Shown here: in pieces, positions 1 to 64,000 of the stretch
How the letters are laid out: each line of letters begins with the position of its first letter
How positions within the stretch are numbered: position 1 is the first letter of the stretch
Assembly (NCBI GenBank): GCA_026415655.1
Contig: JAOAGR010000004.1
Coordinates: 67,236-131,235 of the forward strand
DNA length: 64,000 nt
Origin: Candidatus Dojkabacteria bacterium
GTDB taxonomy: Bacteria; Patescibacteriota; Dojkabacteria; JAOAGR01
Direction: 5' to 3'
The notes under the pieces: model-generated
Seen by the model: the letters and a program-made list of their open reading frames with translations, nothing else
What the model was told of the DNA's origin: nothing
Database searches by the model: none
Translations under genes and position numbers: made by a program

Positions 1-86
1 CTTTTTGATATTTCTTGTGAATCTAACCCACTATTGATGTCTACATCTAATTCTTTTATTACATCTGTTATTTCTTTATGGTGCAT
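1..86 (-). CDS. Partial CDS (N-terminal 28 aa; the rest lies off the left edge). P-type cation-transporting ATPase N-terminal domain: MHHKEITDVIKELDVDINSGLDSQEISK.
   Basis: Manual translation of the minus strand from the ATG at 86-84. The motif resembles the Cation_ATPase_N domain (..EV...L.....GLS..E...R) of P2-type ATPases. Confidence 0.45.
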   Translation of the reverse strand, partial: MHHKEITDVIKELDVDINSGLDSQEISK

Positions 87-296
87 CAATAATATTATTA
101 GATTATTGATGAGAATATACAAATTTATATTTAGAAAAATATAGTTTTCTTATTTAGTTTTATTGTCTAATATGAATAGAAAAAATCTAAATAAATAATA
201 TACAAAAACAATACTTACCTTGCTGAATGTAATTAAATGCAGTCAGAATTAGATGGATATTTATGCGAAATAATAAGCTCTTATAAAATAAATAAT

Positions 297-641
297 TTAA
301 AATATGTCGAAATCAAATATATCATCTAAAAATCCGTCTTTTTTCTTTTGGTGGGGTGGATGATTGTGGGGGTATTGTTGATTGCCTTGATAGTTTTGTC
401 GATAAGATTCATGATCGTCGTCATCGTCATTGTAATAGTGATGGTTTTGAGATGTTGGAGATGAAGAGAATGGTACGTTATTATTCATTCTGATACCATT
501 TATTTCATCTCTGTAAGCTTGTAAAATCTTTTCTATTTCACCCTTATCTAAGACCACAGTCCCACAATTTGGACAATAATCTATTATGATATCGTATTTT
601 TCTACCTGTCTTAGATCACTTCCGCATTTTGGACATTTCAT
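297..641 (-). CDS. Zinc-ribbon protein (zf-TFIIB-like, CPKCG...CPNCG) with an Asp/His/Gln-rich low-complexity C-terminal tail.
   Basis: Two CxxC pairs in the first 30 aa (MKCPKCGSDLRQVEKYDIIIDYCPNCGTVVLDKGEIEKIL). The tail includes DDDDDHESYRQ...HNHPPHQ. Confidence 0.6.
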   Translation of the reverse strand: MKCPKCGSDLRQVEKYDIIIDYCPNCGTVVLDKGEIEKILQAYRDEINGIRMNNNVPFSSSPTSQNHHYYNDDDDDHESYRQNYQGNQQYPHNHPPHQKKKDGFLDDIFDFDIF

Positions 642-676
642 AACTGAATATTTAGTATTATGATGTTACAGTATTC

Positions 677-949
677 CTAACGATAAGTAGCAGAGTTTAT
701 TTTATCTTCTGACATTGCTGGCGGTTTTGGGCCATCAGATTGTTCAAAATCTGAGCTAAATATATGTTTTTTTACATTTGGATCATTTGTATCGGGACCT
801 AATACACCTGTCTCTGTGTATATCATATTGCCGGTTTTATGATCACTGTGAAAAAATAAAAAATATACAACAACTCCAATTATTATAAGAAGTAGCCCAA
901 TAATTATCCCAATTAAATATCTTGGATTTATATTTTGTAAACTTGACAT
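677..949 (-). CDS. Small single-pass membrane protein, hypothetical.
   Basis: 90-aa ORF with a hydrophobic N-terminal segment (LIGIIIGLLLIIIGVVVYFLFF). Directly downstream of the 693-aa gene on the same strand. Confidence 0.45.
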   Translation of the reverse strand: MSSLQNINPRYLIGIIIGLLLIIIGVVVYFLFFHSDHKTGNMIYTETGVLGPDTNDPNVKKHIFSSDFEQSDGPKPPAMSEDKINSATYR

Positions 950-954
950 ATCTT

Positions 955-3036
955 TTAATGATTCAGGTTAAATAATTTATAATACCATTGCACCCAGGAT
1001 GGTCTACCTGGTGGTGTCAGATCATGATTAACTTTTTCACAGAAATCACATGATTCATGATTATATCCAGCAAGACCCAAATTTGGGTTTGTATTTAATG
1101 TAAGATTACTATATTCAATTGGTATACAATCAAGGCTAGCAGTAGTGCAATTTGGATTAATGTCACCAAATCTTGTTATATACCTCTGTCCCAGTGGTAA
1201 GTTTACCCTATTCCCATTGACATATCCATCAACAAAATAACTATTAACAGGCAATATATAAGCGATGCGAATTGTAAATACAGATTGGGTCCAGGGACAA
1301 TTATTTTGTTCTGGTGTGCAATATGCATGCATCCTAAGAACACCACTTCCCGGTGATGTCTCAGTAACATTACCAATAGGATTGTATACCAAAAACTGGT
1401 ATCTGAAATCACTAGCCCCATGTGCCCACCATTCGGATGGCGCTCTATTACCTACTAGAGATGGACCGCGATTTATTTCTGTAGCATTTAATGGTTTGTG
1501 ACATCTAAACTCATCTATCAAGTCGGGATCATAAAATGGATAGTATTGGTTATCTGCATTAAGTCTTATTAATCCGATGTTTTCTTGCCTTGATTCCCAG
1601 CAGTCTGTATTTGATGGAGGAGTTATAAGATTACCATGGTCCAGCCAACCACCAGTACGGATTATTCCACAAGTTTCAGGTCTATTTTTGTCTTGACATA
1701 CTCTAAATTCACCATAACCAGAATGAAATCTTGTTGCAGCACCAAAAGCATGCATCTCTAGGTTGTGTATTTGTACCCTAAAGTCAGTTACACAATATCC
1801 ATTGTTGCATGGTTGATCACGTCTTACTATCCAGACATATCCTTCGTGTTTTATATCATTTTCCATTCTTTTTTCTCTTATGTATTGTTCGTTACTTTCA
1901 GTCATTGTTCTTGCTGGAAATGTTTGCCATGGATGAGATATACCTTGACCGGGTCGACCAAACCATGTACCAGGTTCTCCAAATATATCGTTTACATATG
2001 TTGGATCATCACCATGAAAATGATCATAATGACATTTTGCGATTGGATTTACTAAGCTATGCCATTTTGTAGGATCATGTTCATCTTCTCTACAGGGTCT
2101 ATCATATTCGCCTAGTAGTGCCCTTCGTCTTAGTTCATTTAAAATATCTAATCTGATACCCACTTCAGGATTATTATTTCTACCTGGTCCAAAGCCACCG
2201 CTTGGGGTTAAGTTAATATTTATATTACTTGATGTATCTGTCGGTGTGGGTGTATTAGTATTAGTGCTTGTTGGAGTAAATGTTGGACTGGATGTGGGAG
2301 TATTGGTAAAAGATGGAGATGGGGATCTTGTTGGGTTTGGTGTAGATGTATTTGTTGGTGATAAAGTGGGTGTCGGTGAGGAGACATTTGAATTCGAAAA
2401 AATTTCTATATAAGGTGCATTTTCTAATTTTGTTGCAGGGTATTTTCGAGCGAATGGAGAGTCAGAACTACCTTTAATAATTATACTTAGTTTATTAGTA
2501 CTACCATATTTTGATAGATACTCGCGCACAACATTTGTAATCTCATATTTGTACGTTTTTCTTCTCTCCCATTTTATATCTTCCTCTACGCTAACAAACG
2601 ATGTTGTTAGCTTTCGAGTAGATGGTTTTGTGTTTTGATTATTAATATCGTATTGTGTAAAGTCTCTACTGTCTTCAAGATAAATATCAAATTTTGTATA
2701 AATCCATTCCTCTCTCTCTGCAAAAAATACTAAAAATGCCTTGTTTACATTATTCTGATTGATTAGATTATCAGAATATGTAATTAGTCCGAGATATGAG
2801 TTTTCTAAATTTTGTCCTGTACCAACCCATAATTCCCTATCAAAAATATTAAAATATTCGCCATCTTCATTAGAGATGTCATTATTAGATCTTGGCTTAA
2901 AAGATATGTTTGATGGACCAGTTGCAGTGGATTGAGCTACAGATATAGACATGTTCGGCCGAAACTGCGCAATCGTTATAGCGATTGTCAAAATTGTGAA
3001 TATTTTGAGAAAAGAAATAATATTATTTTTTAACAT
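955..3036 (-). CDS. Secreted or anchored 693-aa protein. It has an N-terminal signal/anchor, an N-terminal domain, a Pro/Thr/Ser-rich linker and a C-terminal roughly 400-aa Cys/His/Trp-rich domain of unknown function.
   Basis: Long ORF in about 25% GC DNA. Linker TPTPTLSPTNTSTPNPTRSPSPSFTNTPTSSPTFTPTSTNTNTPTPTDTSS. About 20 Cys after the linker, plus HYDHFHGDDP. Confidence 0.7.
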   Translation of the reverse strand: MLKNNIISFLKIFTILTIAITIAQFRPNMSISVAQSTATGPSNISFKPRSNNDISNEDGEYFNIFDRELWVGTGQNLENSYLGLITYSDNLINQNNVNKAFLVFFAEREEWIYTKFDIYLEDSRDFTQYDINNQNTKPSTRKLTTSFVSVEEDIKWERRKTYKYEITNVVREYLSKYGSTNKLSIIIKGSSDSPFARKYPATKLENAPYIEIFSNSNVSSPTPTLSPTNTSTPNPTRSPSPSFTNTPTSSPTFTPTSTNTNTPTPTDTSSNININLTPSGGFGPGRNNNPEVGIRLDILNELRRRALLGEYDRPCREDEHDPTKWHSLVNPIAKCHYDHFHGDDPTYVNDIFGEPGTWFGRPGQGISHPWQTFPARTMTESNEQYIREKRMENDIKHEGYVWIVRRDQPCNNGYCVTDFRVQIHNLEMHAFGAATRFHSGYGEFRVCQDKNRPETCGIIRTGGWLDHGNLITPPSNTDCWESRQENIGLIRLNADNQYYPFYDPDLIDEFRCHKPLNATEINRGPSLVGNRAPSEWWAHGASDFRYQFLVYNPIGNVTETSPGSGVLRMHAYCTPEQNNCPWTQSVFTIRIAYILPVNSYFVDGYVNGNRVNLPLGQRYITRFGDINPNCTTASLDCIPIEYSNLTLNTNPNLGLAGYNHESCDFCEKVNHDLTPPGRPSWVQWYYKLFNLNH

Positions 3037-3111
3037 AATTCATTTAACATTATATTTTTCAGATTTAATTTTATTTGTCAATGGTTTATTTTTTCATATA
3101 TACTTAACAAC

Positions 3112-3510
3112 ATGTTTAAATATTTATTTTTACTACTAAATATTATTTGTGTTGCGATATATTCTTATCATTTTTATCAAGTATCTAACTTAGAATTTTT
3201 TGGTTTATTTTCTGCTTTTTGGTATTTGATTATTCTTTGCTTTAATTTGATAGTTTATGTTGCTTTAGCTAATAACAAATTTAATAAGTCAGAATATTTT
3301 CTATATTATTTTATTGTTTTAATTTTTGTACAATTATTATTCTATCGAACAGTTGATATTTTAATATTTTATATGCTCTTGTTTTCTTGTGGATTAGGGG
3401 GTTTAATAACTCTTAGTATTAAAAAAGTAAGGCAAATAAATATTCTACCTTATGGGTTGATAATCATTTTATCTATGAACTATTATTTATTTATCTACTT
3501 AACTTATTAA
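3112..3510 (+). CDS. Hypothetical polytopic membrane protein in the very AT-rich block.
   Basis: 132-aa ORF, I/L/F/Y-rich. A long open frame is unlikely by chance in about 18% GC DNA, where stop codons are frequent. Confidence 0.35.
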   Translation: MFKYLFLLLNIICVAIYSYHFYQVSNLEFFGLFSAFWYLIILCFNLIVYVALANNKFNKSEYFLYYFIVLIFVQLLFYRTVDILIFYMLLFSCGLGGLITLSIKKVRQINILPYGLIIILSMNYYLFIYLTY

Positions 3511-3527
3511 ATTGGTCTAATCCCGAA

Positions 3528-4034
3528 TTGTCTTTTCTAATATATTCATATGATTTTTATATTGCAATATCGGTTATTGTATTAATTATCATAATGTTTT
3601 ACTCAATTATTAATAAGAGGTACTATTTAATTTACAAGCCATTTATTTTGATTATAGTTTTTGTTTTTACGACATATATTATTAATAACGTTGGAACAAG
3701 AACCTATACTTTTATTGATTTGTCACCATTAGTATTTATTTTTCAGTTTTTTGTTACTTTTTTAATTTATCTTATTTCTTTTGTCTATACGGAATTTTGT
3801 ACTAACATGAATGTAGATAGATATTTAGTTAAATTTACTGAGAATTTATTCTTTACTATATATGTATTATTTTCATTTTATTTTGTTAGAGAGGATAATT
3901 TTCTTATTGATTTATTCTATATGCCCATAACGAAAATTGACTCTATTATATTTTATATTGGACTAATAATACTTATTTTGGTTGTTTGTTTTATTGTTGT
4001 AAAGAATTTTTTCAATTTAAAGAATGTTAATTAG
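3528..4034 (+). CDS. Hypothetical polytopic membrane protein in the very AT-rich block.
   Basis: 168-aa ORF with multiple hydrophobic segments. Confidence 0.4.
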   Translation: MSFLIYSYDFYIAISVIVLIIIMFYSIINKRYYLIYKPFILIIVFVFTTYIINNVGTRTYTFIDLSPLVFIFQFFVTFLIYLISFVYTEFCTNMNVDRYLVKFTENLFFTIYVLFSFYFVREDNFLIDLFYMPITKIDSIIFYIGLIILILVVCFIVVKNFFNLKNVN

Positions 4035-4372
4035 AAATTGTTCTAATTTAATTTTTATTTTAAAAGTCTTGTGATACATTATAAAGATTTTATGCTGTTG
4101 TTAAATTAACTCTTTATATATATTTTGTAAAAGAGATAGTTTTTTTATTGATTTACCCTACACTTATATATATGATTGATTCATTCATAGTTTATATGTT
4201 GTTAATATTTTTGTTAGTTTTTTAAATTGTAGTAGAGGATTTTTTTATATATAAATAAAAAAGTATATATATGTACTAAATTTTTTATTGGGCAAATGAG
4301 TAAGTAAAATTTTTTTAAGTTATAATAAATTTCATAATTTGAAATTCATTATAGTATCATATATATTAAAGA

Positions 4373-5128
4373 GTGGGTCTTTTTAAGTTCTTATATTGGT
4401 TATTTTATATATTTCCGATTATTTTAGCTTTTATTTTCACTTGGCCAGTGTCTGATGGACAGTCTATCATTTTTCATTTTTATCCGATGAGCGGTATCAC
4501 AATTCTTCCTTTTTCATCTCTTGTTATTTGGATAAATCTTCTCTTATCTAAGATTCTTTATAATCTTAATGTTGAAAATTATAAAGATTATATAAAATAT
4601 TTTATCTTTTCACCCCTACTCACGAATATTTTTATCATTATTTTTCCTGTTTTGGGATTTGATAACAAAATCTGGTTAACAACGATTCTAATAAATTTAT
4701 TATTGATAGCTATTTTTAGCCTAATTTATATTTTGCTATATCTTCGTGGATTAAAACAATACATCGGCGGTACTTTATTCACAATTTATATTATGTTATT
4801 TGTATTTTTTTTCACATTTATATCTATGGACTACGTCATAGTTATTTTCTTCGAATGGAGTTACTTTATAGTTCTTTTAGTTTTAGTTTTTTATTTAGCC
4901 TATGTTATGGATAATAAGTTGCCTCTAGTGTTATTGATTTTATATATTATATTTTATTTATTATTGATTATAAGTTCGCTTGGTTCAAATTTTGATTATG
5001 AGTTGCTTAATTTTCCACGTAAGATCTTAGTTGGGATTTTGATTATTTTATATATTCAAACTATTCTTTTATGCAATATTAAAAATATGGTTATGATGAT
5101 AATTAATTATATAATTTCAGGTGCATAG
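4373..5128 (+). CDS. Hypothetical polytopic membrane protein, paralog A of the 5620..6546 product.
   Basis: 251 aa. Shares blocks with its neighbour: YKDYIKYFIFSPLLTN / YYDITRFFVFSVLLTN, TTILINLLLIAIFSLIYIL / TMIIINMLLISMFYICYIVL, and EWSYFIVLLVLVFYLA / EWILVITFSALIFFLA. Confidence 0.55.
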   Translation: MGLFKFLYWLFYIFPIILAFIFTWPVSDGQSIIFHFYPMSGITILPFSSLVIWINLLLSKILYNLNVENYKDYIKYFIFSPLLTNIFIIIFPVLGFDNKIWLTTILINLLLIAIFSLIYILLYLRGLKQYIGGTLFTIYIMLFVFFFTFISMDYVIVIFFEWSYFIVLLVLVFYLAYVMDNKLPLVLLILYIIFYLLLIISSLGSNFDYELLNFPRKILVGILIILYIQTILLCNIKNMVMMIINYIISGA

Positions 5129-5619
5129 TATATTATTTCTTTTTTGATTACTTCAATCTTAATTGCGTCAAAACCTGATCCTAATTTTATGATGGCAGTA
5201 GGAATGATGTTGGCACATTTATTTCCAGTACTGGTAATTATTTTTTAATATTTTTAGTGCATTTTAATCTTGTATATTGGTACTCTAAAAAGTAGATAAA
5301 AATAATGATTCAAGTCTATCATATATGATTTTAACTGTTCTGACAAGGAATACATATTTTGTTTAATAAATATTACTTAATAGATAATTTAGCTTTTATT
5401 ATTTAGATACTCTTCTATATTTTAGGATATGTTGCTTAAATTTCTGATCTCAAGTTAATAGTTAAAATATTAAAAAGTTTTTTGTTGTATTAATAATATC
5501 TATTTTGATTATTTGTTTTATTGTTATAAAACATATCTTAACTTTGAAAAATAGTTGATGGTACTAGAAAATGTCTATTAATTTCAAATTTAGATTAGAT
5601 TTGGTAACATAAATATGTT

Positions 5620-6546
5620 ATGAGGTTGTTAAAACTATATTACTTTTTGTTTCTTATATTTGTTTTGTTTTTGGGATTTGTTTCAAGTGATAATTTGGAG
5701 CTAATTCATAAAAATGAATATTTTATCTTTAACTTTCCTACTAATAACGTTTTTGTAACTTTAATTCCCATATTAAAATCTCTATTTGTAGTTAATCTTA
5801 TATCGTCCTTAATACTGTTTAAAAGATCTAAAGAAAAATATTATGATATAACGAGATTTTTTGTTTTTTCTGTATTATTGACTAATCCATTATTTCTGTT
5901 TACAAACCATAAGTATGTGCTGACTATGATAATAATTAATATGCTTTTAATATCCATGTTTTATATTTGTTATATTGTGTTAGATACACTACATATAGAT
6001 TATAAACTGGGTTTAATTATGTTTATCATATTTTTACTGTTACTAGTTTCTTCTTCCATATTGATTTTTATAGATTACAATTTAGTAAATCATTTAGAGT
6101 GGATATTGGTTATTACATTTAGTGCTTTAATTTTCTTTCTTGCGTTATTCACAAAAAATTATATAACTTTGTTATGTTTATCTGTAGGTCTATTGATCAA
6201 GATAATAAGTTATGTATTGTTGAATATTCAGAATTTATCTGTGGATAGGTTTTTTATACAATTTCCTGACTTTTATTTCTATGATATTGTTCTAATTTCA
6301 ATGATTGGTTTCTTTTTTACATTTAACCAATCTCAAGTAAAAGTGTTAAGATCAATTAATGATATTATTGCAGGTTTAGCATATTCTATTGTTGCTGCAG
6401 TAATTTCAGTATATTTTTTAGTCAGTTTAGACAGATCTCATGCGTTTGTTATTTTTATGTTACCAATATTATTTGTATTTGTGACAGTATTTGATTACTT
6501 TTTATTTTTATATTCTAGTGTCTTATATTTATTAGATGATAAATAA
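5620..6546 (+). CDS. Hypothetical polytopic membrane protein, paralog B of the 4373..5128 product.
   Basis: 308 aa. Collinear similarity to ORF 4373..5128 (see that entry). Confidence 0.55.
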   Translation: MRLLKLYYFLFLIFVLFLGFVSSDNLELIHKNEYFIFNFPTNNVFVTLIPILKSLFVVNLISSLILFKRSKEKYYDITRFFVFSVLLTNPLFLFTNHKYVLTMIIINMLLISMFYICYIVLDTLHIDYKLGLIMFIIFLLLLVSSSILIFIDYNLVNHLEWILVITFSALIFFLALFTKNYITLLCLSVGLLIKIISYVLLNIQNLSVDRFFIQFPDFYFYDIVLISMIGFFFTFNQSQVKVLRSINDIIAGLAYSIVAAVISVYFLVSLDRSHAFVIFMLPILFVFVTVFDYFLFLYSSVLYLLDDK

Positions 6547-7066
6547 TCATTATTTTGTTTGGCAATAAAATGATGAATATATTTTCAGACATTAATTGAA
6601 TATGAATATGCGAATATTAATGAATATAAAATCGTATTTGTATAATGATTTAGTTCTATTCTGATATTAGTACACTTTTAAATTATAAAAAAATAAAATT
6701 ACAAGTTTATTGACAATTAATAAAGTAAGAATTTATCATTGAACATTAATTTTTTCATTTTACTTTCGGAGTGGCATTTGGGTAGAATCCTTTATTCTGG
6801 AATGTTGTATACCATATCTTGAAGATTGACATTTATGAGAAGTATTCTCAATTATTTTATATTAGTAATTATTAGGTTAATAATTTTTATTTATACTTTA
6901 ATATTAATGATTCCTTTTATCCTGATAAAAACTTAAAACTAATTATAAAAATAAATTTTTACTCAAATAAGCGTTTTCAAAAGACTGAAAGAATATTATA
7001 AATATTTTATTTTACTTAAAAGAAATAATTATTATTTTTTAATTCTTTGCCGTAAGAGTTTAAAAA

Positions 7067-7110
7067 TGGAGCAGGGAAACCGGAATCGAACTGGTGCTTG
7101 TCCTTCTTAA
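7067..7110 (-). pseudogene. Orphan tRNA 3' half (T-arm plus acceptor 3' strand plus CCA). It has no 5' half, so it is a tRNA remnant or an att-site remnant.
   Basis: Minus-strand reading ...CACCAGTTCGATTCCGGTTTCCCTGCTCCA. Near-identical T-arm to the tRNA-Gly 520 bp away, but a different acceptor stem. No matching 5' acceptor (GCAGGGAA) was found. Confidence 0.4.
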
Positions 7111-7632
7111 CTATTTTTATTTTGATTCAAACTGAATAACTTGAAATCCATGTTTGTCTAATTGTTCTGAAAACCAAAAGTTAAGTCTTTGTTTTTGAGT
7201 ACGTAATTAACAGCAACTTCAATTTTTCTTCCTGTGTATGTTTTTATCGTTATTCCATTCTTCCAAAATCAAGGCGTCAGCATCGTTTATTTCAAAATTA
7301 GCAAGATGCAGTTCAAGTTTTTTATGTCGGACATCATTTTCTCAAAATATCCTGACCATCCTTTTTGAGAACTGACTCCATATTTAGGCTATATTTAGAT
7401 GATTAGATTATTTGTGCTTAATAGTCTATTTATAATTTTTAATTTTCATTATAGTTTGCAGGAAGCTACCTAATTCATCTCGTGAGCAGTATTGATTTGC
7501 ATATAACAAAATGTTACTGCACTGTCATGTTTTTTATTTTTTATCAGAGATAATTGTTTAAATCTTATCGTATTTCTAAGTTAGGATATAGCCATTCCCA
7601 AAATGATCATACAACCTCAAAAACTTTTATTG

Positions 7633-7706
7633 TGGAGCGGGTAACCGGAATCGAACCGGTGACTTATCCTTGGGAAGGACACGTTTTACCCCTAAACTAT
7701 ACCCGC
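7633..7706 (-). tRNA. tRNA-Gly, anticodon CCC, CCA encoded.
   Basis: Manual fold: GCGGGTA-TA-GTTT-AGGGGTA-AAAC-G-TGTCC-TTCCCAA-GGATA-AGTC-ACCGG-TTCGATT-CCGGT-TACCCGC-T-CCA. All stems pair, and the total is 74 nt. Confidence 0.85.
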
Positions 7707-7820
7707 TTATTATCTTAAATTATAACAGATACAAATTACTGTGCATTCCAAATATTGTGAGCTAGACAAATTAGATTACTTAATCATTGTTTATATTTAG
7801 CAGAATAAATACTCCATAAT

Positions 7821-9056
7821 CTATATAAGGGTAAACATACCGTCCTTATAAATTATCCTTTCACTGCCATCTTTGAGTGTCGCTGTTACTGTACGATTTG
7901 ATGTACTAATTATATCTGTATGTATTGCAGATTCATTGAATCCCATGTTATTTATGAGTTCTTCATCACTGAATTTTTCTTGATCTTTTATTGCATCTCT
8001 ATAAGCCTGACCGAGTGCTATATGAGTATTTCCATATTCACCACCGAAATTTTCATCAAATAAAGTATTTGCCATTATTCGATCTATACGGGAGAACCTT
8101 TTGTCTGTTAAGCTGAACTCGCCTACTCGTCTAGCGCCTTCATCTGTATTTAACATTGCTTCTAATGCATGTTTATTTGTTTCAGCATCAAAATCTATGA
8201 CTTTTCCATCCTCAAAAACTAATTTTATACCTTTAATAATAAATCCATCTCTGTAGAGTGGTTGATTAAATCTGATCCAACCATTTGTATATCTAGCATC
8301 AGGTGATGTAAATATTTCAAAACTAGGTAAATTTCGACCACTTCCTCCGACGAATTGTCTGTTTTCACCTAATACTATTTCCAAATCAACATCATCGGCT
8401 TTTATATGTAATTTTTCTATATTAAATGAATTAATAGTACTTGTTATTTGATGAATTTTGCTGAATGTATCTTTATGCTTTGTAATTGGGTCGTCCTCGT
8501 CAAGATAACAGGCTTTTATGACTTGATCCCAATATTCTTCTAGAGTCATACCAGCTGCTTCTGCCATAGCTGGAGTTGGATAATCTGTAAGAACCCATGT
8601 TAGTTTGCCAGCATATTCTTTGGCATTACGCATTTCCATGTATTTTCTCCAGACTTTGGTTCTTTGTGCAAGTTTTTTTGGATCTATGTCGGCATAATAA
8701 TTGTGATCATGGGTAGATAAAAGAAGTACTACATGATCTATAGTATCAATTCTTGCCTGTATATATTTTTCAGGAAAAAAGTTAAGTTGCTCTTCGTTTG
8801 CTAGTTCGTAAAAAAGTGCAGTCTCATCCCTGTCTCTTTGTAATTCTGCTGGTAGATAACACAAAATCATATGCCCCCCAGATCGTAATATTGCTTCTTG
8901 AATGGGTAATAACATAGGTTTAGCATATTCATTCATCATGACGTAAACTACTTCGCCAGGTTTTATTCCTTCGCCAGAATTAAGGCAAAAATTTATTAGG
9001 GTATTTGCGAAATTTTTTAATATTTTTTCACTTGGAGTATATAGATTTGAAAACAT
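7821..9056 (-). CDS. M29-family aminopeptidase (AmpS/PepS/aminopeptidase T-like).
   Basis: Blocks match thermophilic aminopeptidase T: KLTWVLTDYPTPAMAEAAGMTL, MLNTDEGARRVGEFSLTD, and NTLFDENFGGEYGNTHIALG. Confidence 0.85.
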   Translation of the reverse strand: MFSNLYTPSEKILKNFANTLINFCLNSGEGIKPGEVVYVMMNEYAKPMLLPIQEAILRSGGHMILCYLPAELQRDRDETALFYELANEEQLNFFPEKYIQARIDTIDHVVLLLSTHDHNYYADIDPKKLAQRTKVWRKYMEMRNAKEYAGKLTWVLTDYPTPAMAEAAGMTLEEYWDQVIKACYLDEDDPITKHKDTFSKIHQITSTINSFNIEKLHIKADDVDLEIVLGENRQFVGGSGRNLPSFEIFTSPDARYTNGWIRFNQPLYRDGFIIKGIKLVFEDGKVIDFDAETNKHALEAMLNTDEGARRVGEFSLTDKRFSRIDRIMANTLFDENFGGEYGNTHIALGQAYRDAIKDQEKFSDEELINNMGFNESAIHTDIISTSNRTVTATLKDGSERIIYKDGMFTLI

Positions 9057-9100
9057 AATTTAATTATTCTATCAATTTTGTGGGATTAATCAATATAAGA

Positions 9101-9119
9101 ACATACTTGACAAGTATGT
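9101..9119. promoter_or_regulatory. Perfect 9-1-9 palindrome ACATACTTG-A-CAAGTATGT overlapping a TTGACA hexamer. It lies in the divergent intergenic region between the M29 aminopeptidase gene and the COG0523 gene, and is a candidate metalloregulator (Zur/Fur-family) operator.
   Basis: Read directly from the sequence. Its position upstream of a COG0523 zinc-chaperone-type gene fits known Zur regulon architecture. Confidence 0.4.
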
Positions 9120-9149
9120 TATGATGGAAAAAGATAATTTATTGTAGAT

Positions 9150-10277
9150 ATGGATAATCAAAATAAAAGTATTCCAATAATAATACTTACTGGATTCTTA
9201 GGTAGCGGAAAAACCACTCTTCTTAACAAGATCATCGAAAAATACAAGGATGAATACAAAATAGCAGTTGTAATGAATGAGTTTGGAGATGTAGCTATAG
9301 ATTCAGAATTGATTTCTTCATCAGTAGGTGATGAAGAGATTTGGACAGTTGATGGGGGTTGCATCTGTTGTGTTGTTAGAGGGGATTTAATAAAAGGTGT
9401 ACAAAATCTAGTTGAAAAAGCAAATCCTGATATAATATTTATTGAAACATCCGGTCTTGCTGATCCATATCCTGTTGCACAAACATTTTTTGTGGATAAT
9501 CTAAATGGAAGAGTTTATCTGGATAGTATTGTGTGTTTGATAGATGCTAATAATTTTAATGTATATTCAAAAGAATTTGAGATAGCATATAAACAAATAT
9601 ATGTATCTTCTTTTTTGATTATTAACAAAATTAAAAATTTGCCACAAAAAAAATTAGATGAATTGCATGAGATTGTTAAAGAGATAAACAAAGACGCCTA
9701 TATTATTGATGATATTGAAAATATTGATTTAAATATATTTATAGATCAGAGTAATATCTCTTTTGTTGATTTGTTAAAGCAGGAGAAAATACAAAATGAT
9801 ATTAACCTTGATGATAAATTAAATTCTTCTAATGTGAAACAAGAGGAATCTTGTCACGGACATTGTAGCTGTAATTGTGACCATGATTGTGATCATAAAC
9901 ATGAAGAATGTAAGTGTTGCAACTCAAAAGATTCTGATTGTCACCACCATGAGGAGGATGATCATGTACATCCACATACGCATGAGGACGTAGATCAATA
10001 TGTATTTACAACAGAAAAGCTAATAGACATCCAAAAATTTGCTGAATGGATAAAGGAAAGTTTGCCAAGGAATGTCTATAGAGCAAAAGGGTTTCTGTGT
10101 ACAAATGAAAAACCCTACAAGTATTTCTTGCTTCAAGTTGTTGGTGGATCAAAGGATATTTATGCCATCATGCCAAGTCGGGAGAATTTTGATTACAAAA
10201 GAAGTAGATTAGTTTTCATAGGAAAAGATTTAGACAAAGATTATTTGGAAAGAAGCCTGAAACAGGTACTGTTATAA
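9150..10277 (+). CDS. COG0523/CobW-family metal-chaperone GTPase (ZigA/YciC/YeiR-like) with a long Cys/His-rich insertion.
   Basis: P-loop GFLGSGKTTLLN, the CxCC metal motif (GGCICCVV), and switch ETSGLADP. Insertion CHGHCSCNCDHDCDHKHEECKCCNSKDSDCHHHEEDDHVHPHTHE. Confidence 0.8.
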   Translation: MDNQNKSIPIIILTGFLGSGKTTLLNKIIEKYKDEYKIAVVMNEFGDVAIDSELISSSVGDEEIWTVDGGCICCVVRGDLIKGVQNLVEKANPDIIFIETSGLADPYPVAQTFFVDNLNGRVYLDSIVCLIDANNFNVYSKEFEIAYKQIYVSSFLIINKIKNLPQKKLDELHEIVKEINKDAYIIDDIENIDLNIFIDQSNISFVDLLKQEKIQNDINLDDKLNSSNVKQEESCHGHCSCNCDHDCDHKHEECKCCNSKDSDCHHHEEDDHVHPHTHEDVDQYVFTTEKLIDIQKFAEWIKESLPRNVYRAKGFLCTNEKPYKYFLLQVVGGSKDIYAIMPSRENFDYKRSRLVFIGKDLDKDYLERSLKQVLL

Positions 10278-10284
10278 TCAAAAT

Positions 10285-11355
10285 ATGAAAATTGCCGTAG
10301 CCTTGTCAGGAGGAGTGGATAGTGCTGTAACGGCTTATATTTTAAAATCACAAGGACATGATGTTATTGGTATATTCATGAAAAATTGGTCTGATGATTA
10401 TGGACTAAAAGGCGATTGTCCTTGGGAAAAGGATCAAAATGATGCAATGCAAGTTTGTGAATTTTTGCAGATTCCCTTTTATACTTTTAATTTTGAAAGA
10501 GAATATAGAGAAAGAGTTATTAATTATTTTTTTGAAGAATATAAAAATGGGCGTACTCCAAATCCTGATGTGTTCTGTAATTCTGAGATCAAATTTGATT
10601 TATTTCTAAGGAAATCTATTGAAAGGTTCGATGTGGACAAGATTGCTACTGGGCATTATGCCCGTGTTATTGATCAAAAAGAATATTTTGCATTGTTTAG
10701 AGGAGATGATTTATCAAAAGATCAATCTTATTTTTTGTGTAGACTTACACAAAATGAACTTTCAAAATCGATTTTTCCGTTGGGCGAAATGACAAAGAAG
10801 GAAGTACGTAAGATAGCATCAGATATAGGATTACCTGTTGCAACCAAGAAAGATAGTCAAGGAATATGTTTTGTTGGAAAAATAAATGTAAGAGAGTTTT
10901 TACGTAGTGAGCTAGGAATGAAAGATGGTGATATTGTTGATATAGAAACGAATAAGATTCTTGGCCGACATCATGGATTGTGGTTTTATACAATAGGACA
11001 ACGCGAAGGACTTGGGCTTGGAGGAGGACCTTGGTATGTAGTAAAAAAAGATTTGGATTCCAATATTGTTTTTGTTGCTAGAGGAAGAAATAATCCATTT
11101 TTATATAAAGATTTTGTGATTGTAGAGGATCTAATATGGACTTATGAAAAAAATGTAAATAAACTTGATAATTTAGATAACTTGTCTATTACTTTAAGAT
11201 ATCAACAAAGCCCAATACGTTGTATTTCTTATGAATGGAAAGATAAAGATTTAGTTTTGCATCTAGAAAACAAAGCATTTGCTGTTTCACCCGGACAAGT
11301 AGGATGTCTTATGTCTGGTGATGAGGTTATTGGTAGTGGTATTATTAAAGCTTAA
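10285..11355 (+). CDS. mnmA: tRNA 2-thiouridine(34) synthase MnmA.
   Basis: PP-loop N-terminus MKIAVALSGGVDSAV. C-terminal PGQ..V.Y.GDEVIGSGII is typical of MnmA/TrmU. Confidence 0.9.
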   Translation: MKIAVALSGGVDSAVTAYILKSQGHDVIGIFMKNWSDDYGLKGDCPWEKDQNDAMQVCEFLQIPFYTFNFEREYRERVINYFFEEYKNGRTPNPDVFCNSEIKFDLFLRKSIERFDVDKIATGHYARVIDQKEYFALFRGDDLSKDQSYFLCRLTQNELSKSIFPLGEMTKKEVRKIASDIGLPVATKKDSQGICFVGKINVREFLRSELGMKDGDIVDIETNKILGRHHGLWFYTIGQREGLGLGGGPWYVVKKDLDSNIVFVARGRNNPFLYKDFVIVEDLIWTYEKNVNKLDNLDNLSITLRYQQSPIRCISYEWKDKDLVLHLENKAFAVSPGQVGCLMSGDEVIGSGIIKA

Positions 11356-12369
11356 AATATCTTTTTTAAGTTTTCTGATCCAAGTAATTTGCCTCTTCGC
11401 ATATTGATGCTCTTTATACTTTAATTCTTGAAGTAAACTGTCTACAATCTGTTTATTAGTGTTTTCATTTTTTAATACTTTATAAATTTTAAGAAAATAT
11501 TTATATTCGTAGGAAAGTTTTTCTAGCCAATCTTTAGATACATTTGATTTAAGCAAGTATTCTATTTCATAAAATGTCTCATCACAAAATCTTTTATCTA
11601 CTACTTCATCAAGTTTCTGATAATAAATAGTTCTATTTTTTGGCAAGAGTAAAATAACGAAATAGTCATCATTGCCTAAATTTTGTTTTTTATAATATAC
11701 CTCTACAAATTTATCACCATATTTTTTAATCAATTTATAGTATTTAATTAATCTTCGTGGATTTTTTATATTCAAAATGATTTTGTGTTTAGAGATAAAA
11801 CTTTCGACAACTTTCATTGCAATATCTAGCTCAACATCAATCATCTCGGCATTTGAACTGTCTGGTTCGAATTCGGTATTAAACAATAAGTGATATGCGT
11901 AGTAAATAGTGCCACCTACAATTAGGGTATTTGTAAATTTAAATTTATTTTTGATCCTATAAAAATCATCAGTAAATTCTTTTACGGAATAAGTTTCTCC
12001 TGGGTATCTGATATCAAACAGATAATTTTTGATTTGATCTGAAGTTTTTGTTTGGGGGTTAAAATTTTTTATTAAATCAATTAATTGTTCCCAATTGATA
12101 TCAAAATTTGTTTTATTCTTAGTTATTAATTGTATTTCTATATTTTCTAGTGAAAGATTTTGATTTATTGTATTGCTATCGACTATTGATAAAGTTTCTC
12201 CATTTAATACAATTTGAGAATTGAATTGCGGTTTGTTGGTCAGCTTATTAAGATTTTTATAAATTTGTATTGCGTCACAGTTAAATATTGGTAGATCAAA
12301 CTGTCTAGCTATAAAAAAAGCCAAATTTGTTTTTCCTGAAGAAGTTGGGCCAAGTATAAATATATTCAT
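11287..12369 (-). CDS. miaA: tRNA dimethylallyltransferase MiaA-like (360 aa, extended).
   Basis: N-terminus IFILGPTSSGKTNLAFFIARQFDLPIFNCDAIQIYK matches the MiaA P-loop/DS.Q.Y motif. Its 3' end overlaps the mnmA 3' end by 69 nt, convergently. Confidence 0.7.
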   Translation of the reverse strand: MNIFILGPTSSGKTNLAFFIARQFDLPIFNCDAIQIYKNLNKLTNKPQFNSQIVLNGETLSIVDSNTINQNLSLENIEIQLITKNKTNFDINWEQLIDLIKNFNPQTKTSDQIKNYLFDIRYPGETYSVKEFTDDFYRIKNKFKFTNTLIVGGTIYYAYHLLFNTEFEPDSSNAEMIDVELDIAMKVVESFISKHKIILNIKNPRRLIKYYKLIKKYGDKFVEVYYKKQNLGNDDYFVILLLPKNRTIYYQKLDEVVDKRFCDETFYEIEYLLKSNVSKDWLEKLSYEYKYFLKIYKVLKNENTNKQIVDSLLQELKYKEHQYAKRQITWIRKLKKDILSFNNTTTNNLITRHKTSYLSG

Positions 12370-12416
12370 GATGTTTTTATTAGGCTTAACTTATTATATA
12401 CTCATGAATAGTAACT

Positions 12417-13457
12417 ATGAAAGAAGACAAAAATATTCAATCATCACAATCTGGTTCAGCACAGAATAACGCGAAAAAAGCAGCATTACAAGCAGCATTG
12501 AGTCAGATAGAAAAGCAGTTTGGTAAAGGATCCATAATGAAGATGAGTGATAAGAGCACTGAAAATGTCGAAGTAATTTCTACAGGCGCTTTATCACTTG
12601 ATATTGCATTAGGAGTTGGTGGTGTACCCAGAGGTCGTATTATTGAAATTTTCGGTCCAGAGTCATCAGGTAAAACTACTTTAGCTTTGCACATTGCAGC
12701 AGAAACACAAAAAAATGGTGGAGTTGTTGCTTATATAGATGCAGAGCATGCATTAGATCCAAAATATGCTAAATCTATTGGGGTAGATGTTGAAAATATG
12801 CTTATTTCCCAACCTGATTATGGTGAACAAGCGTTAGAAATCGCAGAGACATTGGTGCGTTCGGGTGCTGTGGATTTAATCGTAGTTGATTCTGTAGCAG
12901 CTCTAACGCCGAAATCCGAAATAGAGGGAGAGATGGGAGATGCTCAGATCGGTGTACAGGCAAGACTTATGTCACAGGCACTTAGAAAATTGACAGCTGT
13001 TGCTAATAAGTCTAAGACTACAGTTATTTTTTTAAATCAGATAAGGATGAAGATCGGAGTGATGTTTGGAAATCCTGAAACTACTACTGGTGGAAATGCA
13101 TTAAAATTTTATGCATCTGTACGTATAGAGATCAGAAAAGGAGAAAAAATCACTGACAAAGATGGTAATGTCATAGGTAATACTGTCAAGGTAAAAGTTG
13201 TTAAAAATAAAGTTGCACCACCATTCCGTGAGACAGAGTTTGATATTATTTATCCACAAGGAATTGATAAATATTCATCACTAATTTCAGCTGCTATTGA
13301 TGCTGGTGTGATACAAAAAAATGCAGGATGGTATAAGTATGAGGATAAACAACTTGGTAATGGTAAAGAAGCCGTAAAAGAAACTCTTAAAAATGATGCC
13401 AAACTTGTAAAAGAAATTGTAGAAAAAACAAAGAGTATTTTATTAGCAAATAAATAA
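12417..13457 (+). CDS. recA: Recombinase RecA.
   Basis: [39 protein letters not shown] and the L2 loop region are unmistakably RecA. Confidence 0.95.
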
Positions 13458-13611
13458 CTTTATGTTAGTAGAAAAAATCAAATTGGCTTTTATGAGTGTT
13501 TTGTTTATGTTTTTGATGCTTATTTTAATAGTGGTTTTTCAGTTATTCTTGTAATTAATTGATTTTATTGTTGGTTTCAAAATATTTTTGGGATAATTTA
13601 ATTTTATATAT

Positions 13612-14286
13612 TTATTTTATTGTACTACCTTTCAAATCGCTAATACTGTTTTCTAAAAAAGATTTTAAACTAGTTAGTTTCATCGCTATTTTATGTTTTT
13701 GTGCAAGTTTTGCTGCAAAAGGATCTACTGGATAAGATTTACCCGGTTCGTGTTCTTTAGGATTGCCAATAATATTTAGATATTCTTCCCATGTCAGTTC
13801 TGTTATTATATTCGCATTTGGGTTGGTCTTTGGGTCTGAATCATATACATAATCTACATTTGTAATTCGCAAAACTTCTTTTGAATTAAAATAAATTGCA
13901 TTTTTTATTGTGTCAAAATCAGATGATTTGCCAAGATTCCAAGCTCCCGTAATAAAAAAATCGTACTTTTTTGTTAATTTAATAGCATGCATGAGTTTTC
14001 TTTTATTATCAATAAGTATTGGATAAGTCCTTTTTTGATCATATATGGACTTTACCAATTCTGCTTGTAAAAGTAATGATCTTATACCTATATGATGTTG
14101 ATCTCTTATTGTTGCTCCATGTTCAGCAGCATATTTTTGAAACAGCCTACTTATAAGTCCCCCACCTACTGTGATAACAGCCTTTTCAAATTCATTTTCG
14201 ATTTTTCTAACAAAATTTATTAAAAGTGGATTTATCTGATCTAAAGATTCTTGGATCACTGATCCACCAAGTTTTATGATAGTCAT
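13612..14286 (-). CDS. pyrH: Uridylate (UMP) kinase, archaeal/short type (amino-acid-kinase fold).
   Basis: MTIIKLGGSV, ITVGGGLISR, ITNVDYVYDSDPKTNPNA, and VDPFAAKLA align with short-form UMP kinases. Confidence 0.7.
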   Translation of the reverse strand: MTIIKLGGSVIQESLDQINPLLINFVRKIENEFEKAVITVGGGLISRLFQKYAAEHGATIRDQHHIGIRSLLLQAELVKSIYDQKRTYPILIDNKRKLMHAIKLTKKYDFFITGAWNLGKSSDFDTIKNAIYFNSKEVLRITNVDYVYDSDPKTNPNANIITELTWEEYLNIIGNPKEHEPGKSYPVDPFAAKLAQKHKIAMKLTSLKSFLENSISDLKGSTIK

Positions 14287-14322
14287 ATGGTATTTATTTT
14301 AGATTTATACTAATATTTTAGT

Positions 14323-17300
14323 GTGAGTTCAAGAAGAATAAATCTTTCATATGATGATAAGAAGAAGGTATTTTTACCTTTCTTCGGACTTGTGCTTATA
14401 TTATTGCTTTTTATTACTGCTTTTATAACCTTATTATTCATACAAAACAATAGTCTAAATAACGAATTTGAGGCTGCGGGTAATGTAATTAGGATTGATT
14501 CCTCTCAAAGTTTGCAAAGAGTTATTCAAGATGCAGGGGATTCGGATGCGATTGTATTGAAATCAGGTTCATATTCTATCCCTCAGAACGGTATTTTAAT
14601 TCAGAATAAAAAATTAAGGATAATTGGAAGTGGAGCAGAAAATACTGTGATTACTGCCAATGGTTCAACTAGCGCATTTATTATAAAAAATGCTAATGTT
14701 GAAATTAGCAATCTGAAAATCACAGGTACACAAGGTCCAGCAATCAATATTGATAATACCGTTGATGGAAGTAGAACTTTTGATGATAATCCATTAAAAG
14801 TTCGTATATTAAATACTCATATTACAAATTCACAAGATGTTGCTTTACAGATTTCTGGTATAGTCGAAGTATCGGAATCAAAGATTGATAAGACTAAAGG
14901 AGCTATAAAATTAGTGAGAGGAGCTATTAATTTAAATAACACTGTTATTTATGATTCGGTAGACTATGGAATAGAATTGAATTCCGAAACACAATCAATA
15001 GAATCCACCGTAATTAATGCGATTATTGCCAGATCTGCCAAAGAAGCGATTTTGGTCAAATCAGGTAATGTTCAGATAAAAAATGTAACGATTGTTGACA
15101 ACGGTGATGGAATAGTAGAATCAGGGCAGGTCTCTTCTGTTAATGTTAAAAACACAACTGTACAGGGTAATAAAGGTAAAGGAATCAGTATCAAAAGCCC
15201 AAGATCAACCGTTACATATAGTAATTCTTTTCAAAACAGAACTAACTATGAGCCTCAGACACTAGCAACTGGTTCTGCTAATAATAATCTATCTGTAGAC
15301 TCTGGATTCATTTCATCAAATCAATACCAATTACAAACTAATTCGGCTATTCGTGACAAAGGGGATCCTTCAGAGAAAGACAAGATCGATGGTACTAGGA
15401 TAGATATTGGTGCATTTGGTGGTGATCCCAAGCTTAGATTTGCTAACTCATTTCCTATAGTTAGTTCACCTAGGGAAGTTTTTATCAGGCCGGGCGCGAG
15501 TCTTGATTATACAATAAATGCTACAGATCCTGACGGTGATAAACTAGAGTATCGTATTTTAAATAATAAATATCCTGATTGGATAAAATTAAATGAAAAT
15601 AAGATCTCCGGTACTGCGCCGCGGAATCAAGATATTGTTGGACTTTTGATCTTGGTTACCGACGGTAAAGGTGGAAATATAGTTCATCCACTTACAATCA
15701 ATATCAATAGTGGGTATAATCCACAACCTCAGCCCACTCTTACTTCAACGCCACGTCCTACAACCACAAATGTTCCGACTCAACCTAGTATAACATCGAC
15801 ACCTGTACCTACTGTAACACCGTCACCAAAACCTATACCAGAGATAAGACTTACAGTTACATCACCAAAATCAAATACAAAGTTTGACAAAAAAAACAAT
15901 GAAATCAGATGGGAAATTATTTCTGGCGCAGATGATATCGACAAAATAACTGTTGAATATTCTCAAGATGGCATAAATTATACTCCCATTACTACCCTAC
16001 CAGCTGACGCTAGAAAGTACCAGTGGGATTTCGTAAATGATGAGAAAATTGTAGATGGTAAATATTTCATCAGAGTCACAGCATTTGCTAAGGCTCCTAA
16101 TGCCGATATAAAAGCTAGTGCTGTTTCTGACCAATTTGAACTAACAAAACAGGAAGAGAAAAAACTTAAGATATTACAAGTATCACCAGCTGAGAATAAT
16201 ACTGTAGAAAATAGACGAGAACGTATATTTATAGAGTTTGAGTCTTCATCACAAGTATCCCGTGAAGATAGTTATATCAAGATAAATGATATTGAGTTTA
16301 AATTTACTAACATTACACAAAATAGCGCAGTATTTGATCCTGTTTCTGATTATGCAGGTAATACTGTAAAAGTTGAAGTAAAGCTTATCAATCGTGACGG
16401 AGATATTGCTCAGAGGGTATGGACATTCAATATCAAGGTTACGGCTTCACCTAATCCAACAAATCCTGATGTTATAAGGCAAGCAACTATATTTGGTATA
16501 GATAGGAATATAGCCTTGATTGTATTAGGTTTCATCATAGTTATCATAATGATTGTTGTTGGTTATTATTTTGTGAAGTTTATTAAATCAATTAGGGATC
16601 AAAGGCAAGGTAACCTTGAGAATGAATTTAATGAATATGATGTTCCCGCTGGAGTAACGACACTACAACAGGGTTATAACGTACCAACACAAGAAATGAA
16701 TGCAGCTAGTCAAGCTCTATCTTCTATGATGCCAGATCAGACGTTGTATAATCAGTACACTAATCCCAATCCATATTTACAGCAAGGTTATTCTACTCAA
16801 ATTGATCAAAATCAAATCGGTCAAAATCAAAATTTGCAATCGAATTTTGATGTGACACAAAATGGTCAGCAGAATGAAACACCTCAAACATTCACAAATC
16901 AAAATCTATATGTCACAGCACAAAATGTGCCTAATCAGTTACAAAGTAATGATGGATATACTAACAGTGGGTTGCAAGCATTCAATGTTGATTCTTCAAC
17001 ATTTTCCAACGAAATGAGTTCGGTAAATCAAAACACCGGTCAAACCTATAGTACTGATACTAATACTACTAGTTACGGTTTATTACAACAAAATCAAACT
17101 CAACCTGATAATAATTTGGGCTATACGATAAACAACTATCCAAATCAACAAACAACTGATTCTATGACATTTTCTAATACTAGTACTATACAGGGAAGTT
17201 CATTACAGGATCAATATAATAACACAAATCAGATGCAGAGTGATATGTCTTTAAATAATCAATCTAATCAAACATCGCAACCCGATCAGAATCAACAGAT

Positions 17301-17634
17301 GAGTTATTATCATTCAGATGCGGATTTTGTAGATGAGATGAAACAAAAATATGGTGTTCCTGTAGATACGAGTCAGATTGATAGCTTTGTAAATAATCAA
17401 TCCATAACAAATACAACTGGTGATATACAAAATCAAAACAGTAGTATTCAGTATTCGGATAATCAAACAAATGTTGGATTAACAAATGATGCTAACTTGA
17501 CGCAGACTCAAGCTACGATACAAACTAGTAGTGATGAAGATTATTTGACCCAATTGAAAGCAAAGTATGGAATAACAGATGATGATATACAGAAGTATAA
17601 TGCAAATAAAAATAATCTAACACCACAGAGTTAG
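14323..17634 (+). CDS. Large (1103-aa) surface protein. Domain order: signal/anchor, right-handed parallel beta-helix repeats, dystroglycan-type cadherin-like (He_PIG) domain, PT-rich linker, Ig-like domain, a single TM helix, and a roughly 350-aa Q/N/T/S-rich low-complexity cytoplasmic tail.
   Basis: Beta-helix style repeats (NTHITNSQDVALQISG...). PT linker PQPQPTLTSTPRPTTTNVPTQPSITSTPVPTVTPSPKP. TM segment IALIVLGFIIVIIMIVVGYYF followed by the QNQ-rich tail. Confidence 0.7.
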   Translation: MSSRRINLSYDDKKKVFLPFFGLVLILLLFITAFITLLFIQNNSLNNEFEAAGNVIRIDSSQSLQRVIQDAGDSDAIVLKSGSYSIPQNGILIQNKKLRIIGSGAENTVITANGSTSAFIIKNANVEISNLKITGTQGPAINIDNTVDGSRTFDDNPLKVRILNTHITNSQDVALQISGIVEVSESKIDKTKGAIKLVRGAINLNNTVIYDSVDYGIELNSETQSIESTVINAIIARSAKEAILVKSGNVQIKNVTIVDNGDGIVESGQVSSVNVKNTTVQGNKGKGISIKSPRSTVTYSNSFQNRTNYEPQTLATGSANNNLSVDSGFISSNQYQLQTNSAIRDKGDPSEKDKIDGTRIDIGAFGGDPKLRFANSFPIVSSPREVFIRPGASLDYTINATDPDGDKLEYRILNNKYPDWIKLNENKISGTAPRNQDIVGLLILVTDGKGGNIVHPLTININSGYNPQPQPTLTSTPRPTTTNVPTQPSITSTPVPTVTPSPKPIPEIRLTVTSPKSNTKFDKKNNEIRWEIISGADDIDKITVEYSQDGINYTPITTLPADARKYQWDFVNDEKIVDGKYFIRVTAFAKAPNADIKASAVSDQFELTKQEEKKLKILQVSPAENNTVENRRERIFIEFESSSQVSREDSYIKINDIEFKFTNITQNSAVFDPVSDYAGNTVKVEVKLINRDGDIAQRVWTFNIKVTASPNPTNPDVIRQATIFGIDRNIALIVLGFIIVIIMIVVGYYFVKFIKSIRDQRQGNLENEFNEYDVPAGVTTLQQGYNVPTQEMNAASQALSSMMPDQTLYNQYTNPNPYLQQGYSTQIDQNQIGQNQNLQSNFDVTQNGQQNETPQTFTNQNLYVTAQNVPNQLQSNDGYTNSGLQAFNVDSSTFSNEMSSVNQNTGQTYSTDTNTTSYGLLQQNQTQPDNNLGYTINNYPNQQTTDSMTFSNTSTIQGSSLQDQYNNTNQMQSDMSLNNQSNQTSQPDQNQQMSYYHSDADFVDEMKQKYGVPVDTSQIDSFVNNQSITNTTGDIQNQNSSIQYSDNQTNVGLTNDANLTQTQATIQTSSDEDYLTQLKAKYGITDDDIQKYNANKNNLTPQS

Positions 17635-17638
17635 TCGT

Positions 17639-19015
17639 ATGTCAAAAATCACTGCCCCGCTTTTAAATTTAAAAAAGAAAATTTTTCATATTTTACATAT
17701 TTCTTTTTTTCATAGTGAAAAAAATAATTATCATCCTTATTTTTTAAGACATTTTTCTATATTAATTTTGGCTATTTTTATTCTGTTAATTAATTTTTTC
17801 ATGTTTAATAATGATCGTTCATCGAATTTCTCCTCTGTGGCTTTTGCTGCAAATTATGACTCAGCAGATATTGTTGAATTGACAAACCAAAAACGTAGAG
17901 AGTATGGATTAGACGAATTAAAAACTAATCAAGTATTAAATTTAGTAGCTAGAGCAAAGGCAAACGATCTTTTACAAAGACAATATTGGAGTCACTATGA
18001 TCCTGAGGGTAGGAATATCAGATATTTTCTAGAAGAATTTAATTATACTTTTTCTGTCGCTGGTGAAAATCTTGCTAAAGATTTTTATAGCCATATAGAT
18101 GTAGTGAATGCGTGGATGAACAGTCCATCACATAGACAAAATATATTGGAACCCCGTTATAGAGAGATTGGAGTTGCTGTTGTCGAAGGAAATTTTTTGG
18201 GAAAATATACAAATCTTGTAGTACAGGTGTTTGCATCACCGACATCCGAATCTGATCTGGATTTAAATAATCTTATTAAAATAATCCTTCCACAAGATAA
18301 TCACATACAAAATACACCATTTATTTATGTACAAGGATATGCCGAGAATGCCAAAACAGTTGAGGTTTTTAAAAATAACACTAAACTTGGAGAGTTGCCC
18401 GTAGTTGATAAATATTTTAGTGAGACATTTGATCTTGAGGATGGTATTCATAGGATATTTGCTGCTAAGTCACAAGATTCTGGACAAATATTATCTGAAC
18501 CTAAGCAGGTTATTATTGATACAACACCGCCATTTATACAATCGATTTATATTTATAAATTGGATGATAATCATAATTTATTATTTTTAAATGCGTCTGA
18601 AATGTTAAAAGAACTAGTTTTTGGTTCCTTTACTCCTCAGTATGATGATGTTACACAAAGTTATTATTTTATTCTAAAAGAAGATGGCTTAAAAAATGGT
18701 ATTGATATAAAACTTATTGATATAGCCGGTAATGAATCTAACCAAACTTACCAAAAAGATCAGATAAAAAACGCATCTGTTATACCATCATCTATTTATA
18801 ATAAGATAAAAGAACAAATTAATATTAATCAAAGATTTAATATTTTTTCTAATGAACAAAAACTTAATATGTTTTCTATATTTATCATTGGAAGTGTTAT
18901 GACGTTTGATATTATCTATATCATAAGACGCATGATTGAACGCAAATCCATTAATGAGTACTTTGCTTTAATTTTGGTTATACCATTGGTACTTATAGGG
19001 ATTTTTGTTATCTAA
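17639..19015 (+). CDS. CAP/SCP/PR-1-domain protein with an N-terminal and a C-terminal membrane segment.
   Basis: CAP motifs YWSHYDPEG, GENLAKDF, VNAWMNSPSHRQNIL, and YREIGVAV. Confidence 0.7.
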   Translation: MSKITAPLLNLKKKIFHILHISFFHSEKNNYHPYFLRHFSILILAIFILLINFFMFNNDRSSNFSSVAFAANYDSADIVELTNQKRREYGLDELKTNQVLNLVARAKANDLLQRQYWSHYDPEGRNIRYFLEEFNYTFSVAGENLAKDFYSHIDVVNAWMNSPSHRQNILEPRYREIGVAVVEGNFLGKYTNLVVQVFASPTSESDLDLNNLIKIILPQDNHIQNTPFIYVQGYAENAKTVEVFKNNTKLGELPVVDKYFSETFDLEDGIHRIFAAKSQDSGQILSEPKQVIIDTTPPFIQSIYIYKLDDNHNLLFLNASEMLKELVFGSFTPQYDDVTQSYYFILKEDGLKNGIDIKLIDIAGNESNQTYQKDQIKNASVIPSSIYNKIKEQININQRFNIFSNEQKLNMFSIFIIGSVMTFDIIYIIRRMIERKSINEYFALILVIPLVLIGIFVI

Positions 19016-19046
19016 AAAGTCTTTGTTTTAGCAGTGTTATAATTGA

Positions 19047-20486
19047 TTGATGTTTAGATTTTTTATAATTGCGCTTTGTTTATTTATTTCTTTTTTTGTT
19101 AATTTTAGTACTACATATGCTCATTCAATACCATTTGTAGTACATGAGTTCAGTTTTGATTATCAGGAAAAAAAGCTTTTTATAGATTATAAATTAAGGA
19201 TCGATCCTATTATAGTAGATAAGATATTCGAAAAAATCGATTACAATCGTAATGAATTATTAGATCAAGATGATGCACAATTATTCTTTCGCAATGATTT
19301 TTTGTCAAATATTGAAGGTAGTATGAATGACAAGATTTTTTCTTATGAATTTATAGAATCTTTTGAAGTAAAAAATAAAAAAGATCTTAAGTCATTTGAT
19401 GATTATTGGGGATTTAGAATAGAAGTAAAAGATACGTTTTATCAAAATGAAAACTTGATTAAATTTAAGTCAACATTAAGATTTCTTCCTGAAGATGAAT
19501 ATGGTGATTCTTATTATTATGATGATAATTTGTTTGATAATAAACATTTTTCAGTTGTTGTTCTTCAATCAGATTATGAAAATATCGATGTACTAAGCTA
19601 TAAAGTCCGTTTTGCCAAGAAAGATAGTTCACTGACTCAAAATCAAAATAAAAAAGAAAATACAAATACTCAAAATAGTTTCTCAAACATTAATTTATTA
19701 GATATAAAATCATATGCGGAAAGTATAATAAATTATGTTAGAACCATAGACATCACATCACCTTTTGTATTTTTTACCTTCGCAGGACTTTTGATTTTAG
19801 CAGGAGCTTTGCATTCGCTTACTCCCGGACATGGCAAAACATTGATTTCTACCATTTTTATCTCAAGAAAAAATCGCAATTTTATTGATCTCATAATTCT
19901 TGCCTTGAGCTTAACATTTTCACATACTTTGATCGTATTTATCGTTGGTTTATCTGTCTTTTTATTACAAAAGGTTGAGTATCTAAATATGATAGTTAGA
20001 CAATTTGAAATATTAGGTTATGTTTTGTTTATTTTTGTTGGCTTGTATCTTATTTTTCAAGGTTTACAAAATAGAAAACACTATTTATATCACGCAAAAT
20101 CGTGTTATGCAGAAGATAATCATCATGTTAGGCATCAACGTGATAATCATCACCATCACCACTTCAATCTCTCAAGAAATTTTCGTATTAGAAATAGGCG
20201 AGATATCTTGTGGGCAGGATTTGTTGGTGGTATAACGCCTTGTATCAATGCTACTGTAGTGTTTACGTTTTTTCTAATTCAAGGGGAGACATTTTTGGGG
20301 ATTATTAGTATTCTTCTCTACTCTATCGGTATGGCAACAGGTATAATTCTGATAGGAACAACAGTTTTTTATGGATTTAAAAAGCTCAATCTTGAAAGTA
20401 AACTGGGTGATCGGCTTGAATATATTCTTCCTATTTGGGGAGGATTAATCATTGTTTTGCTTGGCTTATATTATATTTTTACCTGA
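19047..20486 (+). CDS. RcnA/NicO-family nickel/cobalt efflux-type membrane protein with a His-rich loop.
   Basis: GALHSLTPGHGKT (compare RcnA GALHGLEPGHSKT), GGITPC (compare RcnA GGLIPCP), and the loop HHVRHQRDNHHHHHF. Confidence 0.6.
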   Translation: MMFRFFIIALCLFISFFVNFSTTYAHSIPFVVHEFSFDYQEKKLFIDYKLRIDPIIVDKIFEKIDYNRNELLDQDDAQLFFRNDFLSNIEGSMNDKIFSYEFIESFEVKNKKDLKSFDDYWGFRIEVKDTFYQNENLIKFKSTLRFLPEDEYGDSYYYDDNLFDNKHFSVVVLQSDYENIDVLSYKVRFAKKDSSLTQNQNKKENTNTQNSFSNINLLDIKSYAESIINYVRTIDITSPFVFFTFAGLLILAGALHSLTPGHGKTLISTIFISRKNRNFIDLIILALSLTFSHTLIVFIVGLSVFLLQKVEYLNMIVRQFEILGYVLFIFVGLYLIFQGLQNRKHYLYHAKSCYAEDNHHVRHQRDNHHHHHFNLSRNFRIRNRRDILWAGFVGGITPCINATVVFTFFLIQGETFLGIISILLYSIGMATGIILIGTTVFYGFKKLNLESKLGDRLEYILPIWGGLIIVLLGLYYIFT

Positions 20487-20559
20487 TTGATTAATTTTTT
20501 TGTCACACAATTTTGAACTATTATTTTATCTAAAATATTTTTGATAAAATCAGATAATT

Positions 20560-21939
20560 ATGGATATCCAAAGTCTAAAAAATAGAGCTAGAGAATTTTT
20601 ATCAAGAATTAATGAGTTAAATCAGAAATATAATGCTATCTTGTATGTATTAGATGAGGAAGCTATTTTTAAACAAATAGATTCTTTGGATACAAAAAAT
20701 AAAAATAGTCCTATTTTTGGAAAATTTTTTACTGTAAAAGATTCCTTTGTAACAATAGATGCACCAACAACGGCAGGTGACAAATATTTAGAGGGTTTTA
20801 TAAGTCCGTATGATGCAACAGTTGTTCAAAGACTTTTAGATGCAGGCGCAATACTTATCGGAAAAACAAACATGGATTCTTGGGGATTTGGTGGGAGTAC
20901 TGAAAACTCTGCTTATGGCCCTACGCGAAATCCTTTTGATGTAGAAAGAGTCGCAGGTGGTTCATCCGGCGGGTCGGCATGTGCTGTGGCTTTAGATTTC
21001 TGTGATTTTTCTATCGGTGAAGATACAGGTGGGTCGATTCGAAATCCTGCAGCTTACTGTGGTATTTATGGTTATAAACCCACTTATGGGATGATATCGA
21101 GATATGGATGTATTGCTTATGCTTCTTCACTTGATACTGTTGGTGTTTTTTCTAAAGATATAAATCTAATGCGTGATGTCATAGGTGTTATCAGAGGTTC
21201 TGATTCAAAAGATATGACGATAGATGAAACTCTATTTGATATAAAATTTGATGTGAAAAAAACTTTTGCGTATTCTGAAGACTTAATACCTGATGGTACG
21301 AATACAGAGTTGAGAAATGAATATTTAAATTTTATAGAGAAATTAAAAACATTAGGCTATAACGCAATAAACGTAAAATTTGATTTTTTTGATATATCTG
21401 TGCCTGTTTATTATATCACTGCAATGTCAGAAGCCAGTACAAATCTTGCACGCTATCACGGTACTAGATATGGTCGTTATTGGCAATCTCTAGTAGAAAA
21501 ATTAGATAAAAATTCTCATTTATCCTGGGAAGATATATTTTTTGATAGTAGAACCGAGGGGTTTGGTGATGAAGCAAAGAGGAGGATTACACTGGGATCA
21601 TATGTTCTTTCTGAGGGGTATTATGATGCTTATTATAAAAAGGCACAGGAAATACGAAACTATATTCGAAGTACATACGAAAAAATATTTCAAGATGCAG
21701 ATTTTGTTTTATCTCCCGTCACCCCAGGTCCAGCACCTAGGATTGGTGAAAAAGTTACGGATCCGGTAGCAGCATACATGGATGATATATACACTGTGAC
21801 TGTAAATCTAGCAGGTCTTCCAGCTATAGCATTTCCCGTAACAAAATATGAAAATGGTCTTCCTATGGGATTACAACTGATTGGTCCTAAAGGTAGTGAT
21901 TTAGAATTGATTAATATTTTATCTAATTTAAATCTATAA
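20560..21939 (+). CDS. gatA: Amidase-signature enzyme, Glu-tRNA(Gln)/Asp-tRNA(Asn) amidotransferase subunit A.
   Basis: GGSSGGSA amidase signature. Long collinear match to GatA: DATVVQRLLDAGAILIGKTNMD...TGGSIRNPAAYCGIYGYKPTYG. Confidence 0.85.
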   Translation: MDIQSLKNRAREFLSRINELNQKYNAILYVLDEEAIFKQIDSLDTKNKNSPIFGKFFTVKDSFVTIDAPTTAGDKYLEGFISPYDATVVQRLLDAGAILIGKTNMDSWGFGGSTENSAYGPTRNPFDVERVAGGSSGGSACAVALDFCDFSIGEDTGGSIRNPAAYCGIYGYKPTYGMISRYGCIAYASSLDTVGVFSKDINLMRDVIGVIRGSDSKDMTIDETLFDIKFDVKKTFAYSEDLIPDGTNTELRNEYLNFIEKLKTLGYNAINVKFDFFDISVPVYYITAMSEASTNLARYHGTRYGRYWQSLVEKLDKNSHLSWEDIFFDSRTEGFGDEAKRRITLGSYVLSEGYYDAYYKKAQEIRNYIRSTYEKIFQDADFVLSPVTPGPAPRIGEKVTDPVAAYMDDIYTVTVNLAGLPAIAFPVTKYENGLPMGLQLIGPKGSDLELINILSNLNL

Positions 21940-21945
21940 TATCTT

Positions 21946-22353
21946 ATGAACTTGTCCAAATTAAGTCAAATATTTAATTCTATAAAAGATGAATTTACTC
22001 AATTTATATCCAGGGGCAACGTCATAGATTTGGCAGTTGGTATCATAATGGGAGCAGAATTTGGTAAAATAGTATCTTCACTTGTTTCCGATATTATCAT
22101 GCCGCCGATTGGTTTTTTATTACAAGGTATAAATTTTGAAAATCTAAAAATATTTTTAGATACAGAACAGAAGGTTTCAATAAATTATGGGAATTTTGTA
22201 CAAAATCTAGTGAGTTTTTTCGTGATTTCTATTTCAGTATTTTTTATGATTAAATTTGTAAACTATTTAGATAATGCTAAAAAAATAGTTATAAAAGATG
22301 AAGAGTTTAATGAATCTATTAAAGCGAAAAATAAATCTGAGCCAGACAAATAA
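21946..22353 (+). CDS. mscL: Large-conductance mechanosensitive channel MscL.
   Basis: RGNVIDLAVGIIMGAEFGKIVSSLVSDIIMPPIG is the MscL TM1 signature. Confidence 0.9.
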   Translation: MNLSKLSQIFNSIKDEFTQFISRGNVIDLAVGIIMGAEFGKIVSSLVSDIIMPPIGFLLQGINFENLKIFLDTEQKVSINYGNFVQNLVSFFVISISVFFMIKFVNYLDNAKKIVIKDEEFNESIKAKNKSEPDK

Positions 22354-22785
22354 AACTAACTTAAGAATAAAATTATTTTTGTAGGGTACAAATTGTTGCA
22401 TTAATAAATTATATTATTTATTGCGTTTATATATTATATTTTTCAATTGAATATCGGCATAAATGAATATTTCGTGAGATTTTGTAATTTTTGATTTATT
22501 CGATCAAAAACACGTGATAACCACTAACTTGAGTGTATAATAAATTGTGTTATAATACTTAACAGCGACTTAGCTGAGTAATATAAAACATTGAAGGATA
22601 AAAACAATAGAATCTTATGTCTAAATTGATTGAAAAATTAAACGATTTAAGAAATATAAAACAAAATGTTAGTTTATATTTCTGGCTATTTAAAACACTT
22701 TATATCAAGGGACTAGGTATTACAGGATATATATTTATTTTATTACAAATATTTAAGATCTATTTTTAACTTACTACAGGGGATA

Positions 22786-24438
22786 ATGTATGGTTGGTTT
22801 TCAGCTCAGGTCATTGAACTAATACTACACGAACAGGATATTAGTTTTCTTGTATGGCCGCTCATTTATATGGTTGTTTTTTATTTCATTAGACATATGG
22901 TAGAAATATGGTATACGTATATTGTAAAAAAAGTTGATTTTTTGTTAGATGAATATTATCAGCATACATTTAATGAAAGAACAGCAATTACATCTCCCGA
23001 CCAGTATGAGGATTCAAAGTTCATACAGATGCGAGAGAAGTTGTTGTACAACAAAGATCTAGTACTGAGAGCTAATTTTCAATTAGTATATTTTATTGGT
23101 GCTTTATTCGGATTTCTATTTTCATTTAATATATTACTTACTCTTCCATCGTATGTTTATATCTTTATATTTATTTCTGTAGCGGCGAATTTATATTATG
23201 AATATAAATTTGATACTCATATTTGGCAGATTTGGGATGCTGAGGGGGAAGAAAAGGTCAAGTATGACATATATAGAAATAAAATACATGGTGTTAGTGT
23301 AAATACAGCTTTATCTAATCTAGTAAATAAAAAATATAAATTGATAATAGAAAGGACATTTGACTTACTAATTAGTTTTAATAGAAAGATTTTGGCTAAC
23401 GATAAACGGGCATTTAGATGGGGAATTTTGGTGGAGATAATTCAGATTTTTACCTATATTGGTACTGTTCTTGTAGTTTTATCTGAGGCCTTGAGGCGTG
23501 GTAGCACTGAATTTTTCTTAACTATATCACCTGTGGCTACAAACATTGAAGGACAGATATTTAATATGTTTTATTATATTAAAGAAATAGCTGCCAAAAA
23601 GAATATTGTTCAATCCTACTACGACTTTTTAAATAACACAGAGACTATAAAAGATACGGGTATCAATGTTTGGGAAAATAATCCCGAAGATAATGTACTA
23701 ATAGAATTTCAGGATGTTTGGTTTAAATATCCGTCATCTAAAAATTGGGTGATAAAAGGTGTTAGTTTTAAGATACATAAAAAATCACAAGTTGCGATCA
23801 TTGGTAAAAACGGTGCTGGTAAAACAACTATAATAAAATTAATTTTGGGACTTTATAAGCCACAGAAAGGAAAAATTATTATAAATGGCGTTGATATTAC
23901 CTCGAATGATATAAGTCTCGTGGACTATTATACAAAAGTCTCTCTTATGGCACAGGGGGAGGCAGCTTGGAATATACCTTTCATTGAAAATATAACCATT
24001 TCTAACTATGAAAATGTTGATGACAATAGAGTGAAATACGCAATAAAAATGGCTGACCTTGATGAGTTTGTCGATAAAAGACTTAAAGGAGATTTAAGTG
24101 TTTGGTTGGATCCTGGAATCGAGGGTGGTACACAGATATCCGGTGGTGAATCACAAAAGATATCTATAGCTAGTCATTTTTATAAAGATGCAGATTTATA
24201 TATCTTTGATGAGCCCACATCAGCTGTAGATGTAGTGTCTGATAAAAAAATAATGAATAATTTTTGGAATCTGATGGAAGATAAAACTGTAATTATTATT
24301 TCTCATAGAATCAAAAAAATAACTGATGCTGATCAGATAATTGTGGTTTACAAAGGAAAAATAGTTGACATTGGAAAACATGAAGAATTGATAGAAAGAT
24401 CGGATGTTTATAGGGAGTTGTATTTATCTGTGGACTAA
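22786..24438 (+). CDS. ABC exporter, fused transmembrane and ATP-binding domains.
   Basis: Walker A GKNGAGKTT, ABC signature LSGGESQKISIA, and Walker B LYIFDEPTSAVD. The N-terminal half is polytopic. Confidence 0.85.
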   Translation: MYGWFSAQVIELILHEQDISFLVWPLIYMVVFYFIRHMVEIWYTYIVKKVDFLLDEYYQHTFNERTAITSPDQYEDSKFIQMREKLLYNKDLVLRANFQLVYFIGALFGFLFSFNILLTLPSYVYIFIFISVAANLYYEYKFDTHIWQIWDAEGEEKVKYDIYRNKIHGVSVNTALSNLVNKKYKLIIERTFDLLISFNRKILANDKRAFRWGILVEIIQIFTYIGTVLVVLSEALRRGSTEFFLTISPVATNIEGQIFNMFYYIKEIAAKKNIVQSYYDFLNNTETIKDTGINVWENNPEDNVLIEFQDVWFKYPSSKNWVIKGVSFKIHKKSQVAIIGKNGAGKTTIIKLILGLYKPQKGKIIINGVDITSNDISLVDYYTKVSLMAQGEAAWNIPFIENITISNYENVDDNRVKYAIKMADLDEFVDKRLKGDLSVWLDPGIEGGTQISGGESQKISIASHFYKDADLYIFDEPTSAVDVVSDKKIMNNFWNLMEDKTVIIISHRIKKITDADQIIVVYKGKIVDIGKHEELIERSDVYRELYLSVD

Positions 24439-24457
24439 TACTTGTATAGAATAAAAT

Positions 24458-24961
24458 TTGGTTGTATATTTCATTGATATGCAAAACAATTCTAAACTTC
24501 AAAGATCATTAATTCTCATAAAACCAGATGGTGTACAGAGAGGTCTTGTGGGCCAGATAATACATAGATTTGAAAGAAAAGGGTTGAAACTCGTAGGATT
24601 GAAAATGATGAAATTAAATGCTGATGATGTCAGAAAACATTATGGCAAATACTCTGATAAACCTTTTTATAAAACTTTAGAAGAATTCATGACTTCATCA
24701 CCTATTGTAGCAATGGTATGGGAAGGTCTTGAGGCAGTTAAGGCTTGCAGACTAATCGCAGGAGAAAGAAGACATGGATTTGAGTCAGAAGCTGGATCTA
24801 TAAGAGGTGATTTTGCTCTTTCTGGTGCAAATAATGTTGTGCATTCGTCTGATACCCCAGAAAATGCAGAGGCTGAGATAAATGCCTTTTTTGATATAAC
24901 AGAGCTCTTTGACTATAGTAAGACCGATTATATGCATCTTTATAGTCCAGATGATTTTTAA
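24458..24961 (+). CDS. ndk: Nucleoside diphosphate kinase.
   Basis: LILIKPDGVQRGLVGQIIHRFERKGLKLVG. The likely true start is the second Met at 24479. Confidence 0.9.
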   Translation: MVVYFIDMQNNSKLQRSLILIKPDGVQRGLVGQIIHRFERKGLKLVGLKMMKLNADDVRKHYGKYSDKPFYKTLEEFMTSSPIVAMVWEGLEAVKACRLIAGERRHGFESEAGSIRGDFALSGANNVVHSSDTPENAEAEINAFFDITELFDYSKTDYMHLYSPDDF

Positions 24962-25239
24962 GTTTATTAAATAAATACATAAAAGTCCTTTCTCAAGAAT
25001 ATTTTCTATTGTTTTAGAATAAAAATTATTTTGTCTTGTTTATTTCACTTTGAGGTATTATGAATTATCGAACTGTAGTTGCCTTAGAATAATAATAAAT
25101 CAGTCAATCAAATCTAATATCAAATATTTATTAATTGGTATTTTTTACATTATTCTATTGATTATTTTTGATAAATAAAGTAAAAATTATCTTGATTAGA
25201 TAATATGAATCAATAATTAAGTTTATTATTTTCTGATTT

Positions 25240-26334
25240 TTACACCATATCCCCACTCTCATCAATAAATGACTTAGCATTATTGGGAGTAATTACTATT
25301 TTTTTAGCTTTACCTAAGACTATTATTTTTGCTATTTTTCTACAGATAGAATAAAGATTTCTTTTGAGCTGCCTGATACCAGAGTCATAACCCAAAGGGC
25401 GTACTATCGTTATCCAAGCATCATCTGTGATCTCCATCATTTCGTTGGTAAGACCTAATTCTTTCATTATTTGAGGTAGTACATAATATTTTCCTATCAT
25501 TACTTTTTCCTCGTCCGTATAAGAATACAATCTGATTACTTCGAGTCTATCTAATAGTGCTGCGGATATTGTACCCAGATTGTTTGCCGTGCAGATAAAA
25601 AATACCGCTGATAGGTCTACTGGATAGTCTATATAATGATCACGGAAAGCCATATTCTGTTCAGGGTCAAGTATCTCTAGAAGTATCGCCATAAAATCAC
25701 TACGAAGTGATGCATTACCTGAGACTTTGTCTATTTCGTCGAGAATAATCACTGGATTCATCGATCCTGCTTTGATAAGTCCTTTTATTATCTGTCCGGG
25801 TTCGCCATCAGGTGACGTTTTTGGTTTTCCTCTGAGTTCTTGTGTTGTGCCTAGTCCTCCCATAGCTATGCGTATGGTTTTTCTACCAAGTGCCTCTCCT
25901 ATAGCTTTGGCAAAGCTAGTTTTTCCTATTCCCTGAAGACCAACAAAACACATAACGGGACCGCGTACTATGTTTGAATGTTCCATTTCCATCTTGAGCT
26001 TCATTGTTGAGATATATTCGAGTACACGATCTTTCACTCGTTCCATCCCATAATTATGTTTGTCCAGAATTTTTTTTACTTCTACTAGATCTAATCTATC
26101 TTCTGTATATTTTCCCCATGGTATTGATGTGACCCAATCTATATACTTTGTGACACTTTCATATTCTGCAGAAAATCCTCCAAACTGTGCGGTTTTTACC
26201 ATGCGGGCTATGCGACGAAGAATTTCTTCCTTTAAATCATCAGGAGTATTAGAGTTGTGTACTTTGTTTATCAAAAAATTAATATCATCCTGTATTTGAA
26301 AACTAAAGCTATTTTGTACTTGTGTATTATTCAT
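25240..26334 (-). CDS. Stand-alone Lon-type AAA+ ATPase module (364 aa) with no LAN domain and no S16 protease domain.
   Basis: Collinear with the Lon AAA+ region: MCFVGLQGIGKTSFAKAIGEALGRKTIRIAMGG, LDEIDKV, ILLEILDPEQNMAFRDHY, and LLDRLEVIRLYSYTDEEK. Confidence 0.7.
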   Translation of the reverse strand: MNNTQVQNSFSFQIQDDINFLINKVHNSNTPDDLKEEILRRIARMVKTAQFGGFSAEYESVTKYIDWVTSIPWGKYTEDRLDLVEVKKILDKHNYGMERVKDRVLEYISTMKLKMEMEHSNIVRGPVMCFVGLQGIGKTSFAKAIGEALGRKTIRIAMGGLGTTQELRGKPKTSPDGEPGQIIKGLIKAGSMNPVIILDEIDKVSGNASLRSDFMAILLEILDPEQNMAFRDHYIDYPVDLSAVFFICTANNLGTISAALLDRLEVIRLYSYTDEEKVMIGKYYVLPQIMKELGLTNEMMEITDDAWITIVRPLGYDSGIRQLKRNLYSICRKIAKIIVLGKAKKIVITPNNAKSFIDESGDMV

Positions 26335-26398
26335 CTTTACAATATTTTATACTAAAATTGTGCTATAAAATAAAGAATGTATAAATATCTGATGCCTT

Positions 26399-27862
26399 AT
26401 GAATAACAATTTTCAAAATGTACAACCTAATATACCGCAAAATTTTGTCTCTCAACAACCTAAAAATGTAAATTTTCCACAACAATATCCTCAAAATATT
26501 CAAATACATCAAAATGTAAGTCAAAATCCCAATAATGATAGTTTCTTTTCAAAATATAAGGTGCCTATTATCGTCATAAGTGTTGTTTTAATAATTTTAA
26601 TAATTGTCTTATTGATATTGTTTCTAATGCCAAGACAACAGCCAGGTCCGCAAATGGTTACCTTGACTGTTTGGACTAGAAAACTAAATGAAAATAAATT
26701 TAAACAAGTTATAGAAAATTTTGAAAAAGAATATCCTAATATAAAAATAAATCTAGAGATTCAACCAGAAACAGAATACAAACAGCGAATTGTTAATCGG
26801 ATCAATAATCGTGTTACTAATATGGCAAATATCGTGGAGATAGATGAGGATTGGCTTTATGAATTTGATCCGTCAACTTTGACCCCATTATCGGATGAAA
26901 ATATAAATAAGAATGTTTCTTTGGCACTCAGAAAGGCAAATACAGCTTATGGTATTCAATTCGCAGTGCCTTTTAGGTTTGATAGCTTACTTTTGGCTTA
27001 TAATGTAGAGGATTTAAAAGATATAGATTTTGATACAGTAGGAGAATTTAAAGAATTTAACTGGGCAAGACTTTTGCAGATATCACCAGAACTTGTTGAG
27101 ACAAAAACTGAGATAGATCAACGTACTCAAAAAGAGATTAAAAAAGTAACCAAGGGAAGTATTGCTATTGGATCACCTATTTACAATAAACGAAGTATTG
27201 ATATCTTAGAAATGCTTTTTATCCAAAATAATGTACTATTTTATGATGAAATCAAGGATGAGTTTTTGTATTCTGATAAAATGTACGATAGTATAAATTT
27301 TTATTTATCCTTTGTATCTGAAGGGGCTTGGGATGATAGATTAGGAAATTATCATGATGCTTTTGGTGAAGGCAATGTCACATTTATTTTAGTAAATGCT
27401 GAAGATATAAGATATCTTGAGAAAAAATATCCGGATTTAGATTTTAATACTACTCTACCTCCTATTATATCTGATGCTAAAAATATTAGTTTAGGTACAA
27501 GCCTAATTGTGCCAAACTACATGCCAAATACAAATGAATCAAAGCTGTTTTTAGAATATTTATTACGTTATGAATCTCAAAAAACATTACTTGATATTGA
27601 TTCAGATAAGCCGTTTTTACCATCATCTACCCGAGTTCTTGATGAAATAGCAGATAATTCTAGATACAATTCTTTTGCTAGTCTTACCAATATCGTTTAT
27701 GGGCGTAGCTATCCACGTACTGAGATGTTTAGAAATGCCTTTAATGCTTATCTGACAGATATTTATTCAAAATATTATTCAAGTAATCTACAACAAAGTA
27801 TTGATAGATTACATACAGTCCAAGGTGTACAAAGAATAATCAATGATTTAAATACAAAATAA
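26399..27862 (+). CDS. Type-II membrane protein: N/Q-rich cytoplasmic N-terminus, one TM helix, and an extracellular solute-binding-protein family 1-like domain.
   Basis: N-terminal MNNNFQNVQPNIPQNF... TM segment VPIIVISVVLIILIIVLLILFLM. After the TM, VTLTVWTRKLNENKFKQVIENFEKEYPNIKINLEIQP follows the SBP_bac_1 pattern. Confidence 0.5.
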   Translation: MNNNFQNVQPNIPQNFVSQQPKNVNFPQQYPQNIQIHQNVSQNPNNDSFFSKYKVPIIVISVVLIILIIVLLILFLMPRQQPGPQMVTLTVWTRKLNENKFKQVIENFEKEYPNIKINLEIQPETEYKQRIVNRINNRVTNMANIVEIDEDWLYEFDPSTLTPLSDENINKNVSLALRKANTAYGIQFAVPFRFDSLLLAYNVEDLKDIDFDTVGEFKEFNWARLLQISPELVETKTEIDQRTQKEIKKVTKGSIAIGSPIYNKRSIDILEMLFIQNNVLFYDEIKDEFLYSDKMYDSINFYLSFVSEGAWDDRLGNYHDAFGEGNVTFILVNAEDIRYLEKKYPDLDFNTTLPPIISDAKNISLGTSLIVPNYMPNTNESKLFLEYLLRYESQKTLLDIDSDKPFLPSSTRVLDEIADNSRYNSFASLTNIVYGRSYPRTEMFRNAFNAYLTDIYSKYYSSNLQQSIDRLHTVQGVQRIINDLNTK

Positions 27863-28806
27863 TGGCTTATTCATCAGAGGTAAAAAAATTAGCTAAAGAT
27901 GTTGAAGAACTTAGAAAAAGATTAATAGAAAGCAAAGTAACAAATCGTAAAGAGTATGTAGAATCAATAGAAGAACTCAAAAGAAAGGTTGAATTTGAAG
28001 ATCCTAGAGAACGGAATCCTATACTCAAAAAATTGCAAAATCCAGATCTAAGTCTAAAAGAACGTGTGGCTATAAAATTTCCAACTTTATATCCATCTGA
28101 ACCATCAGATATCTATTATCAATGGGTTGCTCCATCAAGACTGCCAAACAAAAAAAGTAAGGAATGGTGGATTGCAATGACGCTTTTTGCACTTATCGTA
28201 ATTTTGGTTGCTATTATTATCAAACAGATTATATTTATAGCAGTACTATTTGCATTTTTGTTTTTTACTTATGCTTCCAGTTATACTCCTATCAGAGACC
28301 AAGTATATAAACTTACGAGACAGGGTATAGAGATCGGTGAAGGACCAGATATAGATATCTATGCATGGGATCAGCTTTTAGATTTTGCCTTCTATTATCG
28401 CAATGAAACAGAGTGTATATATATAGATACTATATTTAGTAGTCCTGGGAAAATAATAATACTTTTTAATCAAGAAGATAGAAAAAATATATATATGATT
28501 TTATCTCAGCATTTGCCATATAAGCCCCCTCCGATTGTAAAAGGTATAAATGGCTTTCTCACTCAACTTTTTGATGGAATATACATATCACTTGAAGATT
28601 TCAAGGAGTTACAAAACAAAATAGATGAATATTATAATAAAAAATACGCTTATATCATTGCAAAATTGCAGAAAGAAGGAAAATTATCATCTGATATTAC
28701 TGTTGAGAAGATTCGCATGGCCGAGGATCTTTCTAGGTTAAAATTGATAGAATCTATACAAAAACAAGAAGAAGAGACATTAAAAAGAGTATTAGGGATA
28801 AAATAA
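27862..28806 (+). CDS. Hypothetical membrane protein (coiled-coil N-terminus, two TM helices).
   Basis: 314-aa ORF. Start overlaps the upstream stop (ATGG). Confidence 0.5.
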   Translation: MAYSSEVKKLAKDVEELRKRLIESKVTNRKEYVESIEELKRKVEFEDPRERNPILKKLQNPDLSLKERVAIKFPTLYPSEPSDIYYQWVAPSRLPNKKSKEWWIAMTLFALIVILVAIIIKQIIFIAVLFAFLFFTYASSYTPIRDQVYKLTRQGIEIGEGPDIDIYAWDQLLDFAFYYRNETECIYIDTIFSSPGKIIILFNQEDRKNIYMILSQHLPYKPPPIVKGINGFLTQLFDGIYISLEDFKELQNKIDEYYNKKYAYIIAKLQKEGKLSSDITVEKIRMAEDLSRLKLIESIQKQEEETLKRVLGIK

Positions 28807-28811
28807 AAAAT

Positions 28812-30275
28812 ATGACAAGAACAATAAAAAAACTAAACTGGTGGATACAAAGTAAGATCAGTTCGCTTCTTTATCCAATAGATGACTCATTGACTTATAT
28901 AGGTGTTACTGGTACAGATGGAAAAACAACTACATGTAATTTTTTATATGAAATAGCCAAAAAACATGGATTTGTAGTTTTGATGATAACTACTGTGGGA
29001 GCTAACTTCTATTTTAATGGTAAAGAAGAAGTTGTAGATTTTAAGTTACATTCAACATCTTATATTTCTTTTGTATTTAAGCATTTTATTAAAAATATAA
29101 AAAATGGAAAATTCATTGAGGCATTAACACCTACTTATAAAAAGTATGATAAATATACTGCAGAATATCACCGCACTACTCCACTGGCTTATGAGATCAG
29201 AAAAATGATAAGAAAATATGTTGACCGCGGCGCAAACATGATTATTTTAGAATCTACATCCCACGCATTGGATCAATATCGTATTGCTGATATTAAATTT
29301 GACGTTGCAGTTTATACAAATATTACACACGAACATCTTGATTATCATGGTACCTATGAGAATTATGTAAAAGCCAAAGCTAGACTAATGACTATGTTAA
29401 AAGATGATGGTTTTGTCATTTTAAATAAATCAGATCAGAGTTTTGATTTTCTCATATCATATGCCAATAAATATAAAATTCGTCATGTAGATTATCAGTT
29501 TGATGAATATCAAGATCTCGATCCAAAAAATTTCTGGATTAATTTTTATGAAAATTATACTGTTATATCAAAGAATAAAGATAAAAAAGCTAAAGATAAT
29601 ATAAATGTTAGTTTAAATATCGAAGGAAAATACAATATTTTCAATGCAGGAGCAGCAGCAACAGCATTTTATTATTATTTCGATAAAAAGCCTGAATATA
29701 TATCAAGTGGACTTTCGCATCTAAAAACAATATCGGGTCGTATGAATATCCTATCGAAGAATCCAGACATAATAGTTGATTTTGCACATACACCAAACGC
29801 CATGAAAGTTATTCTTCAAGAAATAAAACAGAGAACTAAAGGGAAATTGTGGGTAGTGTTTGGATGTGCCGGCCTTAGGGATGTGGAAAAAAGATACTTG
29901 ATGGGTGAGATTGCGGGAAAATATGCTGATTGTATACTGGTTACTGCAGAGGATCCACGTACTGAACGACTAGAAGATATTAATGATCAAATCATTAAAA
30001 ATGGAATATTAAAAAATAAAGATATTAGATACAGGATACTGAGATACAGAGTAAATATGGATCTTTCTACTGATATTGGTGAAAAATTGGTTATTAGATT
30101 CGATAAAGATGATATCTCTTCACGTACCGATGCCATAAAACTTGCTATTACAAAGGCAGAGAAGAATGATACTGTACTTATATTAGGCAAAGGTCATGAA
30201 AAGACGATGTGTTTTGGAGAAAAAGAGATACCTTATAATGATATAGAATTTGTTAGTCAATTAATAAAAAATTAG
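28812..30275 (+). CDS. murE: Mur-ligase-family enzyme, MurE-like.
   Basis: ATP-binding motif GVTGTDGKTTT. DFAHTPNAM resembles the MurE DYAHTPDAL signature. Typical Mur-ligase length. Confidence 0.55.
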   Translation: MTRTIKKLNWWIQSKISSLLYPIDDSLTYIGVTGTDGKTTTCNFLYEIAKKHGFVVLMITTVGANFYFNGKEEVVDFKLHSTSYISFVFKHFIKNIKNGKFIEALTPTYKKYDKYTAEYHRTTPLAYEIRKMIRKYVDRGANMIILESTSHALDQYRIADIKFDVAVYTNITHEHLDYHGTYENYVKAKARLMTMLKDDGFVILNKSDQSFDFLISYANKYKIRHVDYQFDEYQDLDPKNFWINFYENYTVISKNKDKKAKDNINVSLNIEGKYNIFNAGAAATAFYYYFDKKPEYISSGLSHLKTISGRMNILSKNPDIIVDFAHTPNAMKVILQEIKQRTKGKLWVVFGCAGLRDVEKRYLMGEIAGKYADCILVTAEDPRTERLEDINDQIIKNGILKNKDIRYRILRYRVNMDLSTDIGEKLVIRFDKDDISSRTDAIKLAITKAEKNDTVLILGKGHEKTMCFGEKEIPYNDIEFVSQLIKN

Positions 30276-30623
30276 TTTATTGATTAATATTTACATTTCA
30301 ATGTTTTAAATCTATTTTAATTAACTAGAGTTTTACGTAGAATATTAGTTAGATAGTAATTACACATTAGAAAATAAGATTAATCATAGAATTTATATAA
30401 ATAAAGGAGTGATAATTATTCCCTAATTACAGTATTTATTAAAGTTAGGAAAATAGAAAATACATTACAAATTTTAATATATTATTTTTTTTAAATTTAG
30501 AGACATTTCTTACTTTTATAGATTGATTATTTAAAAATAAGAATATAGTTTATTATCTATTTTTAAATTCTGATAAATAATCTAATATTGATTAGGGCAT
30601 TTTCCATAAACAAGGTGTTAATC

Positions 30624-32171
30624 TTATTCATACATCCACTCATATTCATTATTATCATTTTCCACCGGATCTATATAAAATAAATCATCATCTGTTGTAT
30701 TAGTTGTTTGGTTAAATAAGTCTTGAAATTCTGCAATTATCTCCTTAATAATATCAACAATTGATATGGCGTTTGATGGGACTAGTATTTCTTCTTTTTC
30801 TATCTTTATTTCATAATCTAAGGAGATATTAAATGAAAGTTCTTTTACTTCGTTGCCGACTTCAGATAAATCGTTGATATATTTTCTTCCTTCATCATTT
30901 ACATTTACTGTAATATCCATTTTAGTTATCATATTAATCGACGGTAAAACATACATATATACATCAAATTCTATACCTTTTGCTATGTCAGTGATTGTTT
31001 TCCTTATTTCGTCTGCATTTTCTTTTGCATTTTCACGTAGCTGATTTATTGCCTCCTCATTACATAATAAACCTATTTCATTTTCACAATCCTTTTTTGT
31101 CGAATGTAAGCTTCTGGTTTGGATAAGTATTTCCGGTATACTGTTGATGTAATCTGCAATATAATTTGCTAATTTTTGGTTATCAATTTTGAGCCTATAT
31201 TTAAGATTTGATAATCCATTTACATTTTCTCTACCTAGATATTCGATTTGTGCATAGTCTGCAACATTGGATGTTACTTTATTATTAAACTCTCTGAGTA
31301 AGATAGATGCAAATTCACCATACCAATCTTCATTTTCAAAAAGAGGCTGTTCCTGATATTCATCATCCAGCAATGATTTATAGTACTCTTCTATCTCCTT
31401 TGGATCAATTTTTATAAACGTATTTAAATACTTTTCAAACATACCTAAACTCTCTTCAATATCAAAAAATTCTTTTACTTCATCTGGTATATACAATTTA
31501 AAATATGTAGCTGCATTCGTATCTTTGATATTGTATATGTTTGTCAACTTAACAGGATTAGAGTCAAAATCAAGATTAACTGCACCATACGACAGTTTAC
31601 CACCTAGAGCACTTTCACTTTTTGCTAACTGATCTGATAAATTATAAATTACTCTCGTTTTGAAACTGTTACTACCTCTTATTTCTTCAGCTTCATAATT
31701 AATCACATATTTGATACCGAAGTTTGTATTTGCGATCAATGATCCTTCAAATTTTTGTACATTTCTAGCTTTTCTCAAGAGTTCTGAATCCAACTCCTTA
31801 AAAGTTAAGGCATCCCTTACTATTTCTTCATGAGTTTTACCAAGATTATTTATTACAGGAATTTTCTCTGTTTCAATGAACTGATTATAAAAGGCTAATT
31901 CGTTAGCTTTGCCGCGATTTGCGCTGATTATGGCTAGACCGACTATACCTAATATTAACACTATTACAATTATTATCGTTAGTACAACAGATGCTATTAA
32001 AAATATATTTTTATTTTTTTTCACGTTTGTAACTGGTATGTTGTTTTGGGGATTTAGTTGATTGTTTTGTTGAGGTTGATTTGCTTCTGAATTGCTTATT
32101 ATATTTCTATCTGTATTGTCTGATATATTGTTTGAATTGTTTAATGTATTATCCATATCAATATTTACCAA
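30624..32171 (-). CDS. Hypothetical type-II membrane protein (N/Q-rich N-terminus, TM helix, and a roughly 420-aa extracellular domain).
   Basis: 515-aa ORF. N-terminal NNSNNISDNTDRNIISNSEANQPQQNNQLNPQNN, then TM segment IFLIASVVLTIIIVIVLILGIVGLAII. Confidence 0.55.
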   Translation of the reverse strand: MVNIDMDNTLNNSNNISDNTDRNIISNSEANQPQQNNQLNPQNNIPVTNVKKNKNIFLIASVVLTIIIVIVLILGIVGLAIISANRGKANELAFYNQFIETEKIPVINNLGKTHEEIVRDALTFKELDSELLRKARNVQKFEGSLIANTNFGIKYVINYEAEEIRGSNSFKTRVIYNLSDQLAKSESALGGKLSYGAVNLDFDSNPVKLTNIYNIKDTNAATYFKLYIPDEVKEFFDIEESLGMFEKYLNTFIKIDPKEIEEYYKSLLDDEYQEQPLFENEDWYGEFASILLREFNNKVTSNVADYAQIEYLGRENVNGLSNLKYRLKIDNQKLANYIADYINSIPEILIQTRSLHSTKKDCENEIGLLCNEEAINQLRENAKENADEIRKTITDIAKGIEFDVYMYVLPSINMITKMDITVNVNDEGRKYINDLSEVGNEVKELSFNISLDYEIKIEKEEILVPSNAISIVDIIKEIIAEFQDLFNQTTNTTDDDLFYIDPVENDNNEYEWMYE

Positions 32172-32454
32172 ATTTTAACTTTAATATCAAATTTGGTTCT
32201 TTTGTCATAATTTATGAAATAATTTTTTTCTTAATAAGGTTCACGGATAAAATTATTAAAAGTGTATATTGAAAATAACTTTTAGTTACGTTCGAAATAG
32301 AATTATTGACATAAAGCTTGATAAGATTTTTGGAATTTATAATTTAATCTTAATAATTTTTTGTATTGAATATTTCGTTTGATTAATCAAACTAAAGCTA
32401 ATTTTTTTAATATTTGATAAATTATTAAAGCAGACTTATTTGAATTAAATTGTT

Positions 32455-33066
32455 ATGAAAAATCTGATATATATTATTTTGGTAATTTCGGTGCTGATAA
32501 TATCGTTTATTGTTTATGCTTTTATTACTCCTTCCGTTATACAAACAGAAGAAAAGTTCGGTCAGATAAACTTTAAATCACTTTCTGGTGAGTATGATCT
32601 ATATTGGAATAACCAATATATTGGTTCTGTGAATGAAGGAGAAAATAAAACGTTTTTCAAACTAAGAGCTGGGACATTTGCATTAAAAGTAATCAGAAAA
32701 AGTCCGATTAAAGATTTTTTTTATGAATTTAATAAAAATTTAACACTTTTACCAAACAGTGAAATGGTAATGGAATGGGAGGCTGGACCAACTATAGAAT
32801 CCAGTTCTGGGGTATTAAAGTATTTTGTTCAGTCAGCTAAGCCAAATATAATAATTAATACCTATCCTAACGAGGCGTCCGTTTACTTAGATGATCAATT
32901 AGTAGATAAAATATTACCAATTGAGAATATAAAAAAGGAAGCAATATGGTTGAAAGTAAAATACAAAGAGGGAGTTGAGGAAAAAACTGTATTGATAAAT
33001 ACAAAATTTAATGGAAATATAAGTATGATAGTGGAGGTATATTTGTATATACAGCCATTTGTATAA
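32455..33066 (+). CDS. Hypothetical secreted or anchored protein, possibly with a PEGA-like beta domain.
   Basis: 203 aa, N-terminal TM or signal. INTYPNEASVYLDDQLV resembles the PEGA motif. Confidence 0.35.
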   Translation: MKNLIYIILVISVLIISFIVYAFITPSVIQTEEKFGQINFKSLSGEYDLYWNNQYIGSVNEGENKTFFKLRAGTFALKVIRKSPIKDFFYEFNKNLTLLPNSEMVMEWEAGPTIESSSGVLKYFVQSAKPNIIINTYPNEASVYLDDQLVDKILPIENIKKEAIWLKVKYKEGVEEKTVLINTKFNGNISMIVEVYLYIQPFV

Positions 33067-33068
33067 TT

Positions 33069-34841
33069 ATGTTTTTTAAGAAGAAACCGACAATTTTAAT
33101 AATAAATAGTGCTAATTACTTCGGAAGTAGACTTGTTGATGTATGTTTATATAATGGTGCTTATGTTATTTCTGTAGATGATTTCACAGAGGAAAAACTT
33201 CCCTATATACGCCAATTTGCAAAATCCAAGGATTATATTTTTATAGATAAAAATAAGTTCGACAATATCTTTCAAGAATATGAAAGGATAGATCATGTGA
33301 TACACCTATTTCATGATAACAATTCGAGAAACGATGAAATAACATCAAAATATTTTTCCGAGAATACAATATTTTTTGAGCAGGTAATGCAATTGGTTAC
33401 CAAGAAGCAGTCCCGTTATATAATAACTACAAGTCTGCATCTACATAAAGATCTCATAACATATAGATCGCATCTTAATACTGAAGAATCCTATACTCAG
33501 GCAGATTTACAATTTTTTCTGGAAAAATCAGTAAAAGAGTATTACAAAAAATTTAAAATCAAGTCTACAATAATTCGTTTTGGAAATATTATCGGTCTTG
33601 AGATAGATCTAAAAAGCGATGAAATTTTACATTCTCTTGTAAGACAATCTGTAATGAACGAAGAAATCATAATTCATGGCGATGGATTGGAGTTTATGTA
33701 TTATGTTTATATAGATGATGCAATAAGAGGATTGTTAAAAACATTATTTATTAAAGAAACATACGGACGGATATATACTATCACTTATCCTGAAGAGATT
33801 ACTGTTTTGTCAATTGCAAATAAGTTATTAACATTTGATGGAAAAGCTAAAAGATTAAGATTTATACAAGATCAGTATTCTCAAAATCCTCTTTTTGAGC
33901 GGGCATACATACCAGATAAAAATCTTTATGATCTTGGATGGACGCCACTAGTAAGTTTTGATAAAGCCTTGTTTAAGCTTTTTTGCCACTATCGTGATAC
34001 TTTGGTGCGAGAATACGCATTAGAGCTAACAGATATAAGTCGAATTGATTATAATGCTAAATCAGAGAAATCATTTATTTTTGATAAGCATGATGATGAG
34101 GTATTAGATTTATCAAATATTTATTTTTTGACGGAGGAGAAAGATGCTGATGAAATGGTAAAATTAACTGATTTCCAAAAAAAACTTAATAGTATAAATA
34201 GACCCATTTATAATCGGCTATTTTCAGAAAATACTTCACAAATCAGTCATTCGAAGGACAGTATAAAATCTAGAGTCATTCTATCTACTGTGGTTGTTTT
34301 TCTTTTATTAATTGGGTTATTGTCGATATTTGTGTTTTTTCCTTTTTTAATGACATACTATAATTCATCGCGCATCTTTGCAAGCGCGGAGATTATCTCT
34401 TTAAGTTTGCAGACACAAAGATTAGACTCTATAGAGAAAAGTTATTATGCTGAGGATGTAGAAAAATATACGATAATTTATTCGTTGCTTAGAGAAAATA
34501 TAAGATTTTTGCCGGATATCGAATATTTTACAAAGGTAAAACTTTATGGAGATGCGTTGGATAAGCTAACAGTATTTATTATTGATTATAGAGAGAGAAA
34601 TATTGAGGATCTTTTGGCCACGGGACGTATACCAGAAAATAAACTGATTGAAATAAAGGATATATCAGTAAGATTAAAAACATTGATAGTAAATTTTTCT
34701 TCACTGACTCAAGATACAAATATCCCACTAGATGTTCGTGATGATATAAATCGCATCTATCTGTGGTTACAGTCGAAGGATCAAGAAATAGATGCTATAT
34801 TGTCACAGGGTACAGAAAATAATTTCTTAGAGGGGTTTTAA
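33069..34841 (+). CDS. Fusion protein: degenerate NAD-dependent epimerase/dehydratase-like Rossmann domain, a TM helix, and a C-terminal domain of unknown function.
   Basis: N-terminal ILIINSANYFGSRLVDVCLYNGAYVISVDDF in place of a GxGxxG motif. TM segment VILSTVVVFLLLIGLLSIFVFFPFLM near aa 400. Confidence 0.45.
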   Translation: MFFKKKPTILIINSANYFGSRLVDVCLYNGAYVISVDDFTEEKLPYIRQFAKSKDYIFIDKNKFDNIFQEYERIDHVIHLFHDNNSRNDEITSKYFSENTIFFEQVMQLVTKKQSRYIITTSLHLHKDLITYRSHLNTEESYTQADLQFFLEKSVKEYYKKFKIKSTIIRFGNIIGLEIDLKSDEILHSLVRQSVMNEEIIIHGDGLEFMYYVYIDDAIRGLLKTLFIKETYGRIYTITYPEEITVLSIANKLLTFDGKAKRLRFIQDQYSQNPLFERAYIPDKNLYDLGWTPLVSFDKALFKLFCHYRDTLVREYALELTDISRIDYNAKSEKSFIFDKHDDEVLDLSNIYFLTEEKDADEMVKLTDFQKKLNSINRPIYNRLFSENTSQISHSKDSIKSRVILSTVVVFLLLIGLLSIFVFFPFLMTYYNSSRIFASAEIISLSLQTQRLDSIEKSYYAEDVEKYTIIYSLLRENIRFLPDIEYFTKVKLYGDALDKLTVFIIDYRERNIEDLLATGRIPENKLIEIKDISVRLKTLIVNFSSLTQDTNIPLDVRDDINRIYLWLQSKDQEIDAILSQGTENNFLEGF

Positions 34842-34844
34842 ATT

Positions 34845-36545
34845 ATGAAAGCAGACATTTTTTTAGAATTTGCAATTATTTTACTTTTATCAGCATTTTT
34901 GGGTTTTTTATTCGTAAAAAATAAACTTCCAGCACTTTTGGGCTTTATTTTGACCGGGCTCATCATAGGACCATTGACACCCGGTTTTTTAGAACCGAAC
35001 GAAGAAAGTATAGATTTGCTATCCAAAATAGGTGTTGCAATGCTTTTGTTTACTCTAGGTTTAGAGTTAGATCTTGATGAATTAAAAAAACTAGGAAAAG
35101 TTGCTTTTGCTACAGGTATAGGACAGATTGTTTTTACTAGTATTGTTGGGATAATGATATGTCTTGCTATGGGATTTTCTCTAGTTGCATCGCTTTATAT
35201 AGCTATCGGGCTAACTTTTAGTTCTACGATAGTAATTATTAAATTATTGAGTCAGATAAATCAACTTGATAGTTTGTGGGGAAAGATAAGTGTTGGGTTT
35301 TTACTGGTACAGGATTTTGTGGCAATACTGATTTTGATAATAATCTCCACACTTAGTGGGATCTCAAATATTTATGATCCAAATATCATTTTTCCAATTT
35401 TACTTACCTTTGTTAAGGCGCTGATAGTTGGTACTGGTGTATATTTATTTACTAGGTTTGTGATGTTTCCTTTATTAGATTCATTGAGATTTGAAAAAGA
35501 AATTTTATTCATTATTTCCGTTGCATGGGCTATCGGTTTGGCTGCGTTTTTGGGATCTGAATTTATAGGTTTCACAATAGAAGTTGGAGGGCTGATCGCT
35601 GGTATAGCTTTGTCATCACGTTATGAATCATTACAAATAGAAAATTGGATAAAGCCACTAAGAGATCTTTTTCTAGCAATATTTTTTGTGTCATTGGGGA
35701 TGCATATCAAATTTGATTCTATTGTAGATGCAGTATTACCATCAATCATTTTTAGTTTATTTGTACTTATAGGTAACCCTTTGATCGTTATGTTGATTAT
35801 GGGATGGATGGGGTATTCGAAGAAGGTGGGATTTTTGACATCCCTTGCAGTGGCTCAGATATCAGAATTTAGTTTAATCATAACAAATTTTGCCTATACT
35901 AAGCTTGGTATATTGGACAACACTACACTAACAATTATGACATTGACTGGCGCAATAACTATGGTTGTTTCCTCTTATTTGATTTATTACAATCTCAAAA
36001 TCTATGAAAAAATACAAAATTTATTAAGTATTTTTGAATTTAAAAAGAAGAAAGCACAAGAGATAGTTACTGAAAAAGATTCGTATGAAATAATACTTGT
36101 GGGGTGTAAGAGGACTGGTCGAAATATAATATATAAAAATAAAAAAAATGATATCTTGATTATTGATCTTGATATTCATAATGTAAAAAGACTAAAGCGT
36201 GAAGGATACAATGTTTTGTACGGCGATGCAGCTGACAATCTACTTTGGGATTCAATAAATCTAAGAAAGACCAGGTTAGTAATCAGCACAGTACCAGGTT
36301 TGCATGAAAATAAAACTATTATTCGTAATGTAAAGGCCTATGACTCATCAATACTTGTGGTAGTTGTTTCATCAAATGAGCATGACACAAAACGACTTTA
36401 TGATCTGGGAGCTGATTTTGTGGTATTTCCAAATCTTGTGGCGGGGGAGCTTATAAATTCGATCGTAAAGCATAAAGTATTGAAAAAATCACATATTCAG
36501 AGTCGTAGAAAGCATATTGAATATCTAGATAAAATCACCATGTAA
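34845..36545 (+). CDS. CPA2-family monovalent cation:proton antiporter with a C-terminal TrkA-N/RCK domain (Kef-type).
   Basis: Polytopic Na+/H+-exchanger-type N-terminus. Rossmann-like IILVGCKRTGRNI and a TrkA-N-like C-terminal region. Confidence 0.8.
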   Translation: MKADIFLEFAIILLLSAFLGFLFVKNKLPALLGFILTGLIIGPLTPGFLEPNEESIDLLSKIGVAMLLFTLGLELDLDELKKLGKVAFATGIGQIVFTSIVGIMICLAMGFSLVASLYIAIGLTFSSTIVIIKLLSQINQLDSLWGKISVGFLLVQDFVAILILIIISTLSGISNIYDPNIIFPILLTFVKALIVGTGVYLFTRFVMFPLLDSLRFEKEILFIISVAWAIGLAAFLGSEFIGFTIEVGGLIAGIALSSRYESLQIENWIKPLRDLFLAIFFVSLGMHIKFDSIVDAVLPSIIFSLFVLIGNPLIVMLIMGWMGYSKKVGFLTSLAVAQISEFSLIITNFAYTKLGILDNTTLTIMTLTGAITMVVSSYLIYYNLKIYEKIQNLLSIFEFKKKKAQEIVTEKDSYEIILVGCKRTGRNIIYKNKKNDILIIDLDIHNVKRLKREGYNVLYGDAADNLLWDSINLRKTRLVISTVPGLHENKTIIRNVKAYDSSILVVVVSSNEHDTKRLYDLGADFVVFPNLVAGELINSIVKHKVLKKSHIQSRRKHIEYLDKITM

Positions 36546-36583
36546 TTGTCTTAATTTTCATTTACTAATATAATAATAACCAA

Positions 36584-36676
36584 GGAGAGATACCCAAGTG
36601 GCTGAAGGGGCGGGTTTGCTAAACCTGTAGTAGGGGGAAACCCCTAGCGAGGGTTCGAATCCCTCTCTCTCCGCCA
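36584..36676 (+). tRNA. tRNA-Ser, anticodon GCT, long variable arm, CCA encoded.
   Basis: Manual fold: GGAGAGA-TA-CCC-AAGTGGCTGAA-GGG-G-CGGGT-TTGCTAA-ACCTG-[TAGTAGGGGGAAACCCCTAGC]-GAGGG-TTCGAAT-CCCTC-TCTCTCC-G-CCA. Confidence 0.85.
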
Positions 36677-38113
36677 ATCGGAACGGGCTTTGTTTTGAGC
36701 GAGTATGTCAAAGGGTTCGATCCAGTCCCAATGCAGTTTTTTATCCATCAAAACAAAGTTCGAGCCGACAATATTCAAGAGTAACTTCCTATCCATACTA
36801 TCCCCTTCACTGAATGCCCAGAATGCCTGATTAGCGACAATTATCAGTCCTTCAAAATGTTCGACCCATTTGTTTTCGGCTTTTCTACATTCCTCCAGAT
36901 TTTCGACAGCTACTAATTCATCATTTTCAATTTCAATTCTTTTTTCTTCAAAAAGTACATCATCAATTTTCTGATCAGTAAAAAGATCTACAAGTTTACG
37001 TTTTCGTTCTTGGAGTTTTCTACGTTCATTCGTCCAGTATTCCAGAGTATGAGCATGAAGATCATATTCATTTTTATTACTTTCTTTCAAAGTTCTAAGC
37101 ATTAAATCTCTAACTTCATCATCTATGGAAATACTGTCTAGTGTGTCCTGAATTTGTTTCTCCAGATCTTCAGCTCTGATGTATTTTTGCTTACATGTCC
37201 CTTTCTTTTTTGTGCACCGATAATAAGTATGTCCTTTTTGATTCTCTGCAGTAATAGCACAGCCACATTCTCCACAGGTTAAAAGACCAGTGTATGCAAA
37301 ATCTTTTTTCTCTTTTTTGAACTCATCGGGCTTTCCATTGCTTTTGATAACTTTCTGAATTTGTAAAAATGTTCCCATGCTTATCATTCTGTGGTGGTTT
37401 CCTGGATATCTCTTACCGTTATAAACCATAATTCCTGCATAAAAAGGATTTGTAAGTATTCTTTGAACCGAACTTTTTGATAATTGTTTCCCTCGAATTC
37501 CTACTAATCCCCAGCTCTTTGCTAAATCAGATATCTCTTGAAGAGTATATTTCCCTAAAGCATATGTATCAAAAATTCTTTTAACCAGATCAAACTTTTC
37601 CGGATCTGGAAGTATCTTTTTATTTACAACATCGTTTTTGTATCCTAGCAATGCCCAAGTAGGCCATTCACCATTACGGAGTTTTTCTCTAATTCCTCTT
37701 TTAACGTTTTGACTCAGATTATCAACATAATACTTAGATTGGTTAAACGCCATTCCAAGAGTGAATTTTCCTTGAGGAGTATTGTCAGCCCAGTAAGTTG
37801 GAAATTTTAACTCTTTTAAAAGTCCCACGTCCATCAAGTAAATAATTTTACCTCCATCGACAGAATTTCTAGCGAGCCTGTCTGGATGCCATGCAATTAT
37901 TCCATCTGCTTCACCTTTTTCTATCGCCAAAAGCATACTATTAAAAATCTCCCTACCTGGTTCTTTTGCTGTTTTAGACTCATGGAGAATTTTATGGACA
38001 ATCAGCTTATTCGTTTTGGCATATTCAATTAGCTCAGTTTCCTGAGCTTTAATAGACTGGATTTGCCGATTGTCTTCGTCAGTAGATTTTCTGCAATAGA
38101 TAAAGTATTTCAT
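36644..38113 (-). CDS. Large serine recombinase (integrase): resolvase catalytic domain, recombinase domain, zinc ribbon and coiled coil.
   Basis: Catalytic-domain motifs AIYCRKSTDEDNRQ..SIKAQ and DGIIAWHPDRLARN. Zinc ribbon CGECGCAI...YYRCTKKKGTC. The 3' end overlaps tRNA-Ser by 33 nt. Confidence 0.85.
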   Translation of the reverse strand: MKYFIYCRKSTDEDNRQIQSIKAQETELIEYAKTNKLIVHKILHESKTAKEPGREIFNSMLLAIEKGEADGIIAWHPDRLARNSVDGGKIIYLMDVGLLKELKFPTYWADNTPQGKFTLGMAFNQSKYYVDNLSQNVKRGIREKLRNGEWPTWALLGYKNDVVNKKILPDPEKFDLVKRIFDTYALGKYTLQEISDLAKSWGLVGIRGKQLSKSSVQRILTNPFYAGIMVYNGKRYPGNHHRMISMGTFLQIQKVIKSNGKPDEFKKEKKDFAYTGLLTCGECGCAITAENQKGHTYYRCTKKKGTCKQKYIRAEDLEKQIQDTLDSISIDDEVRDLMLRTLKESNKNEYDLHAHTLEYWTNERRKLQERKRKLVDLFTDQKIDDVLFEEKRIEIENDELVAVENLEECRKAENKWVEHFEGLIIVANQAFWAFSEGDSMDRKLLLNIVGSNFVLMDKKLHWDWIEPFDILAQNKARSDWRRERDSNPR

Positions 38114-38115
38114 GT

Positions 38116-38763
38116 TTAGAAATAATCCTGAATAGTAATTTTTTTAATCATCTTCCCTACGACACGGAAATTTGGATCATTCACTTTAATAGGTTTGAAG
38201 TCCTCATTCGCTGGTTCAAGAATTACATAGTCACCTTTGCGAAAAAAGAATTTTAATGTTGCATTGCCGTCAAGCATAGCGACAACAATATCTTTATTAT
38301 TAACAATTGCGTGCGGATCAATCAGAATATAGTCACCGGGAAGTATTCCGGCATCTTTCATTGAAAGCCCGTCTGCCTGTAAGGCAAAGAGGTCTTTTTT
38401 CTTTGCAAGTCTCTCGTCATATGGGAGAGGAATAAACTTTTCGGATTTCTCGATTGCCTCTTTTGGCGTTCCGCACGGAACTTCTCCAAGTAGTGGAATC
38501 CTCATCATATTCATGAAAATATTATGCTCTTGTATCCCCATCTCCATCAGAGCAGCTTTCTGTTTTAGTTTTAAAAGCTCTTCCAGGTCTATTTCAAGAG
38601 CAGGAGCAAGTCTTTCAAGTGTTTCATCTTCAGGAAAAACCTTTCCGCTTTCAATATCAGAAATGTAGCCATTATTTTTCATTCCAAGTCTTCTTGCGAT
38701 TTCGGATTGGGAAAACCCTCTATTCAGACGTATTTCTTTAAATAAATCTCCAAATGTACTCAT
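38116..38763 (-). CDS. LexA/CI-like repressor: XRE-type HTH plus S24 autopeptidase domain.
   Basis: HTH segment FSQSEIARRLGMKNNGYISDIESGK. S24 motifs GLSMKDAGILPGDYILIDP (Ser) and GNATLKFF (Lys). Confidence 0.8.
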   Translation of the reverse strand: MSTFGDLFKEIRLNRGFSQSEIARRLGMKNNGYISDIESGKVFPEDETLERLAPALEIDLEELLKLKQKAALMEMGIQEHNIFMNMMRIPLLGEVPCGTPKEAIEKSEKFIPLPYDERLAKKKDLFALQADGLSMKDAGILPGDYILIDPHAIVNNKDIVVAMLDGNATLKFFFRKGDYVILEPANEDFKPIKVNDPNFRVVGKMIKKITIQDYF

Positions 38764-38785
38764 AATTAATATTCTTTATAGATTT

Positions 38786-38818
38786 TATAGTGTACTCGCT
38801 ATAGTGTCAACGCTATAT
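38786..38818. promoter_or_regulatory. Direct repeats TATAGTGTACTCGC / TATAGTGTCAACGC / TATA in the divergent CI-cro intergenic region. Candidate repressor operators.
   Basis: Read directly: tatagtgtactcgctatagtgtcaacgctatat, between the repressor start (38763) and the cro start (38943). Confidence 0.35.
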
Positions 38819-38942
38819 TTTAAATTTAATAAATTAGACTAAGTTATTGATAATAAAAGATAAATTAAAATCTTTATCCTAATCCTATTTAAAAATTTTT
38901 GCAAACATCTTAGAGAGGATATATATTCTGCACGATACCTAT

Positions 38943-39173
38943 ATGAGAAGTGCTATACCTCTAAAAATTCGCAATAAGCTCAGAGAAATCCGAGTAAAAA
39001 AGAAAATGACTCAGTCACAGGTTGCCTTCAAATGTGGGTTGGCTTTGAGTACTTATCAAAATATTGAAAAAGGCAAGTCTCAGCCCAGCTTGAAAACAGC
39101 CTTGCTGATTGCAAAAGCACTCGATTATCAGGTTGAAAAGCTATTTAGAGTCGAAATTTACCAGCATGACTAA
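38943..39173 (+). CDS. Cro/XRE-like small HTH regulator.
   Basis: KKKMTQSQVAFKCGLALSTYQNIEKGKSQPSLKTALLIAKAL is an HTH_3/XRE fold. Divergent from the S24 repressor. Confidence 0.75.
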   Translation: MRSAIPLKIRNKLREIRVKKKMTQSQVAFKCGLALSTYQNIEKGKSQPSLKTALLIAKALDYQVEKLFRVEIYQHD

Positions 39174-39369
39174 GAAAGAAATTATTCAAAAAGAAAAAGA
39201 ACGGAAAAAGTTTCTGGCTGATGTCAAAAGAGTTTTTGAGAAAAGATACGGTGAACCTTTATCTGATGAAAGAGTCGAAGCAATCGCCAAAAGACTAATG
39301 ATGTTCACTGCACTTTGTCACAATATTTATTCAAAACAGCAGGGAAAGGAACCAATGTACCAGCTATGA
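39166..39369 (+). CDS. Hypothetical small basic protein. The likely real start is the internal ATG forming ATGA-type coupling with cro (ATGACTAA).
   Basis: The track ORF is 39109..39369. Met20 lies at 39166 and overlaps the cro stop. Confidence 0.4.
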   Translation: MTKKEIIQKEKERKKFLADVKRVFEKRYGEPLSDERVEAIAKRLMMFTALCHNIYSKQQGKEPMYQL

Positions 39370-39767
39370 AAGAAATAGATCCAGTGATGGAATCAAAAAT
39401 CTTGAAACTTATCAAAGCAAGAATTGGAAAAAGTAATCCGATTCAAGTGAAAGATATTATGGAATTTGTAGCTCTTCCTGATCGTGAGATCAGACGCATT
39501 GTTCAACATTTAATAAACATCAAAGGTTATGCAATCGGCTCAACAACCAAAGATCCTCACGGTTTTTTCATGATAGTGAGTCTTGATGATTACCTTGAGG
39601 CAATAAAAAACTTGATGGGAAGAAAGGAAAAAATTCATGAAAGAATAGAAGCTTTGAAAAAAGCATGTAGAAAAAATGGTCTTGAAGTACCGGAAGTCAA
39701 AATTCACGAAACACAAGGTCAGACAAATTTTTATATTAAAAATTCAATTGTAATAAACCTCAAATGA
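39366..39767 (+). CDS. Hypothetical ICE protein, possibly a DNA-binding winged helix.
   Basis: The track ORF is 39315..39767. The Met at 39366 overlaps the upstream stop (ATGA). No confident family assignment. Confidence 0.4.
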   Translation: MKEIDPVMESKILKLIKARIGKSNPIQVKDIMEFVALPDREIRRIVQHLINIKGYAIGSTTKDPHGFFMIVSLDDYLEAIKNLMGRKEKIHERIEALKKACRKNGLEVPEVKIHETQGQTNFYIKNSIVINLK

Positions 39768-40132
39768 TAAATATCAATTTTAAAATTAAAGATCCTTCAA
39801 AAGCTATGGTGAACTATATTTTGAACTGCTCATCAAATGCAACCGAGGAAGAGCATAAACTTACTGTTTATATTTTATCTGTTCTTGCATCTCAGGGAAC
39901 AGACTCTTTCCTGATCTATATGAATGAACTTCTTTTTGGATTCGATTTCATAGAAACAGATCGGATAAGCAAACGATTCCTGCCTGTAGGGCTGAACAAG
40001 AAACAAATACTTTCAGCTATTTATCAGATTAATAAACGAGGGATTCTAAGTATCGAATTGCAGGATACAAGCGCTTACGCTTTTTACGTTTATATAAACA
40101 ATAACCAGGAATATGAAGTTGTTCGCAGATAA
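39764..40132 (+). CDS. Hypothetical ICE protein.
   Basis: 122-aa ORF, translationally coupled to its neighbours. Confidence 0.4.
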   Translation: MININFKIKDPSKAMVNYILNCSSNATEEEHKLTVYILSVLASQGTDSFLIYMNELLFGFDFIETDRISKRFLPVGLNKKQILSAIYQINKRGILSIELQDTSAYAFYVYINNNQEYEVVRR

Positions 40133-43100
40133 AATTAAATCAATTTTACTCATTGGAGTTCTTGTGCTGATTCCACTTTTATCAAGTGGAAAAGCAAGGG
40201 CGGATGAATTTTATATAAATGGAGGTCTTGCTGATGATTGCCATGTAGGTTTTACTACCTCAATTTCTTACGGAGCATTACCCGCTCAAAGTACAGGAAG
40301 TGGTGGAATAACTTATGATGCTGCACATATCAGAGGGGCTAGCGGAAATGGATACCCGGAAGCAACAAGATTTGCTCCTGATCTTGGAACTCTACTTTAT
40401 CCAAATGCAAGAAGATATCCAGATATTGCAACAGAAATTGTTGTACCTCCAAACAGCAGAGTGGATATTGGTTTTTATGACCATAACTATTCCGGTCATA
40501 ATACATGGCTTTATGATGCTTATCTTTTTCTTTCCAGAACGGATACAAATGCTGGAGATTTAGGGAGACTTGGTGCTGGTGGAAACTATGGAACTTTAAG
40601 CTGGAGAGAAACATCAGGAACAAAAAATAGAAGCGGAAGGTACGCAACGCTTCCTCTCAATTACAATGCTTTAACTGATTCTAATCCAAATTACAGCAAT
40701 CAAACAGGAAGAACTATTTATTCCTTCACAACAATCCAGCCGATTATTGTTCAAGGAAGAAACGTAACTCCAGAATTTACAGGAGGAGGCAATATGAGAT
40801 TAAGATATGATTTGACCGTCAGAAATCAATCCGCATATAGCCTTCCTAATGTAAGTGTATCGCAAAATCTTCCAAATGGACAAACTTTTTCATCGACATA
40901 TAACTTTGCACCATCAGAAACAAAAGTAATCACATATTTTGCAGACATGGGAACGAGTTATCCAACTCAAATTATTTCTGCCCAGGCAGAAATTTATGAT
41001 CCAAACTTTCATAAAGAAACAGCTTCAGTAAGTGCTAGTGGAGAAAGAGGTATTATTGTCAGAAGAGGCGATGCTGGCGCTCCTGCTAATTGGTCGGCAA
41101 ATCAGCCAGATTATATTGCTTCTGGGGATTATATTTCAGTAACATTAATCCCATATAGAACGTATTCTCAACAAAATACAACAACAGTTCCTCCTCAACT
41201 CTCGGTAATTAAAAGAGTTTCCGACTCTAATGAATCAAATGTTCAAACAAATACTGTAGAGCCAAATGAAGATTTTACTTATACCATAAGTGTTAGCAAT
41301 GCAGGTGGGATTGCAAATAATGTAAGAGTTACTGATGACTATGATCAAAATGACTTAACGATAGTAAGTACTAATCCAGTTGGTGTGGATAATGCAGATA
41401 TTATCACCTGGAACTTAGGAAATATGGTTAATGGGGAGACTAGAACTTTGACTATAAATGCCAGATCAAAGACTGGATTTGCTCATGGCACACATCAAGC
41501 TCCAAACAATGTTAGTGTGATAGCTGATAATCATAATCAGATTCAGGATAATACCCAAACAAATATTGTTGCTCAGGCAAATTTAATTATAGAAAAAACA
41601 GTAAGCGATTCTGATGAATCTAATGTAAAAAACAATAATTTGCAGGGAGACTCAAATGATTCAGCCAGAACTATCTCTTATAACATCAATGTCAGAAATA
41701 TTGGTACAGCAGACGCAACAAATGTTGTTGTTACTGATGATTATCAGGAAAATAGAATGACTATCATTAATGCTGATGGTGGAACATTAAATAATGGAGT
41801 TATTACTTGGAGTATTGGTACTTTAGCAATTGGAGAAAGTAGAACATTCACAGTTACAGCACTTTTAAATCAAGGACTTCCTGATTTAACACAAGTGTTA
41901 AATACAGCAACAGTAGATTCCAATGAAACAAACCCAATTAGTGATACAGCAACAACTCTTATTCATTCTCCTGTTATTCAAGTAGAAAAGAATTCTGATA
42001 AATCAGAATATCTTCCTGGAGAAACAGTTAAGTGGAGTATAACTGTTAGAAATGTTGGTACAGGAAACGCTTACAATGTAAAAGTCATTGATGATCTTCC
42101 AACAAATGGGATTAAAGAGATAAAAAATATTTCTGATGGAGGAATTTTCTCCAGCTCGAATAATCAAATCTACTGGGTAGCATCTACACCACATTTTATT
42201 TTGAATGGCTCTTATCAGCCGGATTCAAGTTCTACTTGGGGAAATGAAAAAACTCTTTCTTATGATACCGAGCTTATACAAGTTTTTGATGAGATTGAAA
42301 TCGATTTACTAAATAAAGTCAGAGTAGAAGACTCTGCAAGAGTTATTGAAGCCGAAAAAACCGTGAGAGTAAATTCTCCAAAATTAGATTTGATAAAAGA
42401 GCAAATCCTTCCGGAGTCTGTCACTCCCGGTCAACTGATCACCTACACTTTGAATTATAAAAACTCAGGATCAGGAGCTTCTATTGATACAAGAATTACC
42501 GACACTCTTCCAATTGAAGTCGATTTTGTAGATTTTTTGGATATAGAAGGAGTTTACAATAAAGATACACATACTATTGTATGGAATTTAGGGGATATTC
42601 AACCTGGAATTGAAGGAAAAGTATCATTCAGGGTAGTTATCAAAATTCCTACTCCAACTAATACTCGGATCAGGAATATTTCTTTAATTGAATCTCCAAT
42701 TACAAAACCTGTTGTTTCAGAGGTTATTACCGTCACAACAAATTCTTGTTGTATGGGAGGCATGGTATGGGACGATAATAATAAGAATGGGATTTTTGAT
42801 GAAGATGAGGATGGAATCCAAAATGCAAGAGTAACTTTAACATGGGATAAAACTGAATTTACTAAAAGTGATTCAGTGGAAATCTTAACTGATGAGACTG
42901 GTCATTATGAATATACTGGCTTGCCTTATTTTATTCCCATTACTGTAGAAATCATAAAACCTGCAGGCTTTGATGAATTAACTACCAAAACTACTTTCAG
43001 GCTTGTTCTTTTACCTCCAAATAAGGATGGAGTTATTGAAGATTATGAAAAAGATGGTATTCGCTATTTAACCGCTTCCGGTTGTATCAAATTCTTAAAT

Positions 43101-43232
43101 GCAGGAGTCTACCGGGATATTGTAATCGCTGATACCGGACATTCTGTATTAACGCCCTTAATTTTCGGACTAGTACTAATTTTAATTGGTGCTTCAGGTC
43201 TGCTGTTTTATTTAACCAGGACAAAAGAATGA
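40113..43232 (+). CDS. Cell-surface adhesin, 1039 aa: signal peptide, multiple DUF11 (conserved repeat) domains, an SdrD-B-like domain, and a C-terminal sortase-type sorting signal (IADTG, hydrophobic helix, RTKE).
   Basis: Four DUF11-like repeats, each ending in the xxxVxVxDDxx motif: ISVSNAGGIANNVRVTDDY, NINVRNIGTADATNVVVTDDY, ITVRNVGTGNAYNVKVIDDLP, and YKNSGSGASIDTRITDTLP. SdrD-B pattern VWDDNNKNGIFDEDEDGIQNARVTL...TDETGHYEYTGLP. C-terminal IADTGHSVLTPLIFGLVLILIGASGLLFYLTRTKE. Confidence 0.75.
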   Translation: MKLFADKIKSILLIGVLVLIPLLSSGKARADEFYINGGLADDCHVGFTTSISYGALPAQSTGSGGITYDAAHIRGASGNGYPEATRFAPDLGTLLYPNARRYPDIATEIVVPPNSRVDIGFYDHNYSGHNTWLYDAYLFLSRTDTNAGDLGRLGAGGNYGTLSWRETSGTKNRSGRYATLPLNYNALTDSNPNYSNQTGRTIYSFTTIQPIIVQGRNVTPEFTGGGNMRLRYDLTVRNQSAYSLPNVSVSQNLPNGQTFSSTYNFAPSETKVITYFADMGTSYPTQIISAQAEIYDPNFHKETASVSASGERGIIVRRGDAGAPANWSANQPDYIASGDYISVTLIPYRTYSQQNTTTVPPQLSVIKRVSDSNESNVQTNTVEPNEDFTYTISVSNAGGIANNVRVTDDYDQNDLTIVSTNPVGVDNADIITWNLGNMVNGETRTLTINARSKTGFAHGTHQAPNNVSVIADNHNQIQDNTQTNIVAQANLIIEKTVSDSDESNVKNNNLQGDSNDSARTISYNINVRNIGTADATNVVVTDDYQENRMTIINADGGTLNNGVITWSIGTLAIGESRTFTVTALLNQGLPDLTQVLNTATVDSNETNPISDTATTLIHSPVIQVEKNSDKSEYLPGETVKWSITVRNVGTGNAYNVKVIDDLPTNGIKEIKNISDGGIFSSSNNQIYWVASTPHFILNGSYQPDSSSTWGNEKTLSYDTELIQVFDEIEIDLLNKVRVEDSARVIEAEKTVRVNSPKLDLIKEQILPESVTPGQLITYTLNYKNSGSGASIDTRITDTLPIEVDFVDFLDIEGVYNKDTHTIVWNLGDIQPGIEGKVSFRVVIKIPTPTNTRIRNISLIESPITKPVVSEVITVTTNSCCMGGMVWDDNNKNGIFDEDEDGIQNARVTLTWDKTEFTKSDSVEILTDETGHYEYTGLPYFIPITVEIIKPAGFDELTTKTTFRLVLLPPNKDGVIEDYEKDGIRYLTASGCIKFLNAGVYRDIVIADTGHSVLTPLIFGLVLILIGASGLLFYLTRTKE

Positions 43233-43366
43233 TTACAGTAAAAGTTTTCATTGCTCTGTGCATTTTATATGTAGTGATCATCTTTCTACGTGGAATGCAC
43301 AGAGAGAGAAGAGCAAGGTCTAAAAGACAGAAAGATGATGAGTGTTAGTTAATAAATAAAAAGATT

Positions 43367-43708
43367 ATGAAAGAAAAAGTTATCAAAACAACAAAAAAAT
43401 TCAGTGCTATTTTCGCAACATTCCTTTTTACAACGCTTCTATTCAGTTCAACTGCTTTCGCAGCCACTGATCCAACATCAGAGATTTCAAATATTATTGA
43501 AAGAATCGTAAAAATTGTTACTCAAGTTGGTTCAGGAATTCTGATACTTTTTATCGTAAAGGATGCGTTTGAAATGCTTCAAAATAAAGATAATCCGGCT
43601 TATAGAAATATTCTTCTAAGGGATATTTTTATGCTTATCATTGCAGCTATCTTCTTATTTAAACCAGATTTTATTTTACAAGCAGTTAAATTTATAGCCA
43701 ATGTTTAA
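43367..43708 (+). CDS. Small pilin-like protein (signal peptide plus two hydrophobic helices), possibly VirB2/TrbC-like.
   Basis: 113 aa. Signal peptide FATFLFTTLLFSSTAFAA. Two hydrophobic stretches, SGILILFIV and FMLIIAAIFLF. Located at the head of the T4SS gene block. Confidence 0.4.
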   Translation: MKEKVIKTTKKFSAIFATFLFTTLLFSSTAFAATDPTSEISNIIERIVKIVTQVGSGILILFIVKDAFEMLQNKDNPAYRNILLRDIFMLIIAAIFLFKPDFILQAVKFIANV

Positions 43709-45425
43709 ACTATTTTCAAAATTGAATCCTGTAGGAGAAAAAGTTAAAACTCTCCTACGAAAATATCGTAGTTCAGATATTGAAGTTAAAAAACAAATTC
43801 GCTGGATTGTTGCTTTGGCATCAATTCTTCTAGCTGTAATTTGTATTGCAATTGGTATTACTAATTCAAATTCGCCTCAAGCAACCAAACAGGAAATACG
43901 AATAGAACAAAGAGAGGATTTGCCAAAAGGCTTGCCGAATCCAATTGATCTGGTGAATCCGTTCAAGAGTTTTCAGGAAGGGATCATTGATGGAGTTTCG
44001 GAAATCATCAAACAAACTGTGGGGCTTTTTGATGACTATGTAGGTTTTACCCCAAATATTGCAAGAAATGATGGCGAAATTAAAGACTCCTCAGGTAAAA
44101 CGATACCAATGGGATTCGATAAATTTTATCGGGTAACAATGAATATTGCATGGGCAATACTGCCATTGGTGATAGTTTTATATGGTGCATTTCTCGCTCT
44201 CGAAGGTGGTTTTAGAGGAGTGCAACTACTTCAACAAATTTCAAAAAAAGTATTACTTTTTGTAATTGCGATGGTCGCTATGAGATTTGTATTTGGATTA
44301 TTTATAGATCTTAATAATGGGATTAACTCGTATGTTCTTCAAAACCTTTTGGGAAGCCCGAAACTTTCTGATGCTATTCTTAACTCTCTTGGTCTTGCAA
44401 TTTCAGACAATAAACTTACATTTTCAATAGCAGGTGTTTTAAATACCTTTGGAGAAATAATCCTTTGGATTGGATTGTTTTTTATGCTTATGACTTTGCT
44501 TTTTCAATTTGTCATAAGATTTTTCCATCTATTGCTTCATGTGTTAATGTTTCCAATTGTACTAATTATCAGTTTGTTACCAGGAGGCGAACAATTCTTT
44601 AAAAATTATGTAGAAGAACTTTTAAGATCGCTTTTCCTTCAGCCAATATTTCTTGTTGGACTTGCAATTGTTATCCAAATTATAAGTAGCGTAAATCAGC
44701 CTGTTCCTAAAGTAATTCTGGGACTTGGTTCACTTGCATTTATGAATCTTATTCCATCAATCGTTAATCGTTTTAGCGGAATCTTGTGGGGACTCGGAGG
44801 TTCAGTTGCTGGTGGATTGCTTGCTACTGCGACTGTCGCTCATGCAGGAAAACTAAAAGATGGTGTCGTCGCAGGTTTGTCAGGAGGGCAGACATCATCA
44901 ATTAGAAATCTTGCAGGCAAAACAATAGGAGAAACAATTATTTCAAGATTCCCTTCCAGACCATCTTTAAGTAATAAAGCTGGTACTGGAACTAATTATC
45001 AAAACTCTAAATTAACATATCAGCCAAGTGAACCTACAAAAGAACTTTATCCAGTCAAAAGCTCTCAAAACGGAATGAGGCAATTTGCAGAAAAACCTTC
45101 AAATCCAAATTCAAAGCCTTATACAGTTCATATGGGAAGAACTTTTGATACAGGAAGTAAGGAACACTGGAATAATCTGACTTCGTGGTATCGATCGCAA
45201 AAAGACTTAATGTCGGGTAAATCAGAAGATCAGATTTCCGATTATCTATCAAATGCTTCAAATAAAAGGGAAATTATTAATGAAGCAAATAATGCAGGTT
45301 TCTTCACCCAAAATGGTATCAGAACAATAAAATTACCATCTGAAGATGCTGGAGAAAATTCTTATTTACAAATACCAAGACCAAAGAAAAAAGATGCAGG
45401 AGATAGTACCACCCAAATTAAATAA
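43701..45425 (+). CDS. Polytopic membrane protein, VirB6/TrbL-like (PrgH/TcpH-type), with a hydrophilic C-terminal extension.
   Basis: 574 aa with five to seven hydrophobic helices followed by a roughly 180-aa polar tail. Lies between the pilin-like gene and the VirB4-like gene. Confidence 0.5.
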   Translation: MFKLFSKLNPVGEKVKTLLRKYRSSDIEVKKQIRWIVALASILLAVICIAIGITNSNSPQATKQEIRIEQREDLPKGLPNPIDLVNPFKSFQEGIIDGVSEIIKQTVGLFDDYVGFTPNIARNDGEIKDSSGKTIPMGFDKFYRVTMNIAWAILPLVIVLYGAFLALEGGFRGVQLLQQISKKVLLFVIAMVAMRFVFGLFIDLNNGINSYVLQNLLGSPKLSDAILNSLGLAISDNKLTFSIAGVLNTFGEIILWIGLFFMLMTLLFQFVIRFFHLLLHVLMFPIVLIISLLPGGEQFFKNYVEELLRSLFLQPIFLVGLAIVIQIISSVNQPVPKVILGLGSLAFMNLIPSIVNRFSGILWGLGGSVAGGLLATATVAHAGKLKDGVVAGLSGGQTSSIRNLAGKTIGETIISRFPSRPSLSNKAGTGTNYQNSKLTYQPSEPTKELYPVKSSQNGMRQFAEKPSNPNSKPYTVHMGRTFDTGSKEHWNNLTSWYRSQKDLMSGKSEDQISDYLSNASNKREIINEANNAGFFTQNGIRTIKLPSEDAGENSYLQIPRPKKKDAGDSTTQIK

Positions 45426-46149
45426 AGATACCGGAATCCTCTCACTGTTTTTAAACAGAAGAAACTTTATTCTAACGATTGGAATTGGAGCTTCGTTTCT
45501 AATCTGGACTTCTTCCAGATTCAGCTCCGATACACAAACTATTCTTGAACTTGCTGTAATTTTTTGTTTAGCACCCTTCCTTTTTGATGTTTATGGAAGA
45601 CCAATGCATATATTTATAAAAGATTTCTTTAGATATATTTTTTCCAGAAAACAGAAAAGTATTACAGAAATTATTGAATATGAAGGTAATTATATAAAAA
45701 CAGGAAATTTATCGTTCGCAAAGGTTTACGGGATAGAGCCTGTAAACCTTTCAATGAGCAGTGAGGAAGAGGTAAATGCCTTTAAAAGATATATTCAACA
45801 GTCTCTATTTGCTTTAACTGAACAGATTCAACTCCTTACAATTCAAAGATATTCAGTTGATGATTCTGGTCTTGATATTGAAGAAAAAAGACTCGGGAAA
45901 TTGAAAGGTATTCTCAAGAAAAGATGCAAAGAATATCTGGAAGAGTATTCACTTTTAAGTCACACGATAGAAAGAAGTTTCTACCTGATTATTTCTGCAA
46001 ATTCCAAAAACGAGGTTGATGCAATTAAAAAAATTGACGATCAGGAAAATTCATTTGGAAGGTTATTAGAACAATCAAAGATTAAGCTAACCCCTCTTGA
46101 GTTCCCAGAAGTTAAAGATGTCTCAAGATTTATTTTACAAAGAAAGTAG
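45346..46149 (+). CDS. T4SS-associated membrane protein, possibly VirB3-like or a VirB4 N-terminal domain analogue, immediately upstream of the VirB4-like ATPase.
   Basis: 267 aa with two N-proximal TM helices. Overlaps the upstream gene by up to 80 nt. Its stop lies 2 nt before the ATPase start. Confidence 0.4.
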   Translation: MLEKILIYKYQDQRKKMQEIVPPKLNKDTGILSLFLNRRNFILTIGIGASFLIWTSSRFSSDTQTILELAVIFCLAPFLFDVYGRPMHIFIKDFFRYIFSRKQKSITEIIEYEGNYIKTGNLSFAKVYGIEPVNLSMSSEEEVNAFKRYIQQSLFALTEQIQLLTIQRYSVDDSGLDIEEKRLGKLKGILKKRCKEYLEEYSLLSHTIERSFYLIISANSKNEVDAIKKIDDQENSFGRLLEQSKIKLTPLEFPEVKDVSRFILQRK

Positions 46150-46151
46150 CC

Positions 46152-47984
46152 ATGAAATTCATTAAATATTTTAAAACTCAAACAAAGTTTGCAGTAAAAG
46201 ATTTAAACTCTAGGATTGAGAAAGTTGCAATCTCTGCTTCAACTCCTAAAAGATCAAGAGATCCTGTTAAACCACCTTCAAATTTAAGTCCTGCTTACGA
46301 ATTATCAGATAAAGGGAAATTTCTAAAAACAGAGAATTTATTCCAGGAATCATTTGTAGTTTCTGAGTTCCCACAAATCATTTATCCCAATTGGCTTTAT
46401 GACTTAATGAATTATTCTGAACCTCTTGTAATTTCCCAGTTTATTAAACCAATCGACTCAGGGAAAGCATTAACGGGACTTCGCAATCGTATTACAAATC
46501 TTTCTGCACAATATTACGACAGACAGGAAAAAGGGAAGCTACACACAACAGATCTTGAACAGGCGATAAGAGATGCCAGAACTATTGAAGATTCAATAGT
46601 TAGAGGAGTAGAAAAACTTTATTCCATGGGAATGTATGTCAATTTGGCAAGTGAGGACAAAACCGAACTTGATAAAAGTTCAAAAGTTTTAAAAGATTTT
46701 GCTTATGCAAAACAGCTAAAAGTTCACTCTCTTGCTTATAAACAAAAAGAAGCACTTGAAACATTTTTACCAAAAAATATAAATTACATAAATGAAGAAT
46801 TTTTCCTCACAAGTCAAAATGTTTCCTCATCTCTTCCCTTCACATCTGCTACTTTAAATGATCCAGAAGGAATTTTTTATGGAATAACAGTTGGAGGATC
46901 AAAGGTAAGATTTGATAGATTTTCCAAATCCTCAAAAAACTTCAATGGAATAATTTTTGCTACTAGTGGTGCTGGAAAAAGTTTTGCTGCAAAGCTTGAG
47001 GCATATAGAAGTTTGTTCCGTGGAATAAAAGTTTTTGTAATCGATCCGGAAGGTGAATTTAGAGCTTTAAGTGATGCTGTTGGCGGTACTGTTATTGATA
47101 TAAATCCAGAAAGTAAGATTAAAGTTAATCCACTTCAATTTTTCTCTACCGGGAACGATTCCAAAGAGATTATGAGAACTCACCTTGGAGTTGTGAAAGG
47201 CTTACTCAAGATATGGCTTTCTGATGATTCTTATAATCGTGGGCTTGTAAGTAAATGTGTTAATCAAGCTTATCAAAATGCTGGAATTATTCTGGAAGAT
47301 CCTTATACATACAGTAATCAGCCACCAACAATCACTGATCTTATAAATGTATTTGAGAAAAACGGTGATGAAGGTAAAGTTATTGCAACAGAACTATTGG
47401 AATACTCCAAAAAAGGTGAGCTTGGTGATCTTTACGATAACCCAACAAGTTCGGAGGTCGATTTTAATGCACCTATAACGGTTTTTAATATTCAAAAAGT
47501 TCCAGATCAGGAAAAGCAGGCAGCTATCTTTTATCTTTCGAATTTTATCTGGCAAAAAGTACTTGCCGATAGAGAAAAAAAGATCTTGATTATTGACGAA
47601 GCACATCTTCTTTTAAAAGAGGAGTCATCGGCAAATTTTATAGAAAATTTGGTAAGGAGAGGAAGAAAGTATAATTTAGGAGTCATTTGTATTTCTCAGG
47701 ATGTAGATGATTTTTTAAACAGCCCTCAGGGAAGCGTTATAGCAAAAAATGCTGATACCGCATTAATTTTATCTCAGAAAAAACAATCAATACCTCATCT
47801 TGTTAAGACATTTGATCTCTCAAATGCTGAACAGGATTACATTACGAGACTTTCAAAAGGTCAGGCTCTTTTTGTAAAGGGAAATATTCATTCACATTTA
47901 TATATTTTTCCTACACCCCATGAAAAAATCCTGTTTTCTTCAAATGCGGTAGATCTAGCGAGAAAGGAGAAACAAAATGCCTGA
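46152..47984 (+). CDS. VirB4/TrbE-family conjugation ATPase (PrgJ/TcpF-like).
   Basis: Walker A GIIFATSGAGKSFAA. Walker B KKILIIDEAHLLL. ISQDVDDF at the C-terminus. Fits VirB4 C-terminal ATPase architecture. Confidence 0.75.
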   Translation: MKFIKYFKTQTKFAVKDLNSRIEKVAISASTPKRSRDPVKPPSNLSPAYELSDKGKFLKTENLFQESFVVSEFPQIIYPNWLYDLMNYSEPLVISQFIKPIDSGKALTGLRNRITNLSAQYYDRQEKGKLHTTDLEQAIRDARTIEDSIVRGVEKLYSMGMYVNLASEDKTELDKSSKVLKDFAYAKQLKVHSLAYKQKEALETFLPKNINYINEEFFLTSQNVSSSLPFTSATLNDPEGIFYGITVGGSKVRFDRFSKSSKNFNGIIFATSGAGKSFAAKLEAYRSLFRGIKVFVIDPEGEFRALSDAVGGTVIDINPESKIKVNPLQFFSTGNDSKEIMRTHLGVVKGLLKIWLSDDSYNRGLVSKCVNQAYQNAGIILEDPYTYSNQPPTITDLINVFEKNGDEGKVIATELLEYSKKGELGDLYDNPTSSEVDFNAPITVFNIQKVPDQEKQAAIFYLSNFIWQKVLADREKKILIIDEAHLLLKEESSANFIENLVRRGRKYNLGVICISQDVDDFLNSPQGSVIAKNADTALILSQKKQSIPHLVKTFDLSNAEQDYITRLSKGQALFVKGNIHSHLYIFPTPHEKILFSSNAVDLARKEKQNA

Positions 47985-48645
47985 GGAAATAAAACCGAAT
48001 TTAATAGCAGGGTACTTCTTTCTATTTTTAATAATTACTTTTGTCTTTGGAGCTGGATTCCTGATTGAAAGTTATTTTAACGGGAATCTAAATAAATTTT
48101 TTCCAAAAGTAGAAGATCAAATTATTACTCAAAAGATAGAAGGAGAAGTCCAATTTCCTGTTAGTCCAACTGAGATTATTACTGTTACTCCGAGCCCGGA
48201 AGTAACTTCACTACCAACTCTATCAGCTCCCTCTTCTACTCCAATTCCTACAGCAACAGCTCAACCAACATCTGTCCCCACAACGAAGCCCCCTGTTGTC
48301 ATTACTACAACCAAACCTTTACCTACGGAAACTTCAAAGCCTCTTTCTTCTCTTAAATTGAGTTGTTCTATTACAAATACACAGCCAAAAGCAGGTCAAA
48401 ATGTCTCTGTAAATTGTTTTGCAAAAGATCAATCTGGAAATCCAGTTAATAACGTAATTTTGAAGCTTTCTATTGTATGGCAATCTGGCTCGCAAGTATT
48501 AAATATGCCTTCGAGCAATAGTTCTGGCACTTCACAAATTACAATTGTTGTTCCTGAAGGAAATAAGGGCATTGTAACGGCAAACATAACAGCAGAAAAA
48601 GACGGGCTTAAGGTAAATACGAATTTTACTTTAAATATTCAATAA
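47977..48645 (+). CDS. Membrane-anchored protein with a PT-rich linker and a C-terminal Ig-like beta domain. It sits where the VirB8/TcpC-like component is expected.
   Basis: N-terminal TM segment YFFLFLIITFVFGAGFLI. Linker TVTPSPEVTSLPTLSAPSSTPIPTATAQPTSVPTTKPPVVITTTKP. Confidence 0.45.
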   Translation: MPEEIKPNLIAGYFFLFLIITFVFGAGFLIESYFNGNLNKFFPKVEDQIITQKIEGEVQFPVSPTEIITVTPSPEVTSLPTLSAPSSTPIPTATAQPTSVPTTKPPVVITTTKPLPTETSKPLSSLKLSCSITNTQPKAGQNVSVNCFAKDQSGNPVNNVILKLSIVWQSGSQVLNMPSSNSSGTSQITIVVPEGNKGIVTANITAEKDGLKVNTNFTLNIQ

Positions 48646-48650
48646 ATCTT

Positions 48651-49718
48651 ATGGAAGAAAACCAATTATTAAATAAATCAAAAAACCTTGCTTCCAAAGC
48701 TGATGGACTGGCTGGAGATGCTCTTGCTATGGCTTCAAACAAAGTCGCCCCTGTTGCAGGTCCAATTCTGGTTCAACTTCTGTGGAAAAATAAAATAACA
48801 ATTACCTTGGTTATATTATCAATGATACTTTTAATGTGTTTTAGCTTTGAAAGCTTATCACTTCAAGCACTGGCAGGATCAAGAGGTCTGATAGAGCAAA
48901 TTTCTGCGACTCATAAAGAGTGTATTCAGAAAGCTAAAGAAAAACATAATATTGAGTTTGAGCTTTTAGCGTCATATGGGAAAGTAATTTCTGATTTTGA
49001 CGAAAAATATATAGGGACTGGCAAAGGGTTCTTGGAAATAACGGATGCTGATTGGGAAAAGTCATCAACTGATGGTGATGAGGACGGGGAAATTGAGGCA
49101 ACAAGTATCTGCGATAATTATTTTACTCTTGCAAATATTCTGTCTCAAATCCAAGGTGACAGTGAGAAAAAAATAGATGCTTATCCATACCAGAAAAAAG
49201 CGGAAGTTAAGGAATGGTACTTGATATACAAAGGCTTGATAATGATACCTTATGGAAATCCTGTTGGATTAATAAGGTCAGATCTTGTAACCGTTTCTTC
49301 GGGCTATAACGTAGTAAGAATTATTAATGGAAAAGAGAATGTTCATAGAGGTATTGATCTTGTTCCATCCGGAAAGTGGTATGAAGAAAATCCGGGGAAA
49401 ACCTCAAAAGATTCGATAGTAAATTCAATTATTTCGGGAGATCTTTCAAATACAGTTGATGACGCTGGTGCTTTATGTTCTACAGTTACAAATGAACTTT
49501 TTAAAGTTATTAACTGTCATTGTGATTCATTTATTGCTACTGATGGAGCAAAGGTTGTTTATGGATCTCCACTTTGTTTTATGGGAACAACTGGAAACTC
49601 CACAGGCGTGCATGTTCATGTTGAGATCTCTCAAAAGGACGAGAATGGCAAATGGCAGAGGATTGATCCAACTCCTCTTGTATTTCCAGTAAATAATTAT
49701 GCAGGACAAAACCAATGA
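48651..49718 (+). CDS. M23/LytM-family peptidoglycan endopeptidase with an N-terminal membrane anchor. Probably the T4SS cell-wall hydrolase (VirB1-equivalent, PrgK/TcpG-like).
   Basis: M23 motifs HRGIDL and GNSTGVHVHVEI. Confidence 0.75.
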   Translation: MEENQLLNKSKNLASKADGLAGDALAMASNKVAPVAGPILVQLLWKNKITITLVILSMILLMCFSFESLSLQALAGSRGLIEQISATHKECIQKAKEKHNIEFELLASYGKVISDFDEKYIGTGKGFLEITDADWEKSSTDGDEDGEIEATSICDNYFTLANILSQIQGDSEKKIDAYPYQKKAEVKEWYLIYKGLIMIPYGNPVGLIRSDLVTVSSGYNVVRIINGKENVHRGIDLVPSGKWYEENPGKTSKDSIVNSIISGDLSNTVDDAGALCSTVTNELFKVINCHCDSFIATDGAKVVYGSPLCFMGTTGNSTGVHVHVEISQKDENGKWQRIDPTPLVFPVNNYAGQNQ

Positions 49719-50490
49719 AAAAATTAAAATTCTGGATAAGTCTTTGCAACAGGGCTTTTCACAGATTCCAAGACCGGTACTTAAAGCCAAAGGACTTTCC
49801 AGAAATGCAAAATGTCTTTATGGGCTTTTGCTTGATTATGCCTGGCAAAGCGGAAGTTGCTTTCCTGGACAAAAAAGATTGGCAGAAGATCTGGATGTAT
49901 CAGAGCGAAGTATTCAGAGAGATCTTGAAGAACTTCGGGACTTTGGGCTTATCAAGTGGATTAGACGTGGTTATCAAATGACAAATGAATATCAGATTTT
50001 ATCTTTGGATTTTTTACTTCAATCAGATATGTCAAAAACGTCAGATCAAGAGGTGACAGATCTGGCTTCTCAAGAGATGACAGATACGTCGCACAAAGAA
50101 TATAACGTTGAAAATACCCAGAATAAAAATACTCAGTCGTCAACGTTGGAAACGAAAACGAATAATTTAAATCTTTTTGACAAGGAAGCAGTTGAACTTG
50201 CAACAGAATTAAACGATCTCAAAAGCATTCGGTTTTATCAGAAAATAATTAATCAAAGAAATAAAGGGGAAATCGCAATTGAAGATTTTAATACCGCTCT
50301 TGAAGATACACGAAGAGTTAAAAGATGTGATGAAGTCGATGGTACAAACTTTTTAAAAAATCCTGCTGGTTGGTTTGTTTCTGTTTTACAGAAACTCACC
50401 AGACGAAGACAGGACAAACTCCGGCAGGAAGAAGTTAAAACCAAGATGGATGAATTGAAAAATAAGTTTTTAGGAAAAGCAAAACTATGA
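49699..50490 (+). CDS. HTH_36-type winged-helix protein, replication-initiator/DnaD-like, of mobile elements.
   Basis: FSQIPRPVLKAKGLSRNAKCLYGLLLDYAWQSGSCFPGQKRLAEDLDVSERSIQRDLEELRDFGLIKW. Confidence 0.5.
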   Translation: MQDKTNEKIKILDKSLQQGFSQIPRPVLKAKGLSRNAKCLYGLLLDYAWQSGSCFPGQKRLAEDLDVSERSIQRDLEELRDFGLIKWIRRGYQMTNEYQILSLDFLLQSDMSKTSDQEVTDLASQEMTDTSHKEYNVENTQNKNTQSSTLETKTNNLNLFDKEAVELATELNDLKSIRFYQKIINQRNKGEIAIEDFNTALEDTRRVKRCDEVDGTNFLKNPAGWFVSVLQKLTRRRQDKLRQEEVKTKMDELKNKFLGKAKL

Positions 50491-53075
50491 GTCAGGAGTT
50501 AATAGAAAATTTAATAAAGTTTGCATTCATTTCTTTGAGCATAAGTTTAATTTTTACACTAAACTATTTTCGCAAATTATATTTTGCAAAAGTCAGAGCA
50601 AAAAAAGAAAAAGGATTTCTGATACAGATTATTCCACCCAAATACCAACTGGAAGATGCGGATCAAAGAGGAGTGCGTTTTGCTCTACAACGATTTATCG
50701 ATAATTTAACAGCAAGCGTAAAAGATTCCCGAATCTCTTTAGAAATTTTTGCTGATAATTCGGAGATTAACTTTCTGGTATGGACACCTAGTAAAAAGAT
50801 CGCTGAACTGGTTAAGCTTAATTTATACAGTACTTACAATGACCGAATAAAAATTAAGGACGTAGAAACTGATCCAATCAATTCTTTTTCCGTTGATTCT
50901 GTTGTGAACGAATATAAAACCTCCAAGCATGATATTTACATGCTTATGGATCTTAAAGACTTTGAATCTGTAGATCCAGTCCAAGATATTTTGGGAGCAA
51001 TGAGGGGACTTCAAAATGACGATAAGCTTTTATTCCAAATTACAATTAAGCCATCAAAACTTGACGTAATTGCATTACAAAAAGCAAAAGAGAATTTCCG
51101 ACTCCGTAGATCAGAAATAACCTGGCTGGAATTATTCCTGCAAAAAATCAGTTCGTATTTGATTTATTTTGTGCCACTTTTACCAATTTTTATTATAAAA
51201 ATATTTGGTGGAATTCTAGCTTTTTTTAAAGGAGGAAATATAAACCAAGATCCAATCTTTTTGCTTCCTGATAGTGATCCAAGGAAAGTACTTGTTGAGA
51301 AAGAAGAGTTAAGTAACTTTAACAGCCGAATATCAGAAAAATATAAAACTTCATTTTCTACGAATATTAGAGTTATTGCTGAGGGTGAAAGAAAGGACAT
51401 TTTGCTTGATGGATTTGAGCAAGCTCTCGAATCCATGAAATCAGAAACTCAAAACAGACTTATCCGTAAACATAAAAGCAATTCCTTTGATTTGCGAACC
51501 CGGCTTGTTTATCCAGAAGATTCCCTTTTCCCTTTTTACAAAGAACTTTGCACTTCTCAAAATACACTTTACTCAAGGGAAATTTCTATGATCTACCATG
51601 TGCCTTTTAAGATTGATGATCCGGTGATAACAAGCTTTGCCTCTCCTGACCTGCCAGCAAAAAAACTTTTTAAAGATAAAGTTAATATTTCTGATCTTTA
51701 TATTGGAATTAACAAATCCAGAAATATTGAATCAAATGTTTTTTTAAGTGAAGAGAATCGTAAAAGACATATTGTAATAAACGGTCAAACCGGAACAGGA
51801 AAATCCACCATTATGAAAAACTTTGTTTTGCAGGATATTGATGAAAACTTGATTGGACAAAATAAGCGAGGTTTAATGCTGATGGACCCGCATGAAGATT
51901 TCTTTATTGATATTTTAGAAAGACTGCCAGAAACGGAAATGAATTTAGAAAAGTTTATTGCCTGGGATACAACAAGCGAGGAATATTATTTTGGATTTAA
52001 TCCACTTTATGCAGTAGGGCTTACAGAACGGGAAATTGACTTAATTGTTGACTCGAATTTTAAACTGATAGAAAAAGTAATCCGCAGGATTAATCCAGAA
52101 TCAGGAATGGGTATGACCGGAAAGCCAATGCTGATAAATGCCATGAAAACCCTTATGGTTTTTCAAAATGAATGGCTGGAGAAAGTTGGAAATACAGATG
52201 CAAACGTAGAAATTATCAAGAAACATGCACCAACACTTCTTGATGTACGTAGTTTATTTATCAGTGACGAAGAATGCTCGACAATTCTATCTTTTATTCC
52301 ACTGGAAAAATATGAAGGACTCAGGACTTTCTGGGAAGATATTCTGCCCAATTACAAAGAATCACAAAATTGGTCAGAAATCAGACAAGGTTTTGATAAC
52401 AAAATTTCTCAAATTCTTACTGGTATTTTGTTTTTCACATTTGCTCAAAGTCAAAGCTCGATAGAAATATCAGAAATTATTCGGGAGTCAAAAATACTGC
52501 TTGTAAATTTGTCATCTAAAAATATTGGTGAAGAAGGTATGGGACTTCTTGGATCACTTCTTATGTCAAAGGTCTGGTTTGAGGCAAAAAAGATAGAAAA
52601 AAGTAAACGTAATCCATTTGTTGTTTATGCTGATGAATTTCAGAATTTTGCTAACAGTGATTTTGCCAGTGCATTATCTGAAGCAAGAAAATTTAAACTT
52701 GAACTTATACTTGCTCATCAATTCTTTCAGCAACTTCCCGAAGAAGTCTTTCACGCAGTTATGGGTAATGTAAAAACAAAAATTTATTACAGATGTGGAC
52801 TTGAGGATAGCGAAATGATTGCAAAAGAATTGCAGGGAAGACTTCTTCAAAATGAAGTCATGGAGATTCCGGAATTTCATGCAAATATTAAAGTCGGTGA
52901 GGATGTGTTTTCTGTCTATGTCCCTGTGGAAAGGAAACCAACAAAGAGTGAAATTGCAGTCCAAAAAATAGTCGAAGATTCGTATAAAAAATATGGGCGA
53001 ACAAGGCTTTCTGTAGAACAAAATATCATCAATAGAAGGAACTGGTTCAGGGACGGATGTGAGCCATACGGGTAA
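50487..53075 (+). CDS. Type IV coupling protein (VirD4/TraG/TcpA-like ATPase) with an N-terminal membrane region.
   Basis: N-terminal TM helices. Walker A INGQTGTGKSTIMKN. Walker B FVVYADEFQNFAN. 862 aa. Confidence 0.7.
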   Translation: MSQELIENLIKFAFISLSISLIFTLNYFRKLYFAKVRAKKEKGFLIQIIPPKYQLEDADQRGVRFALQRFIDNLTASVKDSRISLEIFADNSEINFLVWTPSKKIAELVKLNLYSTYNDRIKIKDVETDPINSFSVDSVVNEYKTSKHDIYMLMDLKDFESVDPVQDILGAMRGLQNDDKLLFQITIKPSKLDVIALQKAKENFRLRRSEITWLELFLQKISSYLIYFVPLLPIFIIKIFGGILAFFKGGNINQDPIFLLPDSDPRKVLVEKEELSNFNSRISEKYKTSFSTNIRVIAEGERKDILLDGFEQALESMKSETQNRLIRKHKSNSFDLRTRLVYPEDSLFPFYKELCTSQNTLYSREISMIYHVPFKIDDPVITSFASPDLPAKKLFKDKVNISDLYIGINKSRNIESNVFLSEENRKRHIVINGQTGTGKSTIMKNFVLQDIDENLIGQNKRGLMLMDPHEDFFIDILERLPETEMNLEKFIAWDTTSEEYYFGFNPLYAVGLTEREIDLIVDSNFKLIEKVIRRINPESGMGMTGKPMLINAMKTLMVFQNEWLEKVGNTDANVEIIKKHAPTLLDVRSLFISDEECSTILSFIPLEKYEGLRTFWEDILPNYKESQNWSEIRQGFDNKISQILTGILFFTFAQSQSSIEISEIIRESKILLVNLSSKNIGEEGMGLLGSLLMSKVWFEAKKIEKSKRNPFVVYADEFQNFANSDFASALSEARKFKLELILAHQFFQQLPEEVFHAVMGNVKTKIYYRCGLEDSEMIAKELQGRLLQNEVMEIPEFHANIKVGEDVFSVYVPVERKPTKSEIAVQKIVEDSYKKYGRTRLSVEQNIINRRNWFRDGCEPYG

Positions 53076-53113
53076 TTATTGTACTAGAACAGTTATCCAG
53101 TAAATAGCTCTTA

Positions 53114-53289
53114 AAAAACTTAACCTCTTATCTTATTTTTCTCATCCCCTTGCGATCCCTGCTCTCGTCATTTTGTGAGTGGGTGGACTTTCACGAAAGC
53201 CCACCCACTCACTTCCTCGACCATGGATTTGATGTGTATATTTAACACATACAAACGGGGGATGAGATATGGGGGGAGGTTAAGTTTTT
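53114..53289. repeat. Nested inverted repeats in the T4CP/Replic_Relax intergenic region, an oriT candidate. Outer pair AAAAACTTAACCTC / GAGGTTAAGTTTTT. Middle pair TCTCATCCCC / GGGGATGAGA. Core 38-nt GC-rich hairpin GTGAGTGGGTGG-A-CTTTC-AC-GAAAG-C-CCACCCACTCAC at 53175..53212.
   Basis: Read directly. The core hairpin is not followed by a T-tract, so it is not a canonical terminator. GC-rich in an AT-rich context. Confidence 0.5.
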
Positions 53290-53307
53290 AGGGTAATTAA
53301 TATAAAT

Positions 53308-54192
53308 ATGAAAAAAATAAGATTAAATAAAAATCAGATAGAGGTATTAAAAATTATTCAGAGTTTTAGGTATATTCCAATGAAGGTATTGATGAAGATT
53401 GTATTTGAGAGGGAAGTTTATGGGCATTTATCGGGACTGAGTAGAGGACTTCATAGATTGGAATATTCTGGATTAATAAAAAGTTTTTTATACGGTAATA
53501 ATTGGAAAGTAGTTTTTATCACGAAAAAAGGAGCAGAAAGCTTAGCTCTGGAATCAGGAATTCCAATTAAAGATATTTCCATTCCAAATCTAAGCCACAA
53601 AGTAGGTTTTGCCACTCTTGAGCATACAGTAAAAATAGCCAACCTTTATCTCGAACTCGCAATGGAAATACCCGCATTTCCAGATTTCTCACTAATAGAA
53701 TGGCTAGGAGATCAACAGGTATTTTTGCAGTACAAATTCCGTTCAGTAAGAAATGGAAAAACAATAAAAAGAAATCTGGCACCGGATTCTTTTTTCCTGC
53801 TTCAAAAGGATGGAGTCAATAAACCTTACTTTCTTGAATACGATACCGGTACTATGGACAGGGAACAGCTTGTACAAAAATTCCTGCGGTACTTTGAATA
53901 CTTTGTTTACGGGGAGTGGAGAGAAAAGTTCGGGACTTTTCCTTCAATTCTTTTCTTGACGGAAAGAAAAGAACAATCAATGCAAAAGTATTTGCAGGAG
54001 CCGGAAATTCCTTTGGAAAAAGCTCTTGCTCTAAGATCCAAATTTTCTGACTCCTCAAATATTGTCTGGAAGGCAATAGGCATGTCAGAAAATATTAAAA
54101 GCATAAATTCCAAAGAAATTTATGACTTTTTAAAAACTCAAATTATTTTTAATTATACAAATCAATCATGGACAAAAGAATTATTAAAATAA
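53308..54192 (+). CDS. Replic_Relax (replication-relaxation) family-like protein with an N-terminal winged helix. Candidate ICE relaxase or mobilisation protein.
   Basis: LNKNQIEVLKIIQSFRYIPMKVLMKIVFEREVYGHLSGLSRGLHRLEYSGLIKSF. Size and N-terminal wHTH are consistent with PF13814. Assignment from memory only. Confidence 0.45.
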   Translation: MKKIRLNKNQIEVLKIIQSFRYIPMKVLMKIVFEREVYGHLSGLSRGLHRLEYSGLIKSFLYGNNWKVVFITKKGAESLALESGIPIKDISIPNLSHKVGFATLEHTVKIANLYLELAMEIPAFPDFSLIEWLGDQQVFLQYKFRSVRNGKTIKRNLAPDSFFLLQKDGVNKPYFLEYDTGTMDREQLVQKFLRYFEYFVYGEWREKFGTFPSILFLTERKEQSMQKYLQEPEIPLEKALALRSKFSDSSNIVWKAIGMSENIKSINSKEIYDFLKTQIIFNYTNQSWTKELLK

Positions 54193-54743
54193 TATTTGCT
54201 CTGATCTCATGTATCTTTATCGTGATTGGAGTTTATTTAGCTTACAACGTTTTTTACCCTGAGATTTATTATCAGAAAAACCTTAAAAACAACATTACAC
54301 CTCCCCCCATTACAGAAAGCGAATCACCAAGCTCAGTATCTACCCCAGCCCTGGATCAGGAAAATATTCCTGATCGATTGATAATTCCCAAAATAGGTGT
54401 GGATATGGAGTTAGGAACTGATCCAAAGACATTAGATAAAGCAGGGTGGGTGCAAAACCTCTATCCTGATAATTCTGTAATGGTTATTGCAGCCCACAGG
54501 TTCGGCTGGATAGGCATGCCTAATGACCGGAAAGTAACTCATACTCTTTATAATATTAATAAGCTGGTAATTGGGGATGAGGTGATTATCCAATGGAATG
54601 GAGAGAGGAAGATTTATAAGATTAAAGATATAACTGAGGCTACAAATAACCCTTCTATAAAAGACGGTGAGGTTTTGATTTATACTTGTAAGTCTTTAGA
54701 TTCGGAATTAAGAATCTTTTTAAATTTAGAATATGTATTATAA
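54168..54743 (+). CDS. Sortase (N-terminal TM anchor; catalytic His, Cys and Arg region).
   Basis: LIIPKIGVD, VIAAHR (His), and LIYTCKS (TLxTC-type Cys). 191 aa. Confidence 0.7.
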   Translation: MDKRIIKIIFALISCIFIVIGVYLAYNVFYPEIYYQKNLKNNITPPPITESESPSSVSTPALDQENIPDRLIIPKIGVDMELGTDPKTLDKAGWVQNLYPDNSVMVIAAHRFGWIGMPNDRKVTHTLYNINKLVIGDEVIIQWNGERKIYKIKDITEATNNPSIKDGEVLIYTCKSLDSELRIFLNLEYVL

Positions 54744-54901
54744 GTTGAAATATTCATGCTCCATTTTCCTTTAAGGTCAATGCAGAAAAGTGCATTATAA
54801 TCTGTTATTCTGGAGTATTTTTTGCTGAAATAGATTATACAAAATGAATCTAAAGAGACAGCTGTGTTATATAAATGTACAATAAATAGAGGTATAACCA
54901 G

Positions 54902-57070
54902 ATGCAACGAGAACAGTCAAATCATGCAAATCATCACGGGGTTATGCATGAAGAAAATAAAAGTGATAGTCACAGTAATCATGGACATCAAAACCACGCT
55001 ATGAAGTCTATTGAAGACATGTCATTGCTGGAAAAAGTAAAGATGAGTATGAGCATGACCATGGGGATGGATCATACAGGGCTTGCAGGCAGAGAGATGG
55101 CAAGACTTATGGAACTTGATATTAGAAATAAATTTTTCTTTTCACTCATATTCACAGTTCCGATATTCTTATACACCATGGGCGAGATGATTTTCGGGAT
55201 TATGATGCCTGAATTCATGCCAAAATCATGGCTTTTATTTTTACTAACTACTCCAGTATTTTTTTATGGTGGGTGGTTGTTTTTATACTCAGCTTTTCAT
55301 TCATTGAGATCACGAAAGCTTGATATGTCTGTACTTATTGCCGTTGGTATTGTTGCTGCATATGTATTTAGCGTAGTTTTGACTTTTATCGGTTCGGAAG
55401 AAACATATTATGAAGCAGCTGCAATGCTAATTACATTTGTACTTTTTGGGCATTGGATGGAGATGAAATCAAGACGCGGTACTACTGATGCGTTGCAGGC
55501 TTTATTCGCTTTAGTTCCAGATCAAGCCAGAATTGATCGAGATGGAAAAGAAACTATCGTTGCAACCGATGAGGTAAAGTTAAATGACATCATAATTTTA
55601 AAACCTGGTGATAAAGTCCCTGTTGATGGAGTCGTGACTGAAGGTGAGACATCTATTGATGAATCTCTAATCACTGGCGAATCAATCCCTGTAACAAAAA
55701 AAGTGGAAGACCGAGTAGTGGCAGGATCAATCAATCAGACCGGTTCAATTAGATTTAAAGCAACTCAAGTCGGTCAAGATACTGTTTTAGCAAATATTGT
55801 TAAGTTGGTTGAAACCGCACAGAATTCAAAAGCACCGGGTCAAAGAATTGCGGATAAATTTGCTGGTTATCTAGTAGTGTTAGCAGTAGGCAGCGGATTA
55901 CTAACATTTGCTGTTTGGTACTTTCTCGCAGGTGAGCCAGTTCTTTTTGCACTGACATTTGCCATATCAGCAGTAGTTATCGCTTGCCCTGACGCTCTCG
56001 GTCTTGCAACTCCAACAGCGGTTGCTGTAGGTACAGGGATTGGTGCTAAACATAATATTTTAATTAAGGATGCACCTACTTTAGAACAGGTTTCTAAAAT
56101 TAAGGCAGTTGTTTTAGATAAAACTGGAACATTGACAGAAGGAAAGCCTAAAGTTGTGAGGGTTCAAACAGTTGAAGGCTTTTCTGACGCTGAAGCTATA
56201 AGAATTACGGCAATCGCAGAGCAAGGTTCTTCACATCCATTGAGCAAATCAGTACTAGATTATGCTGATGCAAATAATATTGCAATTAATTCTAAAGCCC
56301 AAAACTTTAAGAATTTGGCGGGTTTAGGTATTGAAGCACAAGTTGACGGTAAGAACATACTCGTTGGTACTAAAAAATTGATGAAGCAAAGAGATATTAA
56401 TATTGATGCTTTGGATTCGGTTATAAAAGATGCACTAGCTGGAGGAGAAACTATTATGATTCTCGCAATAGATAATAGTGTTAAAGCAGTAATTGGAGCG
56501 GCAGATCCAATCAAAGAGACCGCAAAAACTGCTATTTCAAGGCTCAATTCTATCGGAATCGAAACAATTATGATAACAGGAGACAATGAACGTACTGCTG
56601 AGATTGTATCGAAGAATTTAGGTATAAGTCGTTATTTCGCTGAAGTTATGCCGGAAGACAAAGCAGTATTTGTTAAGAAGCTTCAGGATGAAGGTAAGTT
56701 TGTTGCAATGGTTGGTGATGGAGTGAATGATGCTCCTGCTCTTGCTCAGGCAAATATTGGAATTGCAATTGGTGCAGGTACAGATGTGGCTGTAGAAACC
56801 GCGAAAGTCGTACTTATGAAGTCAGATCCAGAGGATATCTCAAGAGCAATTATACTTAGCAAAGCAACTGTACGTAAAATGAAGCAGAATCTTTTTTGGG
56901 CCTCCATTTATAACATTCTTGCAATCCCAATTGCAGCAGGTGCTTTATATCCTAGTTTTGGTATATCACTAAGACCTGAAGTTTCTGCATTACTGATGAG
57001 TGTATCATCAATAATTGTTGCACTAAATGCTGTTTCTTTAAGATTTGTATCTGCAAAGTTAAAGTCATAA
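54902..57070 (+). CDS. P1B-type heavy-metal-translocating ATPase with a His/Met-rich N-terminus and a non-canonical CPD transmembrane motif.
   Basis: TGES, DKTGTLT, and GDGVNDAPAL motifs. IACPDALGLATP in place of CPC. N-terminal HANHHGVMHEE..HSNHGHQNH..MSMSMTMGMDH. Confidence 0.85.
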   Translation: MQREQSNHANHHGVMHEENKSDSHSNHGHQNHAMKSIEDMSLLEKVKMSMSMTMGMDHTGLAGREMARLMELDIRNKFFFSLIFTVPIFLYTMGEMIFGIMMPEFMPKSWLLFLLTTPVFFYGGWLFLYSAFHSLRSRKLDMSVLIAVGIVAAYVFSVVLTFIGSEETYYEAAAMLITFVLFGHWMEMKSRRGTTDALQALFALVPDQARIDRDGKETIVATDEVKLNDIIILKPGDKVPVDGVVTEGETSIDESLITGESIPVTKKVEDRVVAGSINQTGSIRFKATQVGQDTVLANIVKLVETAQNSKAPGQRIADKFAGYLVVLAVGSGLLTFAVWYFLAGEPVLFALTFAISAVVIACPDALGLATPTAVAVGTGIGAKHNILIKDAPTLEQVSKIKAVVLDKTGTLTEGKPKVVRVQTVEGFSDAEAIRITAIAEQGSSHPLSKSVLDYADANNIAINSKAQNFKNLAGLGIEAQVDGKNILVGTKKLMKQRDINIDALDSVIKDALAGGETIMILAIDNSVKAVIGAADPIKETAKTAISRLNSIGIETIMITGDNERTAEIVSKNLGISRYFAEVMPEDKAVFVKKLQDEGKFVAMVGDGVNDAPALAQANIGIAIGAGTDVAVETAKVVLMKSDPEDISRAIILSKATVRKMKQNLFWASIYNILAIPIAAGALYPSFGISLRPEVSALLMSVSSIIVALNAVSLRFVSAKLKS

Positions 57071-57121
57071 AATTAGAAGAGGGATGATATGTCCTTTTAC
57101 TATATTAATAACAACATTAAT

Positions 57122-57165
57122 TTGATTTGTAGTAGTTTCGTGATATAATTGTATAACGTGTACGT
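57122..57165 (+). promoter_or_regulatory. Promoter TTGATT-16-TGaTATAAT followed by the operator-like near-palindrome TAACGTGTACGT (ACGTGTACGT) upstream of the cupredoxin-like gene.
   Basis: -35 at 57122-57127, extended -10 at 57141-57149, and motif at 57154-57165. The same 12-mer in the opposite orientation occurs upstream of copZ at 58013-58024. Confidence 0.4.
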
Positions 57166-57188
57166 CCCATATAGGTATTTAAATTATA

Positions 57189-57668
57189 ATGTCTAAAAAA
57201 AATAAAAAAAAAAGTATTAGTGAGCAGATAGAATCCTCTGCAAACTTAAGATCTGATGATTCTGGAGCCGCAAAAATATTTTTTATTGTATGTGCTGTGT
57301 TATTAGTTGTTTTAATTGGTGGAATGTTTGTATTTATGGGAGGCGGAAGTAGTGATGATGGTTCAGTACAAGGTACTCAGACAGCTTCAGTAGATGAAAG
57401 TGGTAAACAGGTAATTAATATAACTGCAAAAGGTGGATACAAGCCAGGTGTTGTAACTGCTAAAGCAGGACAACCGTCACTTTTAAAAATCAAAACAAAT
57501 AATTCTTTTGACTGTTCAAGAGCATTTATGATTCCTGACCTCAAAATTAGCAGAAATTTACCCCCAACCGGCGAAACTGTAATTGAAATACCTGCTCAAG
57601 AAGCAGGAAAAGAACTAGAAGGCACATGTAGTATGGGAATGTATTCGTTTAAAATGAAATTCGTTTAA
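57189..57668 (+). CDS. Membrane-anchored cupredoxin-like/Met-rich putative copper-binding protein.
   Basis: TM anchor, then GGYKPGVVTAKAGQPSLLKIKTNN...C...GTCSMGMY. Located in a cop context. Confidence 0.45.
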   Translation: MSKKNKKKSISEQIESSANLRSDDSGAAKIFFIVCAVLLVVLIGGMFVFMGGGSSDDGSVQGTQTASVDESGKQVINITAKGGYKPGVVTAKAGQPSLLKIKTNNSFDCSRAFMIPDLKISRNLPPTGETVIEIPAQEAGKELEGTCSMGMYSFKMKFV

Positions 57669-57673
57669 TATTA

Positions 57674-57946
57674 ATGATGAAACACAAAGAATCCAGTCAA
57701 AAAGAAAAATCAATCCTTGCATCTAAAAAAGCTGCAGGTACAGTAAAGAAAATTATAGAAATGCTTGAAGAAGATCGGTATTGCATTGATATTATTCAAC
57801 AGATTGATGGAGCCATCGGGCTCTTAAAAAGTGCAAGAAATCAAATCCTAGATGATCATTTTGATCATTGTTTGCTTGAAAAAATTCAAGAAGATAAGGA
57901 AAAAACTTTGGATGAACTAAAAAAGGTTTATAGAATAAGTAACTAA
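57674..57946 (+). CDS. csoR: CsoR/RcnR/FrmR-family metal-sensing transcriptional repressor (Cu-type C-H-C ligands).
   Basis: EDRYCIDIIQQIDGAIGLLKSARNQILDDHFDHCL. The conserved Cys, His and Cys align with CsoR. Confidence 0.8.
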   Translation: MMKHKESSQKEKSILASKKAAGTVKKIIEMLEEDRYCIDIIQQIDGAIGLLKSARNQILDDHFDHCLLEKIQEDKEKTLDELKKVYRISN

Positions 57947-57957
57947 TGTGAATTGTT

Positions 57958-57990
57958 AAGTCAACGAAATTAAGGCGTTGACTTTTTTTA
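57958..57990 (+). terminator. Rho-independent terminator after csoR: a 9-bp perfect stem AAGTCAACG / CGTTGACTT, a 9-nt loop, and a T7 tract.
   Basis: Read directly: aagtcaacgaaattaaggcgttgacttttttt. Confidence 0.7.
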
Positions 57991-58024
57991 GATATGTTAT
58001 AACATATACCCCACGTACACGTTA
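57978..58024 (+). promoter_or_regulatory. TTGACT -35 hexamer (inside the terminator's descending stem) and the operator-like motif ACGTACACGTTA upstream of copZ.
   Basis: TTGACT at 57978-57983. The 12-mer at 58013-58024 is identical to the reverse complement of 57154-57165. Confidence 0.35.
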
Positions 58025-58036
58025 GATCAAAAACAT

Positions 58037-58264
58037 ATGAATAATTACAAAATACAAATCAAAGGAATGCATTGCAACGGATGCAAAAATTTAATTCAAA
58101 TGTCGCTGGAGGATGAGAGTCTGCAGAATGTTTCTGTAAATCCAGAGACAGGATATGCGAACTTTAATACCGATTTATCAGAGGAAGATACCGCAAAAGT
58201 ATTAGAAAAGGTATTTGCAGAACTTTCTGACTATTCTTATTCAAATTTAGAAAAGGTGGATTAA
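58037..58264 (+). CDS. copZ: HMA-domain copper chaperone CopZ-like.
   Basis: The GMHCNGC (MxCxxC) motif in a 75-aa protein. Confidence 0.8.
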   Translation: MNNYKIQIKGMHCNGCKNLIQMSLEDESLQNVSVNPETGYANFNTDLSEEDTAKVLEKVFAELSDYSYSNLEKVD

Positions 58265-58271
58265 AACAAAT

Positions 58272-59330
58272 ATGTCAAAATTATTAACAATATCAATTGC
58301 CACTGTCACTTTTATAACAGGTGTCGGACTTGGCTATATAATTACCCCTCAGTATGCAATGTCTAATACAGAGAGTGCTGCTATGGTAGGAGACTTTGGA
58401 AAGGCAGATAAATATGTCGACCAAAGGTTTATCAATGCAATGATAAAACACCACTTAGGATCGATTGACATGGCTAAACAAGCTCAAACAAACTCTAGCA
58501 GAGATGAAATTAAGTCCATGGCTAATGACATCATTACTGTTCAACAAAAAGAAGTAGATCAGTTATATCAATGGAAAAAGGATTGGTATAACGATACTTC
58601 AAAAGTTAAACAAGGCGAAAAAGTAAACTTAGGGTCTGCTGGCGATAAATTTGATCTTAGATTTATTAATGCAATGATTGCACACCACTCTGATGCAGTG
58701 ATGATGGCTCAGGATATCCAAAAGAAATCAACTAGAGATGAGGTTCTCCAGCTTGCTGACGAAATCATTACAGCTAAGTCAGGTGAAATAAAAGCAATGG
58801 AGGACTGGAGATGGGCTTGGTATAACATTTCAACAACCACTTCAATGAATGATGGTAGCGGAATGTTAGGAACTGCTGATGAAAGATTTGATCTAAGATA
58901 CATTAACGAAATGATTTCTCATCATCAAGGTGCAATAGCACTAGCAAGACAGGTAGAAAAAACCTCACATCGGAAAGAAATTCGGGATCTCGCAACTATG
59001 ATTATAAAAGAAGAACCTAAGTCTATTGAGGAGTTATATGCATGGAAGAAGGCTTGGTATAACGATACAACAAAGGTTGCAGAACCAAAGGTGGCAAACT
59101 TAGGATCGTATGATGAAAAACTTGATTTAAGATTCCTGAACGCACTAATTGCTCATCATGATGCAGGAATTATGATGACAAAAGAAGCTAGACTAAAAAG
59201 TGCTAGAAATGAAGTTTTAAATAATGCGGATAGCACAGAAATGTTCTTTGTGACAACAAAGAAAACTTTTGAACAGTGGCGATCAGAATGGTACTTAACA
59301 CCAACATCTACACCTGCACAGCAGATGTAA
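58272..59330 (+). CDS. Secreted DUF305-family protein with four DUF305 repeats (tandem duplication). Associated with copper resistance.
   Basis: Four repeats of D.RF(I/L)N.MI.HH..A..MA: DQRFINAMIKHH, DLRFINAMIAHH, DLRYINEMISHH, and DLRFLNALIAHH. Has a signal peptide. Confidence 0.75.
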   Translation: MSKLLTISIATVTFITGVGLGYIITPQYAMSNTESAAMVGDFGKADKYVDQRFINAMIKHHLGSIDMAKQAQTNSSRDEIKSMANDIITVQQKEVDQLYQWKKDWYNDTSKVKQGEKVNLGSAGDKFDLRFINAMIAHHSDAVMMAQDIQKKSTRDEVLQLADEIITAKSGEIKAMEDWRWAWYNISTTTSMNDGSGMLGTADERFDLRYINEMISHHQGAIALARQVEKTSHRKEIRDLATMIIKEEPKSIEELYAWKKAWYNDTTKVAEPKVANLGSYDEKLDLRFLNALIAHHDAGIMMTKEARLKSARNEVLNNADSTEMFFVTTKKTFEQWRSEWYLTPTSTPAQQM

Positions 59331-59354
59331 TTTTAATTCTAAGCATATAAACAC

Positions 59355-61700
59355 ATGGAAAACATAACAATACCAGTAAAAGGAATGCATTGCGCGAGCT
59401 GTGCTACAACAATAAAAAAAGTTTTAGAGAAAGTTGGAGGTGTAGGTAAGTGTGATGTGAACATCGCGACAGAAAAAGCAAATATAGAATATGATAGAAA
59501 TCAAGTAAGTTTAGAAACATTATCTAATAAACTGACACCTTTTGGTTATTCACTTGCTATCCCTGCCTCCTCAACGCCTGCACTAAGCACAAAAGCAGTA
59601 GAAAGCCATCAAATGGCTGATGGAACTTTAATGACTGCCAATGAGCATGCTGAGCACTTAGGAACAAATCAAAGCAAAGAGGAAAAACTTGCTGAACTTC
59701 AAGAGCAGAAAGAAAAAGTTGATTTTGTAATGCCGATAACGGTATTTACATTTGTAACAATGATGTGGGAAATTCTTGCGAAAACATTTGATTGGTTTCC
59801 TAGATATTTCATTCCAATGGAGTTAAATAATATTATTGTATTTGCTCTAGCATCAATAGTCATGTTTTGGATCGGTAAGCCGTTTATAGACGGTGTAGGA
59901 AGATTCATAAAGCATCGGATTGCAAATATGGATACATTGATAGGTATAGGAACTTTAACAGCGTACTTCTACAGTTCTGTTGTCGTTCTAATGCCGCAAG
60001 TTAAAGCGTTTATGGGGCTTCCTGAAACTACTTACTTTGATGTAACAATCGTAGTAATAGGATTTATTATTTTAGGAAAGTACCTAGAAGCGAGGTCAAA
60101 GTTAAGAACAGGAGAAGCAATTGAGAAGTTGGTGAACTTGCAGGCAAAAACAGCACTTGTTGAAAGGGATGGAAAAGAAATAGAAGTGCCTATAGATCAA
60201 GTTGTTCTTGGAGACTTGATTATTGTTAAGCCTGGCACGAAAATTCCTGTAGATGCAGAAATAGTTGAAGGAAAGTCGTCTATTGATGAGTCAATGGTTA
60301 CTGGAGAACCTATTCCAGTTGATAAACAAAGCGGTGACTCTGTAATTGGAGGTACAATCAATAAACAAGGTGTATTAAAGATTAAGGCAATAAAAGTTGG
60401 CTCTGAAACACTTCTTGCTCACATTATTAAAATGGTAGAGAACGCTCAAGGATCGAAAGCACCAATCCAGAGACTTGCTGATTCAATTTCAGGGGTATTT
60501 GTTCCAATTGTTCTGGTAATTGCAATATTAACACTGATTTTATGGATTGTATTAGGTCCGCAATTTCTAGGATTAGAACTATCTGAAGCGATTTCTCTTG
60601 GACTATTATGTTTTGTCGGAATACTTGTTATTGCATGTCCTTGTGCACTTGGTCTTGCAACGCCTACAGCAATAATTGTTGGAGTCGGTAAAGGTGCTTC
60701 AAATGGAATTTTGATTAAAAATGCAGAAAGCCTTGAAAAACTACATAAAGTAAAAGTTGTTGTAGTGGATAAAACAGGAACAATTACAAAGGGGCAGCCT
60801 GAAGTTACTGATGTTATCTCAACAACTCACTTAACTGAAGAAAAAGTATTGTCTTTAGTCGGTTCACTGGAAAAAAACTCCGAACACCCACTGGCTATAG
60901 CTATCATGGATAAGGTTAAGGCTTCAGGAGTTGAACTTTCATCTGTTGATGATTTTGAAATTATCGAAGGAAAAGGTTTGAAAGGAAGCATTCACGGAGA
61001 AGAGATATATGCTGGAAACTTGAAACTACTTGCGGATCTGAATCTTCCTTTTGATCGATCAAGAATTGATACATTAGCAAGTCAAGGAAAAACACCCGTT
61101 GTTCTTACAACAAGAAGTGAAGTGCTCGCGATTATTGCAATTGCGGATACTATAAAACCAGAAGCAATCGAATCAGTAAAAGCACTTCATAAGCTAGGAG
61201 TAAAAGTAGCCATGCTTACAGGTGATAATAAAAATACAGCTCGATATATTGCAGATCAGGTCGGAATTGATGAGGTTTTTGCAGAAGTCTTACCTTCTGA
61301 AAAGGCTGATAAGGTTATTGAATTACAGAAAAAAGGTCTGGTTGTTGCTATGGCTGGCGACGGTGTAAACGATGCTCCCGCTCTTGCTCAGGCAGATGTA
61401 GGCGTAGCAATGGGAACAGGTACGGATGTAGCAATTGAATCAGCAGATATCACTCTTCTTCATGGAGACATATCAAAATTAGCAAAAGCAATAAAGCTTT
61501 CTAAAAAAACAATGCGAACTATTAAGCAGAATTTGTTCTGGGCATTTATTTACAATGTAGTAGGCATTCCACTTGCTGCAGGTATATTCTACCCATTCTT
61601 TGGACTGCTGCTAAACCCAATATTTGCAGGGCTTGCAATGGCATTCTCTTCAGTATCGGTTGTCACAAACTCACTTAGATTAAAAACTGCCAAAATATGA
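59355..61700 (+). CDS. copA: Copper-exporting P1B-1 ATPase CopA with an N-terminal HMA domain.
   Basis: GMHCASC, TGEP, IACPCALGLATP, DKTGTIT, and GDGVNDAPALA. Confidence 0.9.
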   Translation: MENITIPVKGMHCASCATTIKKVLEKVGGVGKCDVNIATEKANIEYDRNQVSLETLSNKLTPFGYSLAIPASSTPALSTKAVESHQMADGTLMTANEHAEHLGTNQSKEEKLAELQEQKEKVDFVMPITVFTFVTMMWEILAKTFDWFPRYFIPMELNNIIVFALASIVMFWIGKPFIDGVGRFIKHRIANMDTLIGIGTLTAYFYSSVVVLMPQVKAFMGLPETTYFDVTIVVIGFIILGKYLEARSKLRTGEAIEKLVNLQAKTALVERDGKEIEVPIDQVVLGDLIIVKPGTKIPVDAEIVEGKSSIDESMVTGEPIPVDKQSGDSVIGGTINKQGVLKIKAIKVGSETLLAHIIKMVENAQGSKAPIQRLADSISGVFVPIVLVIAILTLILWIVLGPQFLGLELSEAISLGLLCFVGILVIACPCALGLATPTAIIVGVGKGASNGILIKNAESLEKLHKVKVVVVDKTGTITKGQPEVTDVISTTHLTEEKVLSLVGSLEKNSEHPLAIAIMDKVKASGVELSSVDDFEIIEGKGLKGSIHGEEIYAGNLKLLADLNLPFDRSRIDTLASQGKTPVVLTTRSEVLAIIAIADTIKPEAIESVKALHKLGVKVAMLTGDNKNTARYIADQVGIDEVFAEVLPSEKADKVIELQKKGLVVAMAGDGVNDAPALAQADVGVAMGTGTDVAIESADITLLHGDISKLAKAIKLSKKTMRTIKQNLFWAFIYNVVGIPLAAGIFYPFFGLLLNPIFAGLAMAFSSVSVVTNSLRLKTAKI

Positions 61701-62323
61701 AAAAAGTTATTATACCAATATTATTAGTTACAGCTGGAGTACTTTTAAGTCTTGTTGCAACTACAACATTACGTTTTGTTACTTTGAAGGAGGAAGAAAA
61801 TACTCATTATCACGCCGATTTTATGATCCACATTAATGGAGAGATGATGATGTTGGATGACCCAGAGTATTATAAAGAAGAAGTCCCAGCTCCATGTTCG
61901 ACTGGCGAACATACTTCTGATCCTCTAGAGAGAGCACATTTGCATGATAGAGTCCCTTCTGTTGTTCATGTAGAGGATGAGGCAGTCACATGGGGACACT
62001 TCTTTCAAAACCTTGGTTATACTGTATCAAAAGATATTTTGATTACTCCGGAAGGAGATATTTATAAACTCGAAGGAGAAAAGAGGCTTCGATTTATATT
62101 AAATGGAAAAGAGGAAAGCATTATTTCTGGAAGGGTGATTCAAAACAAAGATCGCTTACTAGTAAGTTATGGTGAAGAAACAGGTCAAGAACTAATTGAT
62201 GGTAAATACAATGAGGTTACTGAGAGAGCAGAAGAGTATAACAATACTCCTGATCCAGAAGGTTGCTCTGGATCAAAAGTAGAATCATTTACAGATAAGT
62301 TGAAGAGGGCATTTATAAATTAA
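61697..62323 (+). CDS. His-rich secreted or anchored protein, a putative metal-binding accessory protein. Translationally coupled to copA (ATGA overlap).
   Basis: N-terminal TM segment. HYHADFMIHINGEMMMLDD...HTSDPLERAHLHDRVPSVVHVEDE...WGHFF. Confidence 0.45.
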   Translation: MKKVIIPILLVTAGVLLSLVATTTLRFVTLKEEENTHYHADFMIHINGEMMMLDDPEYYKEEVPAPCSTGEHTSDPLERAHLHDRVPSVVHVEDEAVTWGHFFQNLGYTVSKDILITPEGDIYKLEGEKRLRFILNGKEESIISGRVIQNKDRLLVSYGEETGQELIDGKYNEVTERAEEYNNTPDPEGCSGSKVESFTDKLKRAFIN

Positions 62324-62324
62324 T

Positions 62325-62570
62325 ATGGAAGCACAAATTAAAAAATCAAACTCTTGCATCTTGCATGTAAATGGAATGCACTGTGCAGCATGTGAGCTTG
62401 TTATAGAAAAGAAGTTGAAGAGAGTGAAAGGCGTGACTTTTGTAGACGCTAAACTTACTTCTCAAACTGTTGAAGTAAAAGGAGAGCTAGAAGGCTCTCC
62501 TGAAGAATTAGCCGAGGAGTTCACAAAGCTTGTTGAAACAGATGGATATACAATTACTGTTGAAAAGTAA
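62325..62570 (+). CDS. copZ: Second HMA-domain metallochaperone.
   Basis: The NGMHCAACELV (MxCxxC) motif in an 81-aa protein. Confidence 0.8.
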   Translation: MEAQIKKSNSCILHVNGMHCAACELVIEKKLKRVKGVTFVDAKLTSQTVEVKGELEGSPEELAEEFTKLVETDGYTITVEK

Positions 62571-62573
62571 AAT

Positions 62574-63422
62574 GTGAAGAAAAAAATAAATTGGTCAGAG
62601 TTTATTTATGCTGGACCGATTGCACTAATCATTATCATCTTATTTGTACTATTACAAAAAACAGGTGTTGTAGATTTTGTAAATGTAGATTCAGTTAATC
62701 TTCCTGCTGTCTTCTTAATTGGCTTGGTAGCGTCAATATCGTCATGCGCTGCTGTTGTAGGAGGACTTGCATTATCAATTTCGTCCTCTTTTTCAATGGC
62801 AGGTAAAAAAGTGGGTACTGTATCTAGTATTTCGTTCCATTTAGGGAGACTTCTCGGTTTTTTTGTTTTGGGTGGGATTATTGGATGGCTTGGATCACTT
62901 TTCACTTTAGAGGGTGATTCCAGTAGATATTGGAGTATTGGTACCAGTTTATTTACAGGGGTTATTTTACTTACTCTAGCATTAGGGCTTATATTTTCTT
63001 CTGACTTCTTTAAGAAGTTTACTCCAAAGTTACCAAAAAGCGTCTCAAATAAACTATTAAAAGTACAGGATGTTAATGTCGATTCTTCAAGTGCAAAAAC
63101 TCCAATTCTTGCAATGATAATCCCGGCACTTGCAGGAGTAATTACTTTCTTCCTTCCATGTGGATTTACTCAAAGCATGCAAATGTTCTCACTTGGTACA
63201 GGTAGCTTTATCAATGGTGCCTTAACTATGTTTGTATTCTCTTTAGGAACATTGCCAGTGTTAGCAATGCTTAGTTTTGCCTCTATCAAACTATCAGAAG
63301 AATCTAAGTATTCTGGAATATTCTTCAAAACAGCAGGTTTGCTAGTTTTGTTCTTTGCTATTCTTAATTTAAGCGGAGCTTTAACAGTGATGGGAATTAT
63401 AGATCCACTATTTACTTTTTAA
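62574..63422 (+). CDS. Polytopic membrane protein with two conserved membrane Cys, DsbD_2/UreH/CcdA-like. This type often follows HMA chaperone genes.
   Basis: SSCAAVVGG and FFLPCGFTQSMQMFSLGTG in separate TM helices. Six to seven hydrophobic segments. Confidence 0.45.
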   Translation: MKKKINWSEFIYAGPIALIIIILFVLLQKTGVVDFVNVDSVNLPAVFLIGLVASISSCAAVVGGLALSISSSFSMAGKKVGTVSSISFHLGRLLGFFVLGGIIGWLGSLFTLEGDSSRYWSIGTSLFTGVILLTLALGLIFSSDFFKKFTPKLPKSVSNKLLKVQDVNVDSSSAKTPILAMIIPALAGVITFFLPCGFTQSMQMFSLGTGSFINGALTMFVFSLGTLPVLAMLSFASIKLSEESKYSGIFFKTAGLLVLFFAILNLSGALTVMGIIDPLFTF

Positions 63423-63423
63423 A

Positions 63424-64000
63424 ATGAATACATGGTTTGAGAAAAAATTATTATTAATCGTTGGTGCAGGGTTGACTGTCTTTACAGTACTCCCTGCACT
63501 TGCTCCTTTATTTGCCTATTTAGGATGGAATTTTCTTGCTGATCCTATTTACTGGGTTTACCAGTGGTTCTGTCACCAAAGACCTTGGAGATCTTACCAT
63601 TTGTTTGATTACCAATATGCAATGGATGCAAGAATGATGCTTATGTTTGGAAGTATGGCTGTTTCTGCATTTGTTATTCACTACTTTAAAGTGAAACCAT
63701 TGAATAAATGGCAATCATTTATTTTAGCAATTCTTTTGATTGCTCCTTTAGGCATAGATGGAACAATCCAAGCAATTGCGGAAGTATTGAATAGCTCGAA
63801 TTCTATACCTTTTTATGAAAGCACTAACCTAACAAGAAGTGTTGTGGGAGCAATATTTGGAGTGGGAATTGCCTTTGCCTTATTCCCATCCTTAAGGGAG
63901 CAAAATGAGATTGGCAAACCAGACAGTAACTTCCTAAGCAAACTAGTCGTATCTTTTCTAATAAGCATACTGTTTATTCCAGTAATTGTATTTTTTTGGG
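63424..64000 (+). CDS. DUF2085-like membrane protein. Partial: no stop codon before the window end.
   Basis: Manual translation: MNTWFEKKLLLIVGAGL...WFCHQRPWRSYHLF... The CHQRP.RS motif is typical of DUF2085. Not in the ORF track because it runs off the window. Confidence 0.5.
   Translation, partial: MNTWFEKKLLLIVGAGLTVFTVLPALAPLFAYLGWNFLADPIYWVYQWFCHQRPWRSYHLFDYQYAMDARMMLMFGSMAVSAFVIHYFKVKPLNKWQSFILAILLIAPLGIDGTIQAIAEVLNSSNSIPFYESTNLTRSVVGAIFGVGIAFALFPSLREQNEIGKPDSNFLSKLVVSFLISILFIPVIVFFW

Follow-up and report, generated by a model that had tools for sequence, protein, structure and literature searches.

A small AT-rich locus of decaying orphan membrane-protein genes beside tRNA-Gly(CCC) in a Patescibacteria genome, probably a flexible islet with a separate integration scar

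The window analyzed here is a stretch of 64,000 nucleotides from an uncultured low-GC member of the Patescibacteria (CPR). The block under study adjoins tRNA-Gly(CCC) on its right and a conserved gene for a 693-aa secreted protein (955-3036, minus strand) on its left, and the neighboring genes encode a secreted Cys-rich protein, an M29 peptidase, CobW and MnmA. An initial annotation had delimited an AT-rich block from 3.0 to 7.7 kb with four long ORFs. The low GC is real, at 0.213 in 3037-7032 (the lowest-GC 4-kb stretch of the window) versus 0.328 in the remaining window, but the AT-rich part stops near 7030 rather than at 7.7 kb, with GC of 0.29-0.32 across 7030-7706. All four plus-strand ORFs exist (A, 3112-3510; B, 3528-4034; C, 4373-5128; D, 5620-6546); however, they represent three genes, since a 1-bp deletion has split one of these into A and B. 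The features are as follows.

3037-3111, no strand: divergent intergenic spacer of 75 bp between the 693-aa secreted-protein gene and A
3112-3510, plus: ORF A, 132 aa, N-terminal part of the AB-type gene by orthologue comparison
3480-4034, plus: B frame, C-terminal part of the AB-type gene, resuming the original frame directly after the deletion
4062-7632, no strand: strain-variable segment, missing from L003 and L006
4091-4108, plus: six-codon stub (ATG CTG TTG TTA AAT TAA) resembling the start of D
4122-4258, plus: remnant 1 of the AB-type gene 3' end, aligning to 3880-4025
4373-5128, plus: gene C, 251 aa, predicted C/D-type polytopic membrane protein, ending in TAG
4805-4812, plus: T8 tract inside C, the sole A/T run of at least 8 in the block
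5478-5560, plus: remnant 2 of the AB-type gene 3' end, followed by a spacer and then the start of D
5620-6546, plus: gene D, 308 aa, intact paralog of the C/D type, about 10 helices predicted
6547-7066, no strand: AT-rich stretch lacking a long ORF and without matches to Rfam or, in all six frames, to Pfam
7067-7105, minus: orphan tRNA-Gly 3' half, an att-like scar in direct orientation with the tRNA gene
7106-7632, minus: decayed segment of 527 bp, GC about 0.3, broken frames only
7633-7706, minus: tRNA-Gly(CCC), whose 3' end at 7633 is the right boundary of the strain-variable segment

The spacer preceding A contains a -10-like box, TATACT, whose 3' end is 8 nt from the ATG. ORF B as listed starts with TTG at 3528 and encodes 168 aa. 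Shine-Dalgarno sequences were not found at the block ORFs, which is uninformative because ordinary genes of this genome also lack them. This absence, together with the lack of database homologues, is all that speaks for spurious ORFs, that is, for AT-rich non-coding DNA without stops on one strand. Stop-to-stop open frames of 312, 252, 203 and 157 codons are present in the block, compared with a longest frame of 80 ± 16 codons on average and 177 at maximum in 300 dinucleotide-preserving shuffles; the three longest were never reached, so the earlier judgment that such lengths are improbable by chance holds. A/T runs of at least 8 are depleted in the block (1 observed versus 5.5 ± 2.2 in shuffles), as expected for coding sequence. 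Along with the alignment of C to D at the protein level and the selection acting on the AB-type gene described below, these results effectively refute the spurious-ORF reading, to which we assign almost no probability.

As had been annotated, the encoded proteins are rich in I, L, F and Y and are predicted to span the membrane many times, with F/I/L/Y/V/M/W making up 63-67% of residues, GRAVY values of 1.2-1.4 and about 9-10 predicted helices per approximately 300 aa. Their GC3 of 0.16-0.24 compares with 0.17-0.33 in 40 other genes (observed minus expected GC3, z = -0.1 to -2.1), and GC3 of the genome as a whole is itself low, at about 0.23. Applying the window's own codon usage to the amino-acid content of the ORFs predicts a GC of 0.22-0.255, close to the 0.20-0.244 observed. 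With GC3 like that of the remaining genome, amino-acid content accounts for the low GC. The AT-richness is thus a by-product of F/I/L/Y-rich, weakly constrained membrane proteins and not of foreign origin; the foreign composition and codon usage of an integrative island are absent from the block ORFs, and its proposal as an island signature falls away.

Comparison with the sister species L006 clarified the organization of the left part of the block. There, synteny is conserved and a single intact orthologue of 297 aa corresponds to A and B, which are separated in the window by a 1-bp deletion near 3479, outside any homopolymer run. Judged by this orthologue, A and B together make up a single gene of about 300 aa that is frameshifted here, and the conserved synteny of this part speaks against an island. 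dN/dS relative to L006 is 0.34 for A and 0.28 for B, versus 0.03-0.10 for four neighboring genes; by this measure, the block genes evolve several times faster than their neighbors.

The proposed paralogy of 4373-5128 and 5620-6546 was confirmed, as C and D align over 233 aa at 33% identity (composition-adjusted E = 5e-14). Second codon positions are 65% identical versus 40% by chance, third positions are saturated (38% versus 34% by chance), and dN is 0.64 with dS of about 1.9. Constrained second positions combined with saturated synonymous sites indicate an old duplication kept under constraint. Past the TAG of C, the frame remains open to 5248 and the alignment to D continues; C has therefore probably been truncated by a nonsense mutation. 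Additionally, three independent assemblies (L001, L002 and L087) have T7 instead of T8 at 4805-4812, which breaks C into 155 + 100 aa, although misassembly in one of the sources could in principle account for the discrepancy. The start codon of D is lost in L001 (ATG to ATC at 5622), and L001 and L002 both carry V164A in D (6110). Together with the AB frameshift, these changes bear out the suspicion of gene decay.

The initial annotation also raised a contingency locus, in which slippage in the T tract of C would toggle a surface membrane protein. The frame-shifting T8/T7 difference seen in the three assemblies is the one observation behind this idea. However, the tract is single, short and located mid-gene, long A/T runs are depleted rather than enriched, C is already cut by its TAG relative to D, and neither D nor AB contains such a tract. 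The start-codon loss and the 1-bp deletion outside runs look like plain decay. We therefore regard phase variation as very improbable.

Extensive searches were performed for relatives of these proteins. Among about 15 billion proteins, AB-type and C/D-type sequences returned no homologues outside the lineage; an exhaustive HMMER search of 1.84 billion representatives gave only self-matches for C/D, as did word-indexed searches for D and AB. No match was obtained in Pfam, NCBIfam or PADLOC, and PHROGs yielded a single weak match to C (phrog_24400, E = 5.9e-4) that was not common to D. Viral and metagenome scans likewise gave no relatives, and C/D homologues were not found in L006. Comparison of AB with C/D by hhalign gave a probability of 0.5%. 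On these sequence comparisons, the two types are unrelated, lineage-restricted orphan families, and the "hypervariable family" previously suggested reduces to two paralogs (C and D) and one unrelated gene (AB).

T-rich sequence readily encodes transmembrane-like peptides, and the ORFs might be young genes born de novo from T-rich non-coding DNA, or genes evolving too fast to trace. A distribution without homologues outside a narrow lineage is as expected for de novo genes, the codon content is extremely T-rich, and AlphaFold models of the block proteins are of low confidence (pLDDT 50 and 46). There is also a yeast precedent for membrane proteins arising from thymine-rich sequence (PMC7005711). 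However, the saturated synonymous sites of C and D, accompanied by second-position conservation, and the conservation of AB across species at dN/dS of about 0.3 indicate that both families existed before the species split rather than arising recently. Neither L003 nor L006 intergenic DNA is alignable to C or D, so that a syntenic non-coding precursor and a recent origin are both missing. We consider a de novo origin quite unlikely.

The variable part of the block was delimited by comparing two alleles and one sister species. In L003, which is 99.8-99.9% identical elsewhere, about 306-340 unrelated bp replace approximately 4062-7632, and in L006 the AB gene and the tRNA are about 330 bp apart; both genomes lack C and D as well as the tRNA scar and the decayed segment. 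Homology to L003 and L006 resumes exactly at 7633, the tRNA 3' end, which upholds the predicted tRNA-linked boundary. Such presence or absence up to a tRNA is what an integrative island would show. Both forms sit between B and tRNA-Gly/M29, at the same position with different content, as would be expected of a flexible islet. On the left of L003, 4 kb without differences are followed by a sharp break in identity at about 4062. On the right, 8 of the 10 SNPs of 11.4 kb fall in 7666-8136, a locally raised flank divergence resembling a recombination tract; six of these SNPs lie within the M29 gene and are presumably synonymous, since the M29 protein is identical in L003. The SNP clusters in the flanks suggest allele exchange by homologous recombination. 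C and D could have been lost from L003 and L006, or the window lineage could have imported them.

Among strains carrying the long form, the variable segment holds 6 of the 7 variant sites found in window positions 1-9100 (binomial P = 0.016) and all 5 differences between L001 and the window (P = 4.5e-4). The latter include one frameshift, one start-codon loss and one missense change, with no synonymous change, and the T8/T7 difference is the only length polymorphism among long-form strains.

Internal repeats, which are significant relative to shuffles, point to duplication within the block. A 155-bp direct repeat (3951-4105 and 5478-5633) consists of the B 3' end, a spacer and a D-type start, and includes the six-codon stub. 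Remnant 1 has a local score of 46 versus 16.5 ± 2.4 in shuffles (reached by 0 of 500), and remnant 2 is 77% identical to 3951-4025 over 75 nt. At the nucleotide level, identity among the copies of the B 3' end is about 72-77%, whereas C and D show saturation of their synonymous sites; a one-step cassette duplication would therefore fit only with gene conversion or several rounds of duplication.

At the right end, the reported orphan tRNA 3' half was verified 527 bp from the tRNA gene. It spans the anticodon-stem 3' strand through CCA and matches 7633-7671 at 35-36 of 39 positions; a 19-mer of it occurs twice in the window versus 0.01 expected. It thus forms a direct repeat of a tRNA 3' portion downstream of an intact tRNA, as in integrative islands. 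Between the two copies, the approximately 520 bp of short decayed minus-strand frames noted before correspond to the 527 bp of 7106-7632. Frames at about 7150-7420 weakly resemble DUF3850 (PF12961), which we take to be ASCH/PUA-like, with 13.6 bits (E = 0.078) in the raw frame and 20.6 bits (E = 5e-4) after frames were stitched by hand, which raised the score; both values lie under the Pfam gathering threshold of 22.9 bits. The DUF3850 family is often phage-borne. The DUF3850-like frames had no PDB, phage or word-index match, and the resemblance is only a weak lead. No integrase, recombinase or mobile-element gene was found in a six-frame Pfam scan of 6547-7640 or in scans of all ORFs, where the weak DUF3850 resemblance was the sole match, and a hint of a serine-recombinase locus (tblastx, L072) vanished with composition correction.

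These features bear on whether the whole variable segment derives from one now-decayed mobile element (an integrative island or a prophage) that entered at tRNA-Gly with the membrane genes as cargo. Presence/absence between near-identical strains with a break exactly at the tRNA 3' end, the direct repeat of the tRNA 3' half, the possible DUF3850-like pseudogene and a sister species without C/D homologues all argue for it. However, the repeats bracket 7106-7632 only and do not flank C and D; no further tRNA-like copy occurs in 2900-7100, and none lies near the left junction at about 4062. Even a remnant of an integrase or recombinase is lacking in six frames, C and D have host-like GC3 and codon usage, and the viral and metagenome scans found no relatives. 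Additionally, the left junction lies within a duplicated piece of the resident B gene with a D-type start, and L003 may retain a D-type start stub after B, in an alignment read by eye. The suggestion of a degraded integrated element is therefore retained for the att-type repeat and its 527 bp, and as an account of the entire segment we hold it to be unlikely.

Taking together the observed anatomy, paralogy, orphan status, presence/absence polymorphism, composition control and decay mutations, we favor as the likely explanation a small flexible genomic islet whose accessory membrane-protein genes evolve fast, duplicate and decay, accompanied by a separate small integration scar. The islet would lie just downstream of tRNA-Gly(CCC) and comprise two unrelated lineage-restricted families of about 300 aa each, the AB type split by a frameshift and the C/D type present as two old paralogs. 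On this reading, these genes are accessory, dispensable and subject to a birth-and-death process, in which segment duplications would have left copies of the B 3' end, the spacer and the D-type start. Genes would later have been inactivated by indels of 1 bp (including one in the sole T8 run), a nonsense mutation, loss of a start codon and internal deletions. Strains would exchange forms that carry or lack C/D by recombining homologously in the conserved flanks, which are B on the left side and tRNA-Gly with the M29 peptidase gene on the right, a mechanism that, like the direction of gain or loss, we infer from the comparisons above. The tRNA 3'-half repeat and 527-bp segment would be a scar left by an earlier integrative element whose attachment site was the 3' half of tRNA-Gly. 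The proteins may be, or may have been, functional envelope components.

Several known systems resemble this locus in part. Like the yeast membrane proteins described as emerging de novo from thymine-rich sequence by Vakirlis et al. (2020; PMC7005711), the block proteins have a T-rich coding strand, are transmembrane-dominated and are orphans. They differ in belonging to families that appear older than the species split and under purifying selection, with no precursor found.

Wzy/O-antigen-polymerase-like and EpsG-like genes encode AT-rich, highly divergent polytopic membrane proteins in surface-glycan clusters. The block genes are similar in having GC markedly under that of the genome, about 10 predicted transmembrane helices, almost no detectable homologues and strain-level variation; however, their products have about 300 aa rather than 350-450, no Wzy, EpsG or O-antigen-ligase model in Pfam or NCBIfam matched them at E <= 1, and no glycosyltransferase, flippase or sugar-nucleotide gene neighbors the block. 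Contingency loci, attributed to Moxon, reportedly contain homopolymer tracts, and the T7/T8 difference within membrane-protein gene C is reminiscent of them, whereas the single short tract, the unenriched repeats and the prior truncation of C are not.

Integrative elements targeting tRNA genes are reported to carry identity blocks that extend from the anticodon loop as far as the 3' end (Williams 2002, Nucleic Acids Res 30:866). The block likewise has, downstream of an intact tRNA, an approximately 40-nt direct repeat that runs from the 3' strand of the anticodon stem to CCA and encloses DNA of non-native appearance; here, however, there is no integrase, the bracketed DNA is 527 bp of pseudogene debris and the membrane genes lie outside the repeat pair. 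Finally, flexible genomic islands (fGI), additive and replacement, are reportedly described by Rodriguez-Valera as strain-variable accessory loci between conserved flanks. The block is very small in comparison (3.5 kb variable), mostly decaying and composed of orphan genes only, unlike islands with known-family glycosyltransferases, transporters or defense genes. Nevertheless, it shares with such islands at tRNA genes a fixed position beside a tRNA, a content of predicted membrane or envelope proteins that differs between near-identical strains, and a local SNP cluster in its flanks consistent with allele exchange by homologous recombination.

The GC content of the window averages 32% and is lowest, for any 4-kb stretch, at 3037–7032, where it is 21.3% as compared with 32.8% in the rest. 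The initial annotation had drawn this AT-rich block out to 7706; the trough itself holds, but it stops near 7030, and the last 0.7 kb (7030–7706) has a normal GC content of 0.29–0.32. The features of the locus are as follows.

955–3036, minus strand: gene for a 693-aa protein, divergent from ORF A across a 75-bp spacer
3112–3510, plus strand: ORF A, 132 aa
3528–4034, plus strand: ORF B, 168 aa
4091–4108: D-like stub of six codons, just after B
4373–5128, plus strand: ORF C, 251 aa
5620–6546, plus strand: ORF D, 308 aa
7067–7105: direct copy of the tRNA-Gly 3′ half, from the 3′ strand of the anticodon stem to CCA, matching at 35–36/39 positions
7633–7706, minus strand: tRNA-Gly(CCC)

Stop-to-stop open frames in the block reach 312, 252, 203, and 157 codons, while the longest frame, when the block was shuffled 300 times with dinucleotides preserved, averaged 80 ± 16 codons with a maximum of 177. 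The view that such frames are unlikely by chance is thus borne out, except that A and B, counted as two of four genes, represent one split gene. The residues F/I/L/Y/V/M/W make up 63–67% of the A–D proteins, with GRAVY values of 1.2–1.4. The low GC content might be read as a mark of foreign origin, as had been suggested. However, the GC3 of the four ORFs (0.16–0.24) lies within the range of 40 other window genes (0.17–0.33), and their observed GC content of 0.20–0.244 compares with 0.22–0.255 expected from the amino acid content of each protein and the window's own codon usage, so that these two comparisons gave no foreign-DNA signature at synonymous sites. The trough is therefore explained as an effect of F/I/L/Y/N-rich proteins on first and second codon positions together with AT-rich spacers. 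This serves as a caution that in a very AT-rich genome the amino acid composition of hydrophobic orphan proteins alone can make GC content drop steeply next to a tRNA, which need not mean horizontal transfer, and that the GC3 control tells the two explanations apart. GC content falls below 0.25 in just two other 1-kb windows: 18501–19500, where CAP-domain and NicO-like membrane genes meet, and 30001–31000, around the spacer 30276–30623.

The absence of ribosome-binding sites before A–D is uninformative since ordinary window genes also lack a Shine-Dalgarno sequence. Many of these carry a TATAAT-like box 5–10 nt ahead of the start codon, as is the case at 10285, 19047, 33069, and, on the minus strand, 25240. 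This suggests frequent leaderless or Shine-Dalgarno–independent initiation in this genome.

Exact-protein look-ups recovered Logan and ENA metagenome contigs 99.9% identical to the window (L001–L005 and L085–L088). A scan of species-representative genomes identified a single sister species, L006 (MAG CAZDBO010000001, labelled uncultured Candidatus Saccharibacteria), with an M29 peptidase protein 95% identical and DNA 77–80% identical to those of the window; other relatives, all Patescibacteria MAGs, show about 50% protein identity. The near-identical strain L003 (ENA ERZ3623746 NODE_41) matches the window without a difference over 1–∼4062 and at 99.9% identity from 7633 on, with ∼306–340 unrelated bp between these flanks in place of the window's 3.5 kb. 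In L006, the counterpart of A and B is followed by ∼330 bp and then directly by tRNA-Gly. These two comparisons delimit a variable segment, ∼4062–7632, which on the right stops precisely where the tRNA 3′ end lies. A low-stringency tblastn search for C or D remnants in the intergenic DNA of L003 and L006 returned AT-rich noise only. On the left side, L003 shows zero differences from the window over 4 kb and then nine within 25 bp; on the right side, 8/10 differences fall within 7666–8136, and the six in the M29 gene are presumably synonymous, as L003 and the window share the same M29 protein. To judge from these flanks, allele replacement by homologous recombination would fit better than recent site-specific excision.

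Among strains carrying the long form, six of the seven variant sites within 1–9100 lie inside the variable segment (P = 0.016), as do all five differences between L001 and the window (P = 4.5e-4). Coding changes there are a frameshift, the loss of a start codon, and a missense change, and none is synonymous, a pattern expected under relaxed constraint. Several short Logan contigs of the SRR277300xx series end inside the block (L004 at 6268, L005 at 6534, L087 at 4980, and L088 at 4167), which would fit a mixture of alleles in these samples or thin coverage where the DNA is so rich in AT. Further right, the spacer between the M29 gene and tRNA-Gly measures 114 bp in the window and 322 bp in L006, where it holds a 65-aa Asp/Ser/Gly-rich ORF (11317–11514).

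A and B had been taken as separate genes. In L006, they form a single intact 297-aa ORF, and nucleotide alignment to it places a 1-bp deletion near window position 3479, after which homology resumes at once in the B frame. A and B are therefore one gene, hereafter AB, which every strain of the window's species carries in split or pseudogenised form. The dN/dS of AB against L006 is 0.28–0.34 as compared with 0.03–0.10 in four neighboring genes at a similar dS of ∼1; it is thus constrained, yet several times faster at the protein level.

C and D were correctly recognized as paralogs, with 33% identity over 233 residues (E 5e-14, composition-adjusted). C is terminated by a TAG codon, beyond which the frame stays open to 5248 and can still be aligned to D. 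A T8 run at 4805–4812 in the window's C is T7 in three independent assemblies, splitting C into 155 + 100 aa; it is the only A/T run of at least eight in the block, where shuffles hold 5.5 ± 2.2. D is intact in the window, has ATC as its start codon in L001, and carries V164A in L001 and L002. Third codon positions of C and D are 38% identical against 34% by chance (dS ∼1.9), whereas second positions are 65% identical against 40%; because third positions are at chance and second positions conserved, the pair represents an old duplication kept under selection for a hydrophobic protein, and it dates from the species split or before. Polar positions are also conserved between the two, for example E72/Y74/D76, T88-N89-P90, D152-Y153, and E160-W161, and appear to point to more than inert filler.

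A 155-bp segment containing the B 3′ end, the spacer, and a D-type start occurs twice (3951–4105 and 5478–5633; 72–77% identity), and the B 3′ end recurs once more at 4122–4258; both repeat alignments scored above all 500 shuffles. These repeats between genes indicate that units of the AB and C/D types were duplicated segmentally and later lost internal stretches by deletion; the apparent ages of the B 3′-end copies and of the C/D pair disagree. A promoter and terminator scan gave no excess (59, against 47 ± 8 in shuffles), and its only "terminator" was the T-arm of the tRNA remnant.

The tRNA-Gly 3′ half has the sequence AAGGAYAAGTCACCGGTTCGATTCCGGTTACCCGCTCCA, and a 19-mer is common to both copies, with 0.01 expected by chance. 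The 527 bp between them (7106–7632) hold only broken minus-strand frames at a normal GC content of ∼0.3; both the att-like half copy and the decayed frames of the initial annotation are thereby substantiated. The direct-orientation repeat spans the tRNA from the 3′ strand of the anticodon stem to CCA, reportedly the classic identity block of elements whose integration site is the anticodon loop. In an unbiased six-frame scan, 6547–7640 gave no integrase remnant and a sole, weak family match to DUF3850 (PF12961; E 0.078); with hand-stitched frames this match reached E 5e-4 at 20.6 bits, short of the gathering score of 22.9 bits. The claimed tie between the att-like remnant and the membrane genes did not survive, as the repeat pair encloses 7106–7632 only, leaving C and D outside, and no second tRNA-like copy was found further left. 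In our reading, the half copy and decayed segment would be a separate old integration scar lying by chance inside the variable segment. In tRNA-Gly(CCC), the anticodon-stem pair at window position 7666 is polymorphic, being G-C in L003 (11351–11424) and G-U in both the window and L006. Descent of the present tRNA's 3′ half from the element would hinge on this one base, at which the scar and L003 have C and the tRNAs of the window and L006 have T.

Viral contigs scanned with tRNA 3′-half patterns gave 22 loci with the T-arm pattern and nothing else in common with the window. A tblastx match of 7151–7419 to a Gracilibacteria serine-recombinase locus disappeared in composition-corrected tblastn. 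The matched contig (L072 1181–4800, from a MAG with UGA = Gly, code 25) has two adjacent large serine-recombinase–like genes running into two tandem tRNA-Met genes and looks in itself like an integrative-element junction.

Scans of A, B, C, D, L006 AB, and the 693-aa neighbor against Pfam, NCBIfam, and PADLOC gave nothing meaningful. Among A–D and L006 AB, the only PHROGs match was a weak one of C to phrog_24400 (unknown function; E 5.9e-4, 49 residues), absent from D. A word-indexed search of 5.8 billion clusters returned only self-matches for D and AB and no relatives for the stitched peptide of the scar segment, and an exhaustive HMMER search of all 1.84 billion representatives with a C+D profile returned only D and two halves of C. 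Likewise, no relatives were found in metagenome contigs scanned with the C/D profile and the 693-aa protein or in viral contigs scanned with the C/D profile. No additional paralog of either type was found in any search, the organism's own assemblies included. AB and C/D show no relationship by BLASTP and an hhalign probability of 0.5%, and the two types are unrelated to each other. AlphaFold2 models are all-helical bundles of ∼10 helices, with pLDDT of only 50 (D) and 46 (L006 AB), values that make fold comparison meaningless. The locus adds two protein families without relatives among ∼15 billion sequences.

The 693-aa protein has an N-terminal hydrophobic segment, a Pro/Thr-rich linker (residues ∼219–297), and a Cys/His-rich C-terminal domain of ∼400 aa. 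It is 88% identical in L006 (dN/dS 0.065) and is without a Pfam or NCBIfam match, its only PHROG match falling on the low-complexity linker. Left of the window start (L003 18282–21236; L001 1–1877) lie a P-type cation ATPase gene, a helicase/restriction-endonuclease gene (Pfam ResIII/DEAD/RE_endonuc), and an N6_N4 methyltransferase gene, the latter two a probable type III restriction-modification pair. To the right, mnmA-like (10285–11355, plus) and miaA/IPPT-like (11287–12369, minus) genes converge with a 69-bp 3′ overlap (11287–11355), and the calls are the same in related contigs.

The best-supported reading of the locus is a flexible genomic islet, small in size and situated downstream of tRNA-Gly, with fast-evolving, dispensable, lineage-specific membrane-protein genes. 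These genes may cycle through duplication and decay, and their presence/absence alleles may be swapped between strains by homologous recombination. Of the initial proposals, a decayed island and a locus of the variable or contingency kind, the variability, tRNA boundary, and decay are retained, but not AT-richness as evidence of foreign origin, the A/B count, or the link to the scar. The analysis records how orphan membrane proteins are gained and lost between strains of an uncultured Patescibacteria lineage. Hypothetically, if the proteins mediate host or phage interactions of the episymbiont, the alleles would offer a convenient natural experiment.

The kind of locus is already known, as tRNA-adjacent flexible islets, orphan envelope proteins of the CPR (Patescibacteria), and integration scars have all been described. 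It is improbable, though worth stating, that AB-type and C/D-type genes encode lineage-born membrane proteins that arose from T-rich DNA of a reduced CPR genome, are being reshaped by it all the time, and were caught through their whole life cycle. We hold this to be a long shot, given that the two families are older than the species split and evolve under purifying selection. If they were lineage-born, the locus would be a natural snapshot of how such genes are born, duplicated, and lost through slippage and deletion, and presence/absence alleles that recombination maintains might adjust the cell envelope to host attachment or to the avoidance of phages. The case would make a bacterial counterpart to de novo gene emergence by the "transmembrane-first" route known from yeast (PMC7005711).

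Follow-up and report, generated by a model that had tools for sequence, protein, structure and literature searches.

The window, i.e. the whole 64,000-nucleotide (64-kb) stretch of Candidatus Dojkabacteria DNA analysed here, contains a COG0523-type gene whose neighbours are the genes for an M29 aminopeptidase, mnmA, miaA and recA. The features of the locus, in window coordinates, are as follows.

7821..9056, minus strand: divergent gene for an M29 (AmpS/PepS-type) metallo-aminopeptidase (Pfam Peptidase_M29, 4e-97)
9066..9093, minus strand: M29 promoter as predicted by a promoter scan, TTGATT-16 nt-TAGAAT plus upstream TG; elements conserved in relatives
9095..9127: constrained 33-nt block enclosing the palindrome, with four positions (9099, 9104, 9106 and 9116) variable among three lineages
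9100..9120: perfect 10-1-10 palindrome of 21 bp, AACATACTTG-A-CAAGTATGTT, candidate operator for a dimeric repressor
9107..9112, plus strand: TTGACA, -35-like hexamer on which the palindrome is centred, unchanged across three lineages
9117..9125, plus strand: TGTTATGAT, extended -10-like element (TGnTATGAT) overlapping the right palindrome arm, invariant in three lineages
9133..9138, plus strand: GATAAT, a second -10-like candidate, located 20 nt after TTGACA and 12 nt before the start codon, without conservation in relatives
9150..10277, plus strand: gene for a COG0523-family (G3E P-loop) metallochaperone-type NTPase of 375 aa (Pfam cobW and CobW_C)
9192..9218, plus strand: Walker A / P-loop, GFLGSGKTT, residues 15-23, without variation in the alignments and aligning with the YjiA P-loop
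9357..9371, plus strand: GCICC (CxCC) metal-binding motif, residues 70-74; G70, C71, C73 and C74 invariant
9624..9635, plus strand: degenerate G4 motif, NKIK instead of NKxD, residues 159-162, aligned to TKTD of YjiA
9852..9986, plus strand: Cys/His-rich linker, residues 235-279, 45 aa with 9 Cys and 12 His, read from the sequence
10270..10278, plus strand: TGTTATAAT, consensus extended -10 that shares bases with the COG0523 stop codon and precedes the mnmA ATG by 6 nt; the three lineages have TGTTATA[A/G]T
10285..11355, plus strand: mnmA, tRNA 2-thiouridine(34) synthase (NCBIfam NF001138 equivalog, 414 bits vs a cutoff of 284)

Pfam searches identified a cobW domain (7e-53, residues 9-186) and a CobW_C domain (PF07683, 3e-18, residues 283-374) in the 375-aa protein, the latter being folded in the AF2 model, and the identical protein at NCBI bears the name "GTP-binding protein [Candidatus Dojkabacteria bacterium]". 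Together with GCICC and the segment of 9 Cys and 12 His, this agreed with the first-pass annotation, which had recognised a COG0523-type gene with CxCC and a Cys/His-rich segment. Alignment revealed the Walker B Glu in IFIETSG, with E99 and G102 invariant; this Glu (ExxG) is a hallmark of G3E proteins (PMC2770081), and CxCC is family-defining for COG0523 (Haas 2009, PMC2770081). CxCC was present at the GCICC position in all of the 120 best matches, 119 of them having the form GC[IVML]CC. As to G4, [N/S]KxD was found in 96 of these 120, and the protein was found to carry NKIK where an intact NKxD was looked for; the sister lineages had NKIR and NKIS in the alignment. The Asp was absent from the 17 closest relatives, all of which thus appear, as judged by alignment, to have lost the guanine-specificity residue of NKxD. 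The NCBIfam equivalog models for ZigA, CobW and the YjiA type matched the N-terminal domain only and stayed below their cutoffs (139 vs 600, 143 vs 332 and 130 vs 361 bits, respectively). The protein belongs to a small clade, apparently CPR-centred judging by one lineage-specific name. It was also noticed that a protein search of species-representative genome contigs gave a 26%-identical Anaerobacillus gene as its sole match.

The closest solved structure, and the only COG0523 one found by sequence, was that of Escherichia coli YjiA (PDB 1NIJ/4IXM; phmmer 2e-28, residues 8-201), which shares the two-domain architecture, the P-loop, the Walker B Glu and the switch-region CxCC. However, YjiA has TKTD at G4 where NKIK is found here and is devoid of a Cys/His-rich linker, and the C-terminal domains align weakly.

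The linker, for which pLDDT was <50 over residues 211-277 of the AF2 model, lies between two well-folded domains and is probably disordered when free of metal, as far as the model indicates. It includes a second CxCC (CKCC, residues 254-257) as well as CxC and CC, and also the family-wide and nearly invariant HxHxH directly ahead of the C-terminal domain; six of its Cys and seven of its His were invariant in three lineages. The 45-aa segment was thus present as first described, but the word "insertion" could not be retained for it: "linker" is preferable, because a His-stretch occupies this position in about 40% of COG0523 proteins (Haas 2009, PMC2770081). At least 8 linker His were counted in 42 of the 120 best matches and at least 7 linker Cys in 4 of them, namely the closest four (P0001-P0004), so that, on sequence comparison, Cys-richness appears to be the only unusual trait of the linker. 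Similar metal-ligand-rich segments of low complexity occur in COG0523, CobW, HypB and UreG proteins with His-stretches and in the His/Cys-rich C-terminal tail of SlyD, and those on G3E NTPases and chaperones are thought to serve in metal storage or delivery (Haas 2009, PMC2770081); in contrast to these, in the Dojkabacteria linker Cys (9 residues) is as prominent as His (12 residues). Its composition suggests that the metallothionein-like linker of the closest clade members would bind metal.

On the downstream side, the cluster/catalytic motif of MnmA was read as DVFC, i.e. D-type according to the published definitions of D-type and C-type MnmA (PMC13066941). The mnmA gene starts at 10285, 7 nt past the COG0523 stop codon, and both the adjacency and the 7-nt gap were kept in three lineages. 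Co-transcription of the two genes, as proposed in the first-pass annotation, gains from this adjacency and from the finding of no terminator-like site between them, but it is weakened by the conserved TGTTATAAT, which is placed as other promoters of the Dojkabacteria genome are and is likely to be mnmA's own leaderless-type promoter. Hence, mnmA need not be part of a unit regulated through the dyad.

On the upstream side, divergent pairing of M29 and COG0523 genes was found in three close lineages only; four other contigs, whose M29 genes show 64-75% identity and two of which carry the name Dojkabacteria, had no COG0523 gene, and three of the four had M20-M29 instead. The eukaryotic COG0523 protein ZNG1 serves methionine aminopeptidase. 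By analogy alone, the divergent pairing with a metallo-aminopeptidase, M29, may recall ZNG1 and its client.

The two divergent genes are separated by a 93-bp spacer, and the palindrome lies in this common intergenic region and overlaps the TTGACA hexamer, both as initially annotated. The length had been given as 19 bp; this inner part (ACATACTTG-A-CAAGTATGT, 9101-9119) was confirmed, but the symmetry is perfect over 21 bp, and an imperfect dyad of 15-1-15 with 87% complementarity reaches 9095-9125. The 21-bp palindrome was single-copy in the window with up to 3 mismatches allowed, and a search at up to 5 mismatches of the window plus about 100 kb of related Dojkabacteria loci gave just two matches, both in coding regions. 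Allowing up to 2 mismatches, a search with ATASYYGNCRRSTAT produced 6 matches vs 5.2 expected, and text searches of the literature for the motif returned nothing relevant.

The window is not poor in perfect palindromes whose arms measure at least 10 nt: five were present, compared with 1.28 +/- 1.22 in first-order Markov simulations. The other four are all inside coding regions, an observation in favour of chance, but the 21-bp palindrome is the sole intergenic one, and the number expected is just 0.13 over the entire 6.5 kb between genes and 0.002 for the 93-bp spacer.

Examination of the spacer in relatives revealed that the palindrome is part of the constrained 33-nt block, around which the spacer is variable; for comparison, identity was 49% at 4-fold sites and 73% over the entire spacer. 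Two sister lineages each retain 19 of the 21 palindrome bases. The perfect symmetry was not kept, with 8 of 10 arm pairs formed in both sisters, and the flanks TTAATCAATATAA and TGTTATGATG were conserved at least as well as the palindrome itself. Of the three substitutions within the palindrome, two fall at mirror-image positions, 9104 (T->C, in one lineage) and 9116 (A->G, in the other). They represent the same change in the two half-sites, giving a half-site consensus of AACAYASTTG. More distant COG0523 homologues (up to 41% identity, L007-L010) had neither the dyad nor the synteny. One of these loci, L007, carries another dyad, 7-1-7 (TTTGCAATTTGCAAA).

Since the dyad is centred on TTGACA and overlapped by TGnTATGAT, it lies over the COG0523 core promoter. 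It is also located directly upstream of the -35 of the predicted M29 promoter, at about -41 to -61, and therefore may influence the M29 gene too. Among the explanations considered, it is most likely that the dyad is the operator of a dimeric repressor; in favour of this, the constrained 33-nt block exceeds what two promoter hexamers need. Alternatively, the palindrome may not be regulatory at all: the conserved block would be promoter DNA only, comprising TTGACA, TRTGnTATGAT and the sequence that precedes the M29 promoter, and the symmetry would come from the self-complementary TTGACAA core plus chance. Several observations fit this. The symmetry has decayed in the sisters, the flanks are equally conserved and the palindrome is single-copy, all of which count against an operator, as does the finding of no candidate regulator gene adjacent to the dyad. 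In addition, the substitution at 9116, just upstream of TGTTATGAT, leaves TRTG, a motif of Gram-positive promoters, intact. Scans of metagenome and viral sequences each gave about 5 independent families with the same 19-21-mer, roughly the chance number by a rough estimate, mostly at TTGACA -35 boxes of promoters from unrelated phages and bacteria; two contigs (L022/L027) had 26/28 nt identical to the window and uninformative ORFs. On the other hand, TTGACA is poorly explained as a working -35, because it lies 7 nt and 20 nt from the two candidate -10s, and the promoter scan found no -10 hexamer 16-18 nt downstream of it. Moreover, the constraint includes AACA-A (9100-9105), which is explained by no promoter element, and the mirror-image substitutions and the low intergenic expectation are not what chance symmetry predicts. 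We therefore regard a purely promoter-derived block as possible, though on the unlikely side. The 20-bp spacing of TTGACA and GATAAT also raised a MerR-type promoter, in which a dyad occupies a 19-20-bp spacer between -35 and -10; it was rejected on the grounds that the symmetry centre here is the -35 hexamer itself and that GATAAT lacks conservation.

A role at the level of RNA or the chromosome, as a 5'-UTR hairpin, a terminator or a dif/Xer-type site, was considered as well. The RNA of the window palindrome folds at -7.5 kcal/mol (z = -2.7), and its arms resemble the CATAA...TTATG arms of dif sites. However, the hairpin is not conserved in the two sisters (-3.8 kcal/mol, z = -0.3, and -1.9 kcal/mol, z = +0.7), there is no T-run or terminator-like site, and the positive GC skew throughout the region indicates no terminus. 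Such a role is very improbable.

If the dyad is an operator, the identity of the repressor has to be asked. In the first-pass annotation, the gene was taken as a Zur target within a zinc-starvation-responsive unit, i.e. COG0523, perhaps with mnmA, would be repressed by Zur and induced by zinc starvation, and the palindrome would be a Zur box peculiar to the lineage. Many COG0523 genes are indeed under the control of Zur, whose boxes overlap the -35/-10 region (PMC2770081, PMC8000910); the odd-spaced architecture and promoter overlap of the dyad are compatible with this, and Zur motifs vary among phyla, so that an unfamiliar motif in CPR is conceivable. ZigA of Acinetobacter baumannii, ZagA/YciC of Bacillus subtilis and eukaryotic ZNG1 are COG0523 proteins with CxCC as here. 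Nevertheless, COG0523 divides into at least 15 subgroups, some only of which are Zur-linked (Haas 2009, PMC2770081), and therefore membership alone does not imply Zur control. Against five Zur matrices built from Additional file 5 of Haas 2009, which are taxon-specific and from which a CPR motif may differ, the palindrome scored -38 to -44 bits, the weakest training sites scoring +9.6 to +21.9; the best score in the spacer was +3.0 bits, and the half-site-like ATGTTAT at 9116-9122 reached +2 to +3 bits. Searches for a Fur-family gene in the 64-kb window (Pfam on ORFs of 90-230 aa and six-frame tblastn, in which E. coli Fur gave E > 4) and in related loci were negative, having covered 64 kb of the genome only, a scope that leaves some room for Zur. 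Likewise, the window showed no znuABC and no zinc-independent paralogues such as folE2 or C- ribosomal proteins. Compared with the Zur-regulated ZigA and ZagA/YciC, the locus differs in having no Zur box match, in lying well under the ZigA equivalog cutoff (139 vs 600) and in the loss of the G4 Asp. These results did not sustain the Zur assignment, which we now consider quite unlikely, and nothing marks the dyad-binding repressor as Zur.

Several other candidate sites and regulators were set aside: 1) the archaeal DtxR-like ZntR site TTTGG-N8-CCAAA (Haas 2009, Additional file 8), to which the dyad had no resemblance by eye, 2) a LexA/SOS box, a similar dyad being absent upstream of recA (12370-12416), 3) the XRE-S24 repressor at 38116..38763, a mobile-element gene, and 4) a conserved Zn-ribbon protein encoded near the locus at 297..641, in which no DNA-binding domain could be recognised. 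Nor does the dyad align with TAAWNCN2ANTWNAN3ATMGGAATTW, the CymR box of B. subtilis.

A special case of the dimeric-repressor explanation is an operator for an Rrf2-family (CymR/IscR-like) regulator, by which COG0523-mnmA would be tied to cysteine, sulfur or Fe-S rather than to zinc. Among the metagenome and viral matches, those in cysK promoters alone looked meaningful. In two metagenomic lineages, with GC contents of 31% and 50% (Firmicutes-like contigs L019, L021, L024 and L023), the identical 21-mer forms the TTGACA-centred core of a perfect palindrome of 27-29 bp on the cysK -35; these differ from the Dojkabacteria dyad in their length and in a properly spaced -10 (17 nt), and an Rrf2/CymR-type regulator is the candidate there. 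An Rrf2 gene with a C-x8-C-x5-C motif is located 1.3 kb upstream of the palindrome in L023, and a gene for an Rrf2 "CymR" adjoins cysK in Clostridia (PMC3828012). In addition, cymR adjoins yrvO in Bacillus cereus, and YrvO is the dedicated MnmA sulfur donor in B. subtilis. The outer half-sites ATACTTG/CAAGTAT are compatible with ATASYYG/CRRSTAT of the IscR type-1 consensus, and the size of the dyad with Rrf2 sites, which are dyads of 23-29 bp. However, the cysK match may be a coincidence, because by a rough estimate about 3-6 exact matches were expected by chance for the size of the database and 4-5 independent families were found. The window and the fetched loci yielded no Rrf2 gene except that of L023, where a TetR-family gene is also near the palindrome. 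Furthermore, the half-sites are 10 bp closer than in IscR type-1 sites, the dyad agrees poorly in register with the IscR and NsrR consensus, and the outer symmetric positions seen in the cysK operator are missing from the window dyad. Control by an Rrf2-family protein is thus a weak lead and, in our judgement, improbable.

Taken as a whole, the preferred explanation, to which we give a probability of about 0.55, is a metallochaperone gene of a clade whose closest members have a Cys-rich linker, with the dyad as the operator of a dimeric repressor over the core promoter of the gene. In such a system, metal would be captured at the CxCC of the NTPase domain, the linker, with its additional CxCC and some 20 ligands of the thiol or imidazole type, could act as a multi-ion reservoir or hand-over arm, and nucleotide hydrolysis would power the release of metal to a client protein. 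A dimeric repressor encoded outside the 64-kb window would occupy the dyad and thereby block RNA polymerase. A more far-reaching version, which we rate slightly below the Rrf2 lead itself, is that the NKxD-less, CPR-centred clade, whose closest members would have gained the metallothionein-like linker and its second CxCC, represents a nucleotide-gated, possibly non-GTP, multi-ion thiolate store/chaperone under a cysteine/sulfur- or Fe-S-sensing Rrf2-type regulator, not a metal sensor, acting via the dyad shared with cysK; if true, an organism with minimal regulation would couple the production of a thiol-rich metal buffer, and possibly tRNA thiolation, to its sulfur supply.

The Dojkabacteria COG0523 gene and its dyad are a modest novelty within a known family. 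For annotation, the combination of a COG0523 gene and a palindrome is by itself no ground for assigning Zur control unless a Zur gene or a matching motif is also present. Among the G3E metallochaperones, those of the COG0523 family are the least understood, and metal homeostasis and transcription control in CPR bacteria are almost unexplored. If confirmed, a clade lacking the NKxD Asp, with a Cys-rich linker and a duplicated CxCC in its closest members, would be a test case for the roles of linker and nucleotide specificity in metal transfer, and a conserved single-copy dyad over a CPR promoter would offer a handle on one of the few regulators in these reduced genomes.

The palindrome lies in the short spacer between the COG0523 gene and the divergent gene for an M29 aminopeptidase, and the features of this locus (window GC, 32%) are as follows.

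7821..9056, minus strand, Peptidase_M29 gene, divergent, 93-bp spacer to COG0523
9100-9120, perfect 10-1-10 palindrome AACATACTTG-A-CAAGTATGTT in the M29/COG0523 spacer
9107-9112, TTGACA, at the palindrome centre
9150..10277, plus strand, COG0523 ORF, 375 aa; Pfam cobW 7e-53, CobW_C 3e-18
P-loop GFLGSGKTT of the COG0523 protein, from sequence/alignment
Walker B glutamate, IETSG, of the same protein, from sequence/alignment
residues 70-74, CxCC motif GCICC (family motif)
residues 235-279, Cys/His-rich linker, 9 Cys and 12 His

An identical NCBI protein bears the name 'GTP-binding protein [Candidatus Dojkabacteria bacterium]', which places the window in a CPR/Patescibacteria MAG. The first-pass annotation had described a COG0523 protein with a CxCC motif and a 45-aa Cys/His-rich segment; both elements are present and the annotation is correct, the protein being somewhat more interesting than first described. 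Its NCBIfam equivalog scores were all under cutoff (ZigA, 139/600 bits; CobW, 143/332 bits; YjiA-type, 130/361 bits), and E. coli YjiA was the only solved relative matched by sequence (2e-28). AlphaFold2, run with a 15-sequence alignment, predicted two folded domains joined by residues 211-277 at pLDDT < 50. A His-stretch at the linker position is carried by about 40% of COG0523 proteins (PMC2770081) and was found in 42 of the 120 best matches to this protein; a linker with at least 7 Cys occurred only in the four closest of these 120. Across three lineages, 6 Cys and 7 His of the linker were invariant, and residues 254-257 formed a second CxCC (CKCC or CECC).

The palindrome had been reported as a perfect 19-bp repeat over TTGACA; it exists and holds this hexamer, but its true length is 21 bp, one base more on each side, and an imperfect dyad around it reaches 9095-9125. 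The window has five perfect palindromes whose arms reach 10 nt or more, against 1.28 +/- 1.22 expected from Markov simulations, and four of the five are intragenic; the intergenic DNA as a whole (6.5 kb) would be expected to contain 0.13, and the M29/COG0523 spacer 0.002. The palindrome is single copy, no second one being found in the window at up to 3 mismatches.

A COG0523 orthologue was found in only two further lineages, represented by the Logan assemblies L001/L002 and by GCA_964503755.1 (L015/L016), with proteins 77-78% identical to that of the window and with the gene order M29 <> COG0523 - mnmA - miaA(-) - recA retained in both. L001 and the window agreed at just 49% of the four-fold degenerate sites of M29, mnmA and recA, and the M29/COG0523 spacer was 73% identical overall, with the block 9095-9127 varying at only 9099, 9104, 9106 and 9116 in the three lineages. 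The palindrome (AACATAGTTGACAAGTGTGTT in L001 and AACACAGTTGACAAGTATGTT in L015) proved to be kept in relatives, at 19 of 21 bases in each sister lineage, but with just 8 of 10 arm pairs. One lineage has T->C at 9104 and the other A->G at 9116; these substitutions occupy mirror-image positions and make the same half-site change (AACAYASTTG), as predicted for a dimer site that is degenerate at one position. As there are only three substitutions and the chance probability is by our own estimate about 0.1-0.15, they hint only weakly at such a site. The flanks TTAATCAATATAA and TGTTATGATG equalled the palindrome in conservation, and the former contains the -35 of the M29 promoter. That this is promoter DNA with incidental symmetry is a substantial, if less probable, alternative to an operator.

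The promoters predicted at the locus are as follows.

9093 to 9066, minus strand, predicted M29 promoter TTGATT-16 nt-TAGAAT with upstream TG, inferred from a consensus scan
9117-9125, COG0523 promoter candidate 1, TGTTATGAT, invariant, predicted start near 9132
9133-9138, COG0523 promoter candidate 2, GATAAT, not conserved, 20 nt past TTGACA
10270-10278, candidate mnmA promoter TGTTATAAT, overlapping the COG0523 stop codon, 6 nt before the mnmA ATG

In the consensus scan, TTGACA was not followed by a -10 hexamer at 16-18 nt. Shine-Dalgarno sequences were nearly missing, and TGnTAnnnT was located 12-18 nt before many starts (e.g., 9066-9074, 10270-10278, and upstream of 19047 and 20560), which suggests that mRNAs here are mostly leaderless or have very short leaders. 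ATGATG at 9121, in the conserved block, opens in the window an 8-codon ORF (MMEKDNLL, then stop) ending at 9147, which leaves 2 nt to the COG0523 ATG. The two sister lineages have this ATGATG in frame with COG0523, at 27 and 33 nt upstream, and gene callers use it as the start; the family alignment favours the downstream ATG as the genuine one.

With either COG0523 candidate, the dyad would overlap the predicted core promoter of this gene, a position typical of repressor binding, and it lies at about -41 to -61 relative to the predicted M29 promoter. We consider it somewhat probable (roughly 0.55-0.6) that the dyad is a repressor operator, Zur and Rrf2 variants counted in. Three other readings were rejected: 1) an RNA hairpin, at -7.5 kcal/mol (z = -2.7) in the window, is unconserved (-3.8 and -1.9 kcal/mol, z = -0.3 and +0.7, in the sister lineages), 2) a dif/terminus site is ruled out by a GC skew positive throughout the region, and 3) a MerR-type promoter is ruled out because the dyad has its centre at the -35 and not within a 19-20-bp spacer. 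No terminator-like site was found at the locus. A different palindrome, perfect and of 7-1-7 type (TTTGCAATTTGCAAA, 632-646), is present in L007, a more distant COG0523 relative (41% identity) whose linker is also rich in Cys; a TATAAT box follows about 20 nt downstream.

As to the repressor, the first-pass annotation took COG0523 genes for classic Zur targets and the dyad for the Zur box of a zinc-starvation-responsive unit. The former holds for some subgroups and not for the family as a whole, which comprises at least 15 subgroups, only some behind Zur boxes (Haas et al. 2009, PMC2770081). The entire window was scored with symmetrised Zur matrices from Additional file 5 of that paper (14 Bacilli, 15 alpha-, 8 beta- and 40 gamma-proteobacterial and 11 cyanobacterial sites). 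With these five taxon-specific matrices, the palindrome-centred 23-mer scored -38 to -44 bits versus +9.6 to +21.9 for the weakest training sites, and the top score within the spacer was +3.0, at an isolated ATGTTAT half-site. No Fur-family gene was found in the 64-kb window, either among its listed 90-230 aa ORFs (Pfam scan) or by six-frame tblastn with E. coli Fur as query (best E = 4.6), and no znuABC or zinc-sparing paralogues lie near the locus. These results leave the Zur unit unsupported. The regulators seen in the window (a CsoR-like repressor, an XRE-S24 repressor and an HTH_36 protein) are all inside an apparent integrated mobile element. The archaeal DtxR-like ZntR site, TTTGG-N8-CCAAA, does not match the palindrome.

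An Rrf2-type operator was also considered. JGI metagenome contigs, scanned for AACAYASTTGACAAGTRTGTT, yielded 12 loci, at four of which (L019, 11710; L021, 11236; L024, 5293; L023, 1775) the exact 21-mer is the core of 27-29-bp perfect palindromes, (T)ATAAACATACTTGACAAGTATGTTTAT(A). These are centred on the -35 of canonical promoters (TTGACA-17 nt-TATCAT/TATTAT/TATGAT) before cysK (TIGR01139, 456 bits), belong to two metagenomic lineages differing in GC (31% and 50%), and may represent an undescribed cysteine-regulon operator. The L023 palindrome is preceded, at a distance of 1.3 kb, by a gene of the Rrf2 family that encodes a C-x8-C-x5-C motif. Moreover, the clostridial Rrf2 'CymR' adjoins cysK (PMC3828012), cymR adjoins yrvO in Bacillus cereus (PMC3519770), YrvO is the dedicated MnmA sulfur donor in B. 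subtilis (PMC13066941), Rrf2 sites are 23-29-bp dyads (PMC9338935), and the outer half-sites are compatible with the IscR type-1 consensus, ATASYYG/CRRSTAT. However, by our own rough estimate chance alone would produce 3-6 exact matches in a collection this large, versus only 4-5 independent families observed (the remaining ones being L022/L027, L028 and the end of a cyanobacterial repeat), viral contigs also returned about 5 families, each with an ordinary TTGACA -35 box, no Rrf2 gene was found in the window or the other fetched loci except L023, and the half-sites are 10 bp closer than in IscR type-1. On these grounds, an Rrf2-type operator in the window is unlikely.

Co-transcription of mnmA with COG0523, also proposed earlier, is possible by read-through, as only 7 nt, and no terminator, separate the COG0523 stop codon from the mnmA start; dependence on it is not indicated, since mnmA would have its own promoter element, conserved as TGTTATA[A/G]T across the three lineages, at a position matching other promoters of the genome. 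The convergent mnmA (+) and miaA (-) overlap by 69 nt at their 3' ends (11287-11355), and the adjacent ORF of 1103 aa (14323..17634) has a long Q/N/T-rich low-complexity tail.

Elsewhere, the apparent integrated mobile element (36584-64000) adjoins tRNA-Ser and has a GC of 0.34-0.37 versus about 0.30; its contents include the following.

36644..38113, serine recombinase; further, XRE-S24 repressor, T4SS pilin, relaxase and sortase
57674..57946, CsoR-like repressor; further, two P1B-type ATPases, cupredoxin, DUF305 and DsbD_2
about 58038-58263, CopZ-like HMA ORF

Taken together, these genes form a copper-resistance cargo. Upstream of the CopZ-like ORF, TTGACT...ATATGTTATAACATAT (an 8-0-8 palindrome) and then ATACCCCACGTACA occupy 57979-58020. 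No other site in the window exceeds a training minimum of the Zur matrices (13.2 bits, gamma matrix); this one is more probably part of the promoter or CsoR operator of the copper unit. The cupredoxin gene is preceded by a related TGTACGTCCCATATAGG. A 3.5-kb region (4092-7632; GC 0.24) with two multi-pass membrane ORFs without Pfam match ends at tRNA-Gly (7633-7706) and is replaced by about 300 nt in an ENA assembly (L003) elsewhere 99-100% identical, which suggests an islet beside a tRNA gene that varies between strains. A Zn-ribbon (PF13453) protein of 114 aa whose tail is rich in His and Asp (297-641, minus strand) is kept near the locus in all three lineages and adjoins a P-type cation ATPase in relatives.

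An intact NKxD is among the hallmarks of G3E proteins (PMC2770081). The G4 motif of the COG0523 protein is NKIK (window 9624-9635, residues 159-162), aligned with TKTD of YjiA; [N/S]KxD occurred in 96 of the 120 best matches, and the Asp was missing from all 17 closest relatives. Judging from these alignments, the clade without the G4 Asp probably has relaxed or altered nucleotide specificity. The M29-COG0523 pairing is confined to three close lineages: four other contigs, including two named Dojkabacteria, carried an M29 gene (64-75% identity) but no COG0523 gene, and three of the four had an M20-M29 arrangement instead. Although this tempers the analogy with ZNG1 and methionine aminopeptidase, the metallo-aminopeptidase M29 is an attractive candidate client of the COG0523 protein. 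This protein would bind metal at the CxCC of its G domain, use the linker as a multi-ion reservoir or hand-over arm, and release the metal to a client by nucleotide hydrolysis.

What the first reader, a model, noticed from the sequence alone, without database searches (positions are those of the whole stretch)
36584..54743. Integrative conjugative element at tRNA-Ser, with a phage-type SOS switch and a complete monoderm-type T4SS
The element begins at the 3' end of tRNA-Ser(GCT). Its gene order is:
- A large serine recombinase whose C-terminus overlaps the tRNA.
- A LexA/CI-like S24 autopeptidase repressor divergent from a Cro-like gene. RecA-dependent autocleavage would make transfer SOS-inducible.
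- Three small coupled ORFs.
- A sortase-substrate adhesin, a VirB2-like pilin candidate and a VirB6-like protein.
- A VirB3-like gene plus the VirB4 ATPase, a VirB8-position Ig-like protein and an M23 cell-wall hydrolase.
- An HTH_36 replication-initiator-like protein and a VirD4 coupling ATPase.
- A structured inverted-repeat region, then a Replic_Relax protein and a sortase.
This is the minimal Gram-positive-type conjugation set (VirB1-like, B3, B4, B6, B8-like, D4) plus integrase, regulator, relaxase candidate and adhesin. That makes it a self-contained ICE in what otherwise looks like a reduced, AT-rich, CPR-like genome. Few or no characterised ICEs exist in such lineages. Serine integrases exchange over a 2-bp core, so no long direct repeats are expected; the right end is therefore undefined, and the downstream copper module may be cargo.
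Basis: partly seen in the sequence, partly recalled or inferred. Interest (0 to 1): 0.85.

Follow-up and report, generated by a model that had tools for sequence, protein, structure and literature searches.

The report
Conjugative element in a CPR bacterium
A Candidatus Dojkabacteria (CPR) genome carries, just after a tRNA-Ser gene, an inserted element with every gene class needed for conjugative self-transfer plus copper-resistance cargo, which is notable because CPR secretion systems of this type are generally thought not to be conjugative.

Summary

**Gene calls.** HMM, profile and fold evidence confirm:
- a large serine recombinase
- an HTH+S24 repressor divergent from a Cro-like gene
- a surface adhesin, a VirB2-type pilin and a VirB6-like protein
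- a strongly matching VirB4 and an M23 hydrolase
- an HTH_36 protein
- a divergent T4CP, recognised only through a wider profile and a fold search
- a Replic_Relax protein, which equals the MOBC relaxase family
- a sortase

**Evidence for mobility.**
- A sister genome has the same epimerase, Na/H exchanger and tRNA-Ser synteny but no element. Homology stops exactly at window 36677.
- An 84%-identical copy from other metagenomes starts at the same junction.
- All backbone genes are under purifying selection.
- A hairpin between the T4CP and the relaxase is conserved across six elements and is a strong oriT candidate.

**Correction.** 54743 is not the element's end. In relatives the backbone resumes after a variable cargo slot with DUF2958. 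That right arm is not in the window, so the copper module is most likely cargo and attR lies beyond 64000.

Excision and transfer are untested. I rate this a new variant of a known kind, moderately to highly interesting.

The parts
36584..36676 (+). tRNA-Ser(GCT), the integration target (host side of attL). It is intact and identical to the sister genome's copy.
   Evidence: ARAGORN, Rfam, and comparison with L007.
36677..36678 (.). Left junction. Homology to the empty-site sister genome ends after ..CTCCGCCAA. Element-specific sequence starts with TCGGAACGGGC. The true 2-bp crossover is at this point or 5' of it.
   Evidence: blastn of L007 against the window ends at 36677. The L001 and L091 contigs begin with the 31-mer that ends in the first element-specific base.
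36644..38113 (-). Large serine recombinase (integrase) with Ser10 in YCRKST. Its tail RRERDSNPR is read from the tRNA complement.
   Evidence: Pfam Resolvase, Recombinase and Zn_ribbon_recom; NCBIfam XisF/Ccr-like; translation.
38116..38763 (-). HTH_3 + Peptidase_S24 repressor (LexA/CI/SetR type). It has a VPC-G cleavage-site-like motif, Ser in GLSM and Lys in TLKF.
   Evidence: Pfam 89.9 bits; residues conserved in the window, L001 and L006.
38764..38942 (.). Divergent promoter/operator region. TATAGTGT direct repeats overlap a TTGACA-17-TAAAAT promoter on the minus strand.
   Evidence: The promoter scan is not above shuffles; the repeats are read from the sequence.
38943..39173 (+). Cro-like HTH_3 protein, first gene of the rightward operon.
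   Evidence: Pfam 59.7 bits.
39109..40132 (+). Three small coupled ORFs (86/67 aa, 150 aa, 122 aa) of unknown function. Homologs of the 150-aa ORF were found in all five full-length relatives, of the 86-aa and 122-aa ORFs only in L001 and L006.
40113..43232 (+). Surface adhesin with a signal peptide, DUF11 x4 and SdrD_B domains, and a C-terminal sorting signal IADTG + TM + basic tail.
   Evidence: Pfam. The motif [IL]A[DQ]TG is conserved in six elements.
43367..43708 (+). VirB2/TrbC-type pilin with a signal peptide and two TM helices.
   Evidence: Pfam T4SS_pilin 33.1 and TrbC 31.6 bits; topology; 59-100% identical in relatives.
43701..45425 (+). VirB6/TrbL-like polytopic membrane protein (6 TM).
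   Evidence: Weak TrbL hit, MMCAP2_0566 family, TM scan.
45346..46149 (+). VirB3/PrgI/TcpE-like 2-TM protein with a cytoplasmic domain, directly upstream of VirB4.
   Evidence: Weak TcpE hit, TM scan, and position equivalent to PrgI+TraC-like in a core CPR T4SS.
46152..47984 (+). VirB4 ATPase.
   Evidence: NCBIfam VirB4_plasma 1.3e-85, conju_CD1110 6.9e-85, TraC and VirB4_CagE; Pfam P-loop_TraG and AAA_10.
47977..48645 (+). Bitopic membrane protein with a PT-rich linker and an Ig-like domain, in the VirB8 position.
   Evidence: Weak Big_1/MG2 hits; TM scan.
48651..49718 (+). Membrane-anchored M23 peptidoglycan hydrolase (VirB1 role) with HRGID and HVHVE motifs.
   Evidence: Pfam 24.7 bits, below the cut-off; motifs; M23 is called in relatives.
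49699..50490 (+). HTH_36 (RepA_N-like) DNA-binding protein, a candidate relaxosome accessory or replication protein.
   Evidence: Pfam 47.8 bits; faint RepA_N in relatives.
50487..53075 (+). Type IV coupling protein-like ATPase. It has an N-terminal TM, a roughly 380-aa N-domain, Walker A GQTGTGKST, Walker B VVYADE and an all-alpha insertion.
   Evidence: Direct hits fall below cut-offs. The 33-sequence profile hits TrwB 2e-10 and DotL 1e-7. Homolog P0177 passes TrwB_AAD_bind and T4SS-DNA_transf. The AF2 model has pLDDT 85.9, and Foldseek finds TrwB with TM 0.60-0.66.
53175..53221 (+). oriT candidate core: the hairpin GTGAGTGGGTGG..CCACCCACTCAC followed by TTCCTCGAC, nested inside larger inverted repeats (53116-53290).
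   Evidence: DNA fold z = -7.9. The hairpin and tail are near-invariant in six elements whose proteins are 43-63% identical, and stem pairs show compensatory changes.
53308..54192 (+). MOBC-family (Replic_Relax, PD-(D/E)XK-type) relaxase candidate with an N-terminal wHTH-like region.
   Evidence: Pfam PF13814 56.9 bits; invariant E105, H106, D160, E177, D179; PF13814 equals MobC.
54168..54743 (+). Membrane-anchored sortase. This is the last gene of the left backbone block.
   Evidence: Pfam 25.2 bits, just below the cut-off. HRF, YTCK and R.F are conserved in six elements. Colinearity with L001 ends at 54719.
54744..64000 (+). Probable cargo in the sortase/DUF2958 slot. It holds two P-type Cu/heavy-metal ATPases, a cupredoxin, CsoR, two HMA chaperones, DUF305, DsbD_2 and a membrane ORF that runs off the window. 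GC is 0.362.
   Evidence: Pfam; GC; slot defined from L091, L002, L003 and L006; absent from the sister genome.

Best explanation
This is an integrative and conjugative element of a Candidatus Dojkabacteria (CPR/Patescibacteria) chromosome. It sits immediately after tRNA-Ser(GCT). It is at least 27.3 kb long, running from 36678 to beyond 64000.

**Proposed working (inferred unless marked shown)**
1. The HTH+S24 repressor keeps the rightward operon off. Self-cleavage at the conserved VPC-G site, probably RecA-stimulated, would derepress it.
2. The large serine recombinase would excise the element at the tRNA-Ser junction. The recombinase itself, the precise left junction and the empty site in a sister genome are shown.
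3. The MOBC-type relaxase, perhaps with the HTH_36 protein, would act at the conserved hairpin between the T4CP and relaxase genes. The conservation of that hairpin is shown.
4. The T4CP-like ATPase would hand the DNA to a monoderm-type channel made of VirB4, VirB3-like, VirB6-like, the Ig-like bitopic protein and the M23 hydrolase.
5. A VirB2-type pilin and a sortase-anchored adhesin would make cell contact.

**Layout.** Genes 36644-54743 are the conserved left backbone. The copper/heavy-metal module (54.9 to 64 kb and beyond) occupies the family's variable cargo slot. The DUF2958 right arm and attR lie outside the window.
For: **Gene set.** Confirmed by HMMs and profiles.

**Empty site.** L007 is 83% nt identical over 3.6 kb of left flank. 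It has the same epimerase, Na/H exchanger and tRNA-Ser, followed by Mfd, GH18 and prepilin peptidase. None of the element is there, and homology stops at window 36677.

**Composition.** GC is 0.297 on the left, 0.346 in the backbone and 0.362 in the cargo. The sister genome's downstream region is 0.276.

**Independent copies**
- L001 and L091 are colinear with the window at 84% nt over 18.1 kb. Both contigs begin at the same junction k-mer, and both carry different cargo after the sortase.
- The same backbone occurs in L002, L003, L005 and L006. A serine-recombinase gene or remnant lies at the left end in L003, L005 and L006; the L002 locus does not reach that far.
- In those relatives the cargo after the sortase is typical of conjugative elements: DUF2958, an ArdC-N/M78 protein, orphan methylases and R-M genes.

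**Cargo slot.** DUF2958 and the next ORF follow the sortase directly in L002 and L006. In L091 they follow 9 kb of cargo.

**Selection.** dN/dS is 0.02-0.16 for ten backbone genes between the window and L001.

**oriT candidate.** The hairpin is conserved, with compensatory changes.

**Contrast with the core CPR system.** The nearest other VirB4 clade is 34% identical. It sits among housekeeping genes with no T4CP, relaxase or integrase within 10 kb on either side.
Against: - No excised form, attP or attR has been seen, and the right end is outside the window.
- The direct Pfam and NCBIfam scores of the T4CP are below their cut-offs. Its fold also matches VirB4 and HerA.
- The relaxase has no tblastn match in 72,556 plasmids and no PDB relative. 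Its assignment rests on one Pfam model.
- The M23 and sortase HMM scores are just under their cut-offs.
- Published work argues that most CPR T4SSs are not conjugative (PMC12102498).
- In L091, no displaced tRNA-Ser fragment or recognisable att repeat marks the end.
- The copper module has no counterpart in any related element, so 'cargo' rests on position and GC.
Confidence: 0.72

Rival explanations
1. The element ends just after the sortase, at about 54720-54900, as the finding's coordinates imply. The copper module would then be a separate island or ordinary flanking DNA of this strain.
For: - Colinearity with the closest copy stops at 54719.
- The copper genes have no homologs in any related element.
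- The copper ATPases are singletons in the protein collection.
Against: - The last 60 nt before 54719 are not specially conserved. The first 120 nt at attL are about 99% identical.
- In L091, L002, L003 and L006 the backbone continues after the sortase with DUF2958.
- The sister genome has no copper module after tRNA-Ser.
- GC stays raised to the window end.
- No integrase or transposase lies between 54.7 and 64 kb.
Confidence: 0.13
2. It is an integrated island whose T4SS is used for epibiotic host interaction or secretion rather than DNA transfer, or it is an ICE that can no longer move.
For: - CPR T4SSs with VirB2 pilins are reported as essential for epibiotic growth and mostly relaxase-less (PMC12102498, PMC12857230).
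- The pilin plus adhesin could serve attachment.
- In L003 the recombinase looks decayed.
Against: - The integrase, T4CP, MOBC relaxase, conserved oriT-like hairpin, phage-type repressor and anti-restriction-type cargo are linked across the family.
- All of the backbone genes tested are under purifying selection.
- The element is absent from the sister genome.
- The core CPR T4SS has a different context and only 34% VirB4 identity.
Confidence: 0.12
3. It is an assembly or binning artefact: a foreign conjugative element joined to a CPR contig at a tRNA.
For: - The source is a MAG.
- tRNA genes are common chimera points.
- Some family members carry non-CPR labels such as Micrarchaeota and Delongbacteria.
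Against: - Independent assemblies from two other samples join the same tRNA-Ser 3' end to the same recombinase end.
- The family sits inside 1.09-Mb CPR genomes.
- The window continues 9 kb past the backbone on one contig.
Confidence: 0.03

Closest known systems
Gram-positive (MPF_FATA-type) conjugative elements, for example the CD1110/CTn2-type ICEs of Clostridioides and Bacillota plasmids
   Same: - VirB4 is closest to the CD1110 and Mycoplasma-ICE VirB4 families.
- It is 25-28% identical to Bacillota plasmid VirB4s.
- The gene set is the minimal monoderm one: VirB1-like hydrolase, B3, B4, B6, a bitopic B8-position protein and a T4CP. No outer-membrane core was detected. A surface adhesin is present.
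   Different: - Scores fall below the equivalog cut-offs.
- It carries a VirB2/TrbC pilin, which Gram-positive systems normally lack (PMC12857230).
- The hydrolase is M23 rather than lytic transglycosylase/CHAP.
- The T4CP has a long extra N-domain.
pAD1 TraX and other MOBC relaxase systems
   Same: - The relaxase candidate matches PF13814, which is MOBC, a PD-(D/E)XK-type family.
- It has an N-terminal wHTH-like region.
- The gene lies next to a T4CP gene, with a large inverted repeat between them.
   Different: - There is no detectable tblastn similarity to any plasmid MOBC.
- The nick site and binding repeats are unknown.
- The pAD1 oriT layout is recalled from the review text and was not tested here.
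Core Patescibacteria T4SS (Southlakia epibionticum type; Quinonero-Coronel et al. 2025)
   Same: - The host phylum is the same.
- It uses a VirB2-like pilin with monoderm-type components.
- Its VirB4 is nearer to CPR VirB4s (about 34%) than to Bacillota ones (about 27%).
   Different: - The core system is flanked by housekeeping genes with no T4CP, relaxase or integrase within 10 kb (PMC12102498).
- This one is an insertion with all of those, and with an adhesin, which that paper did not detect in CPR.
SXT/R391 SetR and phage CI/LexA switches; ICEBs1 ImmR/ImmA
   Same: - An HTH+S24 repressor is divergent from a Cro-like gene at the element's edge next to the integrase.
- Relatives use an HTH + M78 (ImmA-like) pair instead.
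   Different: - Autocleavage and RecA dependence are untested.
- The putative scissile bond is Cys-Gly, as in UmuD (from my own knowledge), rather than Ala-Gly.
Serine-recombinase-driven elements (Tn5397 TndX, Tn4451 TnpX, SCCmec Ccr, fdxN XisF)
   Same: - It has the three-domain large serine recombinase architecture.
- Best NCBIfam hits are XisF and CcrB/C/A.
- It lies at the element's end, with no long direct repeats.
   Different: - It targets the 3' end of a tRNA gene, and its ORF runs into the tRNA.
- A whole clade of CPR relatives does the same at tRNA-Ser, tRNA-Gln and tRNA-Glu.
- tRNA targeting by LSRs is rare but is reported for a few tycheposons.

Membership tests
Integrative and conjugative element (ICE) | Site-specific recombinase at an end of the insertion | tested here: met
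   Resolvase, Recombinase and Zn_ribbon_recom domains with Ser10 present, abutting the junction.
Integrative and conjugative element (ICE) | Insertion absent from the same locus in a related genome (empty site) | tested here: met
   L007 has the same left synteny and an identical tRNA-Ser. Homology ends at 36677 and there are no element genes within 10 kb.
Integrative and conjugative element (ICE) | Both attachment junctions (attL and attR) defined | tested here: inconclusive
   Only attL was found. The window holds no tRNA fragment, no sister downstream sequence and no DUF2958 arm.
Integrative and conjugative element (ICE) | VirB4-family ATPase | tested here: met
   E 1e-85 to two VirB4 NCBIfam models, and Pfam P-loop_TraG and AAA_10 above cut-off.
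Integrative and conjugative element (ICE) | Type IV coupling protein | tested here: met
   Direct HMM scores are below cut-off. The profile of 33 homologs hits TrwB 2e-10 and DotL 1e-7. Homolog P0177 passes PF10412 and PF02534. The fold matches TrwB with TM 0.60-0.66.
Integrative and conjugative element (ICE) | Relaxase | tested here: met
   PF13814 at 56.9 bits against a cut-off of 25.3. The family is equated with MOBC. Activity was not tested.
Integrative and conjugative element (ICE) | oriT | tested here: inconclusive
   A conserved hairpin with compensatory changes lies next to the relaxase gene. No nick site is known.
Integrative and conjugative element (ICE) | Excision to a circle and transfer to a recipient | not testable with these tools
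   No reads were available. The only indirect sign is that contigs from two samples break at the junction k-mer.
MPF_FATA class T4SS | VirB4 groups with FATA VirB4s | tested here: inconclusive
   Best models are CD1110 (285.8 bits against a cut-off of 325) and Mbov_0397 (287.8 against 590). No phylogeny was run.
MPF_FATA class T4SS | No VirB2-type pilin; contact made by surface adhesins | tested here: not met
   A pilin gene passes the T4SS_pilin and TrbC cut-offs. An adhesin is also present.
MOBC relaxases (Replic_Relax, PD-(D/E)XK) | Match to the family model, with conserved acidic and His residues | tested here: met
   Pfam hit. E105, H106, D160, E177 and D179 are invariant in six members.
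MOBC relaxases (Replic_Relax, PD-(D/E)XK) | Site-specific nicking at oriT | not testable with these tools
   This needs biochemistry.
Large serine recombinases | Resolvase catalytic domain with the nucleophilic Ser, plus recombinase and zinc-ribbon domains | tested here: met
LexA/CI/SetR-type autocleaving repressors | N-terminal HTH plus an S24 domain with a Ser-Lys dyad and a cleavage-site motif | tested here: met
   Pfam. VPCG, GLSM and TLKF are conserved in three elements.
LexA/CI/SetR-type autocleaving repressors | RecA-stimulated self-cleavage that derepresses transfer genes | not testable with these tools
   This is an inference only.
Core (non-conjugative) Patescibacteria T4SS | Chromosomal housekeeping context with no relaxase, T4CP or integrase nearby | tested here: not met
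   All three are present here. The core-type locus L094 lacks them, and its VirB4 is 34% identical.
Sortase and cell-wall-sorted substrate | Sortase His/Cys/Arg triad, and a substrate with LPXTG-like motif + TM + basic tail | tested here: inconclusive
   The sortase scores 25.2 bits against a cut-off of 26.6. The triad is conserved. The substrate motif is [IL]A[DQ]TG, not LPXTG.

The most novel reading that the evidence does not exclude
This is a working, self-transmissible ICE family native to CPR bacteria. It would conjugate through a pilus-bearing monoderm T4SS, use a very divergent MOBC relaxase, and integrate with a clade of serine recombinases specialised on tRNA 3' ends. It would move adaptive cargo, here copper resistance, between ultra-small epibionts, or between an epibiont and its host. 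If so, the pilus-bearing, monoderm-type machinery found in CPR bacteria would also be used for conjugation. The recombinase with its att site, and the oriT with its relaxase, could become genetic tools for uncultivated CPR lineages.
Probability: 0.5. Interest if true: 0.75.

Novelty: new variant of a known kind. Interest (0 to 1): 0.62.

Why it matters
**Context in the literature.** The most recent survey of 3,035 Patescibacteria genomes concluded that their T4SS is chromosomal, mostly relaxase-less and probably repurposed. [quoted passage not shown] Mobile elements of CPR bacteria are barely described.

**What this locus adds**
- It gives a concrete case that can be delimited: a complete conjugation gene set tied to an integrase, a precise junction and an empty site.
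- It belongs to a family represented by about 80 VirB4 clusters in public metagenomes.
- It turns 'do CPR bacteria conjugate?' into a testable question.

**What it suggests**
- A route by which reduced genomes could acquire metal resistance.
- Parts that could be useful for genetics in these organisms: the tRNA-targeting serine integrase, the oriT, the relaxase and the repressor.

Tried and rejected
**Searches for the right end**
- Second copy of the tRNA-Ser 3' end in the window and in L091: none found.
- The sister genome's sequence downstream of tRNA-Ser in the window, by pattern and by sensitive blastn: none found.
- Long terminal direct or inverted repeats within 36.4-55.2 kb: only chance-level pairs.
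- A resemblance between the element's left-end arm and L091 19128-19162: its score does not exceed shuffled controls, so I dropped it.
- Displaced tRNA copies within 10 kb of 18 related recombinases: none found.

**Attempts to read beyond the window**
- Looking up window proteins: the source MAG is not in the gene-position index.
- Viral-contig scans for the junction and for the relaxase: nothing found.

**Protein assignments**
- T4CP with a 6-sequence profile against the PDB: only Walker-A-level hits. The 33-sequence profile was needed.
- Relaxase against the PDB and against plasmids: no informative hits.
- PADLOC and Rfam added nothing.

**A claim I decided not to make.** I considered arguing for spread between CPR classes from the source labels. 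I rejected it because the labels are inconsistent. L002 'Dojkabacteria' and L003 'Nomurabacteria' are near-identical in genome size and carry near-identical elements. L007 'Saccharibacteria' is 83% nt identical to the window's left flank.

Full report
**What is at the coordinates**

ARAGORN and Rfam place tRNA-Ser(GCT) at 36584-36676 on the + strand. Pfam and NCBIfam confirm the following:

| Coordinates | Call |
|---|---|
| 36644-38113(-) | Three-domain large serine recombinase (LSR) |
| 38116-38763(-) | HTH_3 + Peptidase_S24 repressor |
| 38943-39173 | Divergent HTH_3 (Cro-like) gene |
| 40113-43232 | DUF11/SdrD_B surface protein |
| 43367-43708 | T4SS_pilin/TrbC pilin |
| 43701-45425 | Weak TrbL-like six-TM protein |
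| 46152-47984 | VirB4 (E 1e-85 to the Mycoplasma-ICE and CD1110 VirB4 families) |
| 48651-49718 | M23 peptidase |
| 49699-50490 | HTH_36 protein |
| 53308-54192 | Replic_Relax protein |
| 54168-54743 | Sortase |

- The M23 and sortase HMM scores are just under their cut-offs. Their catalytic motifs are present and conserved in relatives.
- The recombinase carries the nucleophilic Ser in YCRKST. Its last 11 codons are read from the complement of the tRNA T-arm and acceptor stem.
- The S24 repressor keeps a VPC-G site, Ser in GLSM and Lys in TLKF in three elements.
- Downstream, 54902-63422 encodes two P-type metal ATPases, a cupredoxin, CsoR, two HMA proteins, DUF305 and DsbD_2.
- The source is an NCBI MAG labelled Candidatus Dojkabacteria, on a 202,918-bp contig. 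The genes there carry only generic names.

**The weak point: the coupling protein**

The 862-aa ATPase gave only P-loop-level hits to TraD, TrwB and CD1115, all below cut-offs. A six-sequence family profile did no better against the PDB. A homology search then changed the picture.
- Beyond the close family (50-91% identity), there are relatives at 23-31% identity that carry TrwB_AAD_bind, T4SS-DNA_transf and TraG-D_C.
- One of them, P0177, matches 89% of the query and passes the Pfam cut-offs for TrwB_AAD_bind and T4SS-DNA_transf.
- A 33-sequence profile puts the two solved coupling proteins first: TrwB at 2e-10 and DotL at 1e-7, ahead of HerA.
- An AlphaFold model (pLDDT 85.9) superposes on TrwB with target TM 0.60-0.66. 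It has an all-helical insertion in the ATPase domain.
- The fold also matches VirB4, HerA and DndH. Structure alone therefore does not separate these families.

I accept it as a divergent T4CP with an extra N-terminal domain of about 380 aa.

**The relaxase and oriT**

- PF13814 (Replic_Relax) is the Pfam equivalent of the CONJscan MobC family (PMC5357655).
- This family comprises the PD-(D/E)XK-type relaxases, typified by pAD1 TraX (PMC3424549; PMC12857230).
- Six family members share invariant E105, H106, D160, E177 and D179.
- The protein has no tblastn match in the plasmid collection and no PDB relative. It is a very divergent member.
- The 232-nt spacer between the T4CP and this gene folds far better than shuffles (z = -7.9).
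- Within the spacer, the hairpin GTGAGTGGGTGG..CCACCCACTCAC and the following TTCCTCGAC are almost invariant across six elements. Their flanking proteins are only 43-63% identical (97% and 91% in the closest copy, L001), and several stem pairs show compensatory changes.

That is what an oriT looks like, but no nick site is known.

**Is it mobile?**

*Empty site.* A scan of species-representative genomes with the flanking Na/H exchanger found a sister contig, L007 (CAZDBO010000005.1, 88% aa identity).
- It has the same epimerase, Na/H exchanger and tRNA-Ser(GCT) order.
- After the tRNA it carries Mfd, a GH18 enzyme and prepilin peptidase, at GC 0.25-0.33.
- It has no recombinase, T4SS or copper genes there.
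- blastn homology with the window runs 33098-36677 at 83% and stops exactly after ..CTCCGCCAA.

*Independent copies.* VirB4 has about 80 relatives at 65-93% identity, followed by a gap down to 34%.
- The closest copy (L001 and L091, from two Logan samples) is colinear with window 36648-54719 at 84% nt.
- Both contigs start with the 31-mer whose last base is the first element-specific base.
- That is the expected break point if another sequence in those samples shares the tRNA end but continues differently. This inference assumes k = 31 assembly, which I take from my own knowledge.

*Selection.* Ten backbone genes have dN/dS of 0.02-0.16 between the two copies, at dS of about 0.2-1.4.

*Family architecture.* L002, L003, L005 and L006 share the same backbone.
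- A serine-recombinase gene lies at the left end in L005 and L006, and an uncalled recombinase-like remnant in L003; the L002 locus does not reach that far.
- The recombinases are of at least two types: 71-80% or about 27% identical to the window's.
- The switch is either S24-type or HTH + M78 (ImmA-like).

*Contrast.* The 34% VirB4 clade represents the ordinary CPR system. It sits among tRNA synthetase, RecG and endonuclease III genes with PrgI and TraC-like neighbours. It has no T4CP, relaxase or integrase within 10 kb on either side.

**Where does the element end?**

54743 is not the end.
- The stretch before the loss of colinearity is not specially conserved. The first 120 nt at the left end are about 99% identical.
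- In L002 and L006 the sortase is followed within a few hundred bases by DUF2958 and a conserved ORF. In L003 about 1.9 kb intervenes.
- In L091 the same DUF2958 pair (70% and 55% aa identity) comes after 9 kb of unrelated genes: NT5C, DHO_dh, CYTH, HAD, Ham1, NUDIX, HNH and GDSL.
- The family therefore has a variable cargo slot between the sortase and DUF2958.
- In the window that slot holds the copper module. The DUF2958 arm, any tRNA-Ser fragment and the sister's downstream sequence are all absent up to 64000.
- GC stays raised: 0.362 against 0.297 on the left.

I conclude that the insertion is at least 27.3 kb long and runs off the window. The copper genes have no counterpart in any relative, so 'cargo' rests on position, composition and the empty site.

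**The crossover**

- The window and the sister genome diverge at 36677|36678.
- The recombinase ORF ends 33 nt inside the tRNA. That would be natural if the element carried its own copy of the tRNA end.
- In that case a displaced copy should sit at attR. None is seen in L091 between the sortase and the next tRNA.
- L091 shows tRNA-Asn overlapped by a second, unrelated serine recombinase directly after the element's right arm.
- A look-alike of the left arm at that position did not beat shuffled controls.

The crossover position therefore stays open.

**A wider pattern**

I examined 75 metagenomic relatives of the recombinase (37-47% identity) whose C-terminus is on the contig.
- 13 abut tRNA-Ser, with four different anticodons.
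- 23 abut tRNA-Gln and 1 abuts tRNA-Glu.
- All are convergent with the tRNA. In 27 of the 37 the alignment ends exactly 30 nt inside the tRNA; the other 10 end at its 3' edge (0-3 nt).
- Seven more contigs stop within 120 nt of the gene.
- Most of these loci lack the T4SS backbone.

This looks like a tRNA-targeting recombinase clade used by several kinds of CPR element.

**Comparison with what is known**

- The architecture is that of a Gram-positive-type ICE.
- The switch resembles SetR/CI, or ImmR/ImmA in relatives.
- The relaxase is MOBC.
- The integrase is a large serine recombinase, as in Tn5397, Tn4451 or SCCmec.
- Three features are unusual: the VirB2-type pilin in a monoderm conjugation set, the dedicated sortase with an [IL]A[DQ]TG-sorted adhesin, and the tRNA target of a serine integrase.
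- The 2025 survey of CPR T4SSs found relaxases in only 103 of 3,035 genomes. Of those relaxases, 58 were MOBC, and only 15 were near virB4. That paper did not analyse integrases or ICE boundaries.
- I found no paper describing a delimited CPR ICE.

**Verdict**

- The ICE interpretation is supported at the level that sequence can support.
- The boundary is corrected.
- Excision, nicking, repressor cleavage and transfer remain untested.
- I rate it a new variant of a known kind, with interest about 0.6.

Noticed in passing
L011-L076 (metagenome loci), e.g. L011 4160-4249, L037 11492-11565: A clade of large serine recombinases, 37-47% identical to the window's, lies convergent to tRNA-Ser (13 loci), tRNA-Gln (23) or tRNA-Glu (1). 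In 27 of the 37 loci the ORF alignment ends exactly 30 nt inside the tRNA 3' end (0-3 nt from the tRNA edge in the other 10), so DSNP is read from the T-loop complement. Most of these loci lack the T4SS backbone.
   Followed up: partly
L091 19171-20543: Directly after the related element's right arm lies tRNA-Asn(GTT). A second serine recombinase (29% identity) on the opposite strand overlaps it. This looks like a neighbouring, separate integrated element.
   Followed up: partly
L002 287-1252; L003 1244-2205: In these relatives the S24 repressor is replaced by an HTH_3 protein plus a small protein with a weak M78 (ImmA/IrrE-like) match. The regulatory module has been swapped within the family.
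   Followed up: partly
window 53308-54192 and 43367-43708, compared with L001: Divergence between the two closest copies is mosaic. dS is about 0.6-1.4 for most genes but 0.195 for the relaxase gene, and the pilin is 100% identical. This suggests recent recombination of some modules.
   Followed up: no
L002, L003, L007 (record titles): Source labels disagree with the sequences. 'Dojkabacteria' CP129477.1 (1,090,595 bp) and 'Nomurabacteria' JACKFP010000001.1 (1,090,961 bp) carry near-identical elements. The 'Saccharibacteria' contig L007 is 83% nt identical to the window's left flank.
   Followed up: no
window 3000-7000, next to tRNA-Gly at 7633-7706: This is a very AT-rich stretch (GC 0.20-0.22) with four ORFs (132-308 aa). 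None has a Pfam or PADLOC match.
   Followed up: partly
window 38787-38822: Direct repeats of TATAGTGT (two full copies and one partial copy, 14-nt spacing) overlap the -35 of the best promoter-like site for the repressor gene. They are candidate operators.
   Followed up: no
window 43100-43232, and the adhesin C-termini of L001-L006: The adhesins end in a conserved FLNAG.YRD..[IL]A[DQ]TG motif, followed by a TM helix and a basic tail. This is a non-LPXTG sorting signal paired with the element's own sortase.
   Followed up: partly
L003 54-1061: A recombinase-like tblastn match (27% identity) has no called gene over it. The integrase of this copy may be decayed.
   Followed up: no
window 63425-64000: A hydrophobic ORF starts right after the DsbD_2 gene and runs off the end of the window. 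It was not identified.
   Followed up: no
L093 15308-22715: The cargo and right arm of the L006 element carry two N6_N4 methyltransferases, a GmrSD_N fragment and a 1370-aa HTH+NB-ARC (STAND-like) protein. The element is therefore more than 30 kb long and defence-rich.
   Followed up: no
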